A stretch of 64,000 nucleotides of DNA from Lytechinus pictus (lineage: Eukaryota). Position 1 is the stretch's first letter, and each line of letters opens with the position of its first letter. A program made the translations under genes and the position numbers. The notes beneath the pieces are model-generated. The model was not told where the DNA came from. It saw only the letters and a list, made by a program, of their open reading frames with translations, and searched no databases. Of this stretch, positions 1 to 64,000 are shown one piece after another. The DNA is taken from contig NC_087245.1 in the NCBI RefSeq assembly GCF_037042905.1, positions 18,106,001 to 18,170,000 of the forward strand. The letters are read 5' to 3'.

Positions 1-639
1 GTATTGTGGGAGGGTAAGCCAGAAACCAATGACTGTGAATTAAAAAAAATATGGTAAAACACTGAAGATAGTTGTCTTGACATTCCAACATACATTTAAG
101 AGCAGAATAACATTATTAGTACAGTATATACAGTATAATAAATTGTGATTCAATTCAATGCTTGTTAATAATCAAATCCATGAATCTAAGGAATATGTGA
201 GAAAATTAGGCGATTCAAGTTTTAAAATTAATATTATTTTCCCAATTTGTTCAAAATTTAATTATTCTTTTTTATTTATTTTGGTATAAAATAATGTTGC
301 ACATACACTGGAGCAGCCATACGGCTGAATTGCGTACAATTTACAAAACTGAATGATGTACATGTATACAATACACTATTCTACAATACACAATACAATT
401 ATAGTTGATAAAATTTATTAAAGAATATTGAAAAAAGACATAAATAACTAAACTCCGATCTAAAGTCAATGAATATTGGTAACAGAATTTAACAAATGCA
501 TTTACTAAATGAAGATTTTATAATATAATTCAATACGGTTGCTTTGGGATGTATATACATGTCAAAGAAATATGCCATCTTTCATATAATTCATGTACCC
601 CATGCAAACCAATCACCTCTGCTGCAATAATTATACTAA

Positions 640-1130
640 ACTCCTCAAAAAAGTTTGGAAATCTGACTTTGATCGATAATCCCTCCTCAGGATTAGTGAA
701 TATTAATGTGTGATTGATACCAATGAATAGATCATTTAATTTCCTTTTAAAATGACACCCTACATTATATGATTATGGTTCACATGGAGGTGCAGTGCCT
801 TGAAATGTGGGGCAAGGTCAAAATTCAAAAGTTGCCAAATGAAGGGGCTTGATTTGAATGGATTTTCATCTCTATTGACACAGACAAAAGATGAACATTC
901 TTTATTGACCCTTCATGACCATTTCTGCTTGTTTTGCAGCTTTTCAATTCAGACCTCATCCAACACTTTTAAATCCTGCTCTTTTCGTGATGGCATGATC
1001 ATAACACGCATGGTATCATTTTAAAGAGAATTAAATGATCTTTTGAATATCAAATATGCATTACAAGTGTAAAATTGGGAGTTTTGAGAAATTAATGGCC
1101 AAACTCAGATTTCCAAACTTTTTTGAGGGG
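640..1130. mobile_element. Degenerate foldback/MITE remnant
   Basis: Nested inverted repeats: 641-671 vs 1100-1130 (CAAAAAAGTTTGGAAATCTGA) and 730-777 vs 994-1040 (GATCATTTAATT..TTTAAAATGA). Termini not resolved. Confidence 0.55.
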
Positions 1131-2743
1131 TTTTAGATCAAAGCAGAGGCAACCAACTGCCTTGCGTGAATTAAGGCATTTTTTTGTGCAAGTATAGGAT
1201 TAAGGATATAAAATTTAAGGTCATATAATTCATACAATATGAGTGGAAATGGAAATACTTTTTGTATCGACAAAACGCTGATAAATTGCTTTGGCAAACA
1301 TGATAACGACTAGCAGAATATCCAGCTTGAAATGTATAAAAGTTTTTTTTTTTTAATTTAACAATTATGATCATTTCATTTTTCGCCCTTTTTTTAAAAC
1401 TTGATATTAAAATCACTCTATATTTTGTAGCATATCAATCATCATCACATTGGTCAGATCATGCACAGAGGTTGTACCCTAATTAGTCATCAAAGATGTT
1501 ACAAGTAAAATATCTTAATGGCATTGACACTTAAGCATGACTTTCCATCATATGAACTTAATTATTTGTGAAACACCCACAGGTCATTAAGGTAATTACT
1601 TATCCAACGAACAGTATTGCAGACTCTGAATACTGTAAAATGCAAACTACACACGTATTCCATGCAGGCCTGATTCCATGTATTACAATTACAATCATTT
1701 TTTTGCGACACACACATACTAAACTGAAACCAGGAATAGAGGAAAGGTTCCTCTTTGTCTCATGATAAACCAGTAGTTAATTAATCAACCCCAACTATAA
1801 ATATCCACATTGTATTTAAATGCATTTACAAATATAGTTTATTTAGCTGTGATAAAAAATGAAACTATAACTGTATCACGTGTTTGAGCATAAAGAAAAT
1901 AAACTCCCATGGCAACTGTTTTAACTAGATTGTACAGAAAAATCACATAAAATGTAAACCTGTCTGAAAATTTTTGGAAAGATTCATGTGTACATGTAGT
2001 TATGAGGACTTTATTGGAGTATCACGATCATTTCAATCTATTTATAAATCTAAATGTTGATTCTTTGCAAATATATATTATTAAGCTCCATATCTCAGGG
2101 ATAATATTTCTATTGGATTAAGAACCCTTGAACAATTATCTTTACAAGTTCAGTGATTGCAATTAGCATATACCTAAGTATTAGAAGGCCCCAACAATTA
2201 TCACATACTGAAATTTTCAGCCTGTTCCACACTTAAGAAATTATTTTATAGCAAAACGAAACAGTGTGAATAAATTTCCATGTACATGTAGAACATCACA
2301 ATACATCCACTAAAACATACTTTCATTTCATATCATCCACATCAATACATTTTTATGACATATATGCATAGAGAAATAAACTGGAAAAGTGGCCAACACT
2401 TTTGAGGGCTTGACCAAAAATGCCTTTACTTTCTTGAACTTGTTTCCTTTATTATAAACCACTTCGCAAAAAACATTCATAGAAGATCGCCCTGTTGGCG
2501 TTCTCATCACAATCTCCTGTTGGACTGGTGTCCACTAAACTGGTTTAGGAAAATAGATGAGAATGGGGCTAAGAGAGGCTCTCAAATAACTTACTGGATT
2601 TTTAAAAAAGTATGTTGCATGTATACAAGCAGTCAGAAACCAAATTAAATGATTGACGTGAAGTTTCAGGGTCACATCTCTATTGATATAAACACCTTCC
2701 CATGAACCATGCATGTATCTCAATACTTATCAGGCGCAGGCTC

Positions 2744-2860
2744 TTGTATATTCCAGCTCTTGGAAAAATTATTAAAATCTTGTGGGCTTTCAAACTGTTT
2801 TATTTGTACCGGTATATTCCAGCTGTTGGAAAGATTATTAAAATCTTAAGGGCTTTCAAA
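2744..2860 (+). repeat. ~66-bp tandem duplication
   Basis: TATATTCCAGCT.TTGGAAA.ATTATTAAAATCTT..GGGCTTTCAAA occurs at ~2747 and ~2813. Confidence 0.85.
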
Positions 2861-3347
2861 TGTTTTGAATATCAAAGGAGTATACACTGTACATCAATTT
2901 TTTGATGAAAAAATTATGGAGAGCAATCGTAAAAAGTTCCATCAAATTACAAAATTAGAAAGTTATGAAAGTCTGAGAAGTCTCATTTACTTCCTATGGT
3001 GATCCTAAAATTAGCAATACTGCTTCAAAACTGTAGGTTTAGCAACTTCCAATATGTTTGTAGATCTACATGTACTCAAAATTTCATATTTTCCCCATTA
3101 CCCCTAAACTGCTCATTAATCTTTTGTAAACTTGAGATATGTTCACATTTAATACTAAAGATATAAATATACACATGTAAGTTACTGCTGGTCAGAGAAG
3201 AATAATCAGCAACCCCCCCCCCCCCCCTTTCTCTCCCTCTCTCAAGGATTACAGACATGAAAGGATACCAACAACAAAGGCTGGGTTAGAGCTCATGACA
3301 TCACATCTCTGATCAGTTGTCTCAACTTCATGCAATAATTTGAAGTA

Positions 3348-3992
3348 TGGCAGTGAGTCCAAACTTTGCATGTGTCCATACTTTGCGGACGGTCATTATC
3401 TCTCAAACTAGCCAATATCCTTAAAATCTGACATCAACGTTAAAAGCAACCTAAAATTACCCTTTGGCGTAAGTTTCTTCAGGATGAGTTCAGTATTCAT
3501 GAAAATATTGACAAAAGATCGGCAAAATTTGTCACCGTTAGTGCCGTTCCGAAGAAATCTGATATTCTCAACAAGCATCACGATATCATCATTTTACAAG
3601 CAGATATCATCGAAAATGTGAGTTCAATGTGGTACTGACTAATTCTATAGCATTTTGTCGTCAATCTGATATAAATATCTCACCTTTTGAGCTTGAGTTT
3701 TTGTTTATATCTCCTCAAAAATTTTGGTCCGCAAAGTTAGGTAACACTTTTTCAGAACGGTTTTCCAGCACAGCGCGCATTCATCGATCAGAATAGAATT
3801 TTGAGATTGCGATACCAGCGAAACCCCTTGACCTACTTCACATTTTTGTCAATGATTTTATAGTTTACGATCTTGCCGTCAATGTGGTAACTATTTCTTG
3901 AATTGGTTTTGCATAAATTGTGAATATTTTGTAAACAAATTTAAGCCTGAAGAATAACTTTGAAAAGTCCGCGAAGTTTGGACACCCCATCA
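3348..3992. mobile_element. TA-flanked Tc1/mariner(pogo)-like MITE, degenerate
   Basis: TA|TGGCAGTGAGTCCAAAC ... GTTTGGACACCCCATCA|TA, with internal repeats of GTCCGC(A/G)AAGT. Confidence 0.55.
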
Positions 3993-4609
3993 TAAAATAT
4001 CACTGTATAGAATTTAAAGCCTATATGAAAAGCTACTTTAATTGCATTCTGTTTGTGAGCTTGAGATCACTGACTCGACAAAATTGCAATGTAAGGCACC
4101 AACACCAATCGCCTTCTTCAGAAAACAAACTTGGTATGCTTCGCATCATCACCCACTAGTCTATGGCACTAATCTCCCACGTCCACTTTGGTCCCGTCTT
4201 TGTCTTTTTTCGCCACACTGTTTCCTCTCATTTTCACGAGTCATCCATACCGTCTTGGGTTCTATCAAAATAATATGATCGATAAATTTACAAATTACAG
4301 TACTAGAGTAGAGGGTCTAACGTTAGATCTAATTGTGATATGAACTGCGAGTCTGCATGGGTTTAAATATTTTGGAACAAGATGGCAGCTGCAAGTGCAA
4401 CAGCCCCGTCGCTGGAAAATTAAATTTTGCTGATTATTTTTGGCGTTTCTTAATCTTCTTAATCTTAGATTCTTACGGCCAAACGTGTTAATGCCAAAGG
4501 GGGTACCGGTACATGAAGGTGGCAAGGGTTAAAAGTACACAAACATTTTCTATATCTGTTCCGTTTAATATAATAGTTACAATTTGATCGAATTAACGTT
4601 AGAGAGTAT

Positions 4610-4923
4610 TACTAGCCAGGCGGCTTCTAGAGAGTAAAAATCATTTACTAACGTAAGGTTACTCTCATACGAAGCCAGGACTTCTACCTCATAGACCCAC
4701 ACAAAGGAAGCCAAAACCTGAAACTTTCACCCCCGAGATTTCTACTTTCCTTCTAAAAGATCTAGACCTAAATCATGTACATGGGATAAAACTTCATTTC
4801 CGACATTTCTACGCTCTCGTTGTTATTTTTAAAACAAGAATTCATCAAAAAAATGAAAAAATATTGTGAAAAGACGGAAGAGACTTGCCCGATGTTTACG
4901 CCGCCATCTTGTTTCTTATTGTA
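4610..4923 (-). repeat. Left arm (copy C) of a long inverted repeat; carries a YY1-like motif
   Basis: Reverse complement of 8413-8766 with high identity apart from micro-insertions. CGCCGCCATCTTG at 4899-4911. Confidence 0.9.
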
Positions 4924-6499
4924 CTTCCCCAACGTTACGGACGCGAGCGTCGCGTAAATCGTATCTGCGAAAATATTCATCAATTTTACCCAGTTTTAGT
5001 CTCATTTGTGCAGAAAATTGAGCAGATCAGATTCCCATGTTTCGCTCGGCGACTCCGATTCAATCCGCGTATATATCGACGAACAACGAATACGACGATT
5101 TTACATTTGCTCATTTGCACCCGTCTTTTGAAACCGACCACCCGCGATACACTAAGTTTACGGCCGATTCTTGTCGCAGTGGCGAAATATTTTTACTCTT
5201 CCAAATCAGTTCTATGATGTCAACATGCTAAATGATCGTCTCACTACTTCCACTGCGAGCTCCGGCACATGATTCGATGATTGACGACGGATATTTGTTC
5301 TAAAGCCGTTTCCTATCGGATTTCTTGGTTTTTCAGCGGGAATTGGGTCTGGTCAATACAAGTTTGATTAATTCTACTAAATTTTTACTTTTTGTTGCTT
5401 CTTTTTTTCTCGTAAAATCGATTCTTACCGTTCCTATGGACACTGCGCCTACTCTCCCGCGCGTATCGTTTGTAATACGCAATAATTTTAATGCGCGCAA
5501 GGTGGTCGGTTTCAAAAGAGGTGGTCGCGTCGATATGTGGTAGTCTCACCATACAATTAGGCACTTCAGTCGGGCGGGCGATCGCGCGGACACAGCGCTA
5601 GACGTAGATTTTTGCATTGTAGTGAATGGCGAGCGCCTATCTAACACACACAGTTCGCTCCGCTCGGCACTTTGGCCGAGCGCTGGAGTTGCATTCGGCA
5701 TTGCTCGAAAAGACAGAGTCAGTTTCTTCCTTTATTCCGCTGATTTTGATTGGTCAAAAATTCCCGCGGTTGCTTCGTACATCTTCGGTAAACATCGGAA
5801 ATATACAAGACGGAGTCTAAATTACCTTCATGCGAGGGAAGGACCTAATATTCAGGTATTTATTTTTCTTTGCTTGAAATCACCTTCTTGTAATCATCGG
5901 ATCCCTTGTAAACTCGGTCAGTAATAAAATTGTATATTTGAGAACATTTTGTGAAATTCTAATCAAATTTGGTCCGTAGAGAGTTTGCGAATATGAGCTT
6001 CAGTTTTGAGTGTCATGAGGTGTTTGTGAATCTGACTCGGCCGATCGAGCAGGGTTGTTTTGAGCGTATACGAACAGCTGTGAGTGACGTCATCCCCACT
6101 GCGTTGGGCCTGAGATTAGTCTTGGTATTCAGACACAGTATGTTTCAGCCGTTGTATATTTTTTTTAATTACGATTTGAGCTCTGTTAATTATGAAATTC
6201 AAATTGTTATTTTGAAAATAATTTTGTAGAATTCGTGTGAAATAAGTATTAAGAGCAAAACTGCAAGTAAACTTCAAGAATTTTGTTTGATATGTGATTT
6301 TTTGTTGGAATGCGTCTGAATGTCTAGAATATGGTATTGTTAATGAAAGTCGTATTTTTGAATGGCACAGAAAGCTCCTTGCATGAATTTAATTTAGAAA
6401 TAGGTTTACATACATGAGATGTGTTTCATGAATTTGATATCTGATTTATGGACCTCTGTTATGGTGTTAATTATTAATTTGAAGATATGAAAAAGTAAG

Positions 6500-7320
6500 A
6501 GAAGACAATAATGAGGCAATTAACAGTGATGATGAGACATTAATAATATGAGACAATAAACATTGAGACAATAATTATTATGATTATAATAACAATTATA
6601 ATTATAATGATAATAATTATAATTGTAATAATTCTTGAGACATCAATTCTAGTATTTATTGACAATAATTATTACAGTAATCATTATTATAATAAAATAA
6701 TTGTAATGATAACAATTATAATGATGTACTTTGAATTGTAATAATTACTGAGACAATAATATTAATGAGATATCAATAATAATCATTATAATAATAATAC
6801 TTATAATTAAAATAAATATAATTGTAGAAACAATTATAATTATAGTAATTATAATTATAGGCCTTATAATTAATGAGACAATAATAACTATTATTACAAT
6901 AATACTAATTATTATAAAATAATTATAATGATAACAATTATAATGAAAGTAATTATAATTGTAATAATTACTGAGACAGTAATATTGAAAGGTCATAAAT
7001 AATTATTACAAAAATTATTATGATTATAAAAATAATCATAATTATAATTAAAGGCCTTATAATTATTGAGACAATAATAATTATTATTTCAATAATAATT
7101 ATTATTATGAAATAATTATAACAATAATTACTATGATAGTAATTATAATTGTAATAATTATTTAGAAAATAATATTAATGAAACAAAAATAATTATCATA
7201 ATAATAATTATTATAATTATAATACTAATTGGGACAATAATGAAACGATGATGAGACAATAATAATATCAACAATTTTATTGAGACCATAATAACAAGAC
7301 AATAATGAGATAATAGACAA
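6500..7320. repeat. AT-rich (ATA/ATT)n minisatellite with recurrent GAGACAATAAT units
   Basis: Almost pure A/T triplet-like repeats punctuated by GAGACAATAA. Confidence 0.9.
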
Positions 7321-7698
7321 TTGAAATCAATCTGTTTTTATTTTTTTCTAGAAATCCTAAGATTATTATTTTAATTCTCTTTCTTTGATTACAAATTATA
7401 TTCATTGAAAACTTAATTTCTAATGTTCAAGCAAAGAAAATCAATATCAAGTCATGTTTACCCTGTGCACAAACCTACCACAGGGCAATTACCCCCGAAA
7501 TAGGGTTAGGTTAGGTGTAGATTTTTGGATAGGGGTACAGTGTAGTTGTCCGGGGGGGGGGGGTAATTGTCCAGGGTGGGTGGGGGGTGGGGGGGTGGGG
7601 GGTTATCGTCCAGGGGTAGTTGCCCTTGAACCAAAGAAATCATATGCCAATATGTCAAATCAATCTGAGTACTTCGAGATTTAAATAAAAAGCTTGTA

Positions 7699-8164
7699 TG
7701 ATGGTGGGCCCCAAGTCTGCGCACCTAACAATTTGAGTTAAGATTTAACATGAATTTCTTCTTATGTCACAAAATATTTTTGATAATAATGTTCCTTATA
7801 GTACTGAGAGTAAGTATACCAAATTTTTCATTAAAAAATGAAAGAAAATATAGGATTTTCTTGAAAAAACGTCGGGCAGTCAATTTCAGATTGAAAAAAA
7901 AAATGGTACCCGATGTCTGCGCACTCATTCACTTTGCACACGATTCGGGGATTTTGATGAGAAAGGCTGTATTTCGAGGCCGTCACATGAAATGCCCAGA
8001 ATTCATTATTTTTTCACCATTTTGCGTCGGATTTTTTAATGAATACCTGTCTATGTATTGCATGTGTAAAGTTCGTGCTCGTTGCGTATCATCTTTTACT
8101 AGAATCGCGTAGATACGCGGGTGCGCAGACTTGGGAGACCGCGCAGACATGGGGGAACTTGCCA
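7699..8164. mobile_element. TA-flanked pogo/Tc1-like MITE nested in the 5558-8411 element
   Basis: TA|TGATGGTGGGCCCCAAGTCTGCGCA ... GCGCAGACATGGGGGAACTTGCCA|TA. A homologous inverted copy lies at 25712-26072. Confidence 0.7.
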
Positions 8165-8412
8165 TACAATTCCCCATAAGCTATGTATTATAAATGTGCC
8201 ATGCCCAAAACAAAGAGAATAATAAGATTTCGCAATCTTCTTTTGTCCACAAAAAGGCCTGTTTTTTCATCACAAAGATGACAATAACTCGACTTCTAGA
8301 TATCGGAATTTGAAAATTCAAACAGTTTTGTGAATCGTAGATATTGAGCCTCATTGTGAGCCCATCAAATATGCTGGAACAGCCTTTCCTAATTTTCACC
8401 TGAAGTGCCTAA

Positions 8413-8766
8413 TACAATAAGAAACAAGATGGCGGCGTAAACATCGGGCAAGTCTCTTCCGTCTATTCATGATATTTTTCTCATTTTTTTAAATGAATTC
8501 TTCTTCAAATATAACGAGAGCGTAGATATGTCGGAAATGAAGTTTTATCCCATGTACTATGTAGGCCTACATGATTTAGGTCTAGGCCTAGATCTTTTAA
8601 TCAGTTTTAGAAGGAAAGTAGAAATCTCGGAGGTGAAAGTTTCAGGTTTTGGCTTCCTTTGACTTTGTGTGGGTCTATGAGGTAGAAGTCCTGGCTTCGT
8701 ATGAGAGTAACCTTACGTTAGTAAATGATTTTTACTCTCTAGAACTAGAAGCCGCCTGGCTAAGTA
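8413..8766 (+). repeat. Right arm (copy A) of the long inverted repeat; YY1-like CAAGATGGCGGCG at 8425-8437
   Basis: Reverse complement of 4610-4923. Confidence 0.9.
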
Positions 8767-11700
8767 CTATTACTAATACTAGGCTACTAGACTACGGCCA
8801 CGTCACATCAGCTCTGCTAGCTCTGGCAGTCACAGTGGCAGGGATTCTCAGCCTTCGATGGCCCGAAGCGCTGGTCCAGCGCGCAGCAAGTTCTCTGACT
8901 GACTAGAGTCAGAGCCGGGCGGCCGAGCGACGCGAGCTGAGAATGTGCAGTCTGCGCCTGGATGTACTCTTTCTCATAAACCTAAAATGAATAATTATTA
9001 AACTATAATAATACCTTGAGACAAAATCTCACCTTACAGTGGCAACAATTCAAGCCAAAGGACTGTCAACTCTCGACGGATGGTCCTCCTAAGAAAATTT
9101 GACCCGTCCCCCAAGCCCATCGGCGAAAACGTAGACCAGCGCGAGATGGCGCTATTGCGCCTCAGTTTTTCGATCATAATGGAATCCGTCTCTGTCACGG
9201 TGATTTTTCAAAACCGAAATCATGAGCAGATCTTGACCAACAATAATAGAAAAATAATAATGATGATGAATCAAAATATAGATCTAGAAAATTGTCAATC
9301 TTGATATAATAATTTTCTATTTGTTGAAAGCGATGCACCAAAGGCTGGTTTGAGCCAAGGGCGGAAATCTCTACCCAAAGGAAGGGGGGACAAGCCAAAA
9401 AAAAAAGGTTATCATGGCAAATGTTAGGTGATTTCGACCAAAATAAATTTAACAAGCAAAAAAAAAAAAGTTGTCACCCCAAAAAGAAAGGTCATCTCGT
9501 CCAAAATGCATGTTTAATTTCGATTTTGAATGATGTTTTTCTTTCCATCATAAAAGACCAAAACTAGTAGGGGGACGTTTGATATTGTGCTCCCCCCCCC
9601 CTACTATTTTGGGCACGTCCCCCCCCCCCCCCCTGGGACTTCCGCCCAAAAAGGCATCTGAGCATGGGGAGGTGCTAATGGGGTGCACATCCTGGGAAAG
9701 TGGAACTAATGTTTGGAAAATCAGCTGTTGAAAGCAAAAAAAAAGGGTACAATTTTTTGGATTGCTTGTCAGTGTCGGAACTCCTCTGTCTCAGCCAGTG
9801 CACCCCCTCCCCCCCCCCCCCCCCCCCCGCCTCATGGACCTGGGAAGCGGGGGTGCTGGGGGGCAGAAGCACCCCAAGATTTTCCCAGGGGACGCTGCGT
9901 GTATTATTTTCAATTGGCAGCACCCCCTGGAAATCTGGTAGGTGTGTATGAAAAAATGACCAACATCTTGTGTTGAACCCCCCCCCCTTTTTTTTTTGGC
10001 TTGTCAAATTTTTTGGTACCAAAGCGACTTTCATTTTGCGGTGAAACCCGTGTTTTTTGCTTGTCAAATACATAGGCGGATCCGGGGGGGGGGTGACCCG
10101 GGGGGCCCCCTATTGGTGGAGAAAAAAAGAGGAGGAAGACGTAAGAATAAATTAAGGTGAAGGGAAGACTTGGAAAAAATAAAAATCTTTCATGTCACAA
10201 ATTTGATAATTTTCGCTCGCTCGCAATGAATGTTTGATGAGATACACAAGATTCTTCCTCAATATAGGCTTATATGGAGCTTAAAATATAAAGTTTTGAA
10301 GTCAATATACAAAACGTATTTCAGCTCCGACATCGAGCTTTCTTTATTTTGTTTGATTTACAAATTGATTTTTTTTAAGTCCAGGCTCTGTAAAATGTCT
10401 ATTTTGTTGTCTCAATATCAACATTTTCAGCTGGCGCTGCGCGCTCGCATTATTTGATTTGTCAAGTAACTATTCGTGTTTTCCATGAAGTTCTCAAAAT
10501 ATCCCTTTTTAAGTTTGATTGTCAAAACCTATGCGGCAGCGCTGCGCGCTCGCATTTTGATAGGTGTGTATACAAAGTATATATATACCCCCTATAATAA
10601 TAAGTAATTATAGAACATACTATTTAAAATACACTTTTCATGACATCGCGATTTGCATTCGCAATTGTCGTAAAAATATATTAACCCATGCATCCTATTC
10701 ACAAAGACAAAAGTGCTTAAAATGTCCAGTTTTCAGGCCTTAATAATTTTTATCAACAAATTTCGAGCTGTCATTAGGCTTATTAGATTAATAAATACAA
10801 TAACATTTTTATGAATTCCTAATAATTAAATTGTCCTTTTTTTTCAGAATGGAATATCTCGCGCTTAGGAAGCGGAATAGGAAGATAGTTATTATTTTCA
10901 TGTCCTTAGAATGTCCCGGTCCTAGGTCAAAATAATAATAAAAATATCAGCTCGCACTTCGCGCTCGTATCATTTATTAAGTGCGATCCATAATATCCAC
11001 TGCACATTTTTCCTACACAGTGATTGAATTAGTGCTTAAATTGACCCTTTTCAGATCGGAATATCAAATATGTTCAGCTCTTGCTTCGCGCTCGCATTAT
11101 TGATTTTCATGATAAAAAAATATTTAAAATGCCCAGATACTATAGTTATAAATAAACACGCACGCATGTTTATTAAGATACGCAGCCTGTTCTTTATTTA
11201 AAACATGCTTGAATTATCAAGTTTCAGATTAGAACATCAAAAATTTTCTGCTCGCGCTTCGAGCTCACATTATTGATATAGGACACCCAATTAACCATCC
11301 TTCACATAATTTACAAAACATGAATAGAGTGACAAGTTTTAAAGTCTAAATCTCTTTTTTCCGTTCGCGCTCGCATTATACCTATCCTGGTCATGATTAA
11401 AAAAAGTGCTTAAAATTTCCATTTTTTTAGGTCGGAATGTAAAAAATGTTCAGCTCGCGCTTCGCGCTCGCTTTTTTGATTGTTGAAATGTCAAATGCGT
11501 ATCGTCTTCATGGTTAACAGCATGCAGTCCTTAACAGGTCCCATTTCGATCAGTTACACGCGCATCTTGTTCAGGATCACAAACATTGCTCGGAATGTTC
11601 AATTTTCAGGAAAAGATATAACATTTTCAAAAAAATTTAGCTCGCGCTTCGTGCTCTCACTATTTAAATAGGGCTTTTGAGATATCTATAAATGTATGTT

Positions 11701-12265
11701 TTTTTATAAGAATATAGCCAAGTGACTGTTATAAATACCCCTTCAAAGAAACAAACAAAAATCAACTTTGAATGGCCGATCCGGGGAAATATGGGTCAAA
11801 ATTCCCCCCCCCCCTCCCCCCACTGGCGAAAGGGATCCAGCTTTCGCCAAAAGGTTTTCCCCTTTAATAGTTTTTCGCATTTATTATTCCCCTCAGTATG
11901 ATTTACTACATTATCCTCCATACTCATAGATAGAGTACAATAAGTTCCGAGAATTATATGGTGTCATAATAATAATAATGGTCAATGCAAAAAGTGCTTT
12001 TGTTTCCACTCCCATATATTGAAATGGTGCTCTTCCGGGAAATAGCCCCCTCACTAGCTCTCTGCAGCATACAGAAAAATAGAAGCAAAAATAGTTCCAT
12101 GTCATTTATTGCTCATTGGCGGCGGGAGCATACAAATTTAGGGGGGCGGAAAAAATATTTTCACCCGTATTTTCCCAGTCGGCTGCTAAAATCTGTTGTT
12201 GCTCCGCTGCAAATTTCACACACTGTTTAACGGAAAACAAACTTCAACCCTCGATTGAATATATA

Positions 12266-12640
12266 TGGTTACGCTTCGTAATTCCGAAGGTTCGTAATTC
12301 CGAAACACGTAAATTGCCTATACCTCGATGTTCGTTAATCCGAAAACGAAAAAGGGTTCGCTAATCCGAACATTGGTGGCTTTATTACGAAGGTTCGTTA
12401 TTCCGAAGGTTCGGTAATTCGAAAACAAAATAAGGTTCGTTGTTCCGAAGGTTCGTTAATCCGAAAACGAAATAAGGTTCGTTGTTCCGAAGGTTCGATA
12501 ATCTGAAAACGAAATAAGGTTCGTTGTTCTGAAGGTTCAATAATCCGAAAACGAAATAAGGTTCGTTGTTCCGAAGGTTCGTTAATCCGAAAACGAAAAA
12601 TAAGGTTTCCGAAGGTTTGTTAATCCGAAAAATGAAAACT
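12266..12640 (+). repeat. 42-bp tandem array built from 16-bp GGTTCGTT..TCCGAA subunits (probable transposon subterminal array)
   Basis: Unit GGTTCGTTGTTCCGAAGGTTCGTTAATCCGAAAACGAAATAA starts at 12434, 12476, 12518 and 12560, with degenerate units on either side. Confidence 0.9.
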
Positions 12641-13786
12641 GGGAAAGCAGAGGAAGGGCAAGTATGGTGAGGGGAGAAACACCGTTGCTGTTCAATTGTT
12701 ATGAGGATTGGAAGGCAAGGGCGGCCGAACGAATTTACGTTTGGGGGGCAAAGCCAAAAATGACACTCGTATACGTGTCAAAATGGGCACTTTGGTAATA
12801 TTTTCACCATGAGATTATCATCTGCGAAAAGTCATTGTGTGTTTTATAGTAATTAAGTAGAGAAAAGTCTTTTTGAAGTGACTTCTGATTATGGAAAAAT
12901 GTATATTTAGGCTTTATTTTTCGCGAGAGAGTATAATGAGCGAGCGGTTTGGAAAAAATTCAAAGCTGAAGTTGTAAAACTCGTTTTGGGGGTCAATTAC
13001 TGTTAAAATTGCATTATTGCGAGGTGTTGCGAGCGTGAATCACAAGCTCAAACTTTAGGGCATTTCAATAAGAAATGAAAATGAAAAATACCGAGCAGGT
13101 TTCTGCTATCATTAAAAAGGTGTGCATCTAATCATGGACCCTGGGGTCCATGATCTAACTAAAAAATTAACACGAGCGCAAAGCGCGAGCTTAAATATAC
13201 TGACCAGAAAATGTACCTGTTAAGGACTGCATTTAGTGACCTCTTTAATGGGATACATATTTCACCAATCGAATAATGCGAGTGCGAAGCGCGAGCTTAA
13301 AAATTGTAATATTCCAGCCTGAAAATTAATTTAAAATGTATACTTTAAAAAGAGTATTTATTTAGAAAAAAGGGAATTTCCCATTTTGGAAAAAAGCATT
13401 TCCCTGTTGTTTCTTTTTGGGGTGCAAGTGCCCCCTGCCCCCCCCCCCCCCGGCGGATCCAAGTTTTGCCAATAGGGGGGGGGGCGGGCGAAATTTTTCA
13501 CCCATATTTTCCCCGATCGGCAGCTCAAAGTTTATTTTTGTTTGTTTGTTTCTTAGTCCTAACAGTCTATTATTAGCTTTATTCTTATAAAATAAAGTAA
13601 ATATGTAATGATATCATAAGCCCTTTTTTTTTAAATGCGAGCACGAAGCGCGAGCTATAATTTTTTTTAAATATGATGGGCAATATGTTTGTGATCTTCA
13701 AAACAAGATGCCTATGTAACTAGATAACAACTGCGAGCAAGAAGCGCGAGCAGAAACTTTGACCTGATCTAAAAGGGACATGTTAA

Positions 13787-14368
13787 AGGGATGGTCCAGG
13801 CTGAAAATATTTATATCTTAATACATAGAGTAGAATTCACTGATCAAAATGCCGAAAATTTCATCAAAATCGGATAACAAATAATAAAGTTATTGAAGTT
13901 TAAAGTTTAGCAATATTTTGTGAAAACAGTTGTCATGAATATTCATTAGGTGGGCTGATGATGTCACATCTCCCCTTTCCGTTTTCTTATGTTATTACAT
14001 AAAATCATGATTTTTTCATTATTTCATACTTGTGTGAATAATATGTCTCCCTTATAATGAAATAAGTTACAGCAATAAATATCTAATGCACTAAATCGGT
14101 TGTCAATCAAATTTTTCTAGTTCTTGGAGGTAAAAATTTGAATAAACCTAATTTCATATAATAAAATACAAAAGAACAAGTGGGGATGTGACATCATCAG
14201 CCCACCTAATGAATATTCATGACGACTGTTTTCACAAAATATTGCTAAACTTTAAAATTCAATAACTTTGTTATTTGTTATCTGATTTTGATGAAATTTT
14301 CGGCATTTTGTTCAGTGAATTCTACTCTATTTATTTAATTATAAATATTTTCAGCCTGGACCATCCCT
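13787..14368. mobile_element. TTAA-TSD long-TIR MITE (Kolobok-like)
   Basis: TTAA|AGGGATGGTCCAGGCTGAAAAT ... ATTTTCAGCCTGGACCATCCCT|TTAA, with ~190-bp TIRs. Confidence 0.9.
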
Positions 14369-14786
14369 TTAAGGACTTTTTGCAGTTAGCTATATGAAGA
14401 CGATACATGTTTCAACCAGGGGCGGCGGAACGTATTTTCCTTGGGGGGGGGGGGCAAAGCCAAAAAAGTGCACTTATATGCCAAAAAGGGCATTTTGGTG
14501 CAAACGGATATTTTCACCATGAGATTATCATCTGTGTAGAGAAGTTGTGTGTTTTGTAGTAATTAAGTTGAGCAAAGTTTTTTTTAATTGATTTCTGATT
14601 TGTAAGATATATATTTATGTTTTATTTTTCGCGAGCGTAGCGAGCAAGCGGTTTGGATTTTTTTCAAATCTGAAGTTGTAAAACTCGCTTTTTGGTCAAT
14701 ATGGACCTAATTACATCCTTGTGATATGTTGCGAGCGAATCACGAGCTCAAACTTTTGGAAATTTCATGTAGGCCTAATAAGACAT

Positions 14787-15057
14787 AATAACAATAATAA
14801 TAATATTGGTATTATTTACCCAGGGAAGCCACTTCAGTTCAGAAAACTGTTCTCCCAGCGGGCCCTGCTATCATTATTACACCGGCTTTAGCTGGGCTGC
14901 CTAGGCGCCCAAATGAAGGCATTTAAAGAATTTCTTCCTGGGTTGAGTGCAGCACAGTGTGGATAAATTTCTTGCTGAAGGAAATTACGCCATGACTGGG
15001 ATTCGAACCTACGAATACGACCCTCTGTTTTATAGTCAGAAGGGCCACAACGCCCCA
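14787..15057 (-). mobile_element. tRNA-derived SINE, degenerate copy
   Basis: Homologous to 16291-16580; B box and (TAT)n tail. Inserted into a MITE whose uninterrupted paralogue is at 12720-13120. Confidence 0.8.
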
Positions 15058-16290
15058 TATAAAAAGTAAACATTCCGAGCATTTTTTGTAATCATGAAAA
15101 AAGGATTAACATTGTTAGCACTATAGGCGTAACGATCAATAAAATTTTATCAACATTTATATTCTTTATTACCATTTTTATTATGATCATCGTTTGGATT
15201 ATCATGATCATCATTAGTTTTATTTTTATTTTTATTACCAGCAGAAGCTCTTATTAAAAATGACATCCCCTTCAATAAAATCATATTATCTGGAGGTTAC
15301 TCGCACGCGACCAACATACTTAATCCCCTGCATCCTTAAACCATCCTGTATACACAAACACACCCCATTAGGCCTATGTATTACTCACTTAAGTAATGCA
15401 TGGGCATATTATAGAGTTGCACGATCCAAACTTTTTTTCCGCTGCTCTTCATTTTCCCCTCATTTTCTGCCTCCTTTTGTTTCACTACTCGAAAAGACAG
15501 ACTCGTAAAGTAAAGGGGAAGTTCACCCTGACAAAAGTTTATTGTAAAAAAAAAGAAGAAAAAAAAAATATATTGCCGAAGGTTTGAGGAAAATCTATGG
15601 AAGAATAAAACAAGTTATTTAAATTCTAATTATTTGATATGCAATCAAAAAATTTAAGGGGGTTGAACACCTGTAACCGACTCCTGCGTACGCCACTGGT
15701 GTGGTAAAAAAAACAAAAAAACAATGAAGTATCATATTCTCAGAAAATTGAAAATGCTTATGTATTGTACCTTCAGCTAGTATATCAAAGGGGCGGATCC
15801 AGCTCCCGCCAATAGGGGGGGGGGGCCGAATTTTTTTTCACCCATATTCTCCCCGATCGGCCGCTAAAAGTTGATTTTTGTTTGTTTTTTTGAATGGGTT
15901 GTCCCGGTGGCGTAATATCCCCAAAATTTGGAGGGGGCTCGATACGGCGTATCGCATAAAATTATTAAAAAGTTGCAAGCGAGCGAAGCGAGCGAGCAAA
16001 AATTTTGACATTTTTATTACAAAAATCAAAGTTTGTGATAGATTTTGACATAACATTTGCAAACTGATAGGCTAATATTTCACCCTTATCTCTTTCCTTT
16101 TCTCTTTTTTTTTTGGTCGTGATTTTTTATTTTTTTTTATTTTTTTTTTTTTGGGGGGCAAATTGCCGTTGTCCTAACAGTTATTTCTTAGCTTTATTCT
16201 TATAAAACAACATAAAAAAGGGTAATAACCTCATTAGCCCTATTTAAATAGTGCGAGCGTGAAGCGCGCGAGCTAAAATTTTTTGGCTTA

Positions 16291-16580
16291 CAATAATAAT
16301 AATAATACAGGTGTTTACCAGGGAAGCCGCTTCAGTTCCGAAAACTGTTCTCCCAGCGGGCCCTGCTATTATTATTACCCCGGCTTTAGCTGGGCTGCCT
16401 AGGTGCTCAAAGCATTCAAGGAATTTCTTCCTACCGGGTACCCATTCATCTCACCTGGTTTGAGTGCAGCACAGTGTGGATAAATTTCTTGATGAAGGAA
16501 ATTACGCCATGGCTGGGATTCGAACCCACGACCCTCTGTTTCAAAGTCCGAAGACTAATCCACTGGGCCACAACGCTCCA
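16291..16580 (-). mobile_element. tRNA-derived SINE, near full length
   Basis: On the minus strand: GGAGCGTTGTGGCCCAGTGG (A box), GGTTCGAATCCC (B box), a ~200-nt body and a (TAT)n tail. Confidence 0.88.
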
Positions 16581-17418
16581 CAATTCAAAAGAGAAGCTAT
16601 TAAAGTTGAAATCGTCACGTTTCTGAACATAGAAATGGTACTCATTAGAAAGAAAAATGACCATCATGGCACTCACTTAATATGAAGGGGCATTTTGGGG
16701 AAACGGGAACCCATTGGAATATTGAGAAATTGTGCTTTTTCAAGCTACCTTATTTTCGTTCCATAGTCGCTTTACTTTTCAAATTCCTTATTGGTCGCCT
16801 GATAAAGGTTTTCGCTACATTCTTAAGATACAGCGAGATTATTATGGGGCGCACTAGCTTTTGAAGCCGGATATTACGTGCATGTATGCATATATATGTG
16901 CACTGAGCTAGCTGCATATATATATATGCGCAACGTGTAGAAATGGATGGTGGCCGCGGATGATCAGTGTGCTGAAAAGATTTAGATTCTTTCCTCACTG
17001 AGTGTCGAAAGGTCGAGATCTTACAGATGAGGCTGTTAAAAACTGTTTGAATTAATGTCGAGACGAGTCTGATGGTGGTAAGTGAATATTGGGAATAGCT
17101 ACGGAGAACGGTTAATTTTTCAGCAGCTCCTCACTCAGCCTCAGGCTCATGTCTGCCTCCGGCTCCGCGAAGCTAGACCGTAGTCGTAGACGGTCGACGC
17201 GACGGCAGAGCTGAGCTTGAAGTTGAGAACCGTCCCGAGAGCGAGCCCCCGCCAGTGTTGCGGCGGGATGGGGGGGGGGGGGGGTAGCCAGGACTGGAGA
17301 GTAAAAATCATTTATTAACGTATGCTTACTCTCAACGGAGCCAGGAATACCTTTCCATTCATCTCCTTGTCATGCTATTGCACTCTACCGCCAAAAAACC
17401 TGAAACTTTCGCCCCCGA

Positions 17419-18876
17419 CAGTAGAGGTGCCGGTCAGAAAATTGGGATCGTCCTACTGTACAGGTACAGGGACTGTCTCAGTTTTCAAAGATATCTCCGC
17501 ACAAGAAATCTATGAAAGTTCATTCACCTGTCAAGTGCCGAAATCAATTGAGTGCGCTAGTCAATGTAAACATATCAGCATGATCAGGTTTCATATAAAT
17601 CATAAGATTATTGGAAGACGGCAAGTTGTGAAAAATAGACGGTGAACTGGGGGGAATTGAGGTCACTGAATCTATTTTTAGCACTCCCAATCCCCATAAT
17701 TGCCATCCAGGGGCCCGTTTCTCAACACCGTCATAATTCTAACTTCTTGACTAAATCGGAGATAGTGAGCTACTTGTCCGCGAACCGTTTCACAAAGCCC
17801 TCTTTACCAAGATCGGGTACAACAACCTCACTAAATATTTATGACACCTCCGAACCTGTCATAACTTCTTTCTTAATTACGTAGTGGCACCACGTGGGTA
17901 GACTATTACAAGCAAAAGTGCCTAGATATTTGAAAATAATAATCTTACGTAATCAATCATAGAGGTTGAAATTACATCACAAAACAAGTGGGATAATGCA
18001 TTCAATGATAATTCTAATAAAAAGAAACTATAAAAACTGTTGGTAAAACGCCACAAAACCATTCAGTTTAAAATAGTAAAATGATTTAATCGATAAAGAT
18101 TCTACCACGTCAGCCCATCCATAACTGGACTCGTATTTGTCGTTTTCAGACCCCTATTAACATTTGGATAAATTCTATCTCTAATCTATGCATAGAATTT
18201 GTCAAATCGTATGTTTCAGTTTCATAGATTTATTTTTGTTTTTGTTAAACTATATTTTGATGATGTTTGGAATCGTAGAAGGGCGTATAATCATCATCAT
18301 TTTACAAAGGAAACCGTTATGGTTTATATTCGTATACTATTCAAATTCGATGTCCCGGGGGTACCCATCTCAACGTCCACATGTGATTTTCTAGTCATGA
18401 AATGATTTATTCATAATTTAATTTTCTCAGCAATTGAATGCTCCAATCTCTATGGTCTAAATATGTGTGATGCATAATTTACATGTGCTATTATTTTGAA
18501 AAGATGTATTTCCCAATTCATCACAATATTTGCAATTTTTCATAATTTTTCTTTTTGAAAAATATGCTATTTTGTGACTAAGGCTACGTCTCTTCTGCTC
18601 TTTTTACCGATAGTATCGATATCAAGGTATTCTAGTTAGGAAGCCTTTTGAGAAACAGGTTTAGTAAGATTGGAACTATCTCCGTGGTTGGTGGATAAAG
18701 ATATGACTAACTTGTCCAGGTGTTGAGAAACGGGCCCCAGGTCCCGCAGGGTAAGTGAAAAAAAACTCCCCATAAACAAGGACAATCTCGGTTTCTCAAG
18801 ACATGATTTGTCCTGGTTTATGAGGATATCCTTGTTTTCTGGGACAATCCCAATTTTTGGACCAGCGCCTCTACTG
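17419..18876. mobile_element. Non-autonomous DNA transposon with 5-bp TSD (hAT5-like, tentative)
   Basis: ~35-bp imperfect TIR CAGTAGAGG(T/C)GC.GGTC..AAAATTGGGAT.GTCC with TSD CCCGA (17414-17418 and 18877-18881). Empty site visible in the paralogue at ~4730. Confidence 0.85.
17711..18737. mobile_element. PIF/Harbinger-like MITE nested in 17419-18876
   Basis: Perfect TIR GGGCCCGTTTCTCAACACC with 3-bp TSD CAG on both sides. Confidence 0.88.
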
Positions 18877-20410
18877 CCCGAGATTTCTACTTCTGAAAGA
18901 TCTAACGTTAGTCGTTACTCGTTGGATCTACGTAGCCTAACCCAGGGAGCTCCGGCCCGCTTTGCGGGCCGGAGCCCAGGAGTCCACCGTGCAAAACGAG
19001 GGAGACACTGGGGTAGATTGGAGTCTCAATAGTAATCTTAATAAATTGTGGAAACAGAAATAATGCACTTACCATGATTATAATATGGATGAAGGTCTAT
19101 CGTGACACACAAATCCTGACATCGAGGCACAGACTGGAACCTCAAAAAAACTAAAAGTTCTGTCGCGATACCTCTCCTTTCAAAATTCAAAACAAAATGG
19201 CCGATCGAGACAGAGGCTATATTTTGTTTTTTGAGCCCCCCTTTGAAAGTCACAGCATATATTTTTAATAGGAATATATAGATCTATATATATTTTTTTG
19301 CTTTTCAAATTTTACCTTGACGAAATGAAATTTTAGGTGAAAACATTTTTTATTTTTGCTTGTCAAATTTTCCTTCCAAAAAGGAAGAAAATGTGCCCCC
19401 CCCCCCCTTTGCAAATGAGTGTTGGGAGTAGTGAGAGCCAATTATAATCTCATGAATATAATTAGTATAAATATGCTCCCCTCCCCATTTATCCGCCAAT
19501 CTCATGATATGGTAACAAAATTTTACAAGATGGTAGAAAAATGACACTAACTACTTGATTGTAGAGGTAAACTTCACTGAATATATATGTATATACTTCA
19601 TTTTATATGAACTAATTTTTGCTGTAGATATTCTTCATGGCATTTCTAACAATTTTTCTTAAAAACAACTGGTACCAAAAAATTTCTTACGTATTTGTTT
19701 GCTTTTGAAAATTAAATCACATATTTCAGCAATTTGGGGGCTGACATGTACTACTAAATGTTAGGTAATTTCAAAACCGCATACCTGAGTGTCGTAAATT
19801 TGGACTAAAATATTTTGCAAAACTTGAGGGAAAATATTCTTGGAATGACGCCGCGCAATTTTCAAACGTAACATATTTATCGCCAAAAATTTCAGGCATC
19901 ATATGCGGCAGAATGGGTTTTAAAAGTTCAATCTTTTATTACCCATAACTCCTTAACGGTTGCTTGAATTTTCGTCTTTTTTTGTGTGCGTTTCTATTGC
20001 AAAGACCTTTCACTTGATGTGTCATTCGCCAACATTAACTTTTATCTTAATTTTTGGGTAATATAGCTACAACTTCATTTCCGACATTTCTACACAATCG
20101 ATTACGGTTTTAAACAAGAATTCATTAAAAAAACGAGAAAAAATGTTATGAAAAGACAGGGAAAACACTGTGTTTACGTCGCCATCTTGATTTCATTGTC
20201 TTTCGCCTGGTGACCGTTCAAGTTCCCTTTGAAAGGATGTTGCAAAGATTTGAGCATATGAAATTATTTTCTGGCGTGTATAACGTGCACGTTCGATAAT
20301 AGGCAGGCCGGTTGATAATACAATCACTCACTATAAATGTTCACAGATATACCAGTTCTCTCAATCAATCACATTTCAAGTTCAATACATCCACCACTTT
20401 TCAGAATTAA

Positions 20411-20717
20411 GGGAACAGCTGTACATGTATTTCTGTTGGATCTCGAGGTCACTCATTGTCGAATTCTCATTCAGACATCGCTTCACTTGGCAATGCTTGG
20501 CTTTGGGCCTTCGCCATAGTTTTGATATGGACTGAAATTAGTGACCAAAAGATTTGTCTACGGCAGCTCACCCATTTTTTCTCTGCATGTTTGCATGATT
20601 TTGGTTGTAACTTCAGTCCATATCAAAATAATAGCAAATCCAACTCCAAGCTAAGCAATGTCTGACTGAGAATTTGAACAATGACGTCGAGATCGAAGCC
20701 GAAATGCAGCCATTCCC
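20411..20717. mobile_element. Degenerate palindromic MITE
   Basis: 20411-20550 aligns to the reverse complement of 20600-20717 (GATCTCGA.GTCA, AATTCTCA.TCAGACAT, TTTTGATATGGACTGAA). Confidence 0.75.
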
Positions 20718-20890
20718 GATCACGATATTAGGAAAAGCGGTGGGTATATTTACCTTCAAATTGATAGACTTGCTATGGCATTTGCGAACTATTACTGGTG
20801 GGGAAATTCTCTCGATTTCTCTCGAAATTATCCCAAAACGCTATTGAAAATAAGGTTAAAAAGGCCGTTGCCGTTGCCAAAATTGCTAAA

Positions 20891-21548
20891 GGGCTATTCC
20901 ACGGTTACCCACGTTACATTTGGAGACACCTTGACTCATACTTGGAGCTGTAACTCCATTATTATTGATAGGAACTAAACATCGCTTTATCTTCTTCCTT
21001 CTTCCTGGTTTTCTCCCTCCGCTGCTTTCGGAGATCAGCCCTATGAAGGCAATAGTATCCATAATAAATAATCATCCAGGGTTAAGAGTAGACAGGACAG
21101 GTCGTAAAGACATAGTTCATGCGGTTTAATTATGGTTATATGCAGGTTCTGAGCATGTATCAATAGATTTCAATCGACACATATGAAGTTTATAGATAAA
21201 TAACATATCACAACATAGTACGCAGTCTGACTATCCTTTGTATAAAAACAAAACTTGGGAAATTTCATTATGCTCCTGGCAAATCTTTGAAATGTGTCGG
21301 TTACTCATGTTACATGATTTGGACATGCATAAAATGAAAAGTGTCCTCATACAAGGCTTTTATGAAAGTTGATTATATCCATTTCAAAGAAGTATATTAG
21401 GGAGACAAATTTGTATATAATTCAAAAAATAAAGAACACATGGTTTTTACTAGGGGTGCAAATAAAGTGGTTACTCACGTTACTGTTCAGATGGGCTTTA
21501 TGTACAAAGACACATTAAGCTCATGTCCACCAACCTATGGAATTGCCC
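20891..21548. mobile_element. Non-autonomous DNA element with 4-bp TAAA flanks (Sola2-like, tentative)
   Basis: TAAA|GGGCTATTCCACGGTT ... AACCTATGGAATTGCCC|TAAA, with internal GGTTAC.CA.GTTAC repeats. Confidence 0.6.
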
Positions 21549-23520
21549 TAAAGTAATTTAACTCTACTTGACAAGTTAATTGGTGAATTATGCTAATTGT
21601 GCTAATTATGTACATTTCATTGCATTTAAAGGAATATCTTTGTCATAGATGGATTCCTCGTCATAGAAAACCATAGAAGAGATGTATTATATATGTTTTG
21701 GTGTTATCCATTCACAAAAAAAGAGTCTACAGATATTCAATTTATCTCTTAGTAGGTCATATTTCTCATGAATTCTATATATGATATGATTGATCAATTT
21801 GTTTGTGAGACAGACCTGTATTTCCTACCTATTTTACTTATCACAAAGATCAAACAGGTAATATGAGCCCGTTTTACCTGTTTGTTGTTTTGTCATGCGC
21901 ATATGCCCAGTGCTGATTTCTACCACGTAATATTAGGCCATATTAAGTGAGTATTCAAGCATCGTGCTGCGCACTACTATTTGCGCATCAATTTCAATGG
22001 CAAAATGCGCATTCTTTTTACTGTAATCATTGTGATGTCATGACTCATGAATGACTTCCTTTCAAAAATCACTCTCAAAATGCAGGGTTTTGCATTTTTC
22101 TTTTAGTTCTATTCTATTGGTATACCCTATTCTGCAATAATATAAGGATACACTTAAAGAGATAAAATTGTTACACCCTGCTTGTTCTCATGTAATACGG
22201 GAAATATCTACGTTCTGGTTCCATGAGGCCAGAGGGGGTGGGGGACAATAAAAGAAGAAGAAAAAGACAGCAAAATAAACTCAAGTAATTTTTTTGCTTT
22301 TCTTTACTTTTTGGGGACTAGAAAATTTAGGTTAAACAATGGAAAAACTGGGTATCTATTGCTCCGACATGAACAGGTTGGACCAGTAGAAAAAAGGGTT
22401 AGTTTTTTTTTTTTTTTTTTGGGGGGGGGGGGTTGATTACAAGTTCTTCTGCAAGAGGTCCCATCATATAAAAAAAAAGGCCTACAGTATAACACTGCAT
22501 TGGATTTGAAATCGCATTCTGGCTTCAGTTTCGTAGGTTAAAGGGAGGGGATATACAGTCATGAACTGAAATATTCCCCCCCCCATAATTTTGACAATAA
22601 ATATGCAATATGCAAAGTACATTGTAAATGATGTAGGCACATGTATAATCGCTCTAGTTGCAACATACATCTAAATACTCTATTTTGGAAGCTTACTTTA
22701 ATATTATAGAAATAAATTTCCATCAGTGTATCAATTGATTTATTGGATTTGTCAGAATAATTTTTTTCTCAGGGCTCTGTGATCATTAATCAAATGTAAA
22801 AGAATCAGCATTATCCTGCCAATTATGAGCCATAATTCACCTAAAGCTGATAAATCAACCGCAAGGTCTAGAGATCACCAATAATCATGCCTAATACTGA
22901 TGATTATCTCAAGCTTTGCATGTTATATGAGAGGTCAATTGCCTGGGATTGATGTATATTAATGTAGGCCTACAACCACAAGTATAGCCTAGTACCTGTT
23001 CCGACTCCAGTATAATTTATTGCAGGTATATTTTCATGTATGATATTTAGGGGAAAATCAATTAATGCTTGTCGATTAGGCCTACTACTATTTTGAACTG
23101 GAAAAAACCTGGTATTATTTTTTGTGGCCAGTCAAATGGCAGATGTACATGTTGACATACAAAAACCAATCTCAAGCATGGAAAAGCCTCTGATATTCAT
23201 GTAATATAATATAGGCTTTACATGTATATATTGTAGTGCTGTTATGGGTAAGAAAATTCTTTGTCGAAAGAACATTTTATTGGTAGGCTAGTTGGAGTTA
23301 AAATTGAATGCACCACGGCAGTTTAGACAAGGCCGCATCCTGTCCACGTCGTTGCTGTAGCTTTTACATGTAGGCTAGGCTTGGGCGATGCAGACATAGC
23401 ATAACCGGCGACGCAGATTGTGCATTGTCTGTGTCAGTCGAACTTGTTTACTTTTCTGAAGTTACGAACATGACAAAACGAATAACACACTACAAACTAA
23501 AATGACAGAAAAAAATTTAC

Positions 23521-23995
23521 CTGTGAGGCTGTAACAGTTTTGAATCTTTCGATGTCTAGCTGATTTTTTAAACTCTAATTGTCCAAACCGGCGACAAATA
23601 AATTAATATTCATGATTCCCAAATCCACCTGGGTTGCAGAGGCCAGCTTGTACACGCGCTCTCGAACATCCAGCGCTGCCATTGATTGACCGTATCCAGC
23701 CCAATGAATAACCAATCATTGCCGTCAAGTTAGTCAATGAATGAAACTTTCGTGGTGCGCGAGACAGCCTCATAGCAACAACATCGCTAACAGATAGAGC
23801 AATTTGACCGTTATTACTGGCTGGTTGAGTTAGGGTTTCCCCATGTGTTTGTGCGAATGCCGTGGAACTTTACTGTACTACATAATAGTGGGTATTATGG
23901 ACAACAAGAGAAAGGTTATCGATAATCACTAATTGGCAAAAACATGCGATTATCGACAGGACTACGGTAGCGATAAAAAGGTTATCGATAATGTT
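23521..23995. promoter_or_regulatory. Candidate CpG-rich promoter with a minus-strand non-coding first exon
   Basis: Minus-strand donor CAG|GTAAAT at 23520, CCAAT at 23701 and 23712, TAGCAAC half X-box at ~23773, TATCGATA at 23917 and 23983. Confidence 0.5.
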
Positions 23996-25711
23996 ACTAA
24001 TATAATTCATTTGTAGCTTTCTGGTATGCGATCTCTAAATTTAAACACAAATGCTCAAAATACCCTTTTGAAAAGATATGCATTTACCGAGAGAGGGTGC
24101 AAGTAATGCAATAATTCAACATTAAATTTTCACATAGAATCAAGTACAAGCATCTACACTTTTATAAGATTAGAATAGATGATATATACATTCCATTCAA
24201 TTCATTCAATTTCATTTTATTGTCCACATGGAAATTTGTTTTGCTCACATTATAAAACATTTGTAATAAAACTTCACATTTACATAGGCCTATATCACAT
24301 GCCTAGATACAATTATACAAAATTGCATTAGAAAGTGACAAATACAAGGGAAATTCTTCAGGACAATGTTAATGTTTGTTCAATAAAGATGTAAAAGTAA
24401 TAACATGGTATAAGTTTTAGACAGGATTTTCCTAAGTACTGTGTATGAACCCTGAATAAGGATAGAGGTTTGAAACATACAATGCAGGTATCTTGTGTAG
24501 AAGAAAGTGCTTTCAAACTGACCCAATCATCAAAATACCTGTAAATTAGGGAGAACTTGTTCAGGCATCAAAATATACAATAATTTTTTTCCACATTCAA
24601 TTTGCTCAAACTAGACCCCTTCAGGGTAAGTTTTTGAGGTCACAAGCATATATGTGCAATATAGTCTAAGTAGCAGACAAGGAGCGTGATTAGAATGATC
24701 ACTAGCTCAAAAGATCAACCGGAGTGCTCTGCAGTGCCCATGCCCAGTTATTCGCTAGATGGGAAAGTTCTTTCTGCCAAAAATACCTATTTTTTGTGAT
24801 CGGGCTAAAAAAAAAGTTCTAGTACTTTAACAAGTATTCTGTTGATCGAGGTGGTCTGAATACACCTAGAAAGATAGAAGAGTCTAGCCCAAGGCTATCA
24901 GAGGCCCCAGTTGAGTTGTCCTAGATTTAACCTTTTTATTGCTTAAAAGATGCAGTAAATTAATTTAGCGATGGCTCGATGTTCATGGCAAGATATTGAC
25001 ATTTCAACCAGATGGTGAACTACAATATAGGCCTACACTGTATGTAGATGGATAATGAATACTATCTCTAGAGCACGGCATTGTATGCAATATTTGACAG
25101 TGGTCACAAACAGAAAAGTGATGCATAAATTTTTGCTTAGTGCACAATTGCTGAACAGGTTTCTTGCTACAGGGTATGATGCATTTAGTTTACTCGTTTC
25201 TGTAAACAAATATAAATAATCAAATGTATCTGTTCCAATATCTATTCTTGTTTAGTAAAATATGAAACATTTCATTTTCAACCACTAGTGTATTGAATTT
25301 ATGTTATGATTAGCCTACAATTCTGATTGTGTTCATTATCATTGTACTTGAGTATGGTATAATGTCTCTAGATTTGAAGCTGCTCTTGTTCATGAAGAGT
25401 GTTCAACTTTCATTGATCTTTATATTGTTTGGTATTTCTGTTTTCACTCATACTAACTAACTTATTGGTTCAAAGGGTTTGATTCCCCTTCAAGAAACAT
25501 AGATTAAAAGCTCTGTAAAATATAGGCTTAACATTTGATTGATGGAAATATTTCAAATTAGGCCTACCTCCTCACTGCCCAAATGGCAAATCGCAAAAGG
25601 GGGAAACTAGACTTGCAAAATTTTTAGATATACATGAATGCCTATCATTTTTTATTTGAATCATTTGTGATAACACTTTTCTTATGAGTTGAGGATCTAC
25701 TGGCTTTTATA

Positions 25712-26072
25712 TGGTAAAGTCCCCATGTCTGCGCAATACCGCTTGTCTGCGCATACACAAATCTACACGATTCTAATAGAAGAAGACATGCAGCGACTAC
25801 AAACTTTACACATTCAAAAGAAAGATATTTAGTTAAAAATCCGACTGGGTGCGCAGATATGAGGCGCCATTTTGTTGTTCAGTCTGAATGACTGGCTTAG
25901 GTTTTTCCAAGAAAACCAGATATTTCTCTAAAATTTTTATGAGATTTTTTACACACTTTACTCATAGAATATAAGGAACATTATCAACTGAATTTTTTTG
26001 TGAAATAAAAATGATTATGATTAATTAATCTTACATTAGACTGTTAGGTGTGCAGACATGGAGCATCCTTTA
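25712..26072. mobile_element. pogo/Tc1-like MITE, inverted paralogue of 7699-8164
   Basis: TA|TGGTAAAGTCCCCATGTCTGCGCA ... GTTAGGTGTGCAGACATGG; internal sequence is homologous. Confidence 0.65.
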
Positions 26073-26107
26073 TACAGTATTGTACTTGCTTTGGTTTTAG
26101 TTGTTAA

Positions 26108-26682
26108 AGGGATGGTCCGGGCTGAAAGTATTTATAGCTTAATAAATAGAGTAGAATTCACTGAGCAAAACGCCAAAAATTTCATCAAAATAGGATAACA
26201 AAGTTATTGAATTTTAAAGTTTAGCAATATTTTGTGAAAACAGTCGTCATGAATATTCATTAGGTGGGCTGATGATGTCACATTCCCACTTGTTCTATTG
26301 TATTTTATTATATGAAATAAGGTTTATTCAAATTTTTTCCTCCAAGAACTAGAAAAATTGGATTGACAACTGATTTAGTGCATTAGATATTTATTGCTGC
26401 AACTTATTTCACTATAAGGGAGACATATTATTCACACAAGTATGAAATAATAATAAAAATGTGATTTTATGTAATAGCATAAGAAAACGGAGAGTGGAGA
26501 TGTGACATCATCAGCCCACCTAATGAATATTCATGACAACTGTTTTCACAAAAAATTGCTGAACTTTAAACTTCAATAACTTTATTATTTGTTATCCGAT
26601 TTCGATGAAATTTTCGGCATTTTGCTCAGTGAATTCTACTCTATGTATTAAGATATGAATATTTTCAGCCCAGACCATCCCT
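26108..26682. mobile_element. TTAA-TSD long-TIR MITE, same family as 13787-14368, opposite orientation
   Basis: TTAA|AGGGATGGTCCGGGCTGAAA ... TTTCAGCCCAGACCATCCCT|TTAA. Confidence 0.9.
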
Positions 26683-27845
26683 TTAAGGATCTACCCAGGG
26701 AGTTGAGAGGCCTGATCTACCCATAGGATGAAGGTACATGTAGGCTTAACTGTCTGCTGCATTATGTCCCTCATTGAAGTTGCATAGAACGATTGATGCC
26801 TGAAATTTGTTCCGCTACTCCTCGTTCTCCTCTCTCGCCTCTTTGGACTGATTTAGATTGGATGGATGGAAGAAATTTTTCTTAAAGCTATTTTTGCATA
26901 GAGATTCCGGTGATTCAACTCTTGAAAGTAGATTGGAGAGTCCTTTGAAGTTTATGATTTATGGACATTTACTGTTTCATCGTGTTGACCTGTAGACACC
27001 TACCATTGATGGCATCATGGACAAGTAGGTCCATGTCCATGGCGGCATCAACTCTGTGATAGATTTAACCAAATGGCCAAGAAGTAAAAGAAAATGAAAG
27101 GAGGATAATGTAGTAGCCTACATTTTCACCTTTTCCATCTGATCTCCTTTTCTTCTGCTTCTTCTTACCATTGTCTGTTTCCTCTTCCTACTTTTATTTC
27201 TCTTTCCCCCTTTCCTTCTATTTTTTTCTTTTCATATTCCTTTTCTATCTCTTTATTACTCCTCCATCCTTCATATTCTTGTTCACCATTGTACAAGCCC
27301 TGGATAATACATTTGGAGAAGGAGACACACTTCCTATGTTTCAACGGTTGATCAAAGTTAAAATGAGTTATTTGCGCATGTTTCCATGACAGATGCTCCC
27401 ACCATAAAGCACTTACAGTCTGAGATTAGATGGATGAAGAGTTTCTGAGGCCCATTATTGTCTCTCTGACTTGATGCAATGATTCATACTGTACATACAG
27501 GAGGCCTCAATGTGAAGTCTCAAGAAAATACTGAAATTCCCTTATTTGAGCAATTGCCATTGCTGTAATTTACAATGCTTCTCATTTATCTGCTTTGGCA
27601 TAAAACCTTCCCCAAAGAAAATCACTTGCATTGATGTGACGCCTGTGAAATGTTTTTTGATACATGTACCTCTTTAAACTTTTGTTGCAAGAAATATCAA
27701 GATTAACTGATATGTAGTGTACATGTAATGTATGAGGTTTCTTGCCAAAATACTTAGTGACCCATCGTATAATTGTTGGAAGTGCTGAGTTACTTTTTAG
27801 GAGTAGGATTGTGATCCTATGCATTTTTAACAGAAATAGATGCAT

Positions 27846-28422
27846 TAGAACTTTGAAATTTTATGGATCTAGTTCCTGAAACTTGGACAAAAGAGCAATC
27901 CCATATCCTTGAAAATCCTTAACAAGTTTTAGGTCACATGACCAAGGTCAAAGGTCATTTAGGGTTCACAAACTTAATGTTGGGGGTGCATGTATGTGTT
28001 AAATTACCATCATAAGTTTGTTGATCTAGTTCATAAAACTTGGACATAAGAGTAATCAAGTAAATTATAATCAAGTATCACTGAATATCCTTTGCAAGTT
28101 TTAGGTCACATGACCAAAGTCAACGGTCATTTAAGGTCAATGAACTTTGGCCAAGTTGGGGGTAATTGTTGAATTGGCATCTAGATCATGAAACATAGAC
28201 GTAAGGGTAATCAAGTATGAATGGTTGTTTTGCACACGTCTTTAGGTCACATGATCATGGTCTAAGGCCATTTGGGGTCAATGAACATAGTACCGGTATT
28301 TTATTATCATATGAATATTTTCTTTTGTGAATAATTATTCAATAGCACTTTTCGAAGTCATCACTGCTGACGTATATTAAATCGCGTAATGCAGGCAAGA
28401 CTGCCAGATGCGTTCCACTTGT
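27846..28422 (+). mobile_element. 5'-truncated Helentron/HINE-like element
   Basis: Same ~163-bp internal units and 3' end (ATGCAGGCAAGACTGCCAGATGCGTTCCACTTGTT) as 32809-33808. Confidence 0.8.
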
Positions 28423-28932
28423 TTCGTAGTTTGGCTTGATATGCAGAATTTTCAGCATATTTGTTTCAGTGGATATGATTTACATGAAGTTTAGCATTGC
28501 CAAGTTAGGAGAAAGATGGCCATAAACTTGATTTTTTGTAGGCTTTGGATGATTCACCAGTCCGTTGGGATGACAACTTTCTCTCCATTGGTTACTTAGC
28601 AGGCTTTGTGGTCCCACATATGGCTTTCCGTGTTGGAAGTGAACGTTGACCCCAAGGTGTTGACCTTCATCATTGATCTTGGCTAGGTGCAAGGCCATGT
28701 GTCAGAAATGTGGGCTTCAAGTTCAAGTCCTTGGGCTAACAGCAGGAATGAGTTCAATGTGGTGAATTTAAAGGCAGGTCTATATCAGATCAAGTTTGCA
28801 AATTACATGTATCCTGAGCACTCTTCCTGATATGGAAAATCCAGCTAACTTGCATGAGATGAGACAACAGCATACAAAAAAAAACTTATTTCCTTGATGT
28901 AGTTATTGCTTGCTCTTGACTTTCCTGAAGTA

Positions 28933-30166
28933 CCGTAAGTAACGGTGTATTAACCGCACCCGTGTATTAACCGCACCCCCCATTTTCGGATGGAAAAAAA
29001 AAAAAAAAAAATCATTAAAAAAAAAAAAAAAAAAAAAATTAATCAAACTTACTTTCTATCTCTAATATGCGTATTTAAGAAAGAGTCAAGAACCAAAAAA
29101 TATCGAAGAATTACTGGTAAAAAATGATGGGAAATCAGCGCTTCGTCACTTATCTGCAAGTTGCCGATATTATTGGCCACTTCCACACTCCGAGTCACCT
29201 CACACACACACATATGGTACCGGTGTTCATTGCAAGTACCGATACCAGCATCAACATGGGGGCTCACCCATACGAGAAGATCGTTCATATCATATTTCCT
29301 GCATCACAGCCCCACTTTTGCTTTCAGAATTCTGTCTAGCATTCAATGTCTTGACATGAATTTTAGACAAGTGAATACGGGAAGGTTCAAGATACGAGAA
29401 ATTTGCGATTTTGTTCAGGTGTTTTTCTTGTCTGCTTTGAACCACTACCGGTAGTTCTCAGTACGTGTGTGGCGGTATCTTACAGACAGCAAAATAGGAA
29501 AAAAAAATGCTAGTACCGGTATACCGTATTTTCAATGGGAGCTCTGGGCGGGAATAAAGTGAATAATAATTAAAAATAAAAAGTCGGAAGGAGTGAAGAT
29601 GGGGATTGAAGATTGATTTTGAGATGATGGATGATAGAGAGAAATGAAGGAAAGGCAAATAAAAGAAATTAATTGTCAAATATTACCAATAATTTGTCAA
29701 ACAAAATAAATTCCACGGAAAGGTAAAGCGCCAGCTTACGTTGACGTTGCGATAAACATTACACATGCATGTCTTATTCGGCTAGCTGCACCGCGCTGTG
29801 CGATCGATTGGCGTCTGAACTTTGCCGCGATGACAAAAAAATGACAACAAAGACAGAGTCACACCATTAAAAAAAGTCAGTTTCATGAAGGTAGGTGCGT
29901 TTGTTACCGTGATATAACTTTGAGGGACATTTACGGCAGATACCGGTAGTCATAGTTGCTTCCCTTTTATACCCGCGGCTCATACCCCTCTAAACGGGAT
30001 TGCCCCAAGCGGCTACGCTCGGCCACCCGACGCGAGTTGAAAACTGGTAGTGGTATCGGGCTGAGATTGGCTTGGCTCAGACCTGTCACCGTGTATAAAC
30101 CGCACCCCCGACTTTTGATTCTGTCCCGCCGAGAAAAAGGTGCGGTTAATACACCGTTACTTACGG
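28933..30166. mobile_element. pogo/Tigger-like Tc1/mariner deletion derivative
   Basis: Perfect 28-bp TIR CCGTAAGTAACGGTGTATTAACCGCACC with TA TSD and a second internal GTGTAT.AACCGCACC repeat. Confidence 0.9.
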
Positions 30167-30209
30167 TAGTTGGTTTAGGAAATCATCTTTCAAATCCAAA
30201 TTAGGTATA

Positions 30210-31001
30210 TAGGGACAGTGATTTTCCGCGATCGCGGAAAACGGACGGAATTCACGGAAAGGGCCTTTTGAAACGGAAAATGGCATTTCAAACGGAAAAT
30301 CACGGAAAACGTATTTTCCCTCAAAATACACAGAATAGCAACAGAAATTACTCCAAAATCACAACAAAATGAGAATATTAAATGGCCAAAAAAACCCAGA
30401 AAATACGATCTCACTTCGCTACTATCATGACAATTCACACATCGTGACTGCACTCGACATCAGCACACTCGATTGTACCCCGCACCGTACCCGTACCCAG
30501 CGCGGCCGGCCGGGTTGGGCTTCACATGCACACATGTATCGTTCAACTACATGTACACAGTTGTGTGTTGCTGCCCTCTACGTTTGAAGATGTAACAGCA
30601 CGATATCGTGGTCTTAAAATCCAAGATGGCGGATTGGGAAAAGACGATGACTGATGATAACGATGTCCAAAAACCCCCAAAATTATCGATGAAATATCAT
30701 TTCACCGTGAAATAATGCTAATAATATGAAAGGTGAGGATGTATGCATGCAAAATGGGTGTGTTAAAATATTTTATTCACCCGCATAGATCCGATTAGAA
30801 CGGATTTTATTGTGTTGTTGGTACAGTAGCAGATACAAATTTTGACCAGTGCATGTAAATGTGTAAACGGAATTGTCACTTTTCCGTGTGTACAAAGTCT
30901 ATGGGGAAACGGAATTTCCGTTTTCTGACATGCTGAAACGGAATTTGAGATTTTCTAAAACGGAAAAGGCAATTTTTTGAAACGGAAAATCACTGTCCCT
31001 A
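30210..31001. mobile_element. hAT-like MITE with ACGGAA subterminal repeats
   Basis: TIR TAGGGACAGTGATTTTCCG / CGGAAAATCACTGTCCCTA and many (A)ACGGAA(A/T) motifs. TSD not cleanly resolved. Confidence 0.8.
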
Positions 31002-31860
31002 CGTATACCCTATATTTACAGAAATTGCGACCAAACTTTTAAAAACTATTCCATGACTATTCCTGTAAATATATATATACATATATTTATATATCATTTT
31101 GAAACCCCCCCCCCTTTTTTTTTAGAGAAGTCCTTCTAAAATGGAATAAACTTAGCAATAGTTGCAAGCTTCATGGATGTGTGATTAATTAAAGCAGAAG
31201 TTGAGGTCTGTTGTACCCCTCTTCTGTGACAGGCTCTCAGGTCATTTACGTGTAAGTAGTTCCTGTGAAAAGTGACATTGACAGTGACCAGATTAGGTCA
31301 ACTTCAAGTTGCTACTTGAACTCTAACTTTGTGATTTGAAGGGTAAGTCAACCACGATGTCAAGTTGGTTCCGATAAAGTAGAAATATGAGAGAAGCTTA
31401 GCGTGAAAGTTTGAAAAAAAAAGTTTTATTTTGTTTCAAGCATTATTTTTGTGATATTAAATTCATCAAACTTTCAATGAAATATTTCTTTCTTTTCTGA
31501 TTTAAGTCTGTCTCTTGTCCTATTGAATAGCCAAGTTGAATTTATTCATCCCTCATTGCTAAAGAACTCTTTGAAGGTTATAATGTAAAGAATGTATTAT
31601 ACAAGATCTCAACATGCTTGTACTGCAAATTTCAAATGAATTTGCTTTCTGTTTCTAGTGAATCAAATGTTTGAATTTGCACTTATTCTTTCCTCCTGTA
31701 GTAACACAGGCTTTGAAGATGATTGTGCAAGGAAGAATGAGAAGTGAATTGCTTTAACATGGACATTACAGTACTTGATGTGCCCTGGATTAGTCCTGTT
31801 GATGGGAGGGGGAGCTGTTTATTTTATCCATGATCATTTTCAGCTTTCCACCATGAAATG

Positions 31861-32308
31861 CCCCAGGGGAGGGGGCAGTAAAATGTACATGTATTGCTGT
31901 ACACATGCAGGACAAAATTATTTCCAAACACCCCCTAAACGAGTTTTTCTCTGTGTGCAAAATAACCCCCTAAACAACTTTTTCGCGGGCTTCATTTACA
32001 CATTTTGGCCCCTAAACAAGCTGTTGTCAGAATATGACCCCTAAACCCCAAAAAGCTTGGAAAAAAATACACCCTAAACACATTTGGCTAGTCTTTAAGA
32101 AAAAAAGCTTTGGAAAAAAAATGCCCTAAATACGTTTGACCCCGCGATTGACCATTGACCAGTCTTTCAAAACCACTCTTTTTTGTGAAAATCAGTGTTT
32201 TTGACACCCTTAACAAGTGCACGCATAGCCCGCGTCCAAAACTGAAAACGTGTTTTTTTTTGTCACGCATGTGTACAGCAATATATTTGACCCCCCCCCC
32301 TCCCCCGT
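31861..32308. mobile_element. MITE with CCC/poly-G termini and CCCTAAAC subterminal repeats (EnSpm-like, tentative)
   Basis: TIR core TATTGCTGTACACATGC / GCATGTGTACAGCAATA. Confidence 0.7.
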
Positions 32309-32808
32309 TGAAGTGCTTGATGGGTGTTATACATGTAGCTAGGGTGGTGATAGCTTTTATCTTTAGAATCACATGATCATTTGTAGCTCTCTGCCATTAG
32401 CAATAGCAGATAAAGATCAGAGTGTCACTCATAGCTCTATTCACAGATGGGTCGCGTGAGTAGGTACTAATTCTGGATACTTGTGGCTGATCAATCATGT
32501 GATCAGAACTCTACTGGAGATGTGTGTCCATGTTCATGAAAACACTTCCACTGTATTAAAGTAGTGTACTTCAGTTTAATGAATCCCCAATATTAAACAT
32601 TGAGTCTACCCTCATGGCATGGTCAAGTTGGTTAAACAAAAACACACAGAAAGATTATATAAACGTACAGTATGAACATGAAGCTATTTGTTAATAGCTC
32701 TATGGTATGAATAAAGGTTTGAGAAAAGTAAAAGGATTTAGAAAAACAGAGATATGACTCTTGAAGTTTTCGTTTTGTGGTGTCACGTGTGTGCTTCTGC
32801 AACCTTAT

Positions 32809-33808
32809 TTTTGTCTCGCCTGCATAGCAGAGCGAGACTATAGGCGCCGCTTTTCCGACGGCGGCGGCGGCGTCAACATCAAATCTTAACCTAAGGTTAA
32901 GTTTTTGAAATGACATCATAACTTAGAAAGTATATGGACCTAGTTCATGAAACTTTGACATAAGGTTAATCAAGTATTACTGAACATCCTGCCTGAGTTT
33001 CAGGTCTCATGACCAAGGTCAAAGGTCATTTAGGGTCAATGAACTTAGACCATGTTGGGAAAATTATTTTCAAAATCTTAACCGAAGGTTAAGTTTTTGA
33101 AATGACATCATAACTTAGAAAGTATATGGACCTAGTTCATGAAACTTTGAGATAAGGTTAATCAAGTATTACTGAACATCCTGCCTGAGTTTCAGGTCAC
33201 ATGACCAAGGTCAAAGGTCATTTAGGGTCAATGAACTTTGGCCAAGTTGGGGGTATTTGTTGAATTACCATCATAACTTTGAAAATTTATGGATTTAGTT
33301 CATGAAACTTGGACATAAGGTTAATCAAGTACCACTGAATATCCTGTGCGTGTTTCAGGTCACATGACCATGGTCAATGGTCATTTAAGGTCAATGAACT
33401 TTGGCCGTGTTGGGGGTATTTGTTGAATTACCATCCTAACTCTGAAGTTTATGGATCTAGTTCATAAAACTTTGGATATAAGAGTAATCAAGCATCACTG
33501 AACATCCCCTGTGAGTTTCAGGTCACAAAACCAAGTCAAATGTCAGTTAAGATCAATAAACTTAGGCCATGTTGGGGTAATTGTTGAAGTGCCATCATAA
33601 CTTTGAAAGTTTATGGATAGAGTGAATGAAATGTGGACATGGGTGTAGTTGACAGTCTTAAGTCTCCGTTCAAATGTCATTTATGGTCAATGAACGTGGT
33701 ATTATGTCATTATATGAATGATTATTTTATAGTAGTTTTCAAAGTTAGCACTGCTGCTATATTAAGTTGCGTAATGCAGGCGAGACTGCCAGAGGCGTTC
33801 CACTTGTT
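32809..33808 (+). mobile_element. Full-length Helentron-associated (HINE/DINE-1-like) element with a central ~163-bp tandem array
   Basis: T-run, 5' subTIR GTCTCGCCTGCAT (32813-32825) with adjacent partial IR, (GCG)n microsatellite, and repeat units at 32914, 33106, 33269, 33432 and 33593. 3' subTIR ATGCAGGCGAGAC (33774-33786), small stem-loop, TT end. Confidence 0.85.
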
Positions 33809-34921
33809 CATATTATGAATTCCATAGATTGTCATTTATTTGTAGCTCACAGTTGATATTAAAATCATATAGGTCCTGCCTTACTCTCATGTAGTCACAT
33901 TGCAACTTTTATTTCTTCATTTTGTAGCTTGATTTCAAGATGCACTTTATTAAGAAAAGGCTATGCCAAGTTCCAAATCGAATGATCCCTGGCTACTTGT
34001 TGCTGACTTGAAAGTGAAATGAGTTTTTGAATTCTGTTTATTATAATGTTCTGTTACTTTGAAATTTCCAATAATTAGGTATTTGATTCAGAGGGTAAAA
34101 TGGTTCTTCATGAAAATTTAACCAGAAAGGAGTGTAAACATGCATCATCTATAAAATGTGGTTTTGTTATGGAAAAAAAATCAAGCACTATGAATTAACT
34201 GAATGAATTGATAAAACAATTGTTTGTTTTGCTTGCCTGAAGAAATTGAAATATATTAATCAGACTGTGAGGAATGATGACAAATCCTTGGCTGACACTC
34301 TAGTAGAAATTGAAAAGGGACCCCTTTGTGCCTCAGTCAGGGCCCAGTAGTTTGTGTATGAGAAGCGACAGATTCATTTTTATTTCTAAATTGCCTGGAG
34401 GACTGTTCTCATTTTAAAAGTAAAGTACTTTATCTTTTATCATCTCGTCTTTCATATTCTTCCCCCTTTTCCGGTTCTTAGTAATGAGTATTTCCAGAGA
34501 CATTGTATTGTGAGAGAAAATGTCTGGAAGCTAGATTGAATTGACGATCAAATAGATGGAAACAGTGTATTTGGAACTACATGTACGGGGAGTAATAGAA
34601 TAACGGTTTTCTAAATGCATATAGCGGGAAACTCAAACACTATTCATTATGTGTGGGACCAAAGATAACACCTTGCAGCCGGGATGTATATTTTGATAGT
34701 TATCACTTTGGAAATGTACTCCTCCATGTAATGATATTTTTTTAATGTTCCTTTTGATTTTTTAAAGGTAGAAACCACCCCTACAGACATTTTTATATAT
34801 AAAACGGGAAAAACAAGCATAATTCTGTAATAAAATTTATCAAAATACATATTCTTGGTAATAAGGAAGTTTATTATGAAATATTTAGAATTTTATGGGA
34901 CTTCACAAAACAGTAGGTATT

Positions 34922-35059
34922 TATCGCAGGTTATATGTTATGATTGAACCGATGATATCACAAACTCGATATTTAAATTTTGTAAACTTGTATCGCAGGT
35001 TATATATTATGATTGAACCGATGATATCACAAACTCGATATTTAAATTTTGTAAACTTG
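34922..35059 (+). repeat. 69-bp near-perfect tandem duplication
   Basis: TATCGCAGGTTATAT(G/A)TTATGATTGAACCG...GTAAACTTG occurs twice. Confidence 0.95.
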
Positions 35060-36574
35060 TAGCTATATAAAATTTGAATTACATACAGGATTCAATTTGT
35101 ATAGATTGGTGATGAAGAAGCTCCTTGATAATTATTCTTGCTGAAAAAAAAGAAGCACTGATTTTATTTATTTGACTGTTCCTAAAACGGATTAAGATAC
35201 AGTCTTCAAACTTAATTTTCTATACACCTGTAATTTCTGAAGATGAAGAAATTTCTTATTAAATTCTGTAAAAAGAAAAAGAAAAATTCTCATTTTTGAG
35301 AAGTACAATATAGAAAGATAAGAATCACATTTCTTTCTCCTATTTGTTGTGTTGTTAAAAATGCGTGTACATGTAACTGAACATGTCTCTATCAGTATTT
35401 TCCTTCATCCATAGCCTATTTTAATGGAGTCATTGACAGAGATGATTGCAACCAGCCGAAATTAGCTCAAGACAGACATTGACAAACGTCATAGTGGTCT
35501 GATAGACAGGATTGTTTGAACTGCAGAGTACTTGCATCTCAATTTACATGTGGGACTACATCAAAACAAATAGGCATGTGGATTGATCCGCTTCAGGGGT
35601 TGCCATTCATTTCCTATTGCAATATGTGGTTAATCCAAATACATGGTTCTGCCGCTGGTGAAAATGAAGAGCTTTTAAGTCGATGACTAACAACATTGGA
35701 TGAAATAGCATGAAGTTGGAAGGAGAGTCTCAGTCTTGAAAGTTTGTCCATTTCAGATGAGGAGAAATTTTGCAAAACACATTGTATGTGTTTGATGCAG
35801 ATCGTTTATCTTTATCACACTTGGAGAAGACTGAGAAATGTTGTCTACACAGTAGGCCTTTTCATTTTATTATGCTCTTTAATAATTTATCATGATTGTT
35901 AAATTGTTATCCATTTTTTGTATTGGAAAAATATAAAGTTCATTTTCATTAAGCAGAATGACTACCCATTTACCACCCACTAAATTACATGAAATAATTC
36001 ACCAATCCTTGACTTTGTAAACTACATGTACGTAAGTTTAGTGTAATGCTGTAACCATTAATTACCTACATGTAGATATGTAACTCCGGCAAGTTCACTG
36101 GACAAACCCATTCCCAGTACCTGCAATATCATTGCTATGGAAAGAAGGGGGAGGGGCTTATTTCTATTCTATATAATCACACTGGTTAGTTCAATAGCCT
36201 ACATGCACTGTACATGCTCAAGAGAGAACATGTAGGCCTCCGATTTAATCATTTTGGACCTTTTCATTCTGTTCAGTTTGGTCTATTAGATTCTCTGCTG
36301 GCCTTGTCAGTCGTTGAATGACTCTGTTGATCGCTTTAGAAAGACTGTGTGAAATTTGCGGGGGCCAGCCATTGTAATACCTTTCTCAATAGAAGGATTG
36401 AACACAAACCTATCCCATCAGTGTTTTTTTAAGCTATAGAAATGCGTAAGCCTTTACACTCATATCTGGTATATCGTAAAATCATAGAAAATTTTATGAA
36501 ACTATTGTTTTCTTTGGATTTACATGTATTTTCATTGGTATGACTGACTGATATCTTCTTGATTCTAATTTCAG

Positions 36575-36635
36575 GAAAACAAGCCAGCCTTCTTTGTTCA
36601 TGCATTTATTCCTATGCTGATAGATAAATTGAATG
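36575..36635 (+). other. Candidate 61-nt non-coding (5'UTR) exon, possibly of EXTL3
   Basis: Acceptor TCTTCTTGATTCTAATTTCAG| and strong donor ATG|GTAAGT. Confidence 0.45.
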
Positions 36636-38246
36636 GTAAGTTTGATATTTTTACTCTTTTTTTTTTGTTTCCCACCATTTTCCTTGCTTTGTTTTTTGTA
36701 TCAGTTTATGTTTTATTGATTGCTCATTCTTGATTTGCTACAGAATAACATTTTTATCTCTCTCTGAGATTTTATCATACAGGATATATGTTTTCTATGA
36801 TTTGTAAATTAGAATGTGTATGGTTCTGTGATTTTTATTTAAGTGAAAAAAATCTGTAGTTTTCTGAAAGAAACAAGAAAAAAAATATGTGGAAATCTTT
36901 CCAAGAAGCCCTTATTTCAATTCATTCTTTTTTGATATATTTTTTTTTACACAGTTTTGCTTTTTGATTGGAATCGTCGGTATACAGAAAGTTTGTGATT
37001 TGAACAGGATATTTCTTGCTTATTTTTCTTTATATTTTGAAAACTTGATTTCTCCACAATGTATCAATTTGTTATCTCTGTTAACAACAAATAAATTTGT
37101 ATGTCAGCACTTAGCAGAAATGTTAAAGCTCTCACAAGTTAACCATTTTGCCTCTGAAATTTTGGGAATAATCCTTGTGATTCCTTAGGACTGTACTATG
37201 GTCATTTTTTTCACTCTGATATTTTTACCAATATATTAATTGATTTCCCTTTCAACATTAGTGCTCAAGGTTGAATAAAACTTGATTATAACATTAGAAA
37301 CCATTTTGAATTTGATTATGAGAGTTGGTTAGGTTTAGTTAGAGTTGAATGATTTAATATACACTTTACATGTCTGCAGATGGGCTACATCAAGACTTGA
37401 AATAATGAATTAAATGTCTACCAGCTGCAGAATTAATGTTTGCATCGGTAAAAATGTGTCTTTCTCTGTGTAACAGGCTAAACATGAGTGTACTGTACTC
37501 TCTGTACATGTGTAGCTGTTAGTTGCTATTGTAAGCTATATATTATCTCAGCAAAAACAGAAGTTTGAATGATAACATGTATTGTTTTAGGACTGCAAGA
37601 GAAGATAGGCTTGAGAGGGGCCTATCCAAAATAAAAACTAGGGCTATATGTCGCCCCCCCGGGATACATTGACTGAGAGCGTCCGTTAGCATGTCTAAAT
37701 TATATGAAAGGCACGCACTTAAAAAATTCCTTCATTAGCCAATGAAAAATAGAGATAATTTTCCTGCTCTTTCTAAAAACTAAATTATAAAAGGATGTTC
37801 TTCAGACATTCATTTGATGGGACATTGAATTGTGTTATAAAATAAAGGATTCTTTCTTGATTTGTCTGTCTGTAGATGCCTACTATCAAATAATTGATTA
37901 TTACAATAATACTTCATAATATTAATGATACATGATTCTAGTGCTGATGTTCAATCTGTAAAACAAGAGCCCACCAATGGATGCTGGATGCTTTGGTTAA
38001 TATTTGCCGATGGGGCCATTCAATTTTTGCTACACACGTTGGCCAACATGTGAAATGGGGCAGTTTTCCTGGTGAAGACATTATACACCCTTGGTGTTAT
38101 GCATGCTTGGTGTTGAAATTGTGTCGAACAACAAAAAAAAATAGAAGAAAGTGGTGCATGGGATTTTTTTAGAAAAGGGGAAAAATAGGAGAAAGGGTAT
38201 GTACATGTATATTCATTTCAGTTTATTCTTAGGGCTACACTCTACA

Positions 38247-38379
38247 CACTGGCGTACCTAGGATTTTCCAGGATTTTTGTCAGGGGGGGGCAAAAAGGTC
38301 TGTCAAGCTCGTCAGGGGGGCAGACTGCCCCTCTGCCCCTCTGCCCCCCCCCCCCCCCCCCCCCGTAGGTACGCTAGTG
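38247..38379. mobile_element. 133-bp hAT-type MITE
   Basis: TIR CACT(G/A)GCGTACCTA with perfect 8-bp TSD ACTCTACA. Confidence 0.92.
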
Positions 38380-39856
38380 ACTCTACAGGATATCTTTCCC
38401 TACATTGGTCTGGATTTTTGTGCAATCTAAAATGTACATGTATGGTTCACACTTCTTTGGGCGATTTCTTGACAGGTACATAAAAATGTACTTGTACAGA
38501 GAGCACTTGAATTTGGTTTTATTTTGGCAAATTAAAAAAAAGCATTTATTTTTTAGGGGTGCTTTTGACTTTCAAAAGTATTTGTGCTGCAATGAAGTTG
38601 AGTGACCAATCAGGCCAAATTAAATTGTGTACTGTGTTTGTACTTGATTTTCATGTAGCCCCATTACATATTATGTATGCTTGCTTTTTGGAGACTGCTG
38701 TCTGTAGCTGGTAATCTAGAGGATATCCCGTCTGATTGAATGAATATGAACTTAACATTCAAATGTTTACGACCTGTGACATCCAGATGTAAACAGATTG
38801 CTTCATATGTCAGGAATGTCCTCTGCTTTTCATCTTGATATGTTTTGTAGTATATCTATAAGGGAGGAAGGGGAGGGAATGAAGAAGGAATTGGATGTGG
38901 GAGGGAGGGGTTGGAAAGGAGAGGATGGAGGGGTAAGGAGGAGGAAGGGGATAGGAAAAAGGGAAAGGATGGGGAGTGGAGAGGATGATACAGGGAGGGA
39001 AGGAATGCTAGGAGGAGGAGACTGAAGGAAATTGATTTTATTTCTGGGGTGCATATGTCATCAGACAAATCATTTCATACCCCTTTATATTTATAAGAAA
39101 AATATTTATATTCATCACATTCCATTAAAAAAGTGGAATATTAGAGGAATTCATTATGTACATACGGGTGAGCTGCTCTTATGTGACATCACAAATGAAA
39201 AATTCTTAAATTTCATAACTCTCTTTATGGATTTTCATCAAACCTTCAATTCTTGGAACCTAGCCTCCGAGTCTGGCCATCTAGAAGTGATTACCCACCT
39301 CCCCCATATAGAAATTGAATCATTGACTGTAAATTAATTACTTTGTGTACTCAAGCATTATAATTGGTTTATTGACCATTGGGAAATTACATTGAATGTG
39401 ATAGGGTTGAATTAACATAGATCACATTTCCATGGCATTGATGCTTTTTAGGATCTTGAAGAATACACTTTGCAGATATTAAGAATATTTGTAGGCCTAC
39501 TGTACATGCTTTAGTCTGCATCAATGTTGCAGGTAGCAAAATGGATTTATATGTACACAAAAGAGAAGGTAAAGATAAGAAAAACAGGCACAATAAAGCG
39601 GAATGATTAATTTGAAAGCTCAATCGTTTTCTATATTTTGTCAGCTGTTTTTAATCCCACCGATAGACCAGAGTGAAGGCCCTTCTTTCCAGTCCACAGA
39701 CAAATCAATAGTATGGCAATGTTGAATGGTCATAGCAGGTTTAAATTAACCCAATGACTACTGGATTCTGAGATTTCCATCGTAAGTTTATGCATTGATT
39801 ATGCAGGGATGACACATTTCCAGTAGGAGGGTGGTGGAATGGATTTGGACGTCACT

Positions 39857-40332
39857 AGGTGGTTTCAAACCGCCTCGATCACAAGAATCCCCGTTAAATT
39901 ACGAGAACATTTTTAGGCTAAAAAATACCCATTAATTATTCCTGCATTCACACCGCCCCGAAACATACCCTTCGGGGTAAATTCCTGAAGTTAGGAGCAT
40001 GCGCAGTATGGTCTAATAAGCAGGCAAGGCGCGAGATTCAAAACCACTAGCCAAGCAGCCACCCACCGCCCCCGCGCCCAACGACACGCTGGGCTAAAAG
40101 TTCCCGTAAATTGCTTTCACATTGCCAAAATACCCGCGACCTTGGAAAAATCCCCGCGAAAGTTCTCGTAATTTTGCCAAGTACCTACTATTTAGCAGGT
40201 ATTTTCTTTCGGGGAAATTACGCGTAGTTTGCTTTCACATTACCAAAATACCTGGTATTTTCTGATCGGGGTAAATTTCCCGATCAGAGAATACCTGGAA
40301 CTGACGGACTTCAAGGCGGTCTGAAACCAGCT
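39857..40332. mobile_element. PIF/Harbinger-like MITE
   Basis: TIR AG(G/C)TGGTTTCA.ACCGCCT.GA, 3-bp flanks ACT/ATT, internal GCATGCGCAG. Confidence 0.75.
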
Positions 40333-43300
40333 ATTATGATATTACCACCCACAAATTGGTGGTGGTATCATCACCAGAGTTTAGAGTACTACATGTTATC
40401 TACGGATCGTATTCATGTGTAATCTATCAGAATTTCATCTTATTTTAATTTTCAGATAGAGCTGAATATACATTTACAGAAGATTAAATCATTTGTTGTA
40501 TAAACAATATCTTGGTCTTTCACTTTTTAATGCCAACTATGCAAATCAACTGTGTGGTGGATTTTTATTTTAAAACCTCCATTTGTCTGTAAACATACAA
40601 TGTACATCAAATATGCAGCTATTTTTAGTCATTAACTTTTGGAACATTGTAATTTACGTCAGCTTTTCCTGGTGCTTCATAGAGAAAATGCAACCCCTGG
40701 GATTTTTGCAACAATGCAGGTGCATTTCGTTTTTAGAAAAACACTTAAAAATTGCCTTCAAACGCAATAGGGCCAATAGTTTAATCATCTTCCCGGATTA
40801 ATCTCTGGAGGTATTAATAAGCAACCATCAGTTAAGTTCCCAGCGTATGGTTCTAGCTTGTATCATGATATTATCCAAGTGTATCTGAAACGTGAACCAG
40901 ATCAATAACGACCGACGGCTGTCTACCCCCCTTTCCCCCTTAAGTCATCACATGCAAGATAGTGTAATCTGATACATAATTTGCATACTGGGTGCTGGTA
41001 CTCTTATACCATGGAATGAAAATAAAGCTTTCATCTTTTCAGTTTTACATGCTGGCGCACCAATCGAAAATAGGCCTGTATATTTCTCTTGGTAGTGCTC
41101 ATTGCATGTAAATATTGGAGTACAAATTTCCTCTAAAAAGGACTTGCAAGATCCTTGCTTATTTTGTTCATTCCTTTGAAGGCCAATACCTGTAAAGGTA
41201 AGGAATACTCTCGTATGAAATGGGGTTTCTGATTAATTGTCGGTGTGCACTGTGCAATATTATGGTGTTTTTTTTTTTTGATTGTTTTTTTTTTTGGGGG
41301 GGCTAATTAAATGTTCGGAAAGGGAGGGGATACATGAATTTGCAAGTACTGAAAGAAACAAGCCTCGTAAAATTATTTGAGCATTGACACGTAGACCTGT
41401 TTGATTTTTATTTAAAGAGTTCAATGCCAGAGGATTCTATGAAAAACAGGGAATGTATGCCTCCATGCTTTCCTGATATTTCCCAGTCTGGTTAATTTAT
41501 CACATGGACCTGCTTCCAAGATCATTATCAAGAATGATGATTAATGCAACTATTTTCATTCAATATTCTAGAAATAAATCAATCAAAAGATTAGGAACTC
41601 AACTAAAATATACATGTCTAAAGGGGAAATTTCTAGTTTGAAATGAGATTCTTAAATCACTCTGATACATTTCATTCAATAGTTAGCAGAAATTAAATAA
41701 AGTGAACATTATCTTTAACAAGTTTGAATAGAACTCTTATTATTTTCTTGATTGATTTAGATCAATTCTATTCCACTGTTGATCAGAGTGTAAGTTACAG
41801 ACAGAAAGAGTGAGGTTTAAAGTAAAGCATTCAATACGTGTGAGTCTTGCATGTGACGAACTGCTAATTTCATGGTAATCATTCATAAACATTGGAATTG
41901 GGTTTAATGATCTCAAACAAAAAAAGTAACTCTGCTGAAGGTCGCCATCCTACCAAAGTCATTCAGCAGCCTATCATCTTTTTGTCCTTTCTTTCTCTCA
42001 TTTTCTCTGCCGGCTGTTTGCTAATCAGAAAATCGTTGAGCCTCTCTTCACTTTTCACACCAGCCCGACACCTTGGAGGCGGAAGCAGGATTGACGATAT
42101 CCCGATGGCGTAACGTTGGCGTGAAAGTACAAAGACATGCCTGGGGACTCGTTAGGTTTTGTCAGAGAGGCTCGCCCGAGAGACCTGTTTGTCCGCACTT
42201 AATTTGTCTTTTTTTTTACAGACTGCAAGGCTTGATTACACAGCCGCGGTGAGGGCGATTTGATGCGTAGAATCGGTGTGTGCGGCGGCTGTCTCATTTC
42301 TTGTAGCTAGATTGCCTAATGGGAGAAGCAGAGCACTTGAGAATGAGGCTGACGATGTGACGGATGAGAGAAGGAAGAGTCTTGCCGAGTGTTGCTGAGG
42401 GAATCATACAGAGCAATTTAACTTTGTGTTTGTCACTGCCAATACTTCTTGCTGCATAACATTTAAAAAGCCTTTTAACTCCTTTGAGGACTTGTTTGAA
42501 GAAACAACAAGAAACCTTGCATTGAGTTTGAGTCCAGCCTGGGAATCGCAGTGGTGTAAGTTCAAGAACTTCCCTGTTTGATTTATTCTCCTAGTCTCTC
42601 GGATTGATGGAAACCGGTGTCTATTGAATCCTATATCAAGACACATGGAATGTTCTTGTCTATTGTTGATCTATTGTTTCATATGTGATCATCATACATA
42701 TTTTTGTATACATTTGAAATTTGCTATCTGGTTATGTACATCCATGCATCTTATGATGTTCAATAGGCATATTTTCTCTTTTAATGTTTCTTTATTTCTT
42801 AAGATTTTTAAACGTTTTTTTATTATTTCTAGTACACTACAATTTATGCAAATATAAATCATTAAACTATTAAAGCTAAGTCAAAAGCTATAAAACACAA
42901 AGATAAAGTGAAAATGAATTGAAAATCTTCTATGACAATATTAGGGTCTTTGGTAAACACACCTAAAAGCATGCTTGTCTGATGACAATAAAATGTACAT
43001 GTATACAAAATGTACAGATTGAATAATTATTACCTTTGTTGGAAATGAAGTATTGCATGATTCACCATGCCATAGATTACATTCTAGATGCAACATTGGA
43101 AGGTATTACAGATTACAGCTTGAAAAAAAAGGTGCAAGTTTTTGTTGACCTACATTCACCCCCATCCCTTCTCTGTGTATCTTGTTTACCATTGCTGTGT
43201 TGGAAATCTGAAAGTATAAATTCATTTTTGGTTCACATCCAAGCAATATGAGCTTGACATACTAAAAGCTTTCCATTCAGGGCCGGAAATGAGAATCCAG

Positions 43301-44044
43301 AATGGTCGGGATCAAATATTATTTTATTGAAATATAAGTCCTGCATGATGAATGAGAATCTCATATGGTAAAATTGGGGGGCAATTGGTCATTTGATGAA
43401 TAGTTCAAAATTGATTTCAGGGCTTCTTCCCAGTTACAACAGTCAGATGAATTCTAGATCTTGTCCAGTGAAACAATATTTTACACATTGACTACAAGTA
43501 CATGTATGCAAAGTGGAGTTTTTTTTATTTTAAAAAGATCTTAAAACCCTTTTGTGAAATTACCAAAGTTGGGAAGAATTTAAGAAATAATGTAGGTCTA
43601 AATGTATATTTCATATTCATGATGAGACTTTGAAAGAGGCATATAATGTAGGCTATTATATGTGTCACAAAAATAAGTGAGTATATACATTGTACTGTAG
43701 GTACAGTGATTTTGCATTTTAATTTTTATTGAAAATATGTTTTGGTTCTTTACTTTTCATGTGAAAATTAATTGAATTTACCTTTGCAAAAATGGAATTC
43801 ATGTTCTTGCTGTGTTCATGTACATTTTCTATGATAAAATGAAATTTCCATTTGGATCAAGTTTGAAATTACAGGTTTTCAGAAATGGAAATGACAATTT
43901 TGTGAAACATAAAAATTCAGTGTTCTTGTGAGTACATGTAGCAGTCCGAGACAGATTTTTCCTTTGATTCAGTTTTTTTTTTTGGGGGGGGTTAAGTTAT
44001 TAAAATGCCTGAACATGTACAATGTATACAGTCTGATCAGAATA

Positions 44045-45353
44045 GGGGAGACCGGGGTTAGTTGGAACATGGGGTAAGTTGAAACATTGTAATTTTCTTT
44101 AACGTCTTTAAATAAATTTCTGCAATACTGCCCTCAAGTTATTGTCATTATCAAGAGTCATCCACCATATTACAGACAACACATGTGCAACAAGCCTGGT
44201 GAAGTTAGAAACAAATTTTTGTTTTTTGACCTTCTGAGTAATTTTTTTCTCGTTCAGAAATGTTTGATTATCTCAGAGAAGTTTATAGATCAAGTTGGCC
44301 AGTTTGGGGGTATAATAGACACTTATACCAAGCTACAAAATGAGGTTATTAATATGCCATGGTGAAGTCCCTTTTTTGTGCTGTAAGCTTATAAATGTCA
44401 AATGGGCCTCCGGGGTTAGTTGGAACAAAGTTGAAGGGGCTAGTTGGAACATGTTCCAACTTACCCTAAACATCATAATCAAACATCATAATTTTTCAAC
44501 CAAAAGTCTTAAATGTATGATTTACTTTTGCTGGTTCAAATAGATTCATTTTATACTATTTATGATCGCAAAAGACTCCTGACAAAGTCCATCGGAAAAA
44601 AACAAAGTTCGGAAAACAAAAATACAAATGTAAAAAAAAAAAAAAAAAATACATAATAAATTACATTTTTTGAATTTTTGGTGGATATTTGTTATAAATG
44701 TGAAAATTGAAACTCTCACCAAAAATTAGCATTCTACTAGCTTAATAAATAGAGTTAAAGGCAAAAACATACCAAAAAAAGCAAATTTCAGGAAAATTTT
44801 ATATGCTTATTTGCATAATTAATTATGAAAAAAATATAAACAATTAATTTTTGTCTTATAAATTTGATGCAGAAGTACATGAAATTGCTGAGAGTACACC
44901 TAATTGCATGTAAACTCAAATGCACCCAAATATGCGGAATTCTACTACACAGTCTGCTTGTGTGAGTGGCTGTATAATAGAAAGCCTAAATTTCAATGAA
45001 TCCACACTTTAATATTTTGAACTTGAATAAGATAAAGCAAATAGGCTAAAACCATGTGATATTACAGTTTCAAGTAGTTTAAGTATAATTCTTAATTGAC
45101 CATGCAGTGTTCCAACTTACCCCATACCATGTTCCAACTTACCCCGATATGGGGGTAAGTTGGAACGTTTGCGATGGTCTTGTTTAAGTTGGATTTTTTC
45201 AGTAACCATAATGGAGTTAAAAATTTTATGGGGTACATTTGAAGCCCTGAGATATATGCTTCAAGCTGATATATCGATTGTTTCTCGAATAAAATCTATT
45301 TGGATTTTACAGCCATTTCTGTCAAAAATGTTCCAACTAACCCCGGTCTCCCC
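44045..45353. mobile_element. TA-TSD Tc1/mariner-superfamily non-autonomous element
   Basis: Perfect TIR GGGGAGACCGGGGTTAGTTGGAACAT flanked by TA, with internal GGGGT(T/A)AGTTGGAAC repeats. Confidence 0.92.
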
Positions 45354-45539
45354 TATATTCTAGAGCTCTAGCTCATGAGTTCTGTCGCTACTGTTTTCTT
45401 CAGATACATAGCTCTCATTGACCTTCTTAACAGAAGATGGCTGCATGTGCAATAAAGGATCAGTTCTCTGGCAATTGTCAGCACGAAACTGACATTTGCT
45501 CCAGAGTTGAACTTGACTGACAGAATGGCTTAGAGAATG

Positions 45540-45975
45540 ATAGAGAAAAGGGTGAGAGAGAGAGGAAGTATGGGAAGGGAGGGAGAATCAGAGAGACAAA
45601 AAGAGAAGAAAGAATGGAATTGTATTTTGATTTGTGAGAGTACTGAGATCAAAAGAACTTGTTACAGTGTAAATAGAGGAAAGAGGGGGGGGGGGGGGGT
45701 GGAGCGATGGAGAAAAGAGGAAAGAGAGACAAATAGGGAGGAAGAGAAAGGGGGAGGAGATGGTACTAAAGTAGAGGGGGAAAGAGAAATAGAGGGGAGA
45801 GGATGAAAGAAATAGAGAGATTGAGATATACATGTGCATGGAGGTAACAAAAAAAAGGAAAAAAGACTAAACAGGGAAAATGCTGTTAAAAGGTAGAGAG
45901 TGGAGCCACATTCAGTTGAAAGAAGAGAGGCGAAAATGGGAGTGAGAAAGAGTGACAAGGGGACAGGGGGAGGGT
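45540..45975 (+). repeat. Purine-rich low-complexity tract (similar tracts at 38860-39025, 48770-48960; pyrimidine-rich at 47900-48090)
   Basis: GA-rich composition. Confidence 0.8.
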
Positions 45976-48213
45976 GCAGATAATGGGAAAAAAGGGAATT
46001 TATTGTGGAAGCATTATGTGGCAGGTATTGAAAGGAAATGTTCAGAGGATATATATTTTCATATTTCCGCAGGGGTTGAATAACAGCAAACGGATAAACT
46101 CGGCATTAGACGGAGAAATAATGATGAGTGTGAAGTGGAGTGGAGAAGATGGAGACAAACATGTCTTGCCAAATTTCTTGACTTAAAGTTTTTCATGTAG
46201 ACATCCAGTAGAATTATAATTCATGCACCTTATATCCATGATGAATTTCAAGGGGGAAAAAGGTAGGCCCTACCCTTGGTTTTCCTGTCCGCAATGTAAA
46301 GTCCATTGATCATCATCTTGTTCGATCAAATCTACAATGGGTGTATAAATATTGGCTTCAGACATCCTGCCTGTATTTTGCTTCTTTCCTGAATACCACA
46401 AAATGCTGTGGTGACCAAACTTTTAGTTTTTAAGGTAAGCCAGCTCTCAAATGTTTTGGATGAACTCCAACTCATGTAGGTGTGGTACTCTATTCTCCAA
46501 GTTCACTCCCAGCTGTATTCTGATATCACTATCTTACTTCCAAGTGCAGCTTTGAATGTCACTTCTAATTACTCAAAGGTAGTCTTGAGGTTTCATAACC
46601 AATCAAATTTTCCCAAATAGTGGGGAAAATATATTTATTTGATTTTAAATGTAATCGATTCTATTCAAGACCACAATTAGATCTTGTATTGATCTCATTT
46701 GGCTATGTACATGTACAATTTGAATTATTCTTTCACACTACAAAGATTATTGACTTATTGTCTTCCTGATCCATTTGCTTGAACTGGTTTCTATCTATAA
46801 CTATCAGAATAGCCACACACTTTTTCTTTGATTTATTAGCCGTCAGCCCGTCACTACTCTCTGCATACAGTGATACGAATATGACCTGTGATATTTAGTT
46901 TGAAATGAAAGCTCAAGTCAAGTATTCCTACAATCTCCCTTTCAGTCTTTACATTTCAATGTATTCCAAATAAAAGTATTATAGATTGGTAATATTTTTT
47001 TAGAGAACATAGCTTGCAATGCTGGATGGGCGTACCTGTACTATTCGGAAGATTGTGCGTGTTTGTCAATTGATAAACCACCCAAATGGAAATGGAATAT
47101 GTATGTTTCATTTCCTGCAATCATTTAGCTCAATGCCTTTCGCTTATTTATCAAATGTCAACCAAATACATTTGATAGGAAGTACGCTATACCTTTCTCC
47201 AAAGTCCAAGGCCTGCCGATATTTTACATAGTGCATTGCCTGCTTTTTTCATTGCAGTCATTTATCTTCAGATGTCAACATAGTAGACCCATAAATAGGA
47301 AATGCCAGGATTCAAATGGAGCATGGGTTTATAACAAAGCATTCATATTTACATGATTATGATATTATTTGTACTTTGGAGATTACCGCCTCTTCAGCCT
47401 CATTCCTTATGACGCATTCTTTGTAAATATTATCATAATCTTGACGTTTTAAACAGATGTCATTGCTGACTCATTGATTTGGTTTTTTTAATGCTTTTTC
47501 CCTGTCAATACTAACTTGATTGATTGCTCCATAAACTTCTACACATTTGAAAAATCATTGTTTTACTGTTGACTGTAGCTCACTCACAGATCTACCTAAT
47601 ATCTCTAATTTGTTCATGAAATTGAAATGTTTTGATACTAAAAGACCCCTGGGGGAATGGCCTCAATGATTTACTTTTCCTCACAGTATGTCTTGACAGT
47701 TTCCTTTCTATTTCATTATCAGTATTTTCGTAGTTTTACGATGTATTCCAGACTGAGATCTCCCTACCTTCTTGTAATGCCAGCTCTCTGGCTGTTCAAT
47801 CCAGATGTATAATAGGCTGAAATAATTTTTCATTAAAAATCTTATTTAATTTCTGCAACAAATACATTAAGAAATTATCTACAGTAAACCATTTCTGAGA
47901 AGCCCTTTCTTTCCCCATCTACCTACCCTTTTTTCTCCCATTCTCCCTTTGTTTCTCTCCATCTCTCCTAGCTATTTTTCTATCTTTTTCTCTCCCTTTC
48001 CCCCTTCCTGTTGTCTCAACAAACTCCCCATTTACCCCACCCATAGGGTCCATGCCCCACCCATTCCCTTTCTTCTTTGTTCCCCCCTCTGGTCTTTCAC
48101 CACATGTGGTCTTCGAATATTGATAATATTTTATGTCTTTTTATACATGTATGTTCGAGTCACCTTTTACCCAGGGAATTGTTTATAGTGACAATATTCT
48201 GTTTTACCTATCC

Positions 48214-50095
48214 CAAGGCTCCACATTAACTTTTTTTGGTGGTGGCCCGTTCGGGCCACCAAAACCATCAAATAATTTTTTTTGGTGGCCCGATATTAAA
48301 ATTTGGTGGCCCGAAAAATATAAAGAAAAACATTAAAAATGAATAAAACAAACTTCTGAAATATTAATTCTGCAGCCACTACCACTAAGTTACTTTCACT
48401 TTATACATCTTGTATGTAAACCTTGTTTGCTGTTATTTTACTTTGCTAATTGATAATTGTTTCTATCGTTGTAAAAATGAAATGATTGAAAGTGAATAAA
48501 TGAATTGTATTGTTCGCAGGTTGTGTGGACTTTTTTTAAATCTCTGTATAGAGATAATGGTAAAGTAAATAAATAGTGCATAGCAAACTCAGATAGATGT
48601 ACAAAACAATGGTTTTTCCTTCCTTCCTCTTTGAATCCTAAAACCTAGATTATGCATGCCCCAAATCCAGTTTATTTCTGTGTTCTCTTTTGCAGCATAT
48701 TATAGAAGGCGAAAATCACAGAAAAATATGCTGCAAAATCAGAATAATGCATGAAAGGGGGAAACAAACGAAAATAATTTTCAAAAAGTATGTAACAAAA
48801 AAAGAAAACAAAAATAATAAAAGAAATTAGTGAAATAAAACAAAAGAAAGAAAATGAAGAAAGAAAAAAAAAAAGAACAGGGAAAAAAAGAAAAAAAGAA
48901 AAGAAAAAAATCAGAGAGAAAAAAGAAAAGAAAATGAAAGAAAAATTAATAAAACAAGGTTAATATAAAAATGGGGAAAAGGGGAAAATTAAGAAGCCAT
49001 TACATATATTTTTTAACAGCTGTGGCAACAGTCTATTCTGACTGGAATATAATTAAAAGCCAAGCAAATAATTTTCACTTGCCTTTTGGGAATGGCACAT
49101 TTCTATTTTTATATCCTTTAGTTTGTATTATTTTATTTTCAGTAGAAAAATATTTTTTAATCAGGCATATTCGATAGGAAGGGGTATAAATGGTTTAACC
49201 ACTGTCAAAAAAAAAGGAAGAAAAAAAAAGAAAACGGCAAAAACTATATCTGGAAAAAAAAGTGTGAGAAAAGTCCTTCCCTATATTTGCCAAAATGTTG
49301 GAAAAAAAAAATCACATTTCATATCAATGAAATGCCTTCCCAAAGTATTTACTTTCTCAAGAGTGGTTTAAGAAGTCATTTATAAACAAGAAAGAAAGAA
49401 ACTGTCTGTTTGTTTAAGGCTAGAAAATACACAGCTTCGAAAGAAACTAAGTATCAACATACATACAAATGCACACGTGGGACTGTGATGTACTTGCCTA
49501 TGTGTTTTTATGTGTATTAATTCATGTGGAAATCGGTCTTTTTGAGTCAAAAGAGAGGTCATAATTCCTCTTCTTAATACTTGCAAATAATCAGGGTACA
49601 CCAGATTTTCGTAATATAGACTGTAGAATTGCATTTCATTGGTGTAAAAGGTGACTTTGACTTAGATTTTCAAAGTTCTGTGGAAGATTTCTCATCAGCA
49701 ACATTTTTTATCGCAGCTCCCTGAGTCTGAATAGGCTGAGCTAAATCTAGAGCACAGCTGTATGCAGTGGCTTCATGCAAAGCTCACGCCAGCCGGCCGG
49801 CGCGGCTGGCTGGATAATAGCTACTGTATGCTATAGCTGTAGGCCTAATATGCAAACTTTGTGTGTGTATATTTGTGTGTAGATTAACAAAAAGGGCGCA
49901 TGACGAACTGGCTTGCAATTTGAGCTGTAGAAAGTTGATAAATGCGTGCAAAATTGGGAGAAAAATTGCGCTACTTTGAAAATTATTGGTTGCCCGATTC
50001 GGGCCACCAAAACTTAACATTTTATCAATAATGGTTGCCCGAGGTGAATTTTTGGTGGCCCCGGGCCACCGGGCCACCGCTAATGTCGAGCCTTG
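48214..50095. mobile_element. 1.9-kb P-element-like non-autonomous transposon
   Basis: TIR CAAGGCTC(C/G)ACATTA, perfect 7-bp TSD CCTATCC (48207-48213 and 50096-50102), GGTGGCCCG subterminal repeats at both ends. Confidence 0.85.
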
Positions 50096-53000
50096 CCTAT
50101 CCTTTCTCATTTCATTATTCACATTTTTCCTTTTCATTTTCCTTTCATTTCCTACTTTCATTACATCCGGAATATTCCATGTATTAGTCTCTTTTTATCT
50201 CAATTTCACCATGGAGCTATAGCTTCATGATTTCACTATGCTTTTGCAAATTTGTTTTACATTTCACTTTAATCTATTCTTCATGTACATGTACATGTAG
50301 CTTCAGTAATATTCTTTTGGGTCCCAAAAGAGATTTATTGGAGACATGTCTGCATTTCCAGCGTGTCTCATGATCCATTCCCTTCTCATGTATAATTCAT
50401 AAACGTTGCACATGTGAAACGCAAGATTAGCCATGGGGATGTAAGGTATCCGATGCCCTTCTCTCGTTGCACAAAAGGGGCATTGGTGTAGATTGCAGAT
50501 AAATCGTCACCTGGAGATGTTCTGCATGTGCTCACAATTATTTAGAAAGCTTTTCCCAAACCTCAGCTTTCAGGTGACATCATTTGAGGGATTCACTAGA
50601 CCAAGGAGCTTGAAAGGTCCTTGACTAGACCCTATGTTCTATATTCCATATCATTTATTTGTCATCTTTTCAATCACATGAAATACATGTATTACAAAGA
50701 CAAAGGAGACTATGTTCATGTAATTTCATACTGCGATTCAAATTAATATAATGGAGCACTTCCATACTGTGAGTGTCCCTCTAAATTTTCTTTCATATTC
50801 ACATTTATTTCTCATAGGATGTCAATTTTACAATTGTACTTATTGCCCTCTTTAGTTTAAACTTTTTGATCCATGTAGATTTAATCCTCTAGTACAATGT
50901 AGAAATTGTATTAGCTTGTGTAACCATAATCAGTAATATTTTTCATGACAGGCAGTTGCGAATCATCCCCTAGGAGCCTAGACTCTGTTCCATTAATAGG
51001 ATTTCCCCTACAAGGATATGATCTTCAGGTACACACCATACCCATTCAATATTATTAACCGGGGAAATATTCTCCAACCTGGGGTGTTAAAAATATAATA
51101 TCAGGAAAGCACGCTGTACTTCAAGCTGAGAAAGGCAGAGATGCATAGAATTGGCCTGTCCCTATACTCACTGGCTTGTGACTTGATATCTGGCTCTACA
51201 ATGTATGTATCCCCCTGCTGTTGACATGAAGCTGGTTTGAATTAGGCCCACAACTTTATGAGCTTTTTGCCAACTTTGATATTTGCCAACTCATTTTAGG
51301 GGGAACATTAGAGTGAGAGAGGAAGAAATCATTTATATTTTCATTTTTCTCAATACATGTACACAAATTTCACTTTTTCCAGCATCATATCGTAATTACA
51401 AGATACTTTCCTAATAGATCATTTGTTGCTAATCAGAAGACTTGGCCAATGGCCGCACAGTAGCGAGAAAATAATACCAGAGAAAAAAATTATTAAAATA
51501 TTCATAATAGAACAAAACTTTTAAGATCATCATAAAGAAACTTCTGATAGGGGATTCACATTATTCATCAGTTTTTTTGGGGAGGAGGGGGGGGGGGGGA
51601 GAGGTAATATTTTTTTATGACCAAGGGTCCACTCCACACAGAATTCCTTCCTACCCAGTGGAAAGGTCGTTGTTCTGTTTAGATAGAACTATTCCTGTTG
51701 TAGTGGAAATGATGTTAAACTTCATGATGTTGTGAAGTAAAGTAGTTCAAAGAATTTTAAAGCAATTTCACGAAAAAGCAGTAGTGTAAACAGTGCACTG
51801 GAGCAGATCTTGAAGATGAACTAGTAATGGCAATCATTAGCATTAAGTGGTTTCTGCCCCCGGTAAGGGGTAGTGATATCACAGTTTAATGAGTACCCTA
51901 GATAGACTGCTGAACCCTAATGAAGCCATATCTCATTTTACCCTGCCATCGCAGTTCACACACCAGTTCACACACTAGACTTGCTAGAATTCTGTTGATA
52001 GTCGTCTGGTTATTTTTTTTGTAATGAACATTGCGCCGTACACATTTTAAGGCAATATTTTGTGTACTTTCTGATATTTTCACATGTTTATAACAAATCG
52101 AATTTCAGGAATTCATCATTCTCATTATTCAGATTATTGGTATTAGTATTACAAAATCATTATCAATCTTCATATAAAATTGGAAATCATGCAGTGGCAA
52201 AAACCCCAACAATTTAATCACTATGAAAATTGGCTTATGAAATATAATACAAACTGCTATACTGAATGGGTGTCATAAAATTCTTGTGATACTATTGAAC
52301 TCTAGTCTGAACGTAACTGTACAAACATAAGGGTCTATCAAGGGTGCACAGTGTGCTAACTGGCTCCTGAAGTTCTAATATTGATTGACCTTATTGAAAA
52401 ATTATTTCTTATACAATATTTTGCTACTAGTCTGAAGGATCCATTTAATATATCACACTCCTTTCACACCACCTTCCTTCAGTATGGATCAAGAGTCAAT
52501 TATCTTAGTCTGAAGGGGCTGTGGAATAGCGCCCTTCAGAGTAGCTCCTCCCAGTGACGGAAATTAGTTCCACAGGGATCCTCTTGTGGAAACAGGACCA
52601 TTAATACCTTCTAGGGTTTCTTCATTAATGTACTACTCGGTTTACATGGGAATGAAATGTGAACGCCAATTAGTCATTCCAGGATTTCAATATGAGCCTA
52701 ATTTTGTGTGCCATTGCACTTTGTTATGAAGAGTTTTAGATTATTTACCTCAAAAATTCGCATGTCTCTCTCTATTCGAGGCAATAATGGTTGTATTTTT
52801 GAGTGGTTATTGATTTGAACGCATGTTTGTTGGGTGGAATAATTGTACATATATAGAAAAATAAAACAAATGTGAAGAGACAGAATTCAATATAGTTTTA
52901 CTTATCAAGAAAACATTACAAAATGCTAAATTGTTGAAACCCATAGCTCTAGAACTTATTTTTCACCAATTCATATATCTCCCATCCAAAACAGCTTTTC

Positions 53001-53614
53001 ATCCGGATTTTCGTTTGGATCATATGTAACCTTGCCTGACATACATGTATCCATCATGGCTAAGGCGGGATTAATTTGTTAGAATTTCAAGCGATAGCAA
53101 AAGTCAGATTAATGACAAGAAAGAAATTTACCACAAGAGTGATCAACATGTTACTGTGCAATTTTCATTAACCTTTCCATGGAGGTTCTGCATTTTTCAT
53201 TAATCTGAAATGAATTGGCAGGTACATGGAGTATGTGTGTCAAGTAGCATCTGGACAAATGATTGCGATATTAGAATATAGATAATCTTGAGCATTAACG
53301 CAAATGCATCTGGTAATGAACAAGTTGGACAAAATATGATGTTGAATTCTTGTGTCAGCTCTCTTACATTGACTTGTATTTCAGAAGGAAATTAGAAAAA
53401 TATCTTGATTAGTTTGTCAACTTTAATACTTACAGATCAAAGGAGACCAATCGTAATAATTTACTACTATAAAATTCATTAATGAATACATTGATAGATT
53501 AATAAACAAAAAGAAGAATATTAATTGTGGGATTATTATAATGAAGATATTGAAATACACAAATTCATACCATCCAGTAGAGACCAATAAACCAAAACTA
53601 CTTGGGTTTTCATT

Positions 53615-54542
53615 AGGCGGTGCTGCACCATCCCGAGTTTGCTCAATCTCGAGATTTTAGCCCGATCGGCCCTCTTCGCGATTAATCTCGAGATTCAAGA
53701 AACCCCGTCTCCACCATCGCAAGAAGAGCGATTCCTGCTCGAGCGAGGCAACAGGCCCGATATTCTGAGCATGCACACTTTCGGATCTTGGAGTTTCAAC
53801 GGCCCGTGCTTTTGAATAACTTCCCGCGATATGCAATCAATGTAATCCTTTCACTAGCACTTTCGCCGAATTCGACCGGTGTTATGCAACAATCCTCTCA
53901 GCTCAGTCGCGCTCAGCGAGTGAAGAAGTGATGTATTCTTAGGTAAATATGATGGCGGAGAAGGAGGCAACGACAGAGAGAGAGACAGAGAGAGAGGAGG
54001 AAAGAAATGCTATTTGCTCACATTTTGCGAAGGAATAAGACGACACTGTTGTCAGTGTTGTTATTGACTATGACCATCGTCGATAATGAGCGCCTCCCCC
54101 ATCGGTCTGGTCTCTCCCAAAATCCATTCACTGGTGGAACACCATTGTTGCTGATTGGGGAATTGATGAACGCTATTCGCGATAATGTCTATTCGCGTGT
54201 ATAAAGTTGACTTTCGCATGCATTCGCGATGTGTTTATGTTTTGACCAAGGCAGAAGTGGAACGCGAATTGCATTATGGACTGACGTCATGAATAAATTA
54301 CCCCGAGTCCAATCTCGAGTGTGTCTGCACCTACGAATTAGCGGGATAATTCGTAAAATAGCGCGCTATTTTGCAAATAAACCCGAGTTGACTTGGGATT
54401 GCAATCTCGAGATTAATCCTGCGAACTAGCGCGATAACTGCGTCTCCATTGCAAACAATCTCGAGATTTTTCAGATCGGGATAAATTGCCGGATCAGAAA
54501 TAGTGCGCTAATTTGAAAACTCGGGATGGTGCAGACGGCCCT
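53615..54542. mobile_element. PIF/Harbinger-like MITE
   Basis: TIR core CTGCACCATCCCGAGTTT, TSD ATT, AATCTCGAGATT subterminal palindromes. Confidence 0.85.
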
Positions 54543-56357
54543 ATTTAGGTTTTTAAATTGCCTCATTCAGCCTCATCAGGCTTAACAAAAAAAAAACACT
54601 CCAAGACTTTGTGATGCCATAATAGAAGGCTTTAATACTAGGCTACTCCAGGGATCACGCACGTATTCCCATAGACTCGTGTGTTAAAATGGCACTGTTA
54701 AGAATTCATAAAAAATAAAGTTGAAATTAGAGGGTTGAATGTTTACTACCAGTGGATAGGATATAAATGACCCTGTTCTCTGGCCAGAATAGGGTACCTT
54801 AGCCAGCTTATTTTAAAAATAAATTGACATTTATGAAGACATCTCCTCACAGGATCGAAGTCATCACCTGAAACAGTGAAGTAGCCCTAATTCCTCTGCC
54901 AGCCAAAAAACAGTTCCAAATGTATCAATATTTCGCCCTAATTTGGAGAAGGAAGTTCAGTAGTTGCCCTTCCTATAATCAGTGTTAGATGGTCAATCAT
55001 ATTCATACACTTATGTCAATCAGCAATATCAAATTGAAATTTTTTTGAATGGGTTGGGTCGAATGAATATCTTTTGCCTTCGTGTTGTAATTAGGCTCTT
55101 GGCAACTCCATGTATTGATATGAAGTATTGTTTGTTTATAATTAAGTGTAAACACACTTTAAATATTTGAATTGGGATGCAAATAATAAGAGTTAGGGTA
55201 GGAGGATATAGGATCTAGAAATGGGTTGATAATGATTGTAGAAAGGCAAGTTCAGCGATCATTGCTGAAAACAACAAAGTTGATCCTTGGTTCGATTTCT
55301 TCACATTGAATGAAAATGAAGCCAGGTAAATCATATGTCATAAAATTTTCAATTAAATAAGGTTGAATGACTGAGGAAGAATATGCTTCATATACACAAG
55401 AGCAGGGTATTTCCTTGGTTTAAAAAAAAAAAAAAAACGGGGATGGGGGTTACATCAACACATGTGGGGGTACAGTGTATTTAGTTGTATTCGTCTGTAT
55501 CATCAATATATTTTGAGTTGATTTCTGTGTCTCCATTGAAATGGCAAGTTGATGAATCAAATACATGCACAGTAATCTACAGAGTTGGTCTAAGACTTCT
55601 CCCACATTCTGATTTACGTCACTGGATCAGGAAGATTTGAACAATTTCAATACAATATACCAAAGAGAAACCATGAATATTATCCCTTCCTATCATATTG
55701 CCACCTGGAATTCTGGCATGTGTTTTTAAGAGGTTCTGTCAATACTTGTAAATAATAGTGAGCATGTGTGGTACCTGTTCGGAGGAACAACATTAGAAAG
55801 TGCAATCATCTGGATTCGTGCTGTTTTGGCAGAGATGAAGATGTTGACAACTTGCAACCGAGCTGCTGTTGGTGTAATAAGATAGCAATGCTCAAACATG
55901 TTTTGGGAGATGTTGCTCCAAACAATGACAGAGGCAAACATGGTTTTTAGAGATGACTCAAATCATGCACTGTTCACAGATCTGCATTGAGTCTTTTTAT
56001 TTGCTTTTGAATTTTAGAAGTATTTTTCAGTATTCTGCAATGTAATCTGGATTGATGTATAAATAAGATGTCCATATTCATAGGGGGACAGAAATATTTG
56101 ATAAAGGAATGTTGAGTGACACTACATGTAGTTATACCGGTAAATATTATAAAGTGTAATAGCACATTGATACAGTCATAGAGCATTTAAATTCTGCCAC
56201 ATTAAAAGCCAAAGGGTGAGTTTTAGCATCTGAAGCATGATCTGATACTCTCGCAAATTACATGTATGTTGACATAATTTTGATGTCCCTTGCAGATGAT
56301 ATAGATTTGTATGTAACTGAATGCCCTTTTCTTTCTGTACTTCTCTCACAATGACAG

Positions 56358-56873
56358 GTGTCTTTAGCCCAGTGGAGCGTGCAGACCGAGAGATCACTGA
56401 TATCACCCAAGACATTGCTAGCTGAAGAGTGAGCTCGATCTCTCACACGATGTCATTCAGAAACCGAGAAAGTGTCATTCGGTCAAGATTTATGAAGAAC
56501 ACATGATACCTCTTTCCATCTCGTTCAAGGTTGGAGGCAAGTCTTGCGAGCAAATATAGCGTTGATGAGAAGCAATTGTTTCATCCCTGATACCGCAGGA
56601 AAAACAGCAGATTGATTTGATTGTAACATGAGTTGGATGTAATATGCCTTGTGGAGATTAAAAGAGATAGCGTTCTCCAGCCCATCACCCATTATTTTAA
56701 TGACTGCAGGGTTTTTCTCGACCATGAAAGCTCGTGAGAGTTACAGAGAGGATAGAATACCTGCTCTTTGGCTGTGAAACCTATGAAGAAAACTAGAAAT
56801 CTATTTAATACGCTTCCTATTGAATTCAATTGTATTACAGTGAATAGTGTAAGAGGTTCAAGTGAACATACAA
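56358..56873 (+). other. Candidate EXTL3 5'UTR exon
   Basis: Long pyrimidine tract with ACAG| acceptor at 56357 and CAA|GTAAGG donor at 56874. More GC-balanced than flanks; no long ORF. Confidence 0.4.
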
Positions 56874-58630
56874 GTAAGGCTTGTATGATCAATCGTAGTA
56901 GACAAGCCCAAATTCCTATCTCTCAATCGATTTATTATTATAAGCTGATGCTTTCTCCTACATGTACATGTAAGTCTACTCTAGAACATATTACCCTATT
57001 GTGCAATATCTTATGGAATCTAAACTGGGTACCAATTCTTGTCCATAGATGCTACTAGGATGTGTTTGAATTGATTTATTAGCATTTGAAAGTAAAGGTC
57101 AGCTATTTTAACAGATAAATCTGTCTACCTCTGTACCTGACATTCAAAAGAGTAGCCACTACTTTCACATGTTTGTCCCTATTTGTAGCTACACTATCCA
57201 GTGATAAATGTCCACGTATAACTATAAATCAGTGAAATTTTTGTTTTTTTTATTTCTTTGAGTTTAAACTGATTTTAGTCGTAAACTTTTGTAAAAGGAC
57301 AATCACTACCCCAAAAAGAAGCTGATGGAAAAAAGACATTGATGTCACTTTTTAATACCTCATCCAAATAAAGTGGACATAGTATGTTAGTATTATTTAT
57401 AATATTAAGATTATATTAAGATTTGGTTGATTTTAGCTATACTGTAAAAGGGTATTGAATAGAAAAGGTGACGAAAGACATTGATACTGTATTGAATACC
57501 ACATCCAAACAAAGTGGCCAGAGTTCCAAAACTATTTTATACTATAGTGTAGAGAAGGAAGGAAGGAAGTTAGTGAATATTGTCCTTTGAACCTTTTCCT
57601 CTGTTGATATTTCAGTCTAAGGTACATTTCTCTCTGCTCCGTCATTGTCAGGTTGTGACATCATAACCTCACGATTGATTGCTTTAACACCAGACCTCTG
57701 CCATTTGAAATGTCTGATAAAACCATCCTAGTGTAGAGCAATGTGTGATGAATGATCTTGTCGCACTACCACTAATTTCAGAGGAAATTCTGAGGAATAA
57801 AAGTCTGTTTGCCTCTTTTGTAAAGGTTGTGTTTATCTGATTATAACCTATAAGAAAAAAAAGTATTTTTATAATAACAAGGAATAGTTACACAGTTTAT
57901 GAATTATAGTAGGTATAATCAAGATATGCCAAACCTTAATGCATACTTCTTCAAGGAATATAAAATGGCAGTTTGTGCTTTGTACAAGGATGGAATTGAA
58001 AGGCATGGGTTTTAATGTAATTGATATCAGTTATTTCTTACTCATCTTAAGAGTCTACCTTGCCTCCAGGGAGCTTAGTGTAACCCAATATTAAGAAGTG
58101 AGAAGATAAGTGATGATGGATTCCAGGGTAGTTTCGTGCACCGCCATCATTCCTTTCCAGCTGTGTATACCTTAGGCACTGTACGCTATCTGTCGCGGAG
58201 GAATAATTGAAGGATTAGGGTGCCCTCGTTGTTAGGGTTAGGTGTAGAGTGATGTGTAAACAAACTGGAGTTCATATTCAAAACTTTGGAGGCCCTTGAA
58301 GATAGATCGATGTAAGAACTTGCCAGTATTGCCTTTTTTTCTTGAGAAGAGAAGTGCCAATATACCGTATACATGTAGAAGAAGCAGAATATCAATTGTA
58401 ATTTTATTATATGTTGAGCTTCCCATTTTGATTTTCTATTTTAATTGCAACAATTATGAGATGAAACAATATAATTTTTTAATTGTCATTTATAATACCC
58501 TGTCTTAAAGAAATTAGTTGACTCAATTTTGACTGTAGAAATGAAAATATTTGAAAGTATTGATAAATTATTCATGAATTTGAATCAAATTTTAAAACTG
58601 GTTGTATAGTTGAATAAAGGGTGAAGGAGA

Positions 58631-60784
58631 ATGGCTTTCAGTGACTCCCAACCATTTTGGGATCCAAGTCGGACAATGGAATACCAGAGCAAGAGGGACT
58701 TTTCACCACCTAAGTCTCCAACAAGGAGTTTATCATTTTCCAAGTGGCTGCAACGAAGTGGCCAGCTGACACGACTGATCGTTTTATTGTTGGTGATCTT
58801 GATTTTGCTCCCTCTGTTGACCCATTATTACCTGAGCAATACAGATCTAGATTCACTAGATCAAAGGAGTTTTAGTATTTCACTAGATGAAATGATTGCA
58901 CTGAAGCCTAGTGAGTTTAAATCACATTTGGTGGAGCTCTATCGCATTAAAAATTCTGTTCAAACGGAGTTGCGGCAATTGGAGGAGAAGAGAAAATTTT
59001 TACAAGCTCAGGTCACACGTTTGTCACTGCAGTTAGAGCAAGCACAGTCCGAGGTCCGTAGTGCTATTGCAGAAAGAGATCGCATCAAGGATCAGATCCA
59101 ACAGACCATCAGAGATCAGAGTGAGATTGTAGAAAGAAGTCTTCGGCACATCTCTGCTCCTTATCAAATTCTTCCTAATTTAGAAGACAGTGGAGATATC
59201 GAGCCACCAAGTTTGCCAGCAAGATGTTCACAGCATACATGCTTTGATTACTCACGATGTTCGCTCACATCACGATTTCCAGTATTTGTGTATAATTCTA
59301 ATGATTTATGGCGAGGTGGTAGTAAGTTAGACTCAACTATAAAGCTTACTGTCACAAATGCATTTGGACGGAGTTCTTATCTAACACGTGATGCCAACTT
59401 AGCCTGTGTTTATGTGGTGCTAGTAGGAGAGTTGGAAGATCAGGGTAACCTACCAAGTAGTCGTGAGCTTGAAGTTAGACTACACAAACTACCATACTGG
59501 AGGAGTGATGGCAGGAACCATCTCCTCCTGCACATTGTAAGAAGTCTTTCCACTCGAAACATTCTGCAGAATGTCAATACAGGACGTGCCATCGTTGTTC
59601 AGACACCCTTCGCGGATTCCCAATTTCGTTCAGGGTTCGACATCGTCGCGCCAATGCTCCTTGGGCTTAGCTCAGAAACAGACTGGAAGGAGGTTCCTCT
59701 GCAGTTCCCCGCCAGAAGGAAATATCTTATTACATATCAGGGATCAAAACCAACTCAGACTATGGTGCAAACAGAATATGTAGACAATGCTCCTCTGAGT
59801 AGGAGGCTTAAAGATGTAGATAGGACTAAATCTGTAGAGGACCTTATGATTCTAGAAATGGAGAAACTGAATTCTCTATCTGATGATAATGTCCATCTTG
59901 ATTTTACTTGTAAATCCTTTAAATCGTTTGATGGCATTGATGCCTCAGACTGGAAGCTATGCAGTACAAAGACAGAGAGATCACATCTCTTAAAGCAATC
60001 AACTTTTGTATTAATATTAAGTCCAGGAGACCATATAGTATCTTCCACTTCTTTCTACACCCGCTTTTTTGAAGCCCTTCAAACTGGTGCAATACCTGTA
60101 ATTGTAGGAGAACACATGCAGTTACCTTTTAGTGAATTTATTGCTTGGAATGAAGCTTCTATAGTTCTTCCCCGCTCCAGAATAACAGAACTCTACTTCT
60201 ATCTAAAGACCATCCAGGACAATGATATTCTCAAGCTCCGCAGACAAGGATGGTTCCTTTGGACAACTTATTTATCAAATACAGATGCCGTCATCAACGG
60301 CATCATTGCCACTCTAAGAACTAGAATAGGAATCCCAGCCAATGTAGTGCCACAAGAGAAAGCCCTTGATCTCTTCACTGAGGACTTCCCTCAGAAGACG
60401 CAGCAAGCTGAGCAGATGTACCCAGAGTCTGATGATGTCTTCCCAGCCCCTGAGCTTCCTTTCCCCTCCCCAAAGTTCCTCAGGAATTACACGTCTATTG
60501 CAATGGATTCCCATTTTACATGGAACAACCCACCAGGTGCTCAGTTCATGTTCCCGTACACCCCATTCGACCCTGTCGTTCCGTCGGATGCCAAGTTCTT
60601 GGGCTCAACCCTTGGATTTCGTCCAATAGGAGGTGGTGCAGGAGGCTCAGGCAAGGAATTCCAGGAGTCTCTAGGAGGCAATGTACCCAGGGAGCAGTTC
60701 ACGATAGTCATGCTAACTTATGAGAGAGAGGCAGTCCTAATGAATTCTCTGATTCGACTCATGGGATTACCTTTCTTGAATAAG
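58631..60784 (+). CDS. EXTL3: Exostosin-like 3 glycosyltransferase, first (large) coding exon: TM anchor, coiled coil, exostosin/GT47 domain, start of GT64 domain
   Basis: 718 codons from the ATG. Hydrophobic anchor LIVLLLVILILLPLLTHYYL, coiled coil, CFDYSRCSLTSRFPVFVY, LPYWRSDGRNHLL, RFFEALQTGAIPVIVG, GGGAGGSGKEFQESLGGNVPREQFTIVMLTYERE. Ends at donor AAG|GTAAGC (60785, phase 0). Confidence 0.96.
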
Positions 60785-60982
60785 GTAAGCAAGATGTTAT
60801 TGCACATTTTATAAGGAGACATTCTGGTGTCAGAGGGTTTTTTTCCTTTTGTTAATAAATGGACATTTTTGGGGCTCCATAAATACAAAAGTCAAATGTC
60901 ATTTATGGTCATTTAAAAGATTGATACTTTCTATTGTTCAAGATTGATACTTTCTATTGTTCATTGCTTAGTTCATACTTAA

Positions 60983-61564
60983 AGGTCAATTCCACCCCAG
61001 GAAAATGCTGACTTGAATAAATAGAGAAAAATCAAACTAGCATTGTGCTGAAAATTTCATCAAAATCGGATGTAAAGTGAGAAAGTTATGACATTTTAAA
61101 GTTTCACTTATTTTTCACAAAATAGTGATATGCACAACCAAATGAGTCAGTAGATGATGTCTATCACTCACTATTTCTTTTGTTTTTTATTGTTTGAATT
61201 TTACAATATTTCATTTTTTATAGATTTGACAATGACCAACTTGACTGAACCATATAGCATTAAACAATGCTAATTCCACATGTTCTGGGAGGAATTAATC
61301 GTTGTATCACTTGACAATGAGGAGAAAATTAGAATATTTCATATAATAAAATACAAAATAAATAGTGAGTGGATGACGTCATAGTCTCCTTATTTGCATA
61401 CCAGCCAGGATGTGCATATAACTGTTTTGTGAAATTAAGCGAAACTGTAGAAATGTCATAACCTCCTTATTTTACATCTGATTTTGATGAAATTTTCAGT
61501 GTTATGCTTGTTGGATTTTTCTCTTTTTATTCAAATCAACTTTTTGTTGGGGTGGACTTGTCCT
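60983..61564. mobile_element. TTAA-TSD MITE (Kolobok-like) inside the EXTL3 intron
   Basis: TTAA|AGGTCAATTCCACCCCA ... TGGGGTGGACTTGTCCT|TTAA. Shares GAAAATTTCATCAAAATCGGAT with the 13787 family. Confidence 0.85.
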
Positions 61565-61823
61565 TTAATATCTTATAAACATATCAGTTACAGATTGTCC
61601 AGCCATTTCTGGTGTATCCTAACACACAATTAGATATTTAAAAAGGGATAAAAAATTAACATTAACATTATATGTATTCTGTATAATTATGTATATATGT
61701 AAATATATGAAGAAAAATAAAATGTTAAAAGGAAATTTAATATTATACAGGGACAGTTCATATTTTGGCACTTATGGAAAGATTACACTTTTCATTGAAT
61801 CTATTTTTGGCTCCGCTCATCAG

Positions 61824-61898
61824 GTAATTGTTGTCTGGAACTCCCCTGAGATGCCAGCTGCTGATCTAGTATGGCCTGAGATTCATGTTCCCATAAAG
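61824..61898 (+). CDS. EXTL3: EXTL3 coding exon 2 (VIVVWNSPEMPAADLVWPEIHVPIK)
   Basis: Acceptor CATCAG| at 61823 and donor AAG|GTAAAG at 61899. 75 nt, phase 0/0, continues the GT64 VVVWN motif. Confidence 0.93.
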
Positions 61899-62582
61899 GT
61901 AAAGATAAATATTGATTTTTTTTTTTACATTTAATTTTTTAATTTTTTTTTTCATTCTTTGTAATTTTATTTATAATGTCATTTATTTATGTACATGTAT
62001 TTTATTCTGTCATTATTTTTTATTCAAATTATTTTTTTTTTTGAGGGGGGAGGTGGTTAAAAAAATATCCCTTGAAAGGGCTGCTGTTTTCTAAAATTGC
62101 TCATCAATCACTTTAAAGATAGAGAGGATGACAGACCTCTATTATGTTACCAATTACACCAGCATCATATAATTAGAAGGATGAGATCTTATTATTTTCT
62201 TTTTAACCAATTATGATTGTTATGGATGTGTGCTTGAATAATGCCAGTCACTATTCTTGATTTGGCTACTGTTTAAAGTTCTTGAGCATGTGGCTTTCCT
62301 TTTCGTTTTTTCAAATATTCTCACATCATGATTGGCAGTTTTCATGATTTGCAGTTACTGGATGGGGTGGGGGCTTTGATGGGTGTCAAAGACTTATATT
62401 TCTAATATTCACCTTCTCCATACAGTGTACCTGTATTTATGAACAAAATGTACTGCATGGGCACTTAAAATTGTGGAGGTAGGCTTTACATCTTAATATA
62501 AACTGCATCACTCAGTGTTGTGCACATGTACGAGTATAATTCATGTTAGTTGATAACACTGCTAATTGATTGATCTAATTAG

Positions 62583-62710
62583 GTGGTGAGGACGACAGTG
62601 AATAGCCTCAATAACCGCTTTCTGCCTTATGATGAGATCGAGACTGAAGCCATCTTGTCCCTGGATGATGATGCTCATCTGAGACATGACGAGATTCTCT
62701 TTGGTTTCAG
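62583..62710 (+). CDS. EXTL3: EXTL3 coding exon 3 ([43 protein letters not shown]), contains the DXD motif
   Basis: Not in the ORF track; translated by hand. NSLNNRF and SLDDD GT64 motifs, TTAG| acceptor, donor CAG|GTAACA at 62711. 128 nt, phase 0/2. Confidence 0.94.
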
Positions 62711-63387
62711 GTAACAAGAGTTACTCTGAATTATTGAAGTTAGGTATCTAGTTGTCTCAATGGCACTAACAAAGATTTGAAATGAGGACCATTGTTGCAT
62801 ATTGCTCAACATAGCCACCAACCTGGATTGTTATTTGAAATTTGCAATTCATCTCAAATCATTGTGCTATGCGCTCTTGTGTTATCACTTTGATATCATT
62901 AGGGACTTTTCAATCCATGGTGCAATGATGTACTCATTAATGTATCATTTAAATTAATGTTTATGATATTATCAATATATGAAGACCTTGTGCATCATGT
63001 CAAACAAGGAAGACATGTAAAGTTGACCTGCATGTCCATTTTGTTTTCTTCTGGATAACATTCATTATTTGAAGTGGGTTGTCCTTCGGGTATTGCATGT
63101 GTTAGCTGTTCTTGCTGTACTTGCTCAACTGCCTCATAGGCAACTCCACCAAAATGTTACACAGAGTTCACTATAAGGTAGTTGATCAAACATAAGCAAA
63201 GTGAAGACGACTGGAGAAATCATAAAGCTCTTTATTTGTTGCTGTGGGCCTAGAAGTTTTTTTTTTTAATTTAGAAAAGGATTGAATAATCATGTATGAT
63301 ATACATATATAAGAGGTTTCTTTCAGTATAATATGATAGTGACAAGAGCAATCTTCTAACTTTGTTATTCTATATGCTGGTGTATTT

Positions 63388-63555
63388 CAGGGGCCGTGGT
63401 ACGGTTCTTAAAGTGGGGGGGGGGGGGGCTGAGCCAAAAGTGGGGCGGGGGGCTGACCATGCAAAAAATCACAATCATATGGTCTTATTTACGTTTTTGT
63501 ACACGGTTTTGGAAAAAAGTGCCCCCCCCCCCCCCCCCCGCTTCCGCGGCCCCTG
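63388..63555. mobile_element. Small CAGGGGCCG-terminal MITE in the EXTL3 intron
   Basis: CAGGGGCCGTGG ... CCGCGGCCCCTG with poly-G/poly-C; TSD unresolved. Confidence 0.7.
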
Positions 63556-63806
63556 TATTGACCCATGGTTATGGCATAACAAGTTCATTTTAACTTATTT
63601 AGAATCATCATCTGGTCCAAAACATTTAAAAGTACTGATGAAGATTTCATATTGTCTGCTGAATAGCATAATAAAAGTTTAAAATTGGAAAGATGAGGCC
63701 TATAGATAATGAATTCTTTTATCACTGTTATTCTTATATTTCAAGAAAGAAGTGTGAATGATAGGAAAGGCCTAATCACTTGCTATTTGCTTTGTAAATC
63801 TTTCAG

Positions 63807-63954
63807 AGTGTGGCGAGAGTCTCGTGACCGGGTAGTAGGTTTCCCAGGTCGCTATCATGCTTGGGATCTCAACTATAAGAATGGATTCCTCTACAGTGCC
63901 AACTATTCCTGTGAACTCTCCATGGTTTTGACAGGTGCTGCCTTCTTCCATAAA
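63807..63954 (+). CDS. EXTL3: EXTL3 coding exon 4 ([20 protein letters not shown]...[16 protein letters not shown]); gene continues beyond window
   Basis: Acceptor TTTCAG| at 63806 and donor AAA|GTAAGT at 63955. Phase 2 start completes the split Arg codon. GT64 motifs VGFPGR and [12 protein letters not shown]. Confidence 0.94.
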
Positions 63955-64000
63955 GTAAGTATCTCCTTGTCATTAAAGGTATACTGAAGTGCGTCAATAT

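What the first reader, a model, noticed from the sequence alone, without database searches (positions are those of the whole stretch)
359..62000. Palindromic 8-mers TACATGTA / TAGGCCTA / TACCGGTA are 6-bp insertions at TA sites: a fossil record of transposon excision
Seen: by eye more than 25 TACATGTA, about 11 TAGGCCTA and about 7 TACCGGTA, far above the ~1-2 each expected from base composition; none noticed in the EXTL3 CDS. Paralogue pairs give filled versus empty sites: 2807 (ttgTAccggTAtattcc) vs 2747 (ttgTAtattcc); 28291 (TAccggTAtt) vs 33700 (TAtt) in the HINE copies; 8562 and 8583 (TAggccTA) vs plain TA in the left arm; 31886 (TAcatgTA) vs the opposite TIR at ~32281; 20422 vs the opposite MITE arm. 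Established: Tc1/mariner excision leaves the duplicated TA plus 2-3 nt of the element ends. Inference: each 8-mer is TA + 2 nt from each end + TA. Candidate donors are in this window: TA|CC...GG|TA (28933-30166) and TA|GG...CC|TA (44045-45353). TAACGTTA and TAGATCTA may be further classes.
Basis: partly seen in the sequence, partly recalled or inferred. Interest (0 to 1): 0.72.

Follow-up and report, generated by a model that had tools for sequence, protein, structure and literature searches.

The report
Three kinds of transposon excision scars
Non-coding DNA around a sea-urchin gene carries almost one short palindromic scar per thousand bases, in three flavours, most likely left where cut-and-paste jumping genes of different families landed on a TA and later left, which would give a countable record of past jumps.

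Summary
Observation confirmed. In 64 kb of sea-urchin DNA, TACATGTA occurs 37 times, TAGGCCTA 11 and TACCGGTA 7, against shuffle means of 1.1, 0.7 and 0.3. At 28291, 73 paralogous contigs in four public runs lack the six bases. GGCC and CCGG cores never copy their flanks (0 of 18). TACATGTA is a documented Tc1 footprint (24 of 103 worm revertants, PMC4490562). The CC-ended element belongs to a TA-flanked family found in six other contigs. Best reading (0.75): excision footprints of several TA-targeting Tc1/mariner/pogo-type families. Not shown: any empty orthologous allele (3 of 12 tested sites keep their length in a related taxon, 8 undetermined), a three-allele locus, a CA-ended donor, or that the GG element is the donor. 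Absence from the EXTL3 exon is not significant; TAACGTTA and TAGATCTA fail correction. The scan already noted TACATGTA scars elsewhere in this genome; the extra classes with candidate donors are the addition. It may explain the unexplained 6-bp indel excess reported in lancelets.

The parts
359..61999 (.). 37 dispersed TACATGTA words (class CA..TG): 359, 1991, 2283, 3067, 20422, 23219, 23365, 26735, 27661, 27720, 28804, 30548, 31886, 32330, 34578, 35368, 36023, 36067, 36521, 38202, 38435, 42996, 43499, 43933, 46708, 48144, 50286, 50292, 50684, 51354, 53042, 56123, 56259, 56959, 56965, 58370, 61992
   Evidence: 0 of 100 shuffles reach 37
8562..49847 (.). 11 TAGGCCTA words (class GG..CC): 8562, 8583, 14770, 15369, 22965, 23077, 24285, 25028, 25559, 39492, 49840; five lie within 2.6 kb
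   Evidence: span p 0.006
2807..56142 (.). 7 TACCGGTA words (class CC..GG): 2807, 4504, 28291, 29446, 29514, 29941, 56135; three inside and one 640 bp from the CC-ended element
   Evidence: 3 of 7 in 1.7% of TA sites, p 1.6e-4
28291..28298 (.).
   Evidence: six bases left out in 21, 24, 21 and 7 contigs of four runs; against the copy at 33655-33810
8562..8590 (.). Two TAGGCCTA in the right arm of a 4.1-kb foldback element, absent from the left arm: 8583 a 6-base gain, 8562 part of a 13-base compound gain
31886..31893 (.). TACATGTA in one inverted arm, plain TA in the opposite arm near 32283
2807..2814 (.). TACCGGTA at the start of the second unit of a local tandem duplication; first unit has plain TA; left anchor short
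20422..20429 (.). TACATGTA in one arm of a degenerate inverted repeat; opposite arm is 6 bases shorter but reads CA
50286..50299 (.). Stacked pair of TACATGTA sharing a TA (also 56959-56972): incipient 6-bp microsatellite
3061..3074 (.). Stacked different cores sharing a TA (GATC then CATG); likewise 4318-4331, 23365-23377, 39492-39504
28933..30166 (.). Non-autonomous element with 28-bp perfect inverted ends starting CCG, flanked by TA; candidate donor family of the CC..GG class
   Evidence: relatives in L001-L006; 0 Pfam hits in 14 of its 15 frames of 45 aa or more
44045..45353 (.). Non-autonomous element with 26-bp perfect inverted ends starting GGGG, flanked by TA (AT reading also possible); weak candidate donor of the GG..CC class
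   Evidence: 0 Pfam hits in 10 of its 12 frames; no relative in viral contigs
30212..30999 (.). Second GG..CC-ended, TA-flanked element (17-bp inverted ends); target duplication not settled
58631..60785 (+). Large first coding exon of EXTL3; no footprint word (not significant)
   Evidence: Exostosin_GT47 E 8.9e-34; 81% to Diadema antillarum EXTL3

Best explanation
The words are excision footprints of several TA-targeting cut-and-paste families of the IS630-Tc1-mariner/pogo group that have accumulated in neutral DNA. An element inserts at TA and duplicates it; on leaving, the transposase nicks the non-transferred strand a few bases inside each end, so each flank keeps TA plus a short 3' overhang of element end; germ-line repair joins the two overhangs and leaves TA + end bases + their reverse complement + TA, a net 6-base gain. 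Ends CA, GG and CC give the three cores; loss of one base at the junction gives the enriched 7-mers (TACAGTA/TACTGTA, TAGGCTA/TAGCCTA). Each scar offers two new TA targets, so scars stack. Shown: enrichment, the paired TA frame, 6-base gains against paralogues, non-templated GGCC/CCGG cores, biased flanks, a TA-flanked CC-ended family. Established knowledge: cleavage geometry and footprints (PMC6943129, PMC4490562). Inferred: that these particular words came from excision, which family made which core, and 2-base versus 3-base overhangs (a 3-base CCG or GGC overhang would give the same core by annealing of its last two bases).
For: Counts far above shuffles. Joint TA frame. Six bases absent from 73 paralogous contigs at 28291 and from paralogous arms at 8583 and 31886. 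Cores have no copy in the flank in 0 of 11 GGCC, 0 of 7 CCGG and 32 of 37 CATG sites. Flanks are non-random and shared between classes: A at -3 in 0.55 of 74 CATG arms vs 0.33 background (p 1e-4), G at -1 in 0.36 (CATG) and 0.50 (GGCC, p 6e-4) vs 0.18; the pogo element Passer has A at -3 and G at -1 in its target consensus (PMC9976928). The two most enriched 7-mers are those expected from the same ends (14 vs 3.9; 21 vs 9.3), one being the canonical Sleeping Beauty footprint. TACATGTA is 24 of 103 in-frame Tc1 revertants in C. elegans. The CC element's ends recur in six unrelated contigs, conservation stops at the TA, and 5 of 5 complete copies end in TA; the longest, L006, is itself enriched in TACATGTA (6 vs 0.54) and TACCGGTA (2 vs 0.05). 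One-mismatch halos (82 vs 42; 24 vs 12) fit long accumulation and decay. Stacking 7 of 55 vs 4.0% background (p 0.006, word list chosen after seeing the data).
Against: No orthologous empty allele was shown: of 12 sites in the stretch laid on four runs, 26735 and 28804 cannot have lost six bases in the related taxon, 25028 keeps its length in one sample, 8 are undetermined. No CA-ended TA element in the window for the commonest class. TAGGGTA, the 3-base footprint of the GGG-ended candidate, is not enriched (8 vs 6.3). In blastn alignments of paralogues within the window there is no clean 6-base peak (gaps of 5, 6, 7 bases: 6, 14, 13) and only one or two of 14 six-base gaps are of this type. 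In worms the word is a minority product even under in-frame selection, and in rice most excisions are messy (8 of 94 perfect; PMC4423477), so such uniformity needs a special repair bias. 12 of 37 CATG words have three core bases in the flank (background 6%), which allows templated insertion for part of that class. Three of six claimed pairs are not clean.
Confidence: 0.75

Rival explanations
1. Transposon-independent micro-insertion: slippage or polymerase-theta-type templated repair at TA-rich breaks creates the words and seeds (TACATG)n microsatellites.
For: 5 of 37 CATG words sit in a full tandem context and 12 of 37 share three bases with the flank; in C. elegans the TACATGTA class falls from 24 of 103 to 3 of 39 without POLQ and is scored as an insertion.
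Against: 0 of 18 GGCC and CCGG cores have any 3-base copy in the flank; templated inserts vary in length and sequence, these are fixed; gives no reason for exactly three cores in a TA frame.
Confidence: 0.08
2. Transposase-made scars without a resident element: abortive integration or immediate re-excision at TA targets, so that the words count transposase attacks rather than completed insertion-excision cycles.
For: No donor for the main class and no filled allele at any word; very high density (0.86 per kb) relative to two or three TA-flanked elements in the window.
Against: No experimental precedent seen in the papers read; ordinary excision already yields the word.
Confidence: 0.07
3. Selected transcription-factor sites: TACATGTA is the preferred site of Irx homeodomains and an abundant Phytophthora promoter motif.
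For: PMC3520976 (passages) prefers this reading for Phytophthora; two words keep their length in the related taxon; 0 of 37 lie in the 4.6-20.3 kb repeat block (p 2e-5, post hoc).
Against: Three unrelated cores share one TA frame and flank bias; words appear as private gains inside repeat copies and stack on each other; they are spread over 40 kb of introns, not clustered at one promoter.
Confidence: 0.05
4. The words are ancestral and the empty paralogues arose by microhomology deletion between the two TAs.
For: Deletion between the TAs is a common repair outcome (25 of 103); two-copy pairs alone cannot be polarised.
Against: At 28291 the family as a whole lacks the six bases (73 contigs); deletion cannot create a 16- to 33-fold excess.
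Confidence: 0.03

Closest known systems
Tc1 excision footprint of Caenorhabditis elegans (PMC4490562: passages, Supplementary Data 3 read whole; Eide and Anderson 1988 seen only as cited in PMC3520976)
   Same: Two-base 3' overhangs; the repair product TACATGTA, a 6-base gain at TA (24 of 103 revertants).
   Different: A minority product at one selected locus in the laboratory; here about 0.6 per kb of natural DNA, with two further cores.
Canonical Sleeping Beauty, ZB and Passer footprints (PMC6943129, PMC7913693, PMC9976928; passages)
   Same: TA + terminal bases of the element + TA; the Sleeping Beauty 7-mer is enriched here too (21 vs 9.3).
   Different: Those keep 0-4 bases, for Sleeping Beauty three from one end; the dominant words here are palindromic 2+2 cores.
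Genome-scale excision surveys in rice (PMC4423477, passages; PMC5023962, listing only)
   Same: Excision scars read from comparative genomics, including Mariner elements.
   Different: Rice scars are heterogeneous (8 of 94 perfect, mean 18 bp deleted, 13 bp filler) and need the filled allele to be recognised; here scars are uniform and recognisable alone.
Excess of 6-bp indels between lancelet haplotypes (PMC4284660; main-text passages and supplement passages)
   Same: 6-bp indels 'excessively more common than expected' in a polymorphic marine deuterostome.
   Different: No sequence or cause given there (0 hits for footprint, excision, TACATG in the supplement text); whether these are the same words is untested.
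TACATGTA promoter motif of Phytophthora / Irx site (PMC3520976 passages; PMC11134190 listing only)
   Same: Same word, highly abundant in non-coding DNA.
   Different: Read there as a factor-binding site and the footprint idea dismissed; here paralogue evidence shows insertion and there are sister cores.

Membership tests
Excision footprint of IS630-Tc1-mariner/pogo elements | Duplicated TA on both sides of a short core | tested here: met
   Joint TA frame exceeds independence for all three cores
Excision footprint of IS630-Tc1-mariner/pogo elements | Net gain relative to an empty TA site | tested here: met
   28291 against 73 paralogous contigs; 8583 and 31886 against opposite arms; 3 of 6 claimed pairs clean. 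Met for paralogues only
Excision footprint of IS630-Tc1-mariner/pogo elements | Gain polarised on orthologous alleles with an outgroup | tested here: inconclusive
   3 of 12 sites keep their length in the related taxon, 8 undetermined, 1 tested only on paralogues; table cut
Excision footprint of IS630-Tc1-mariner/pogo elements | Core equals terminal bases of a TA-duplicating family in the same genome | tested here: inconclusive
   CC: element present and TA-flanked family shown. GG: element present, duplication ambiguous, 7-mer points to GGC. CA: none in window; no whole genome held
Excision footprint of IS630-Tc1-mariner/pogo elements | Core not derived from flanking host DNA | tested here: met
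   0 of 11, 0 of 7, and 32 of 37 without a flank copy
Excision footprint of IS630-Tc1-mariner/pogo elements | Flanks show a transposase-type target preference | tested here: met
   A at -3, G at -1, T depleted at -1; compare Passer consensus. A binding-site flank bias is not excluded
Excision footprint of IS630-Tc1-mariner/pogo elements | Same locus seen with the full element (three alleles) or footprint produced in an excision assay | not testable with these tools
   One read-laying run, spent on 22500-28900; no assay possible
Tc1/mariner/pogo non-autonomous element (28933-30166) | Short terminal inverted repeats with TA on both sides, conservation ending at TA | tested here: met
   28-bp perfect ends; 5 of 5 complete relatives end in TA at the end not fixed by the search pattern
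Tc1/mariner/pogo non-autonomous element (28933-30166) | Cognate DDE/D transposase with the same ends | tested here: not met
   No Pfam transposase hit in 14 frames of the element nor in 38 frames scanned in all; expected for a MITE, so family name stays open
Irx/TALE or MYB binding motif | Occupancy or conservation beyond neutral DNA | not testable with these tools
   No binding data; only length conservation at two sites

The most novel reading that the evidence does not exclude
In sea urchins and other marine invertebrates, germ-line repair turns Tc1/mariner/pogo excision into a stereotyped 6-base scar whose four middle bases name the donor family. Such scars reach about one per kb, make up about a tenth of all CATG, GGCC and CCGG tetramers here, seed microsatellites, mimic factor-binding motifs, and are the cause of the unexplained 6-bp indel peak in lancelets: a family-resolved, datable census of past excisions readable from one genome.
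Probability: 0.4. Interest if true: 0.75.

Novelty: new variant of a known kind. Interest (0 to 1): 0.55.

Why it matters
Excision normally erases its own history, so lifetime activity of cut-and-paste families is underestimated from surviving copies. If these words are footprints, a single genome gives counts of excisions per family (core), relative ages (mismatch halos: CATG and GGCC old, CCGG without halo) and target preferences. At 0.86 per kb (1.1 per kb outside the repeat block and exon) they would be a major source of small indels in non-coding DNA, offer a direct test for the published but unexplained 6-bp indel excess in lancelets, and warn motif finders that an abundant palindrome such as TACATGTA may be a scar. 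The footprint itself is known; its density, uniformity and several classes were not found in ten library searches.

Tried and rejected
Whole-genome counts: no genome held. Orthologous polarisation: runs found and four laid on 22500-28900, but only 12 of 256 indel rows were shown and most came from repeats; gap arithmetic settled 3 sites as length-conserved and left 8 open, 25559 being compatible with a 6-base loss in all three samples without proof. Unbiased paralogue indel spectrum: no clean 6-base peak. Extra pairs: 14770 is a 10-base gap, at 18903 homology ends at the word, 6856 is not an exact word. CA-ended donor: none (the one hit, 4778/8556, is internal to a longer arm). Transposase remnants: none in 38 frames, a chosen subset of the 110 frames of 75 aa or more plus shorter frames of the two elements. 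CpG decay as source of CATG (from CGCG) rejected: intermediates 1 vs 0.7 expected; no decay products of CCGG either. Assembly or Hi-C junction artefact rejected: length shared with independent runs at two sites, mismatch halos, same words in L006. Depletion in the exon rejected as evidence (p 0.16-0.27). TAACGTTA and TAGATCTA not accepted as classes, though 3 of their 7 copies are stacked on another cassette. The 4613-8762 element is not a TA donor: by eye it has TAG..CTA ends and an 8-bp duplication. Papers PMC7386202, PMC9777934, PMC5224488, PMC2872659 (passages) gave no terminal-base table or prior report.


Full report
Setting. The window is sea-urchin DNA: its one long reading frame is the first coding exon of EXTL3 (Exostosin_GT47, E 8.9e-34; 81% identical to the Diadema antillarum protein, 55% or less to other named echinoderms). 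No whole genome was held, so all counts are for 64 kb.

Observation. TACATGTA occurs 37 times, TAGGCCTA 11 and TACCGGTA 7. Dinucleotide shuffles give 1.13, 0.69 and 0.32, and 0 of 100 shuffles reach the observed numbers. Among all 256 palindromic 8-mers they rank first, second and sixth. The TA on the left and the TA on the right come together more often than their separate rates predict (37 vs 14.1, p 3e-7; 11 vs 2.6, p 7e-5; 7 vs 1.3, p 3e-4), and 9-12% of all CATG, GGCC and CCGG tetramers sit in this frame, against 0-3% for nine other palindromic tetramers. TAACGTTA and TAGATCTA do not survive 136 tests. Absence from the exon is uninformative (1.3-1.9 expected).

Are they insertions? Three further comparisons of mine were not clean (14770, 18903, 6856). 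The strongest case comes from public runs: laying four runs on 22500-28900, six bases at 28290 were left out in 21, 24, 21 and 7 contigs of paralogous repeat copies, 55-75% of the depth that continues past the site if that depth counts gapped contigs. So this word is a private gain. Orthologous evidence is weak. Organism A differs from the window by about 5-8 letters in 100, many shared by three samples, so it is a related taxon. The indel table showed 12 of 256 rows. From the pieces table, 26735 and 28804 cannot have lost six bases in organism A, and 25028 keeps its length in one of three samples; eight sites are undetermined. Where the question could be answered, the words are older than that split. 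An unbiased blastn survey of paralogues in the window gave no clean 6-base peak.

Where do the cores come from? Not from the flanks: 0 of 11 GGCC and 0 of 7 CCGG words have even three core bases next to them; 5 of 37 CATG words are in full tandem context (four are two stacked pairs) and 12 of 37 share three bases. Flanks are biased alike in the CATG and GGCC classes (A at -3, T at -2, G at -1), as a target preference would be; Passer's consensus also has A at -3 and G at -1 (PMC9976928, passages). The two most enriched TA-N3-TA words are TAGGCTA/TAGCCTA (14 vs 3.9) and TACAGTA/TACTGTA (21 vs 9.3): each is the 8-mer less one junction base, and the second is the canonical Sleeping Beauty footprint (PMC6943129, passages). 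One-mismatch relatives are in excess for CATG (82 vs 42) and GGCC (24 vs 12) but not CCGG (11 vs 9.5). Seven of 55 words share a TA with another cassette (4.0% expected, p 0.006, list chosen post hoc).

Donors. A degenerate version of the CC end found six metagenome loci; five hold both ends, all five close with TA, and similarity stops at the TA (the TA of the matched end was part of the pattern). In the 15-kb locus L006, which showed no blastn match to the window at E 1e-5, the two top TA-N4-TA words are again TACATGTA (6 vs 0.54) and TACCGGTA (2 vs 0.05); the other five loci are short and hold no TACCGGTA. Three of the seven window TACCGGTA lie inside the CC element (p 1.6e-4), which may be local hopping or inheritance. 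The GG candidate is weaker: it starts GGG, TAGGGTA is not enriched (8 vs 6.3), one copy cannot separate a TA from an AT duplication, and no relative was found. No CA-ended element is in the window. Earlier scan notes mention young Tc1 and pogo families in this genome; I did not check them.

Mechanism. Established: Tc1/mariner transposases cut the non-transferred strand inside the element, leaving 3' overhangs, and repair leaves 2-4 terminal bases between two TAs. For Tc1 the overhangs are two bases (PMC4490562), and in its Supplementary Data 3 the product TACATGTA is 24 of 103 in-frame revertants in repair-proficient worms, 10 of 36 without LIG-4 and 3 of 39 without POLQ (my sums of the table; selection for frame inflates it). 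Inferred: the urchin germ line joins such overhangs with little loss, for at least three end types. A 3-base overhang CCG or GGC would give the same core by pairing its last two bases, so geometry is not fixed by these data.

Against. No empty orthologue, no three-allele locus, no donor for the main class, an ill-fitting GG donor, and far messier scars in rice (8 of 94 perfect; PMC4423477). The same word is read as a factor site in Phytophthora, where the authors mention and dismiss the Tc1 footprint (PMC3520976). The CATG class is absent from the 4.6-20.3 kb block (0 of 37, p 2e-5 post hoc), which by eye is mostly repeat DNA; young sequence or gene-body bias could both explain it.

Novelty. 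The footprint is known. Ten library searches found no report of such words as a dense genomic record in echinoderms; the library lacks most subscription papers and older Tc1 work, and bioRxiv supplements are closed, so a prior report may exist. The lancelet genome supplement notes that 6-bp indels are excessively common and gives no cause. This scan has already noted TACATGTA scars in at least four other pieces of this genome and similar words in diatoms and a placozoan; a look-up for the GGCC and CCGG words together with urchin and amphioxus found nothing. Verdict: real, probably excision footprints (0.75), a new variant of a known kind; interest 0.55.

Noticed in passing
window 4613-8762: 4.1-kb foldback element with about 310-bp arms and an AT-rich tandem array; by eye TAG..CTA ends and an 8-bp target duplication whose right copy carries a 3-base gain at its TA. 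A related left end starts near 17286.
   Followed up: partly
window 4600-20300: Repeat-rich block with CpG observed/expected 1.0 (0.4-0.5 elsewhere) and no TACATGTA but four TAGGCCTA.
   Followed up: partly
window 13783-14372, 26104-26686, 60979-61568: MITEs with long arms, TTAA-like flanks and AGG starts; first two 93% identical, very high copy in all four runs. Kolobok-like by recall, not tested.
   Followed up: no
window 23142-24211: CpG-rich stretch that is about ten-fold multi-copy in the related taxon's runs; by eye holds a minus-strand splice donor near 23520.
   Followed up: no
window 29218-29528: Besides three exact TACCGGTA, the CC element holds one-mismatch words at 29112, 29218, 29237 and a compound at 29511-29528 ending in what may be another CC end.
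   Followed up: partly
window 17420-18876: Element with CAG..CTG ends nested in the paralogue of the foldback arm.
   Followed up: no
window 39856-40330 and 53622-54540: Inverted-repeat elements with GG starts and TWA-like flanks (Harbinger-like by recall); a GGC-starting end at 53622 is an alternative source for the GG..CC class.
   Followed up: no
L001:2370 and L003:1332: Two CC-ended MITEs from other organisms share an internal TACATGTA at the homologous place, showing that such words can be inherited inside an element.
   Followed up: partly
window, six sites incl. 2883, 25034, 55471: 9-mer TACAGTGTA/TACACTGTA enriched (6 vs 0.68, p 8e-5 of 512 tests): possible longer footprint class of CAGTG-type ends.
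   Followed up: no
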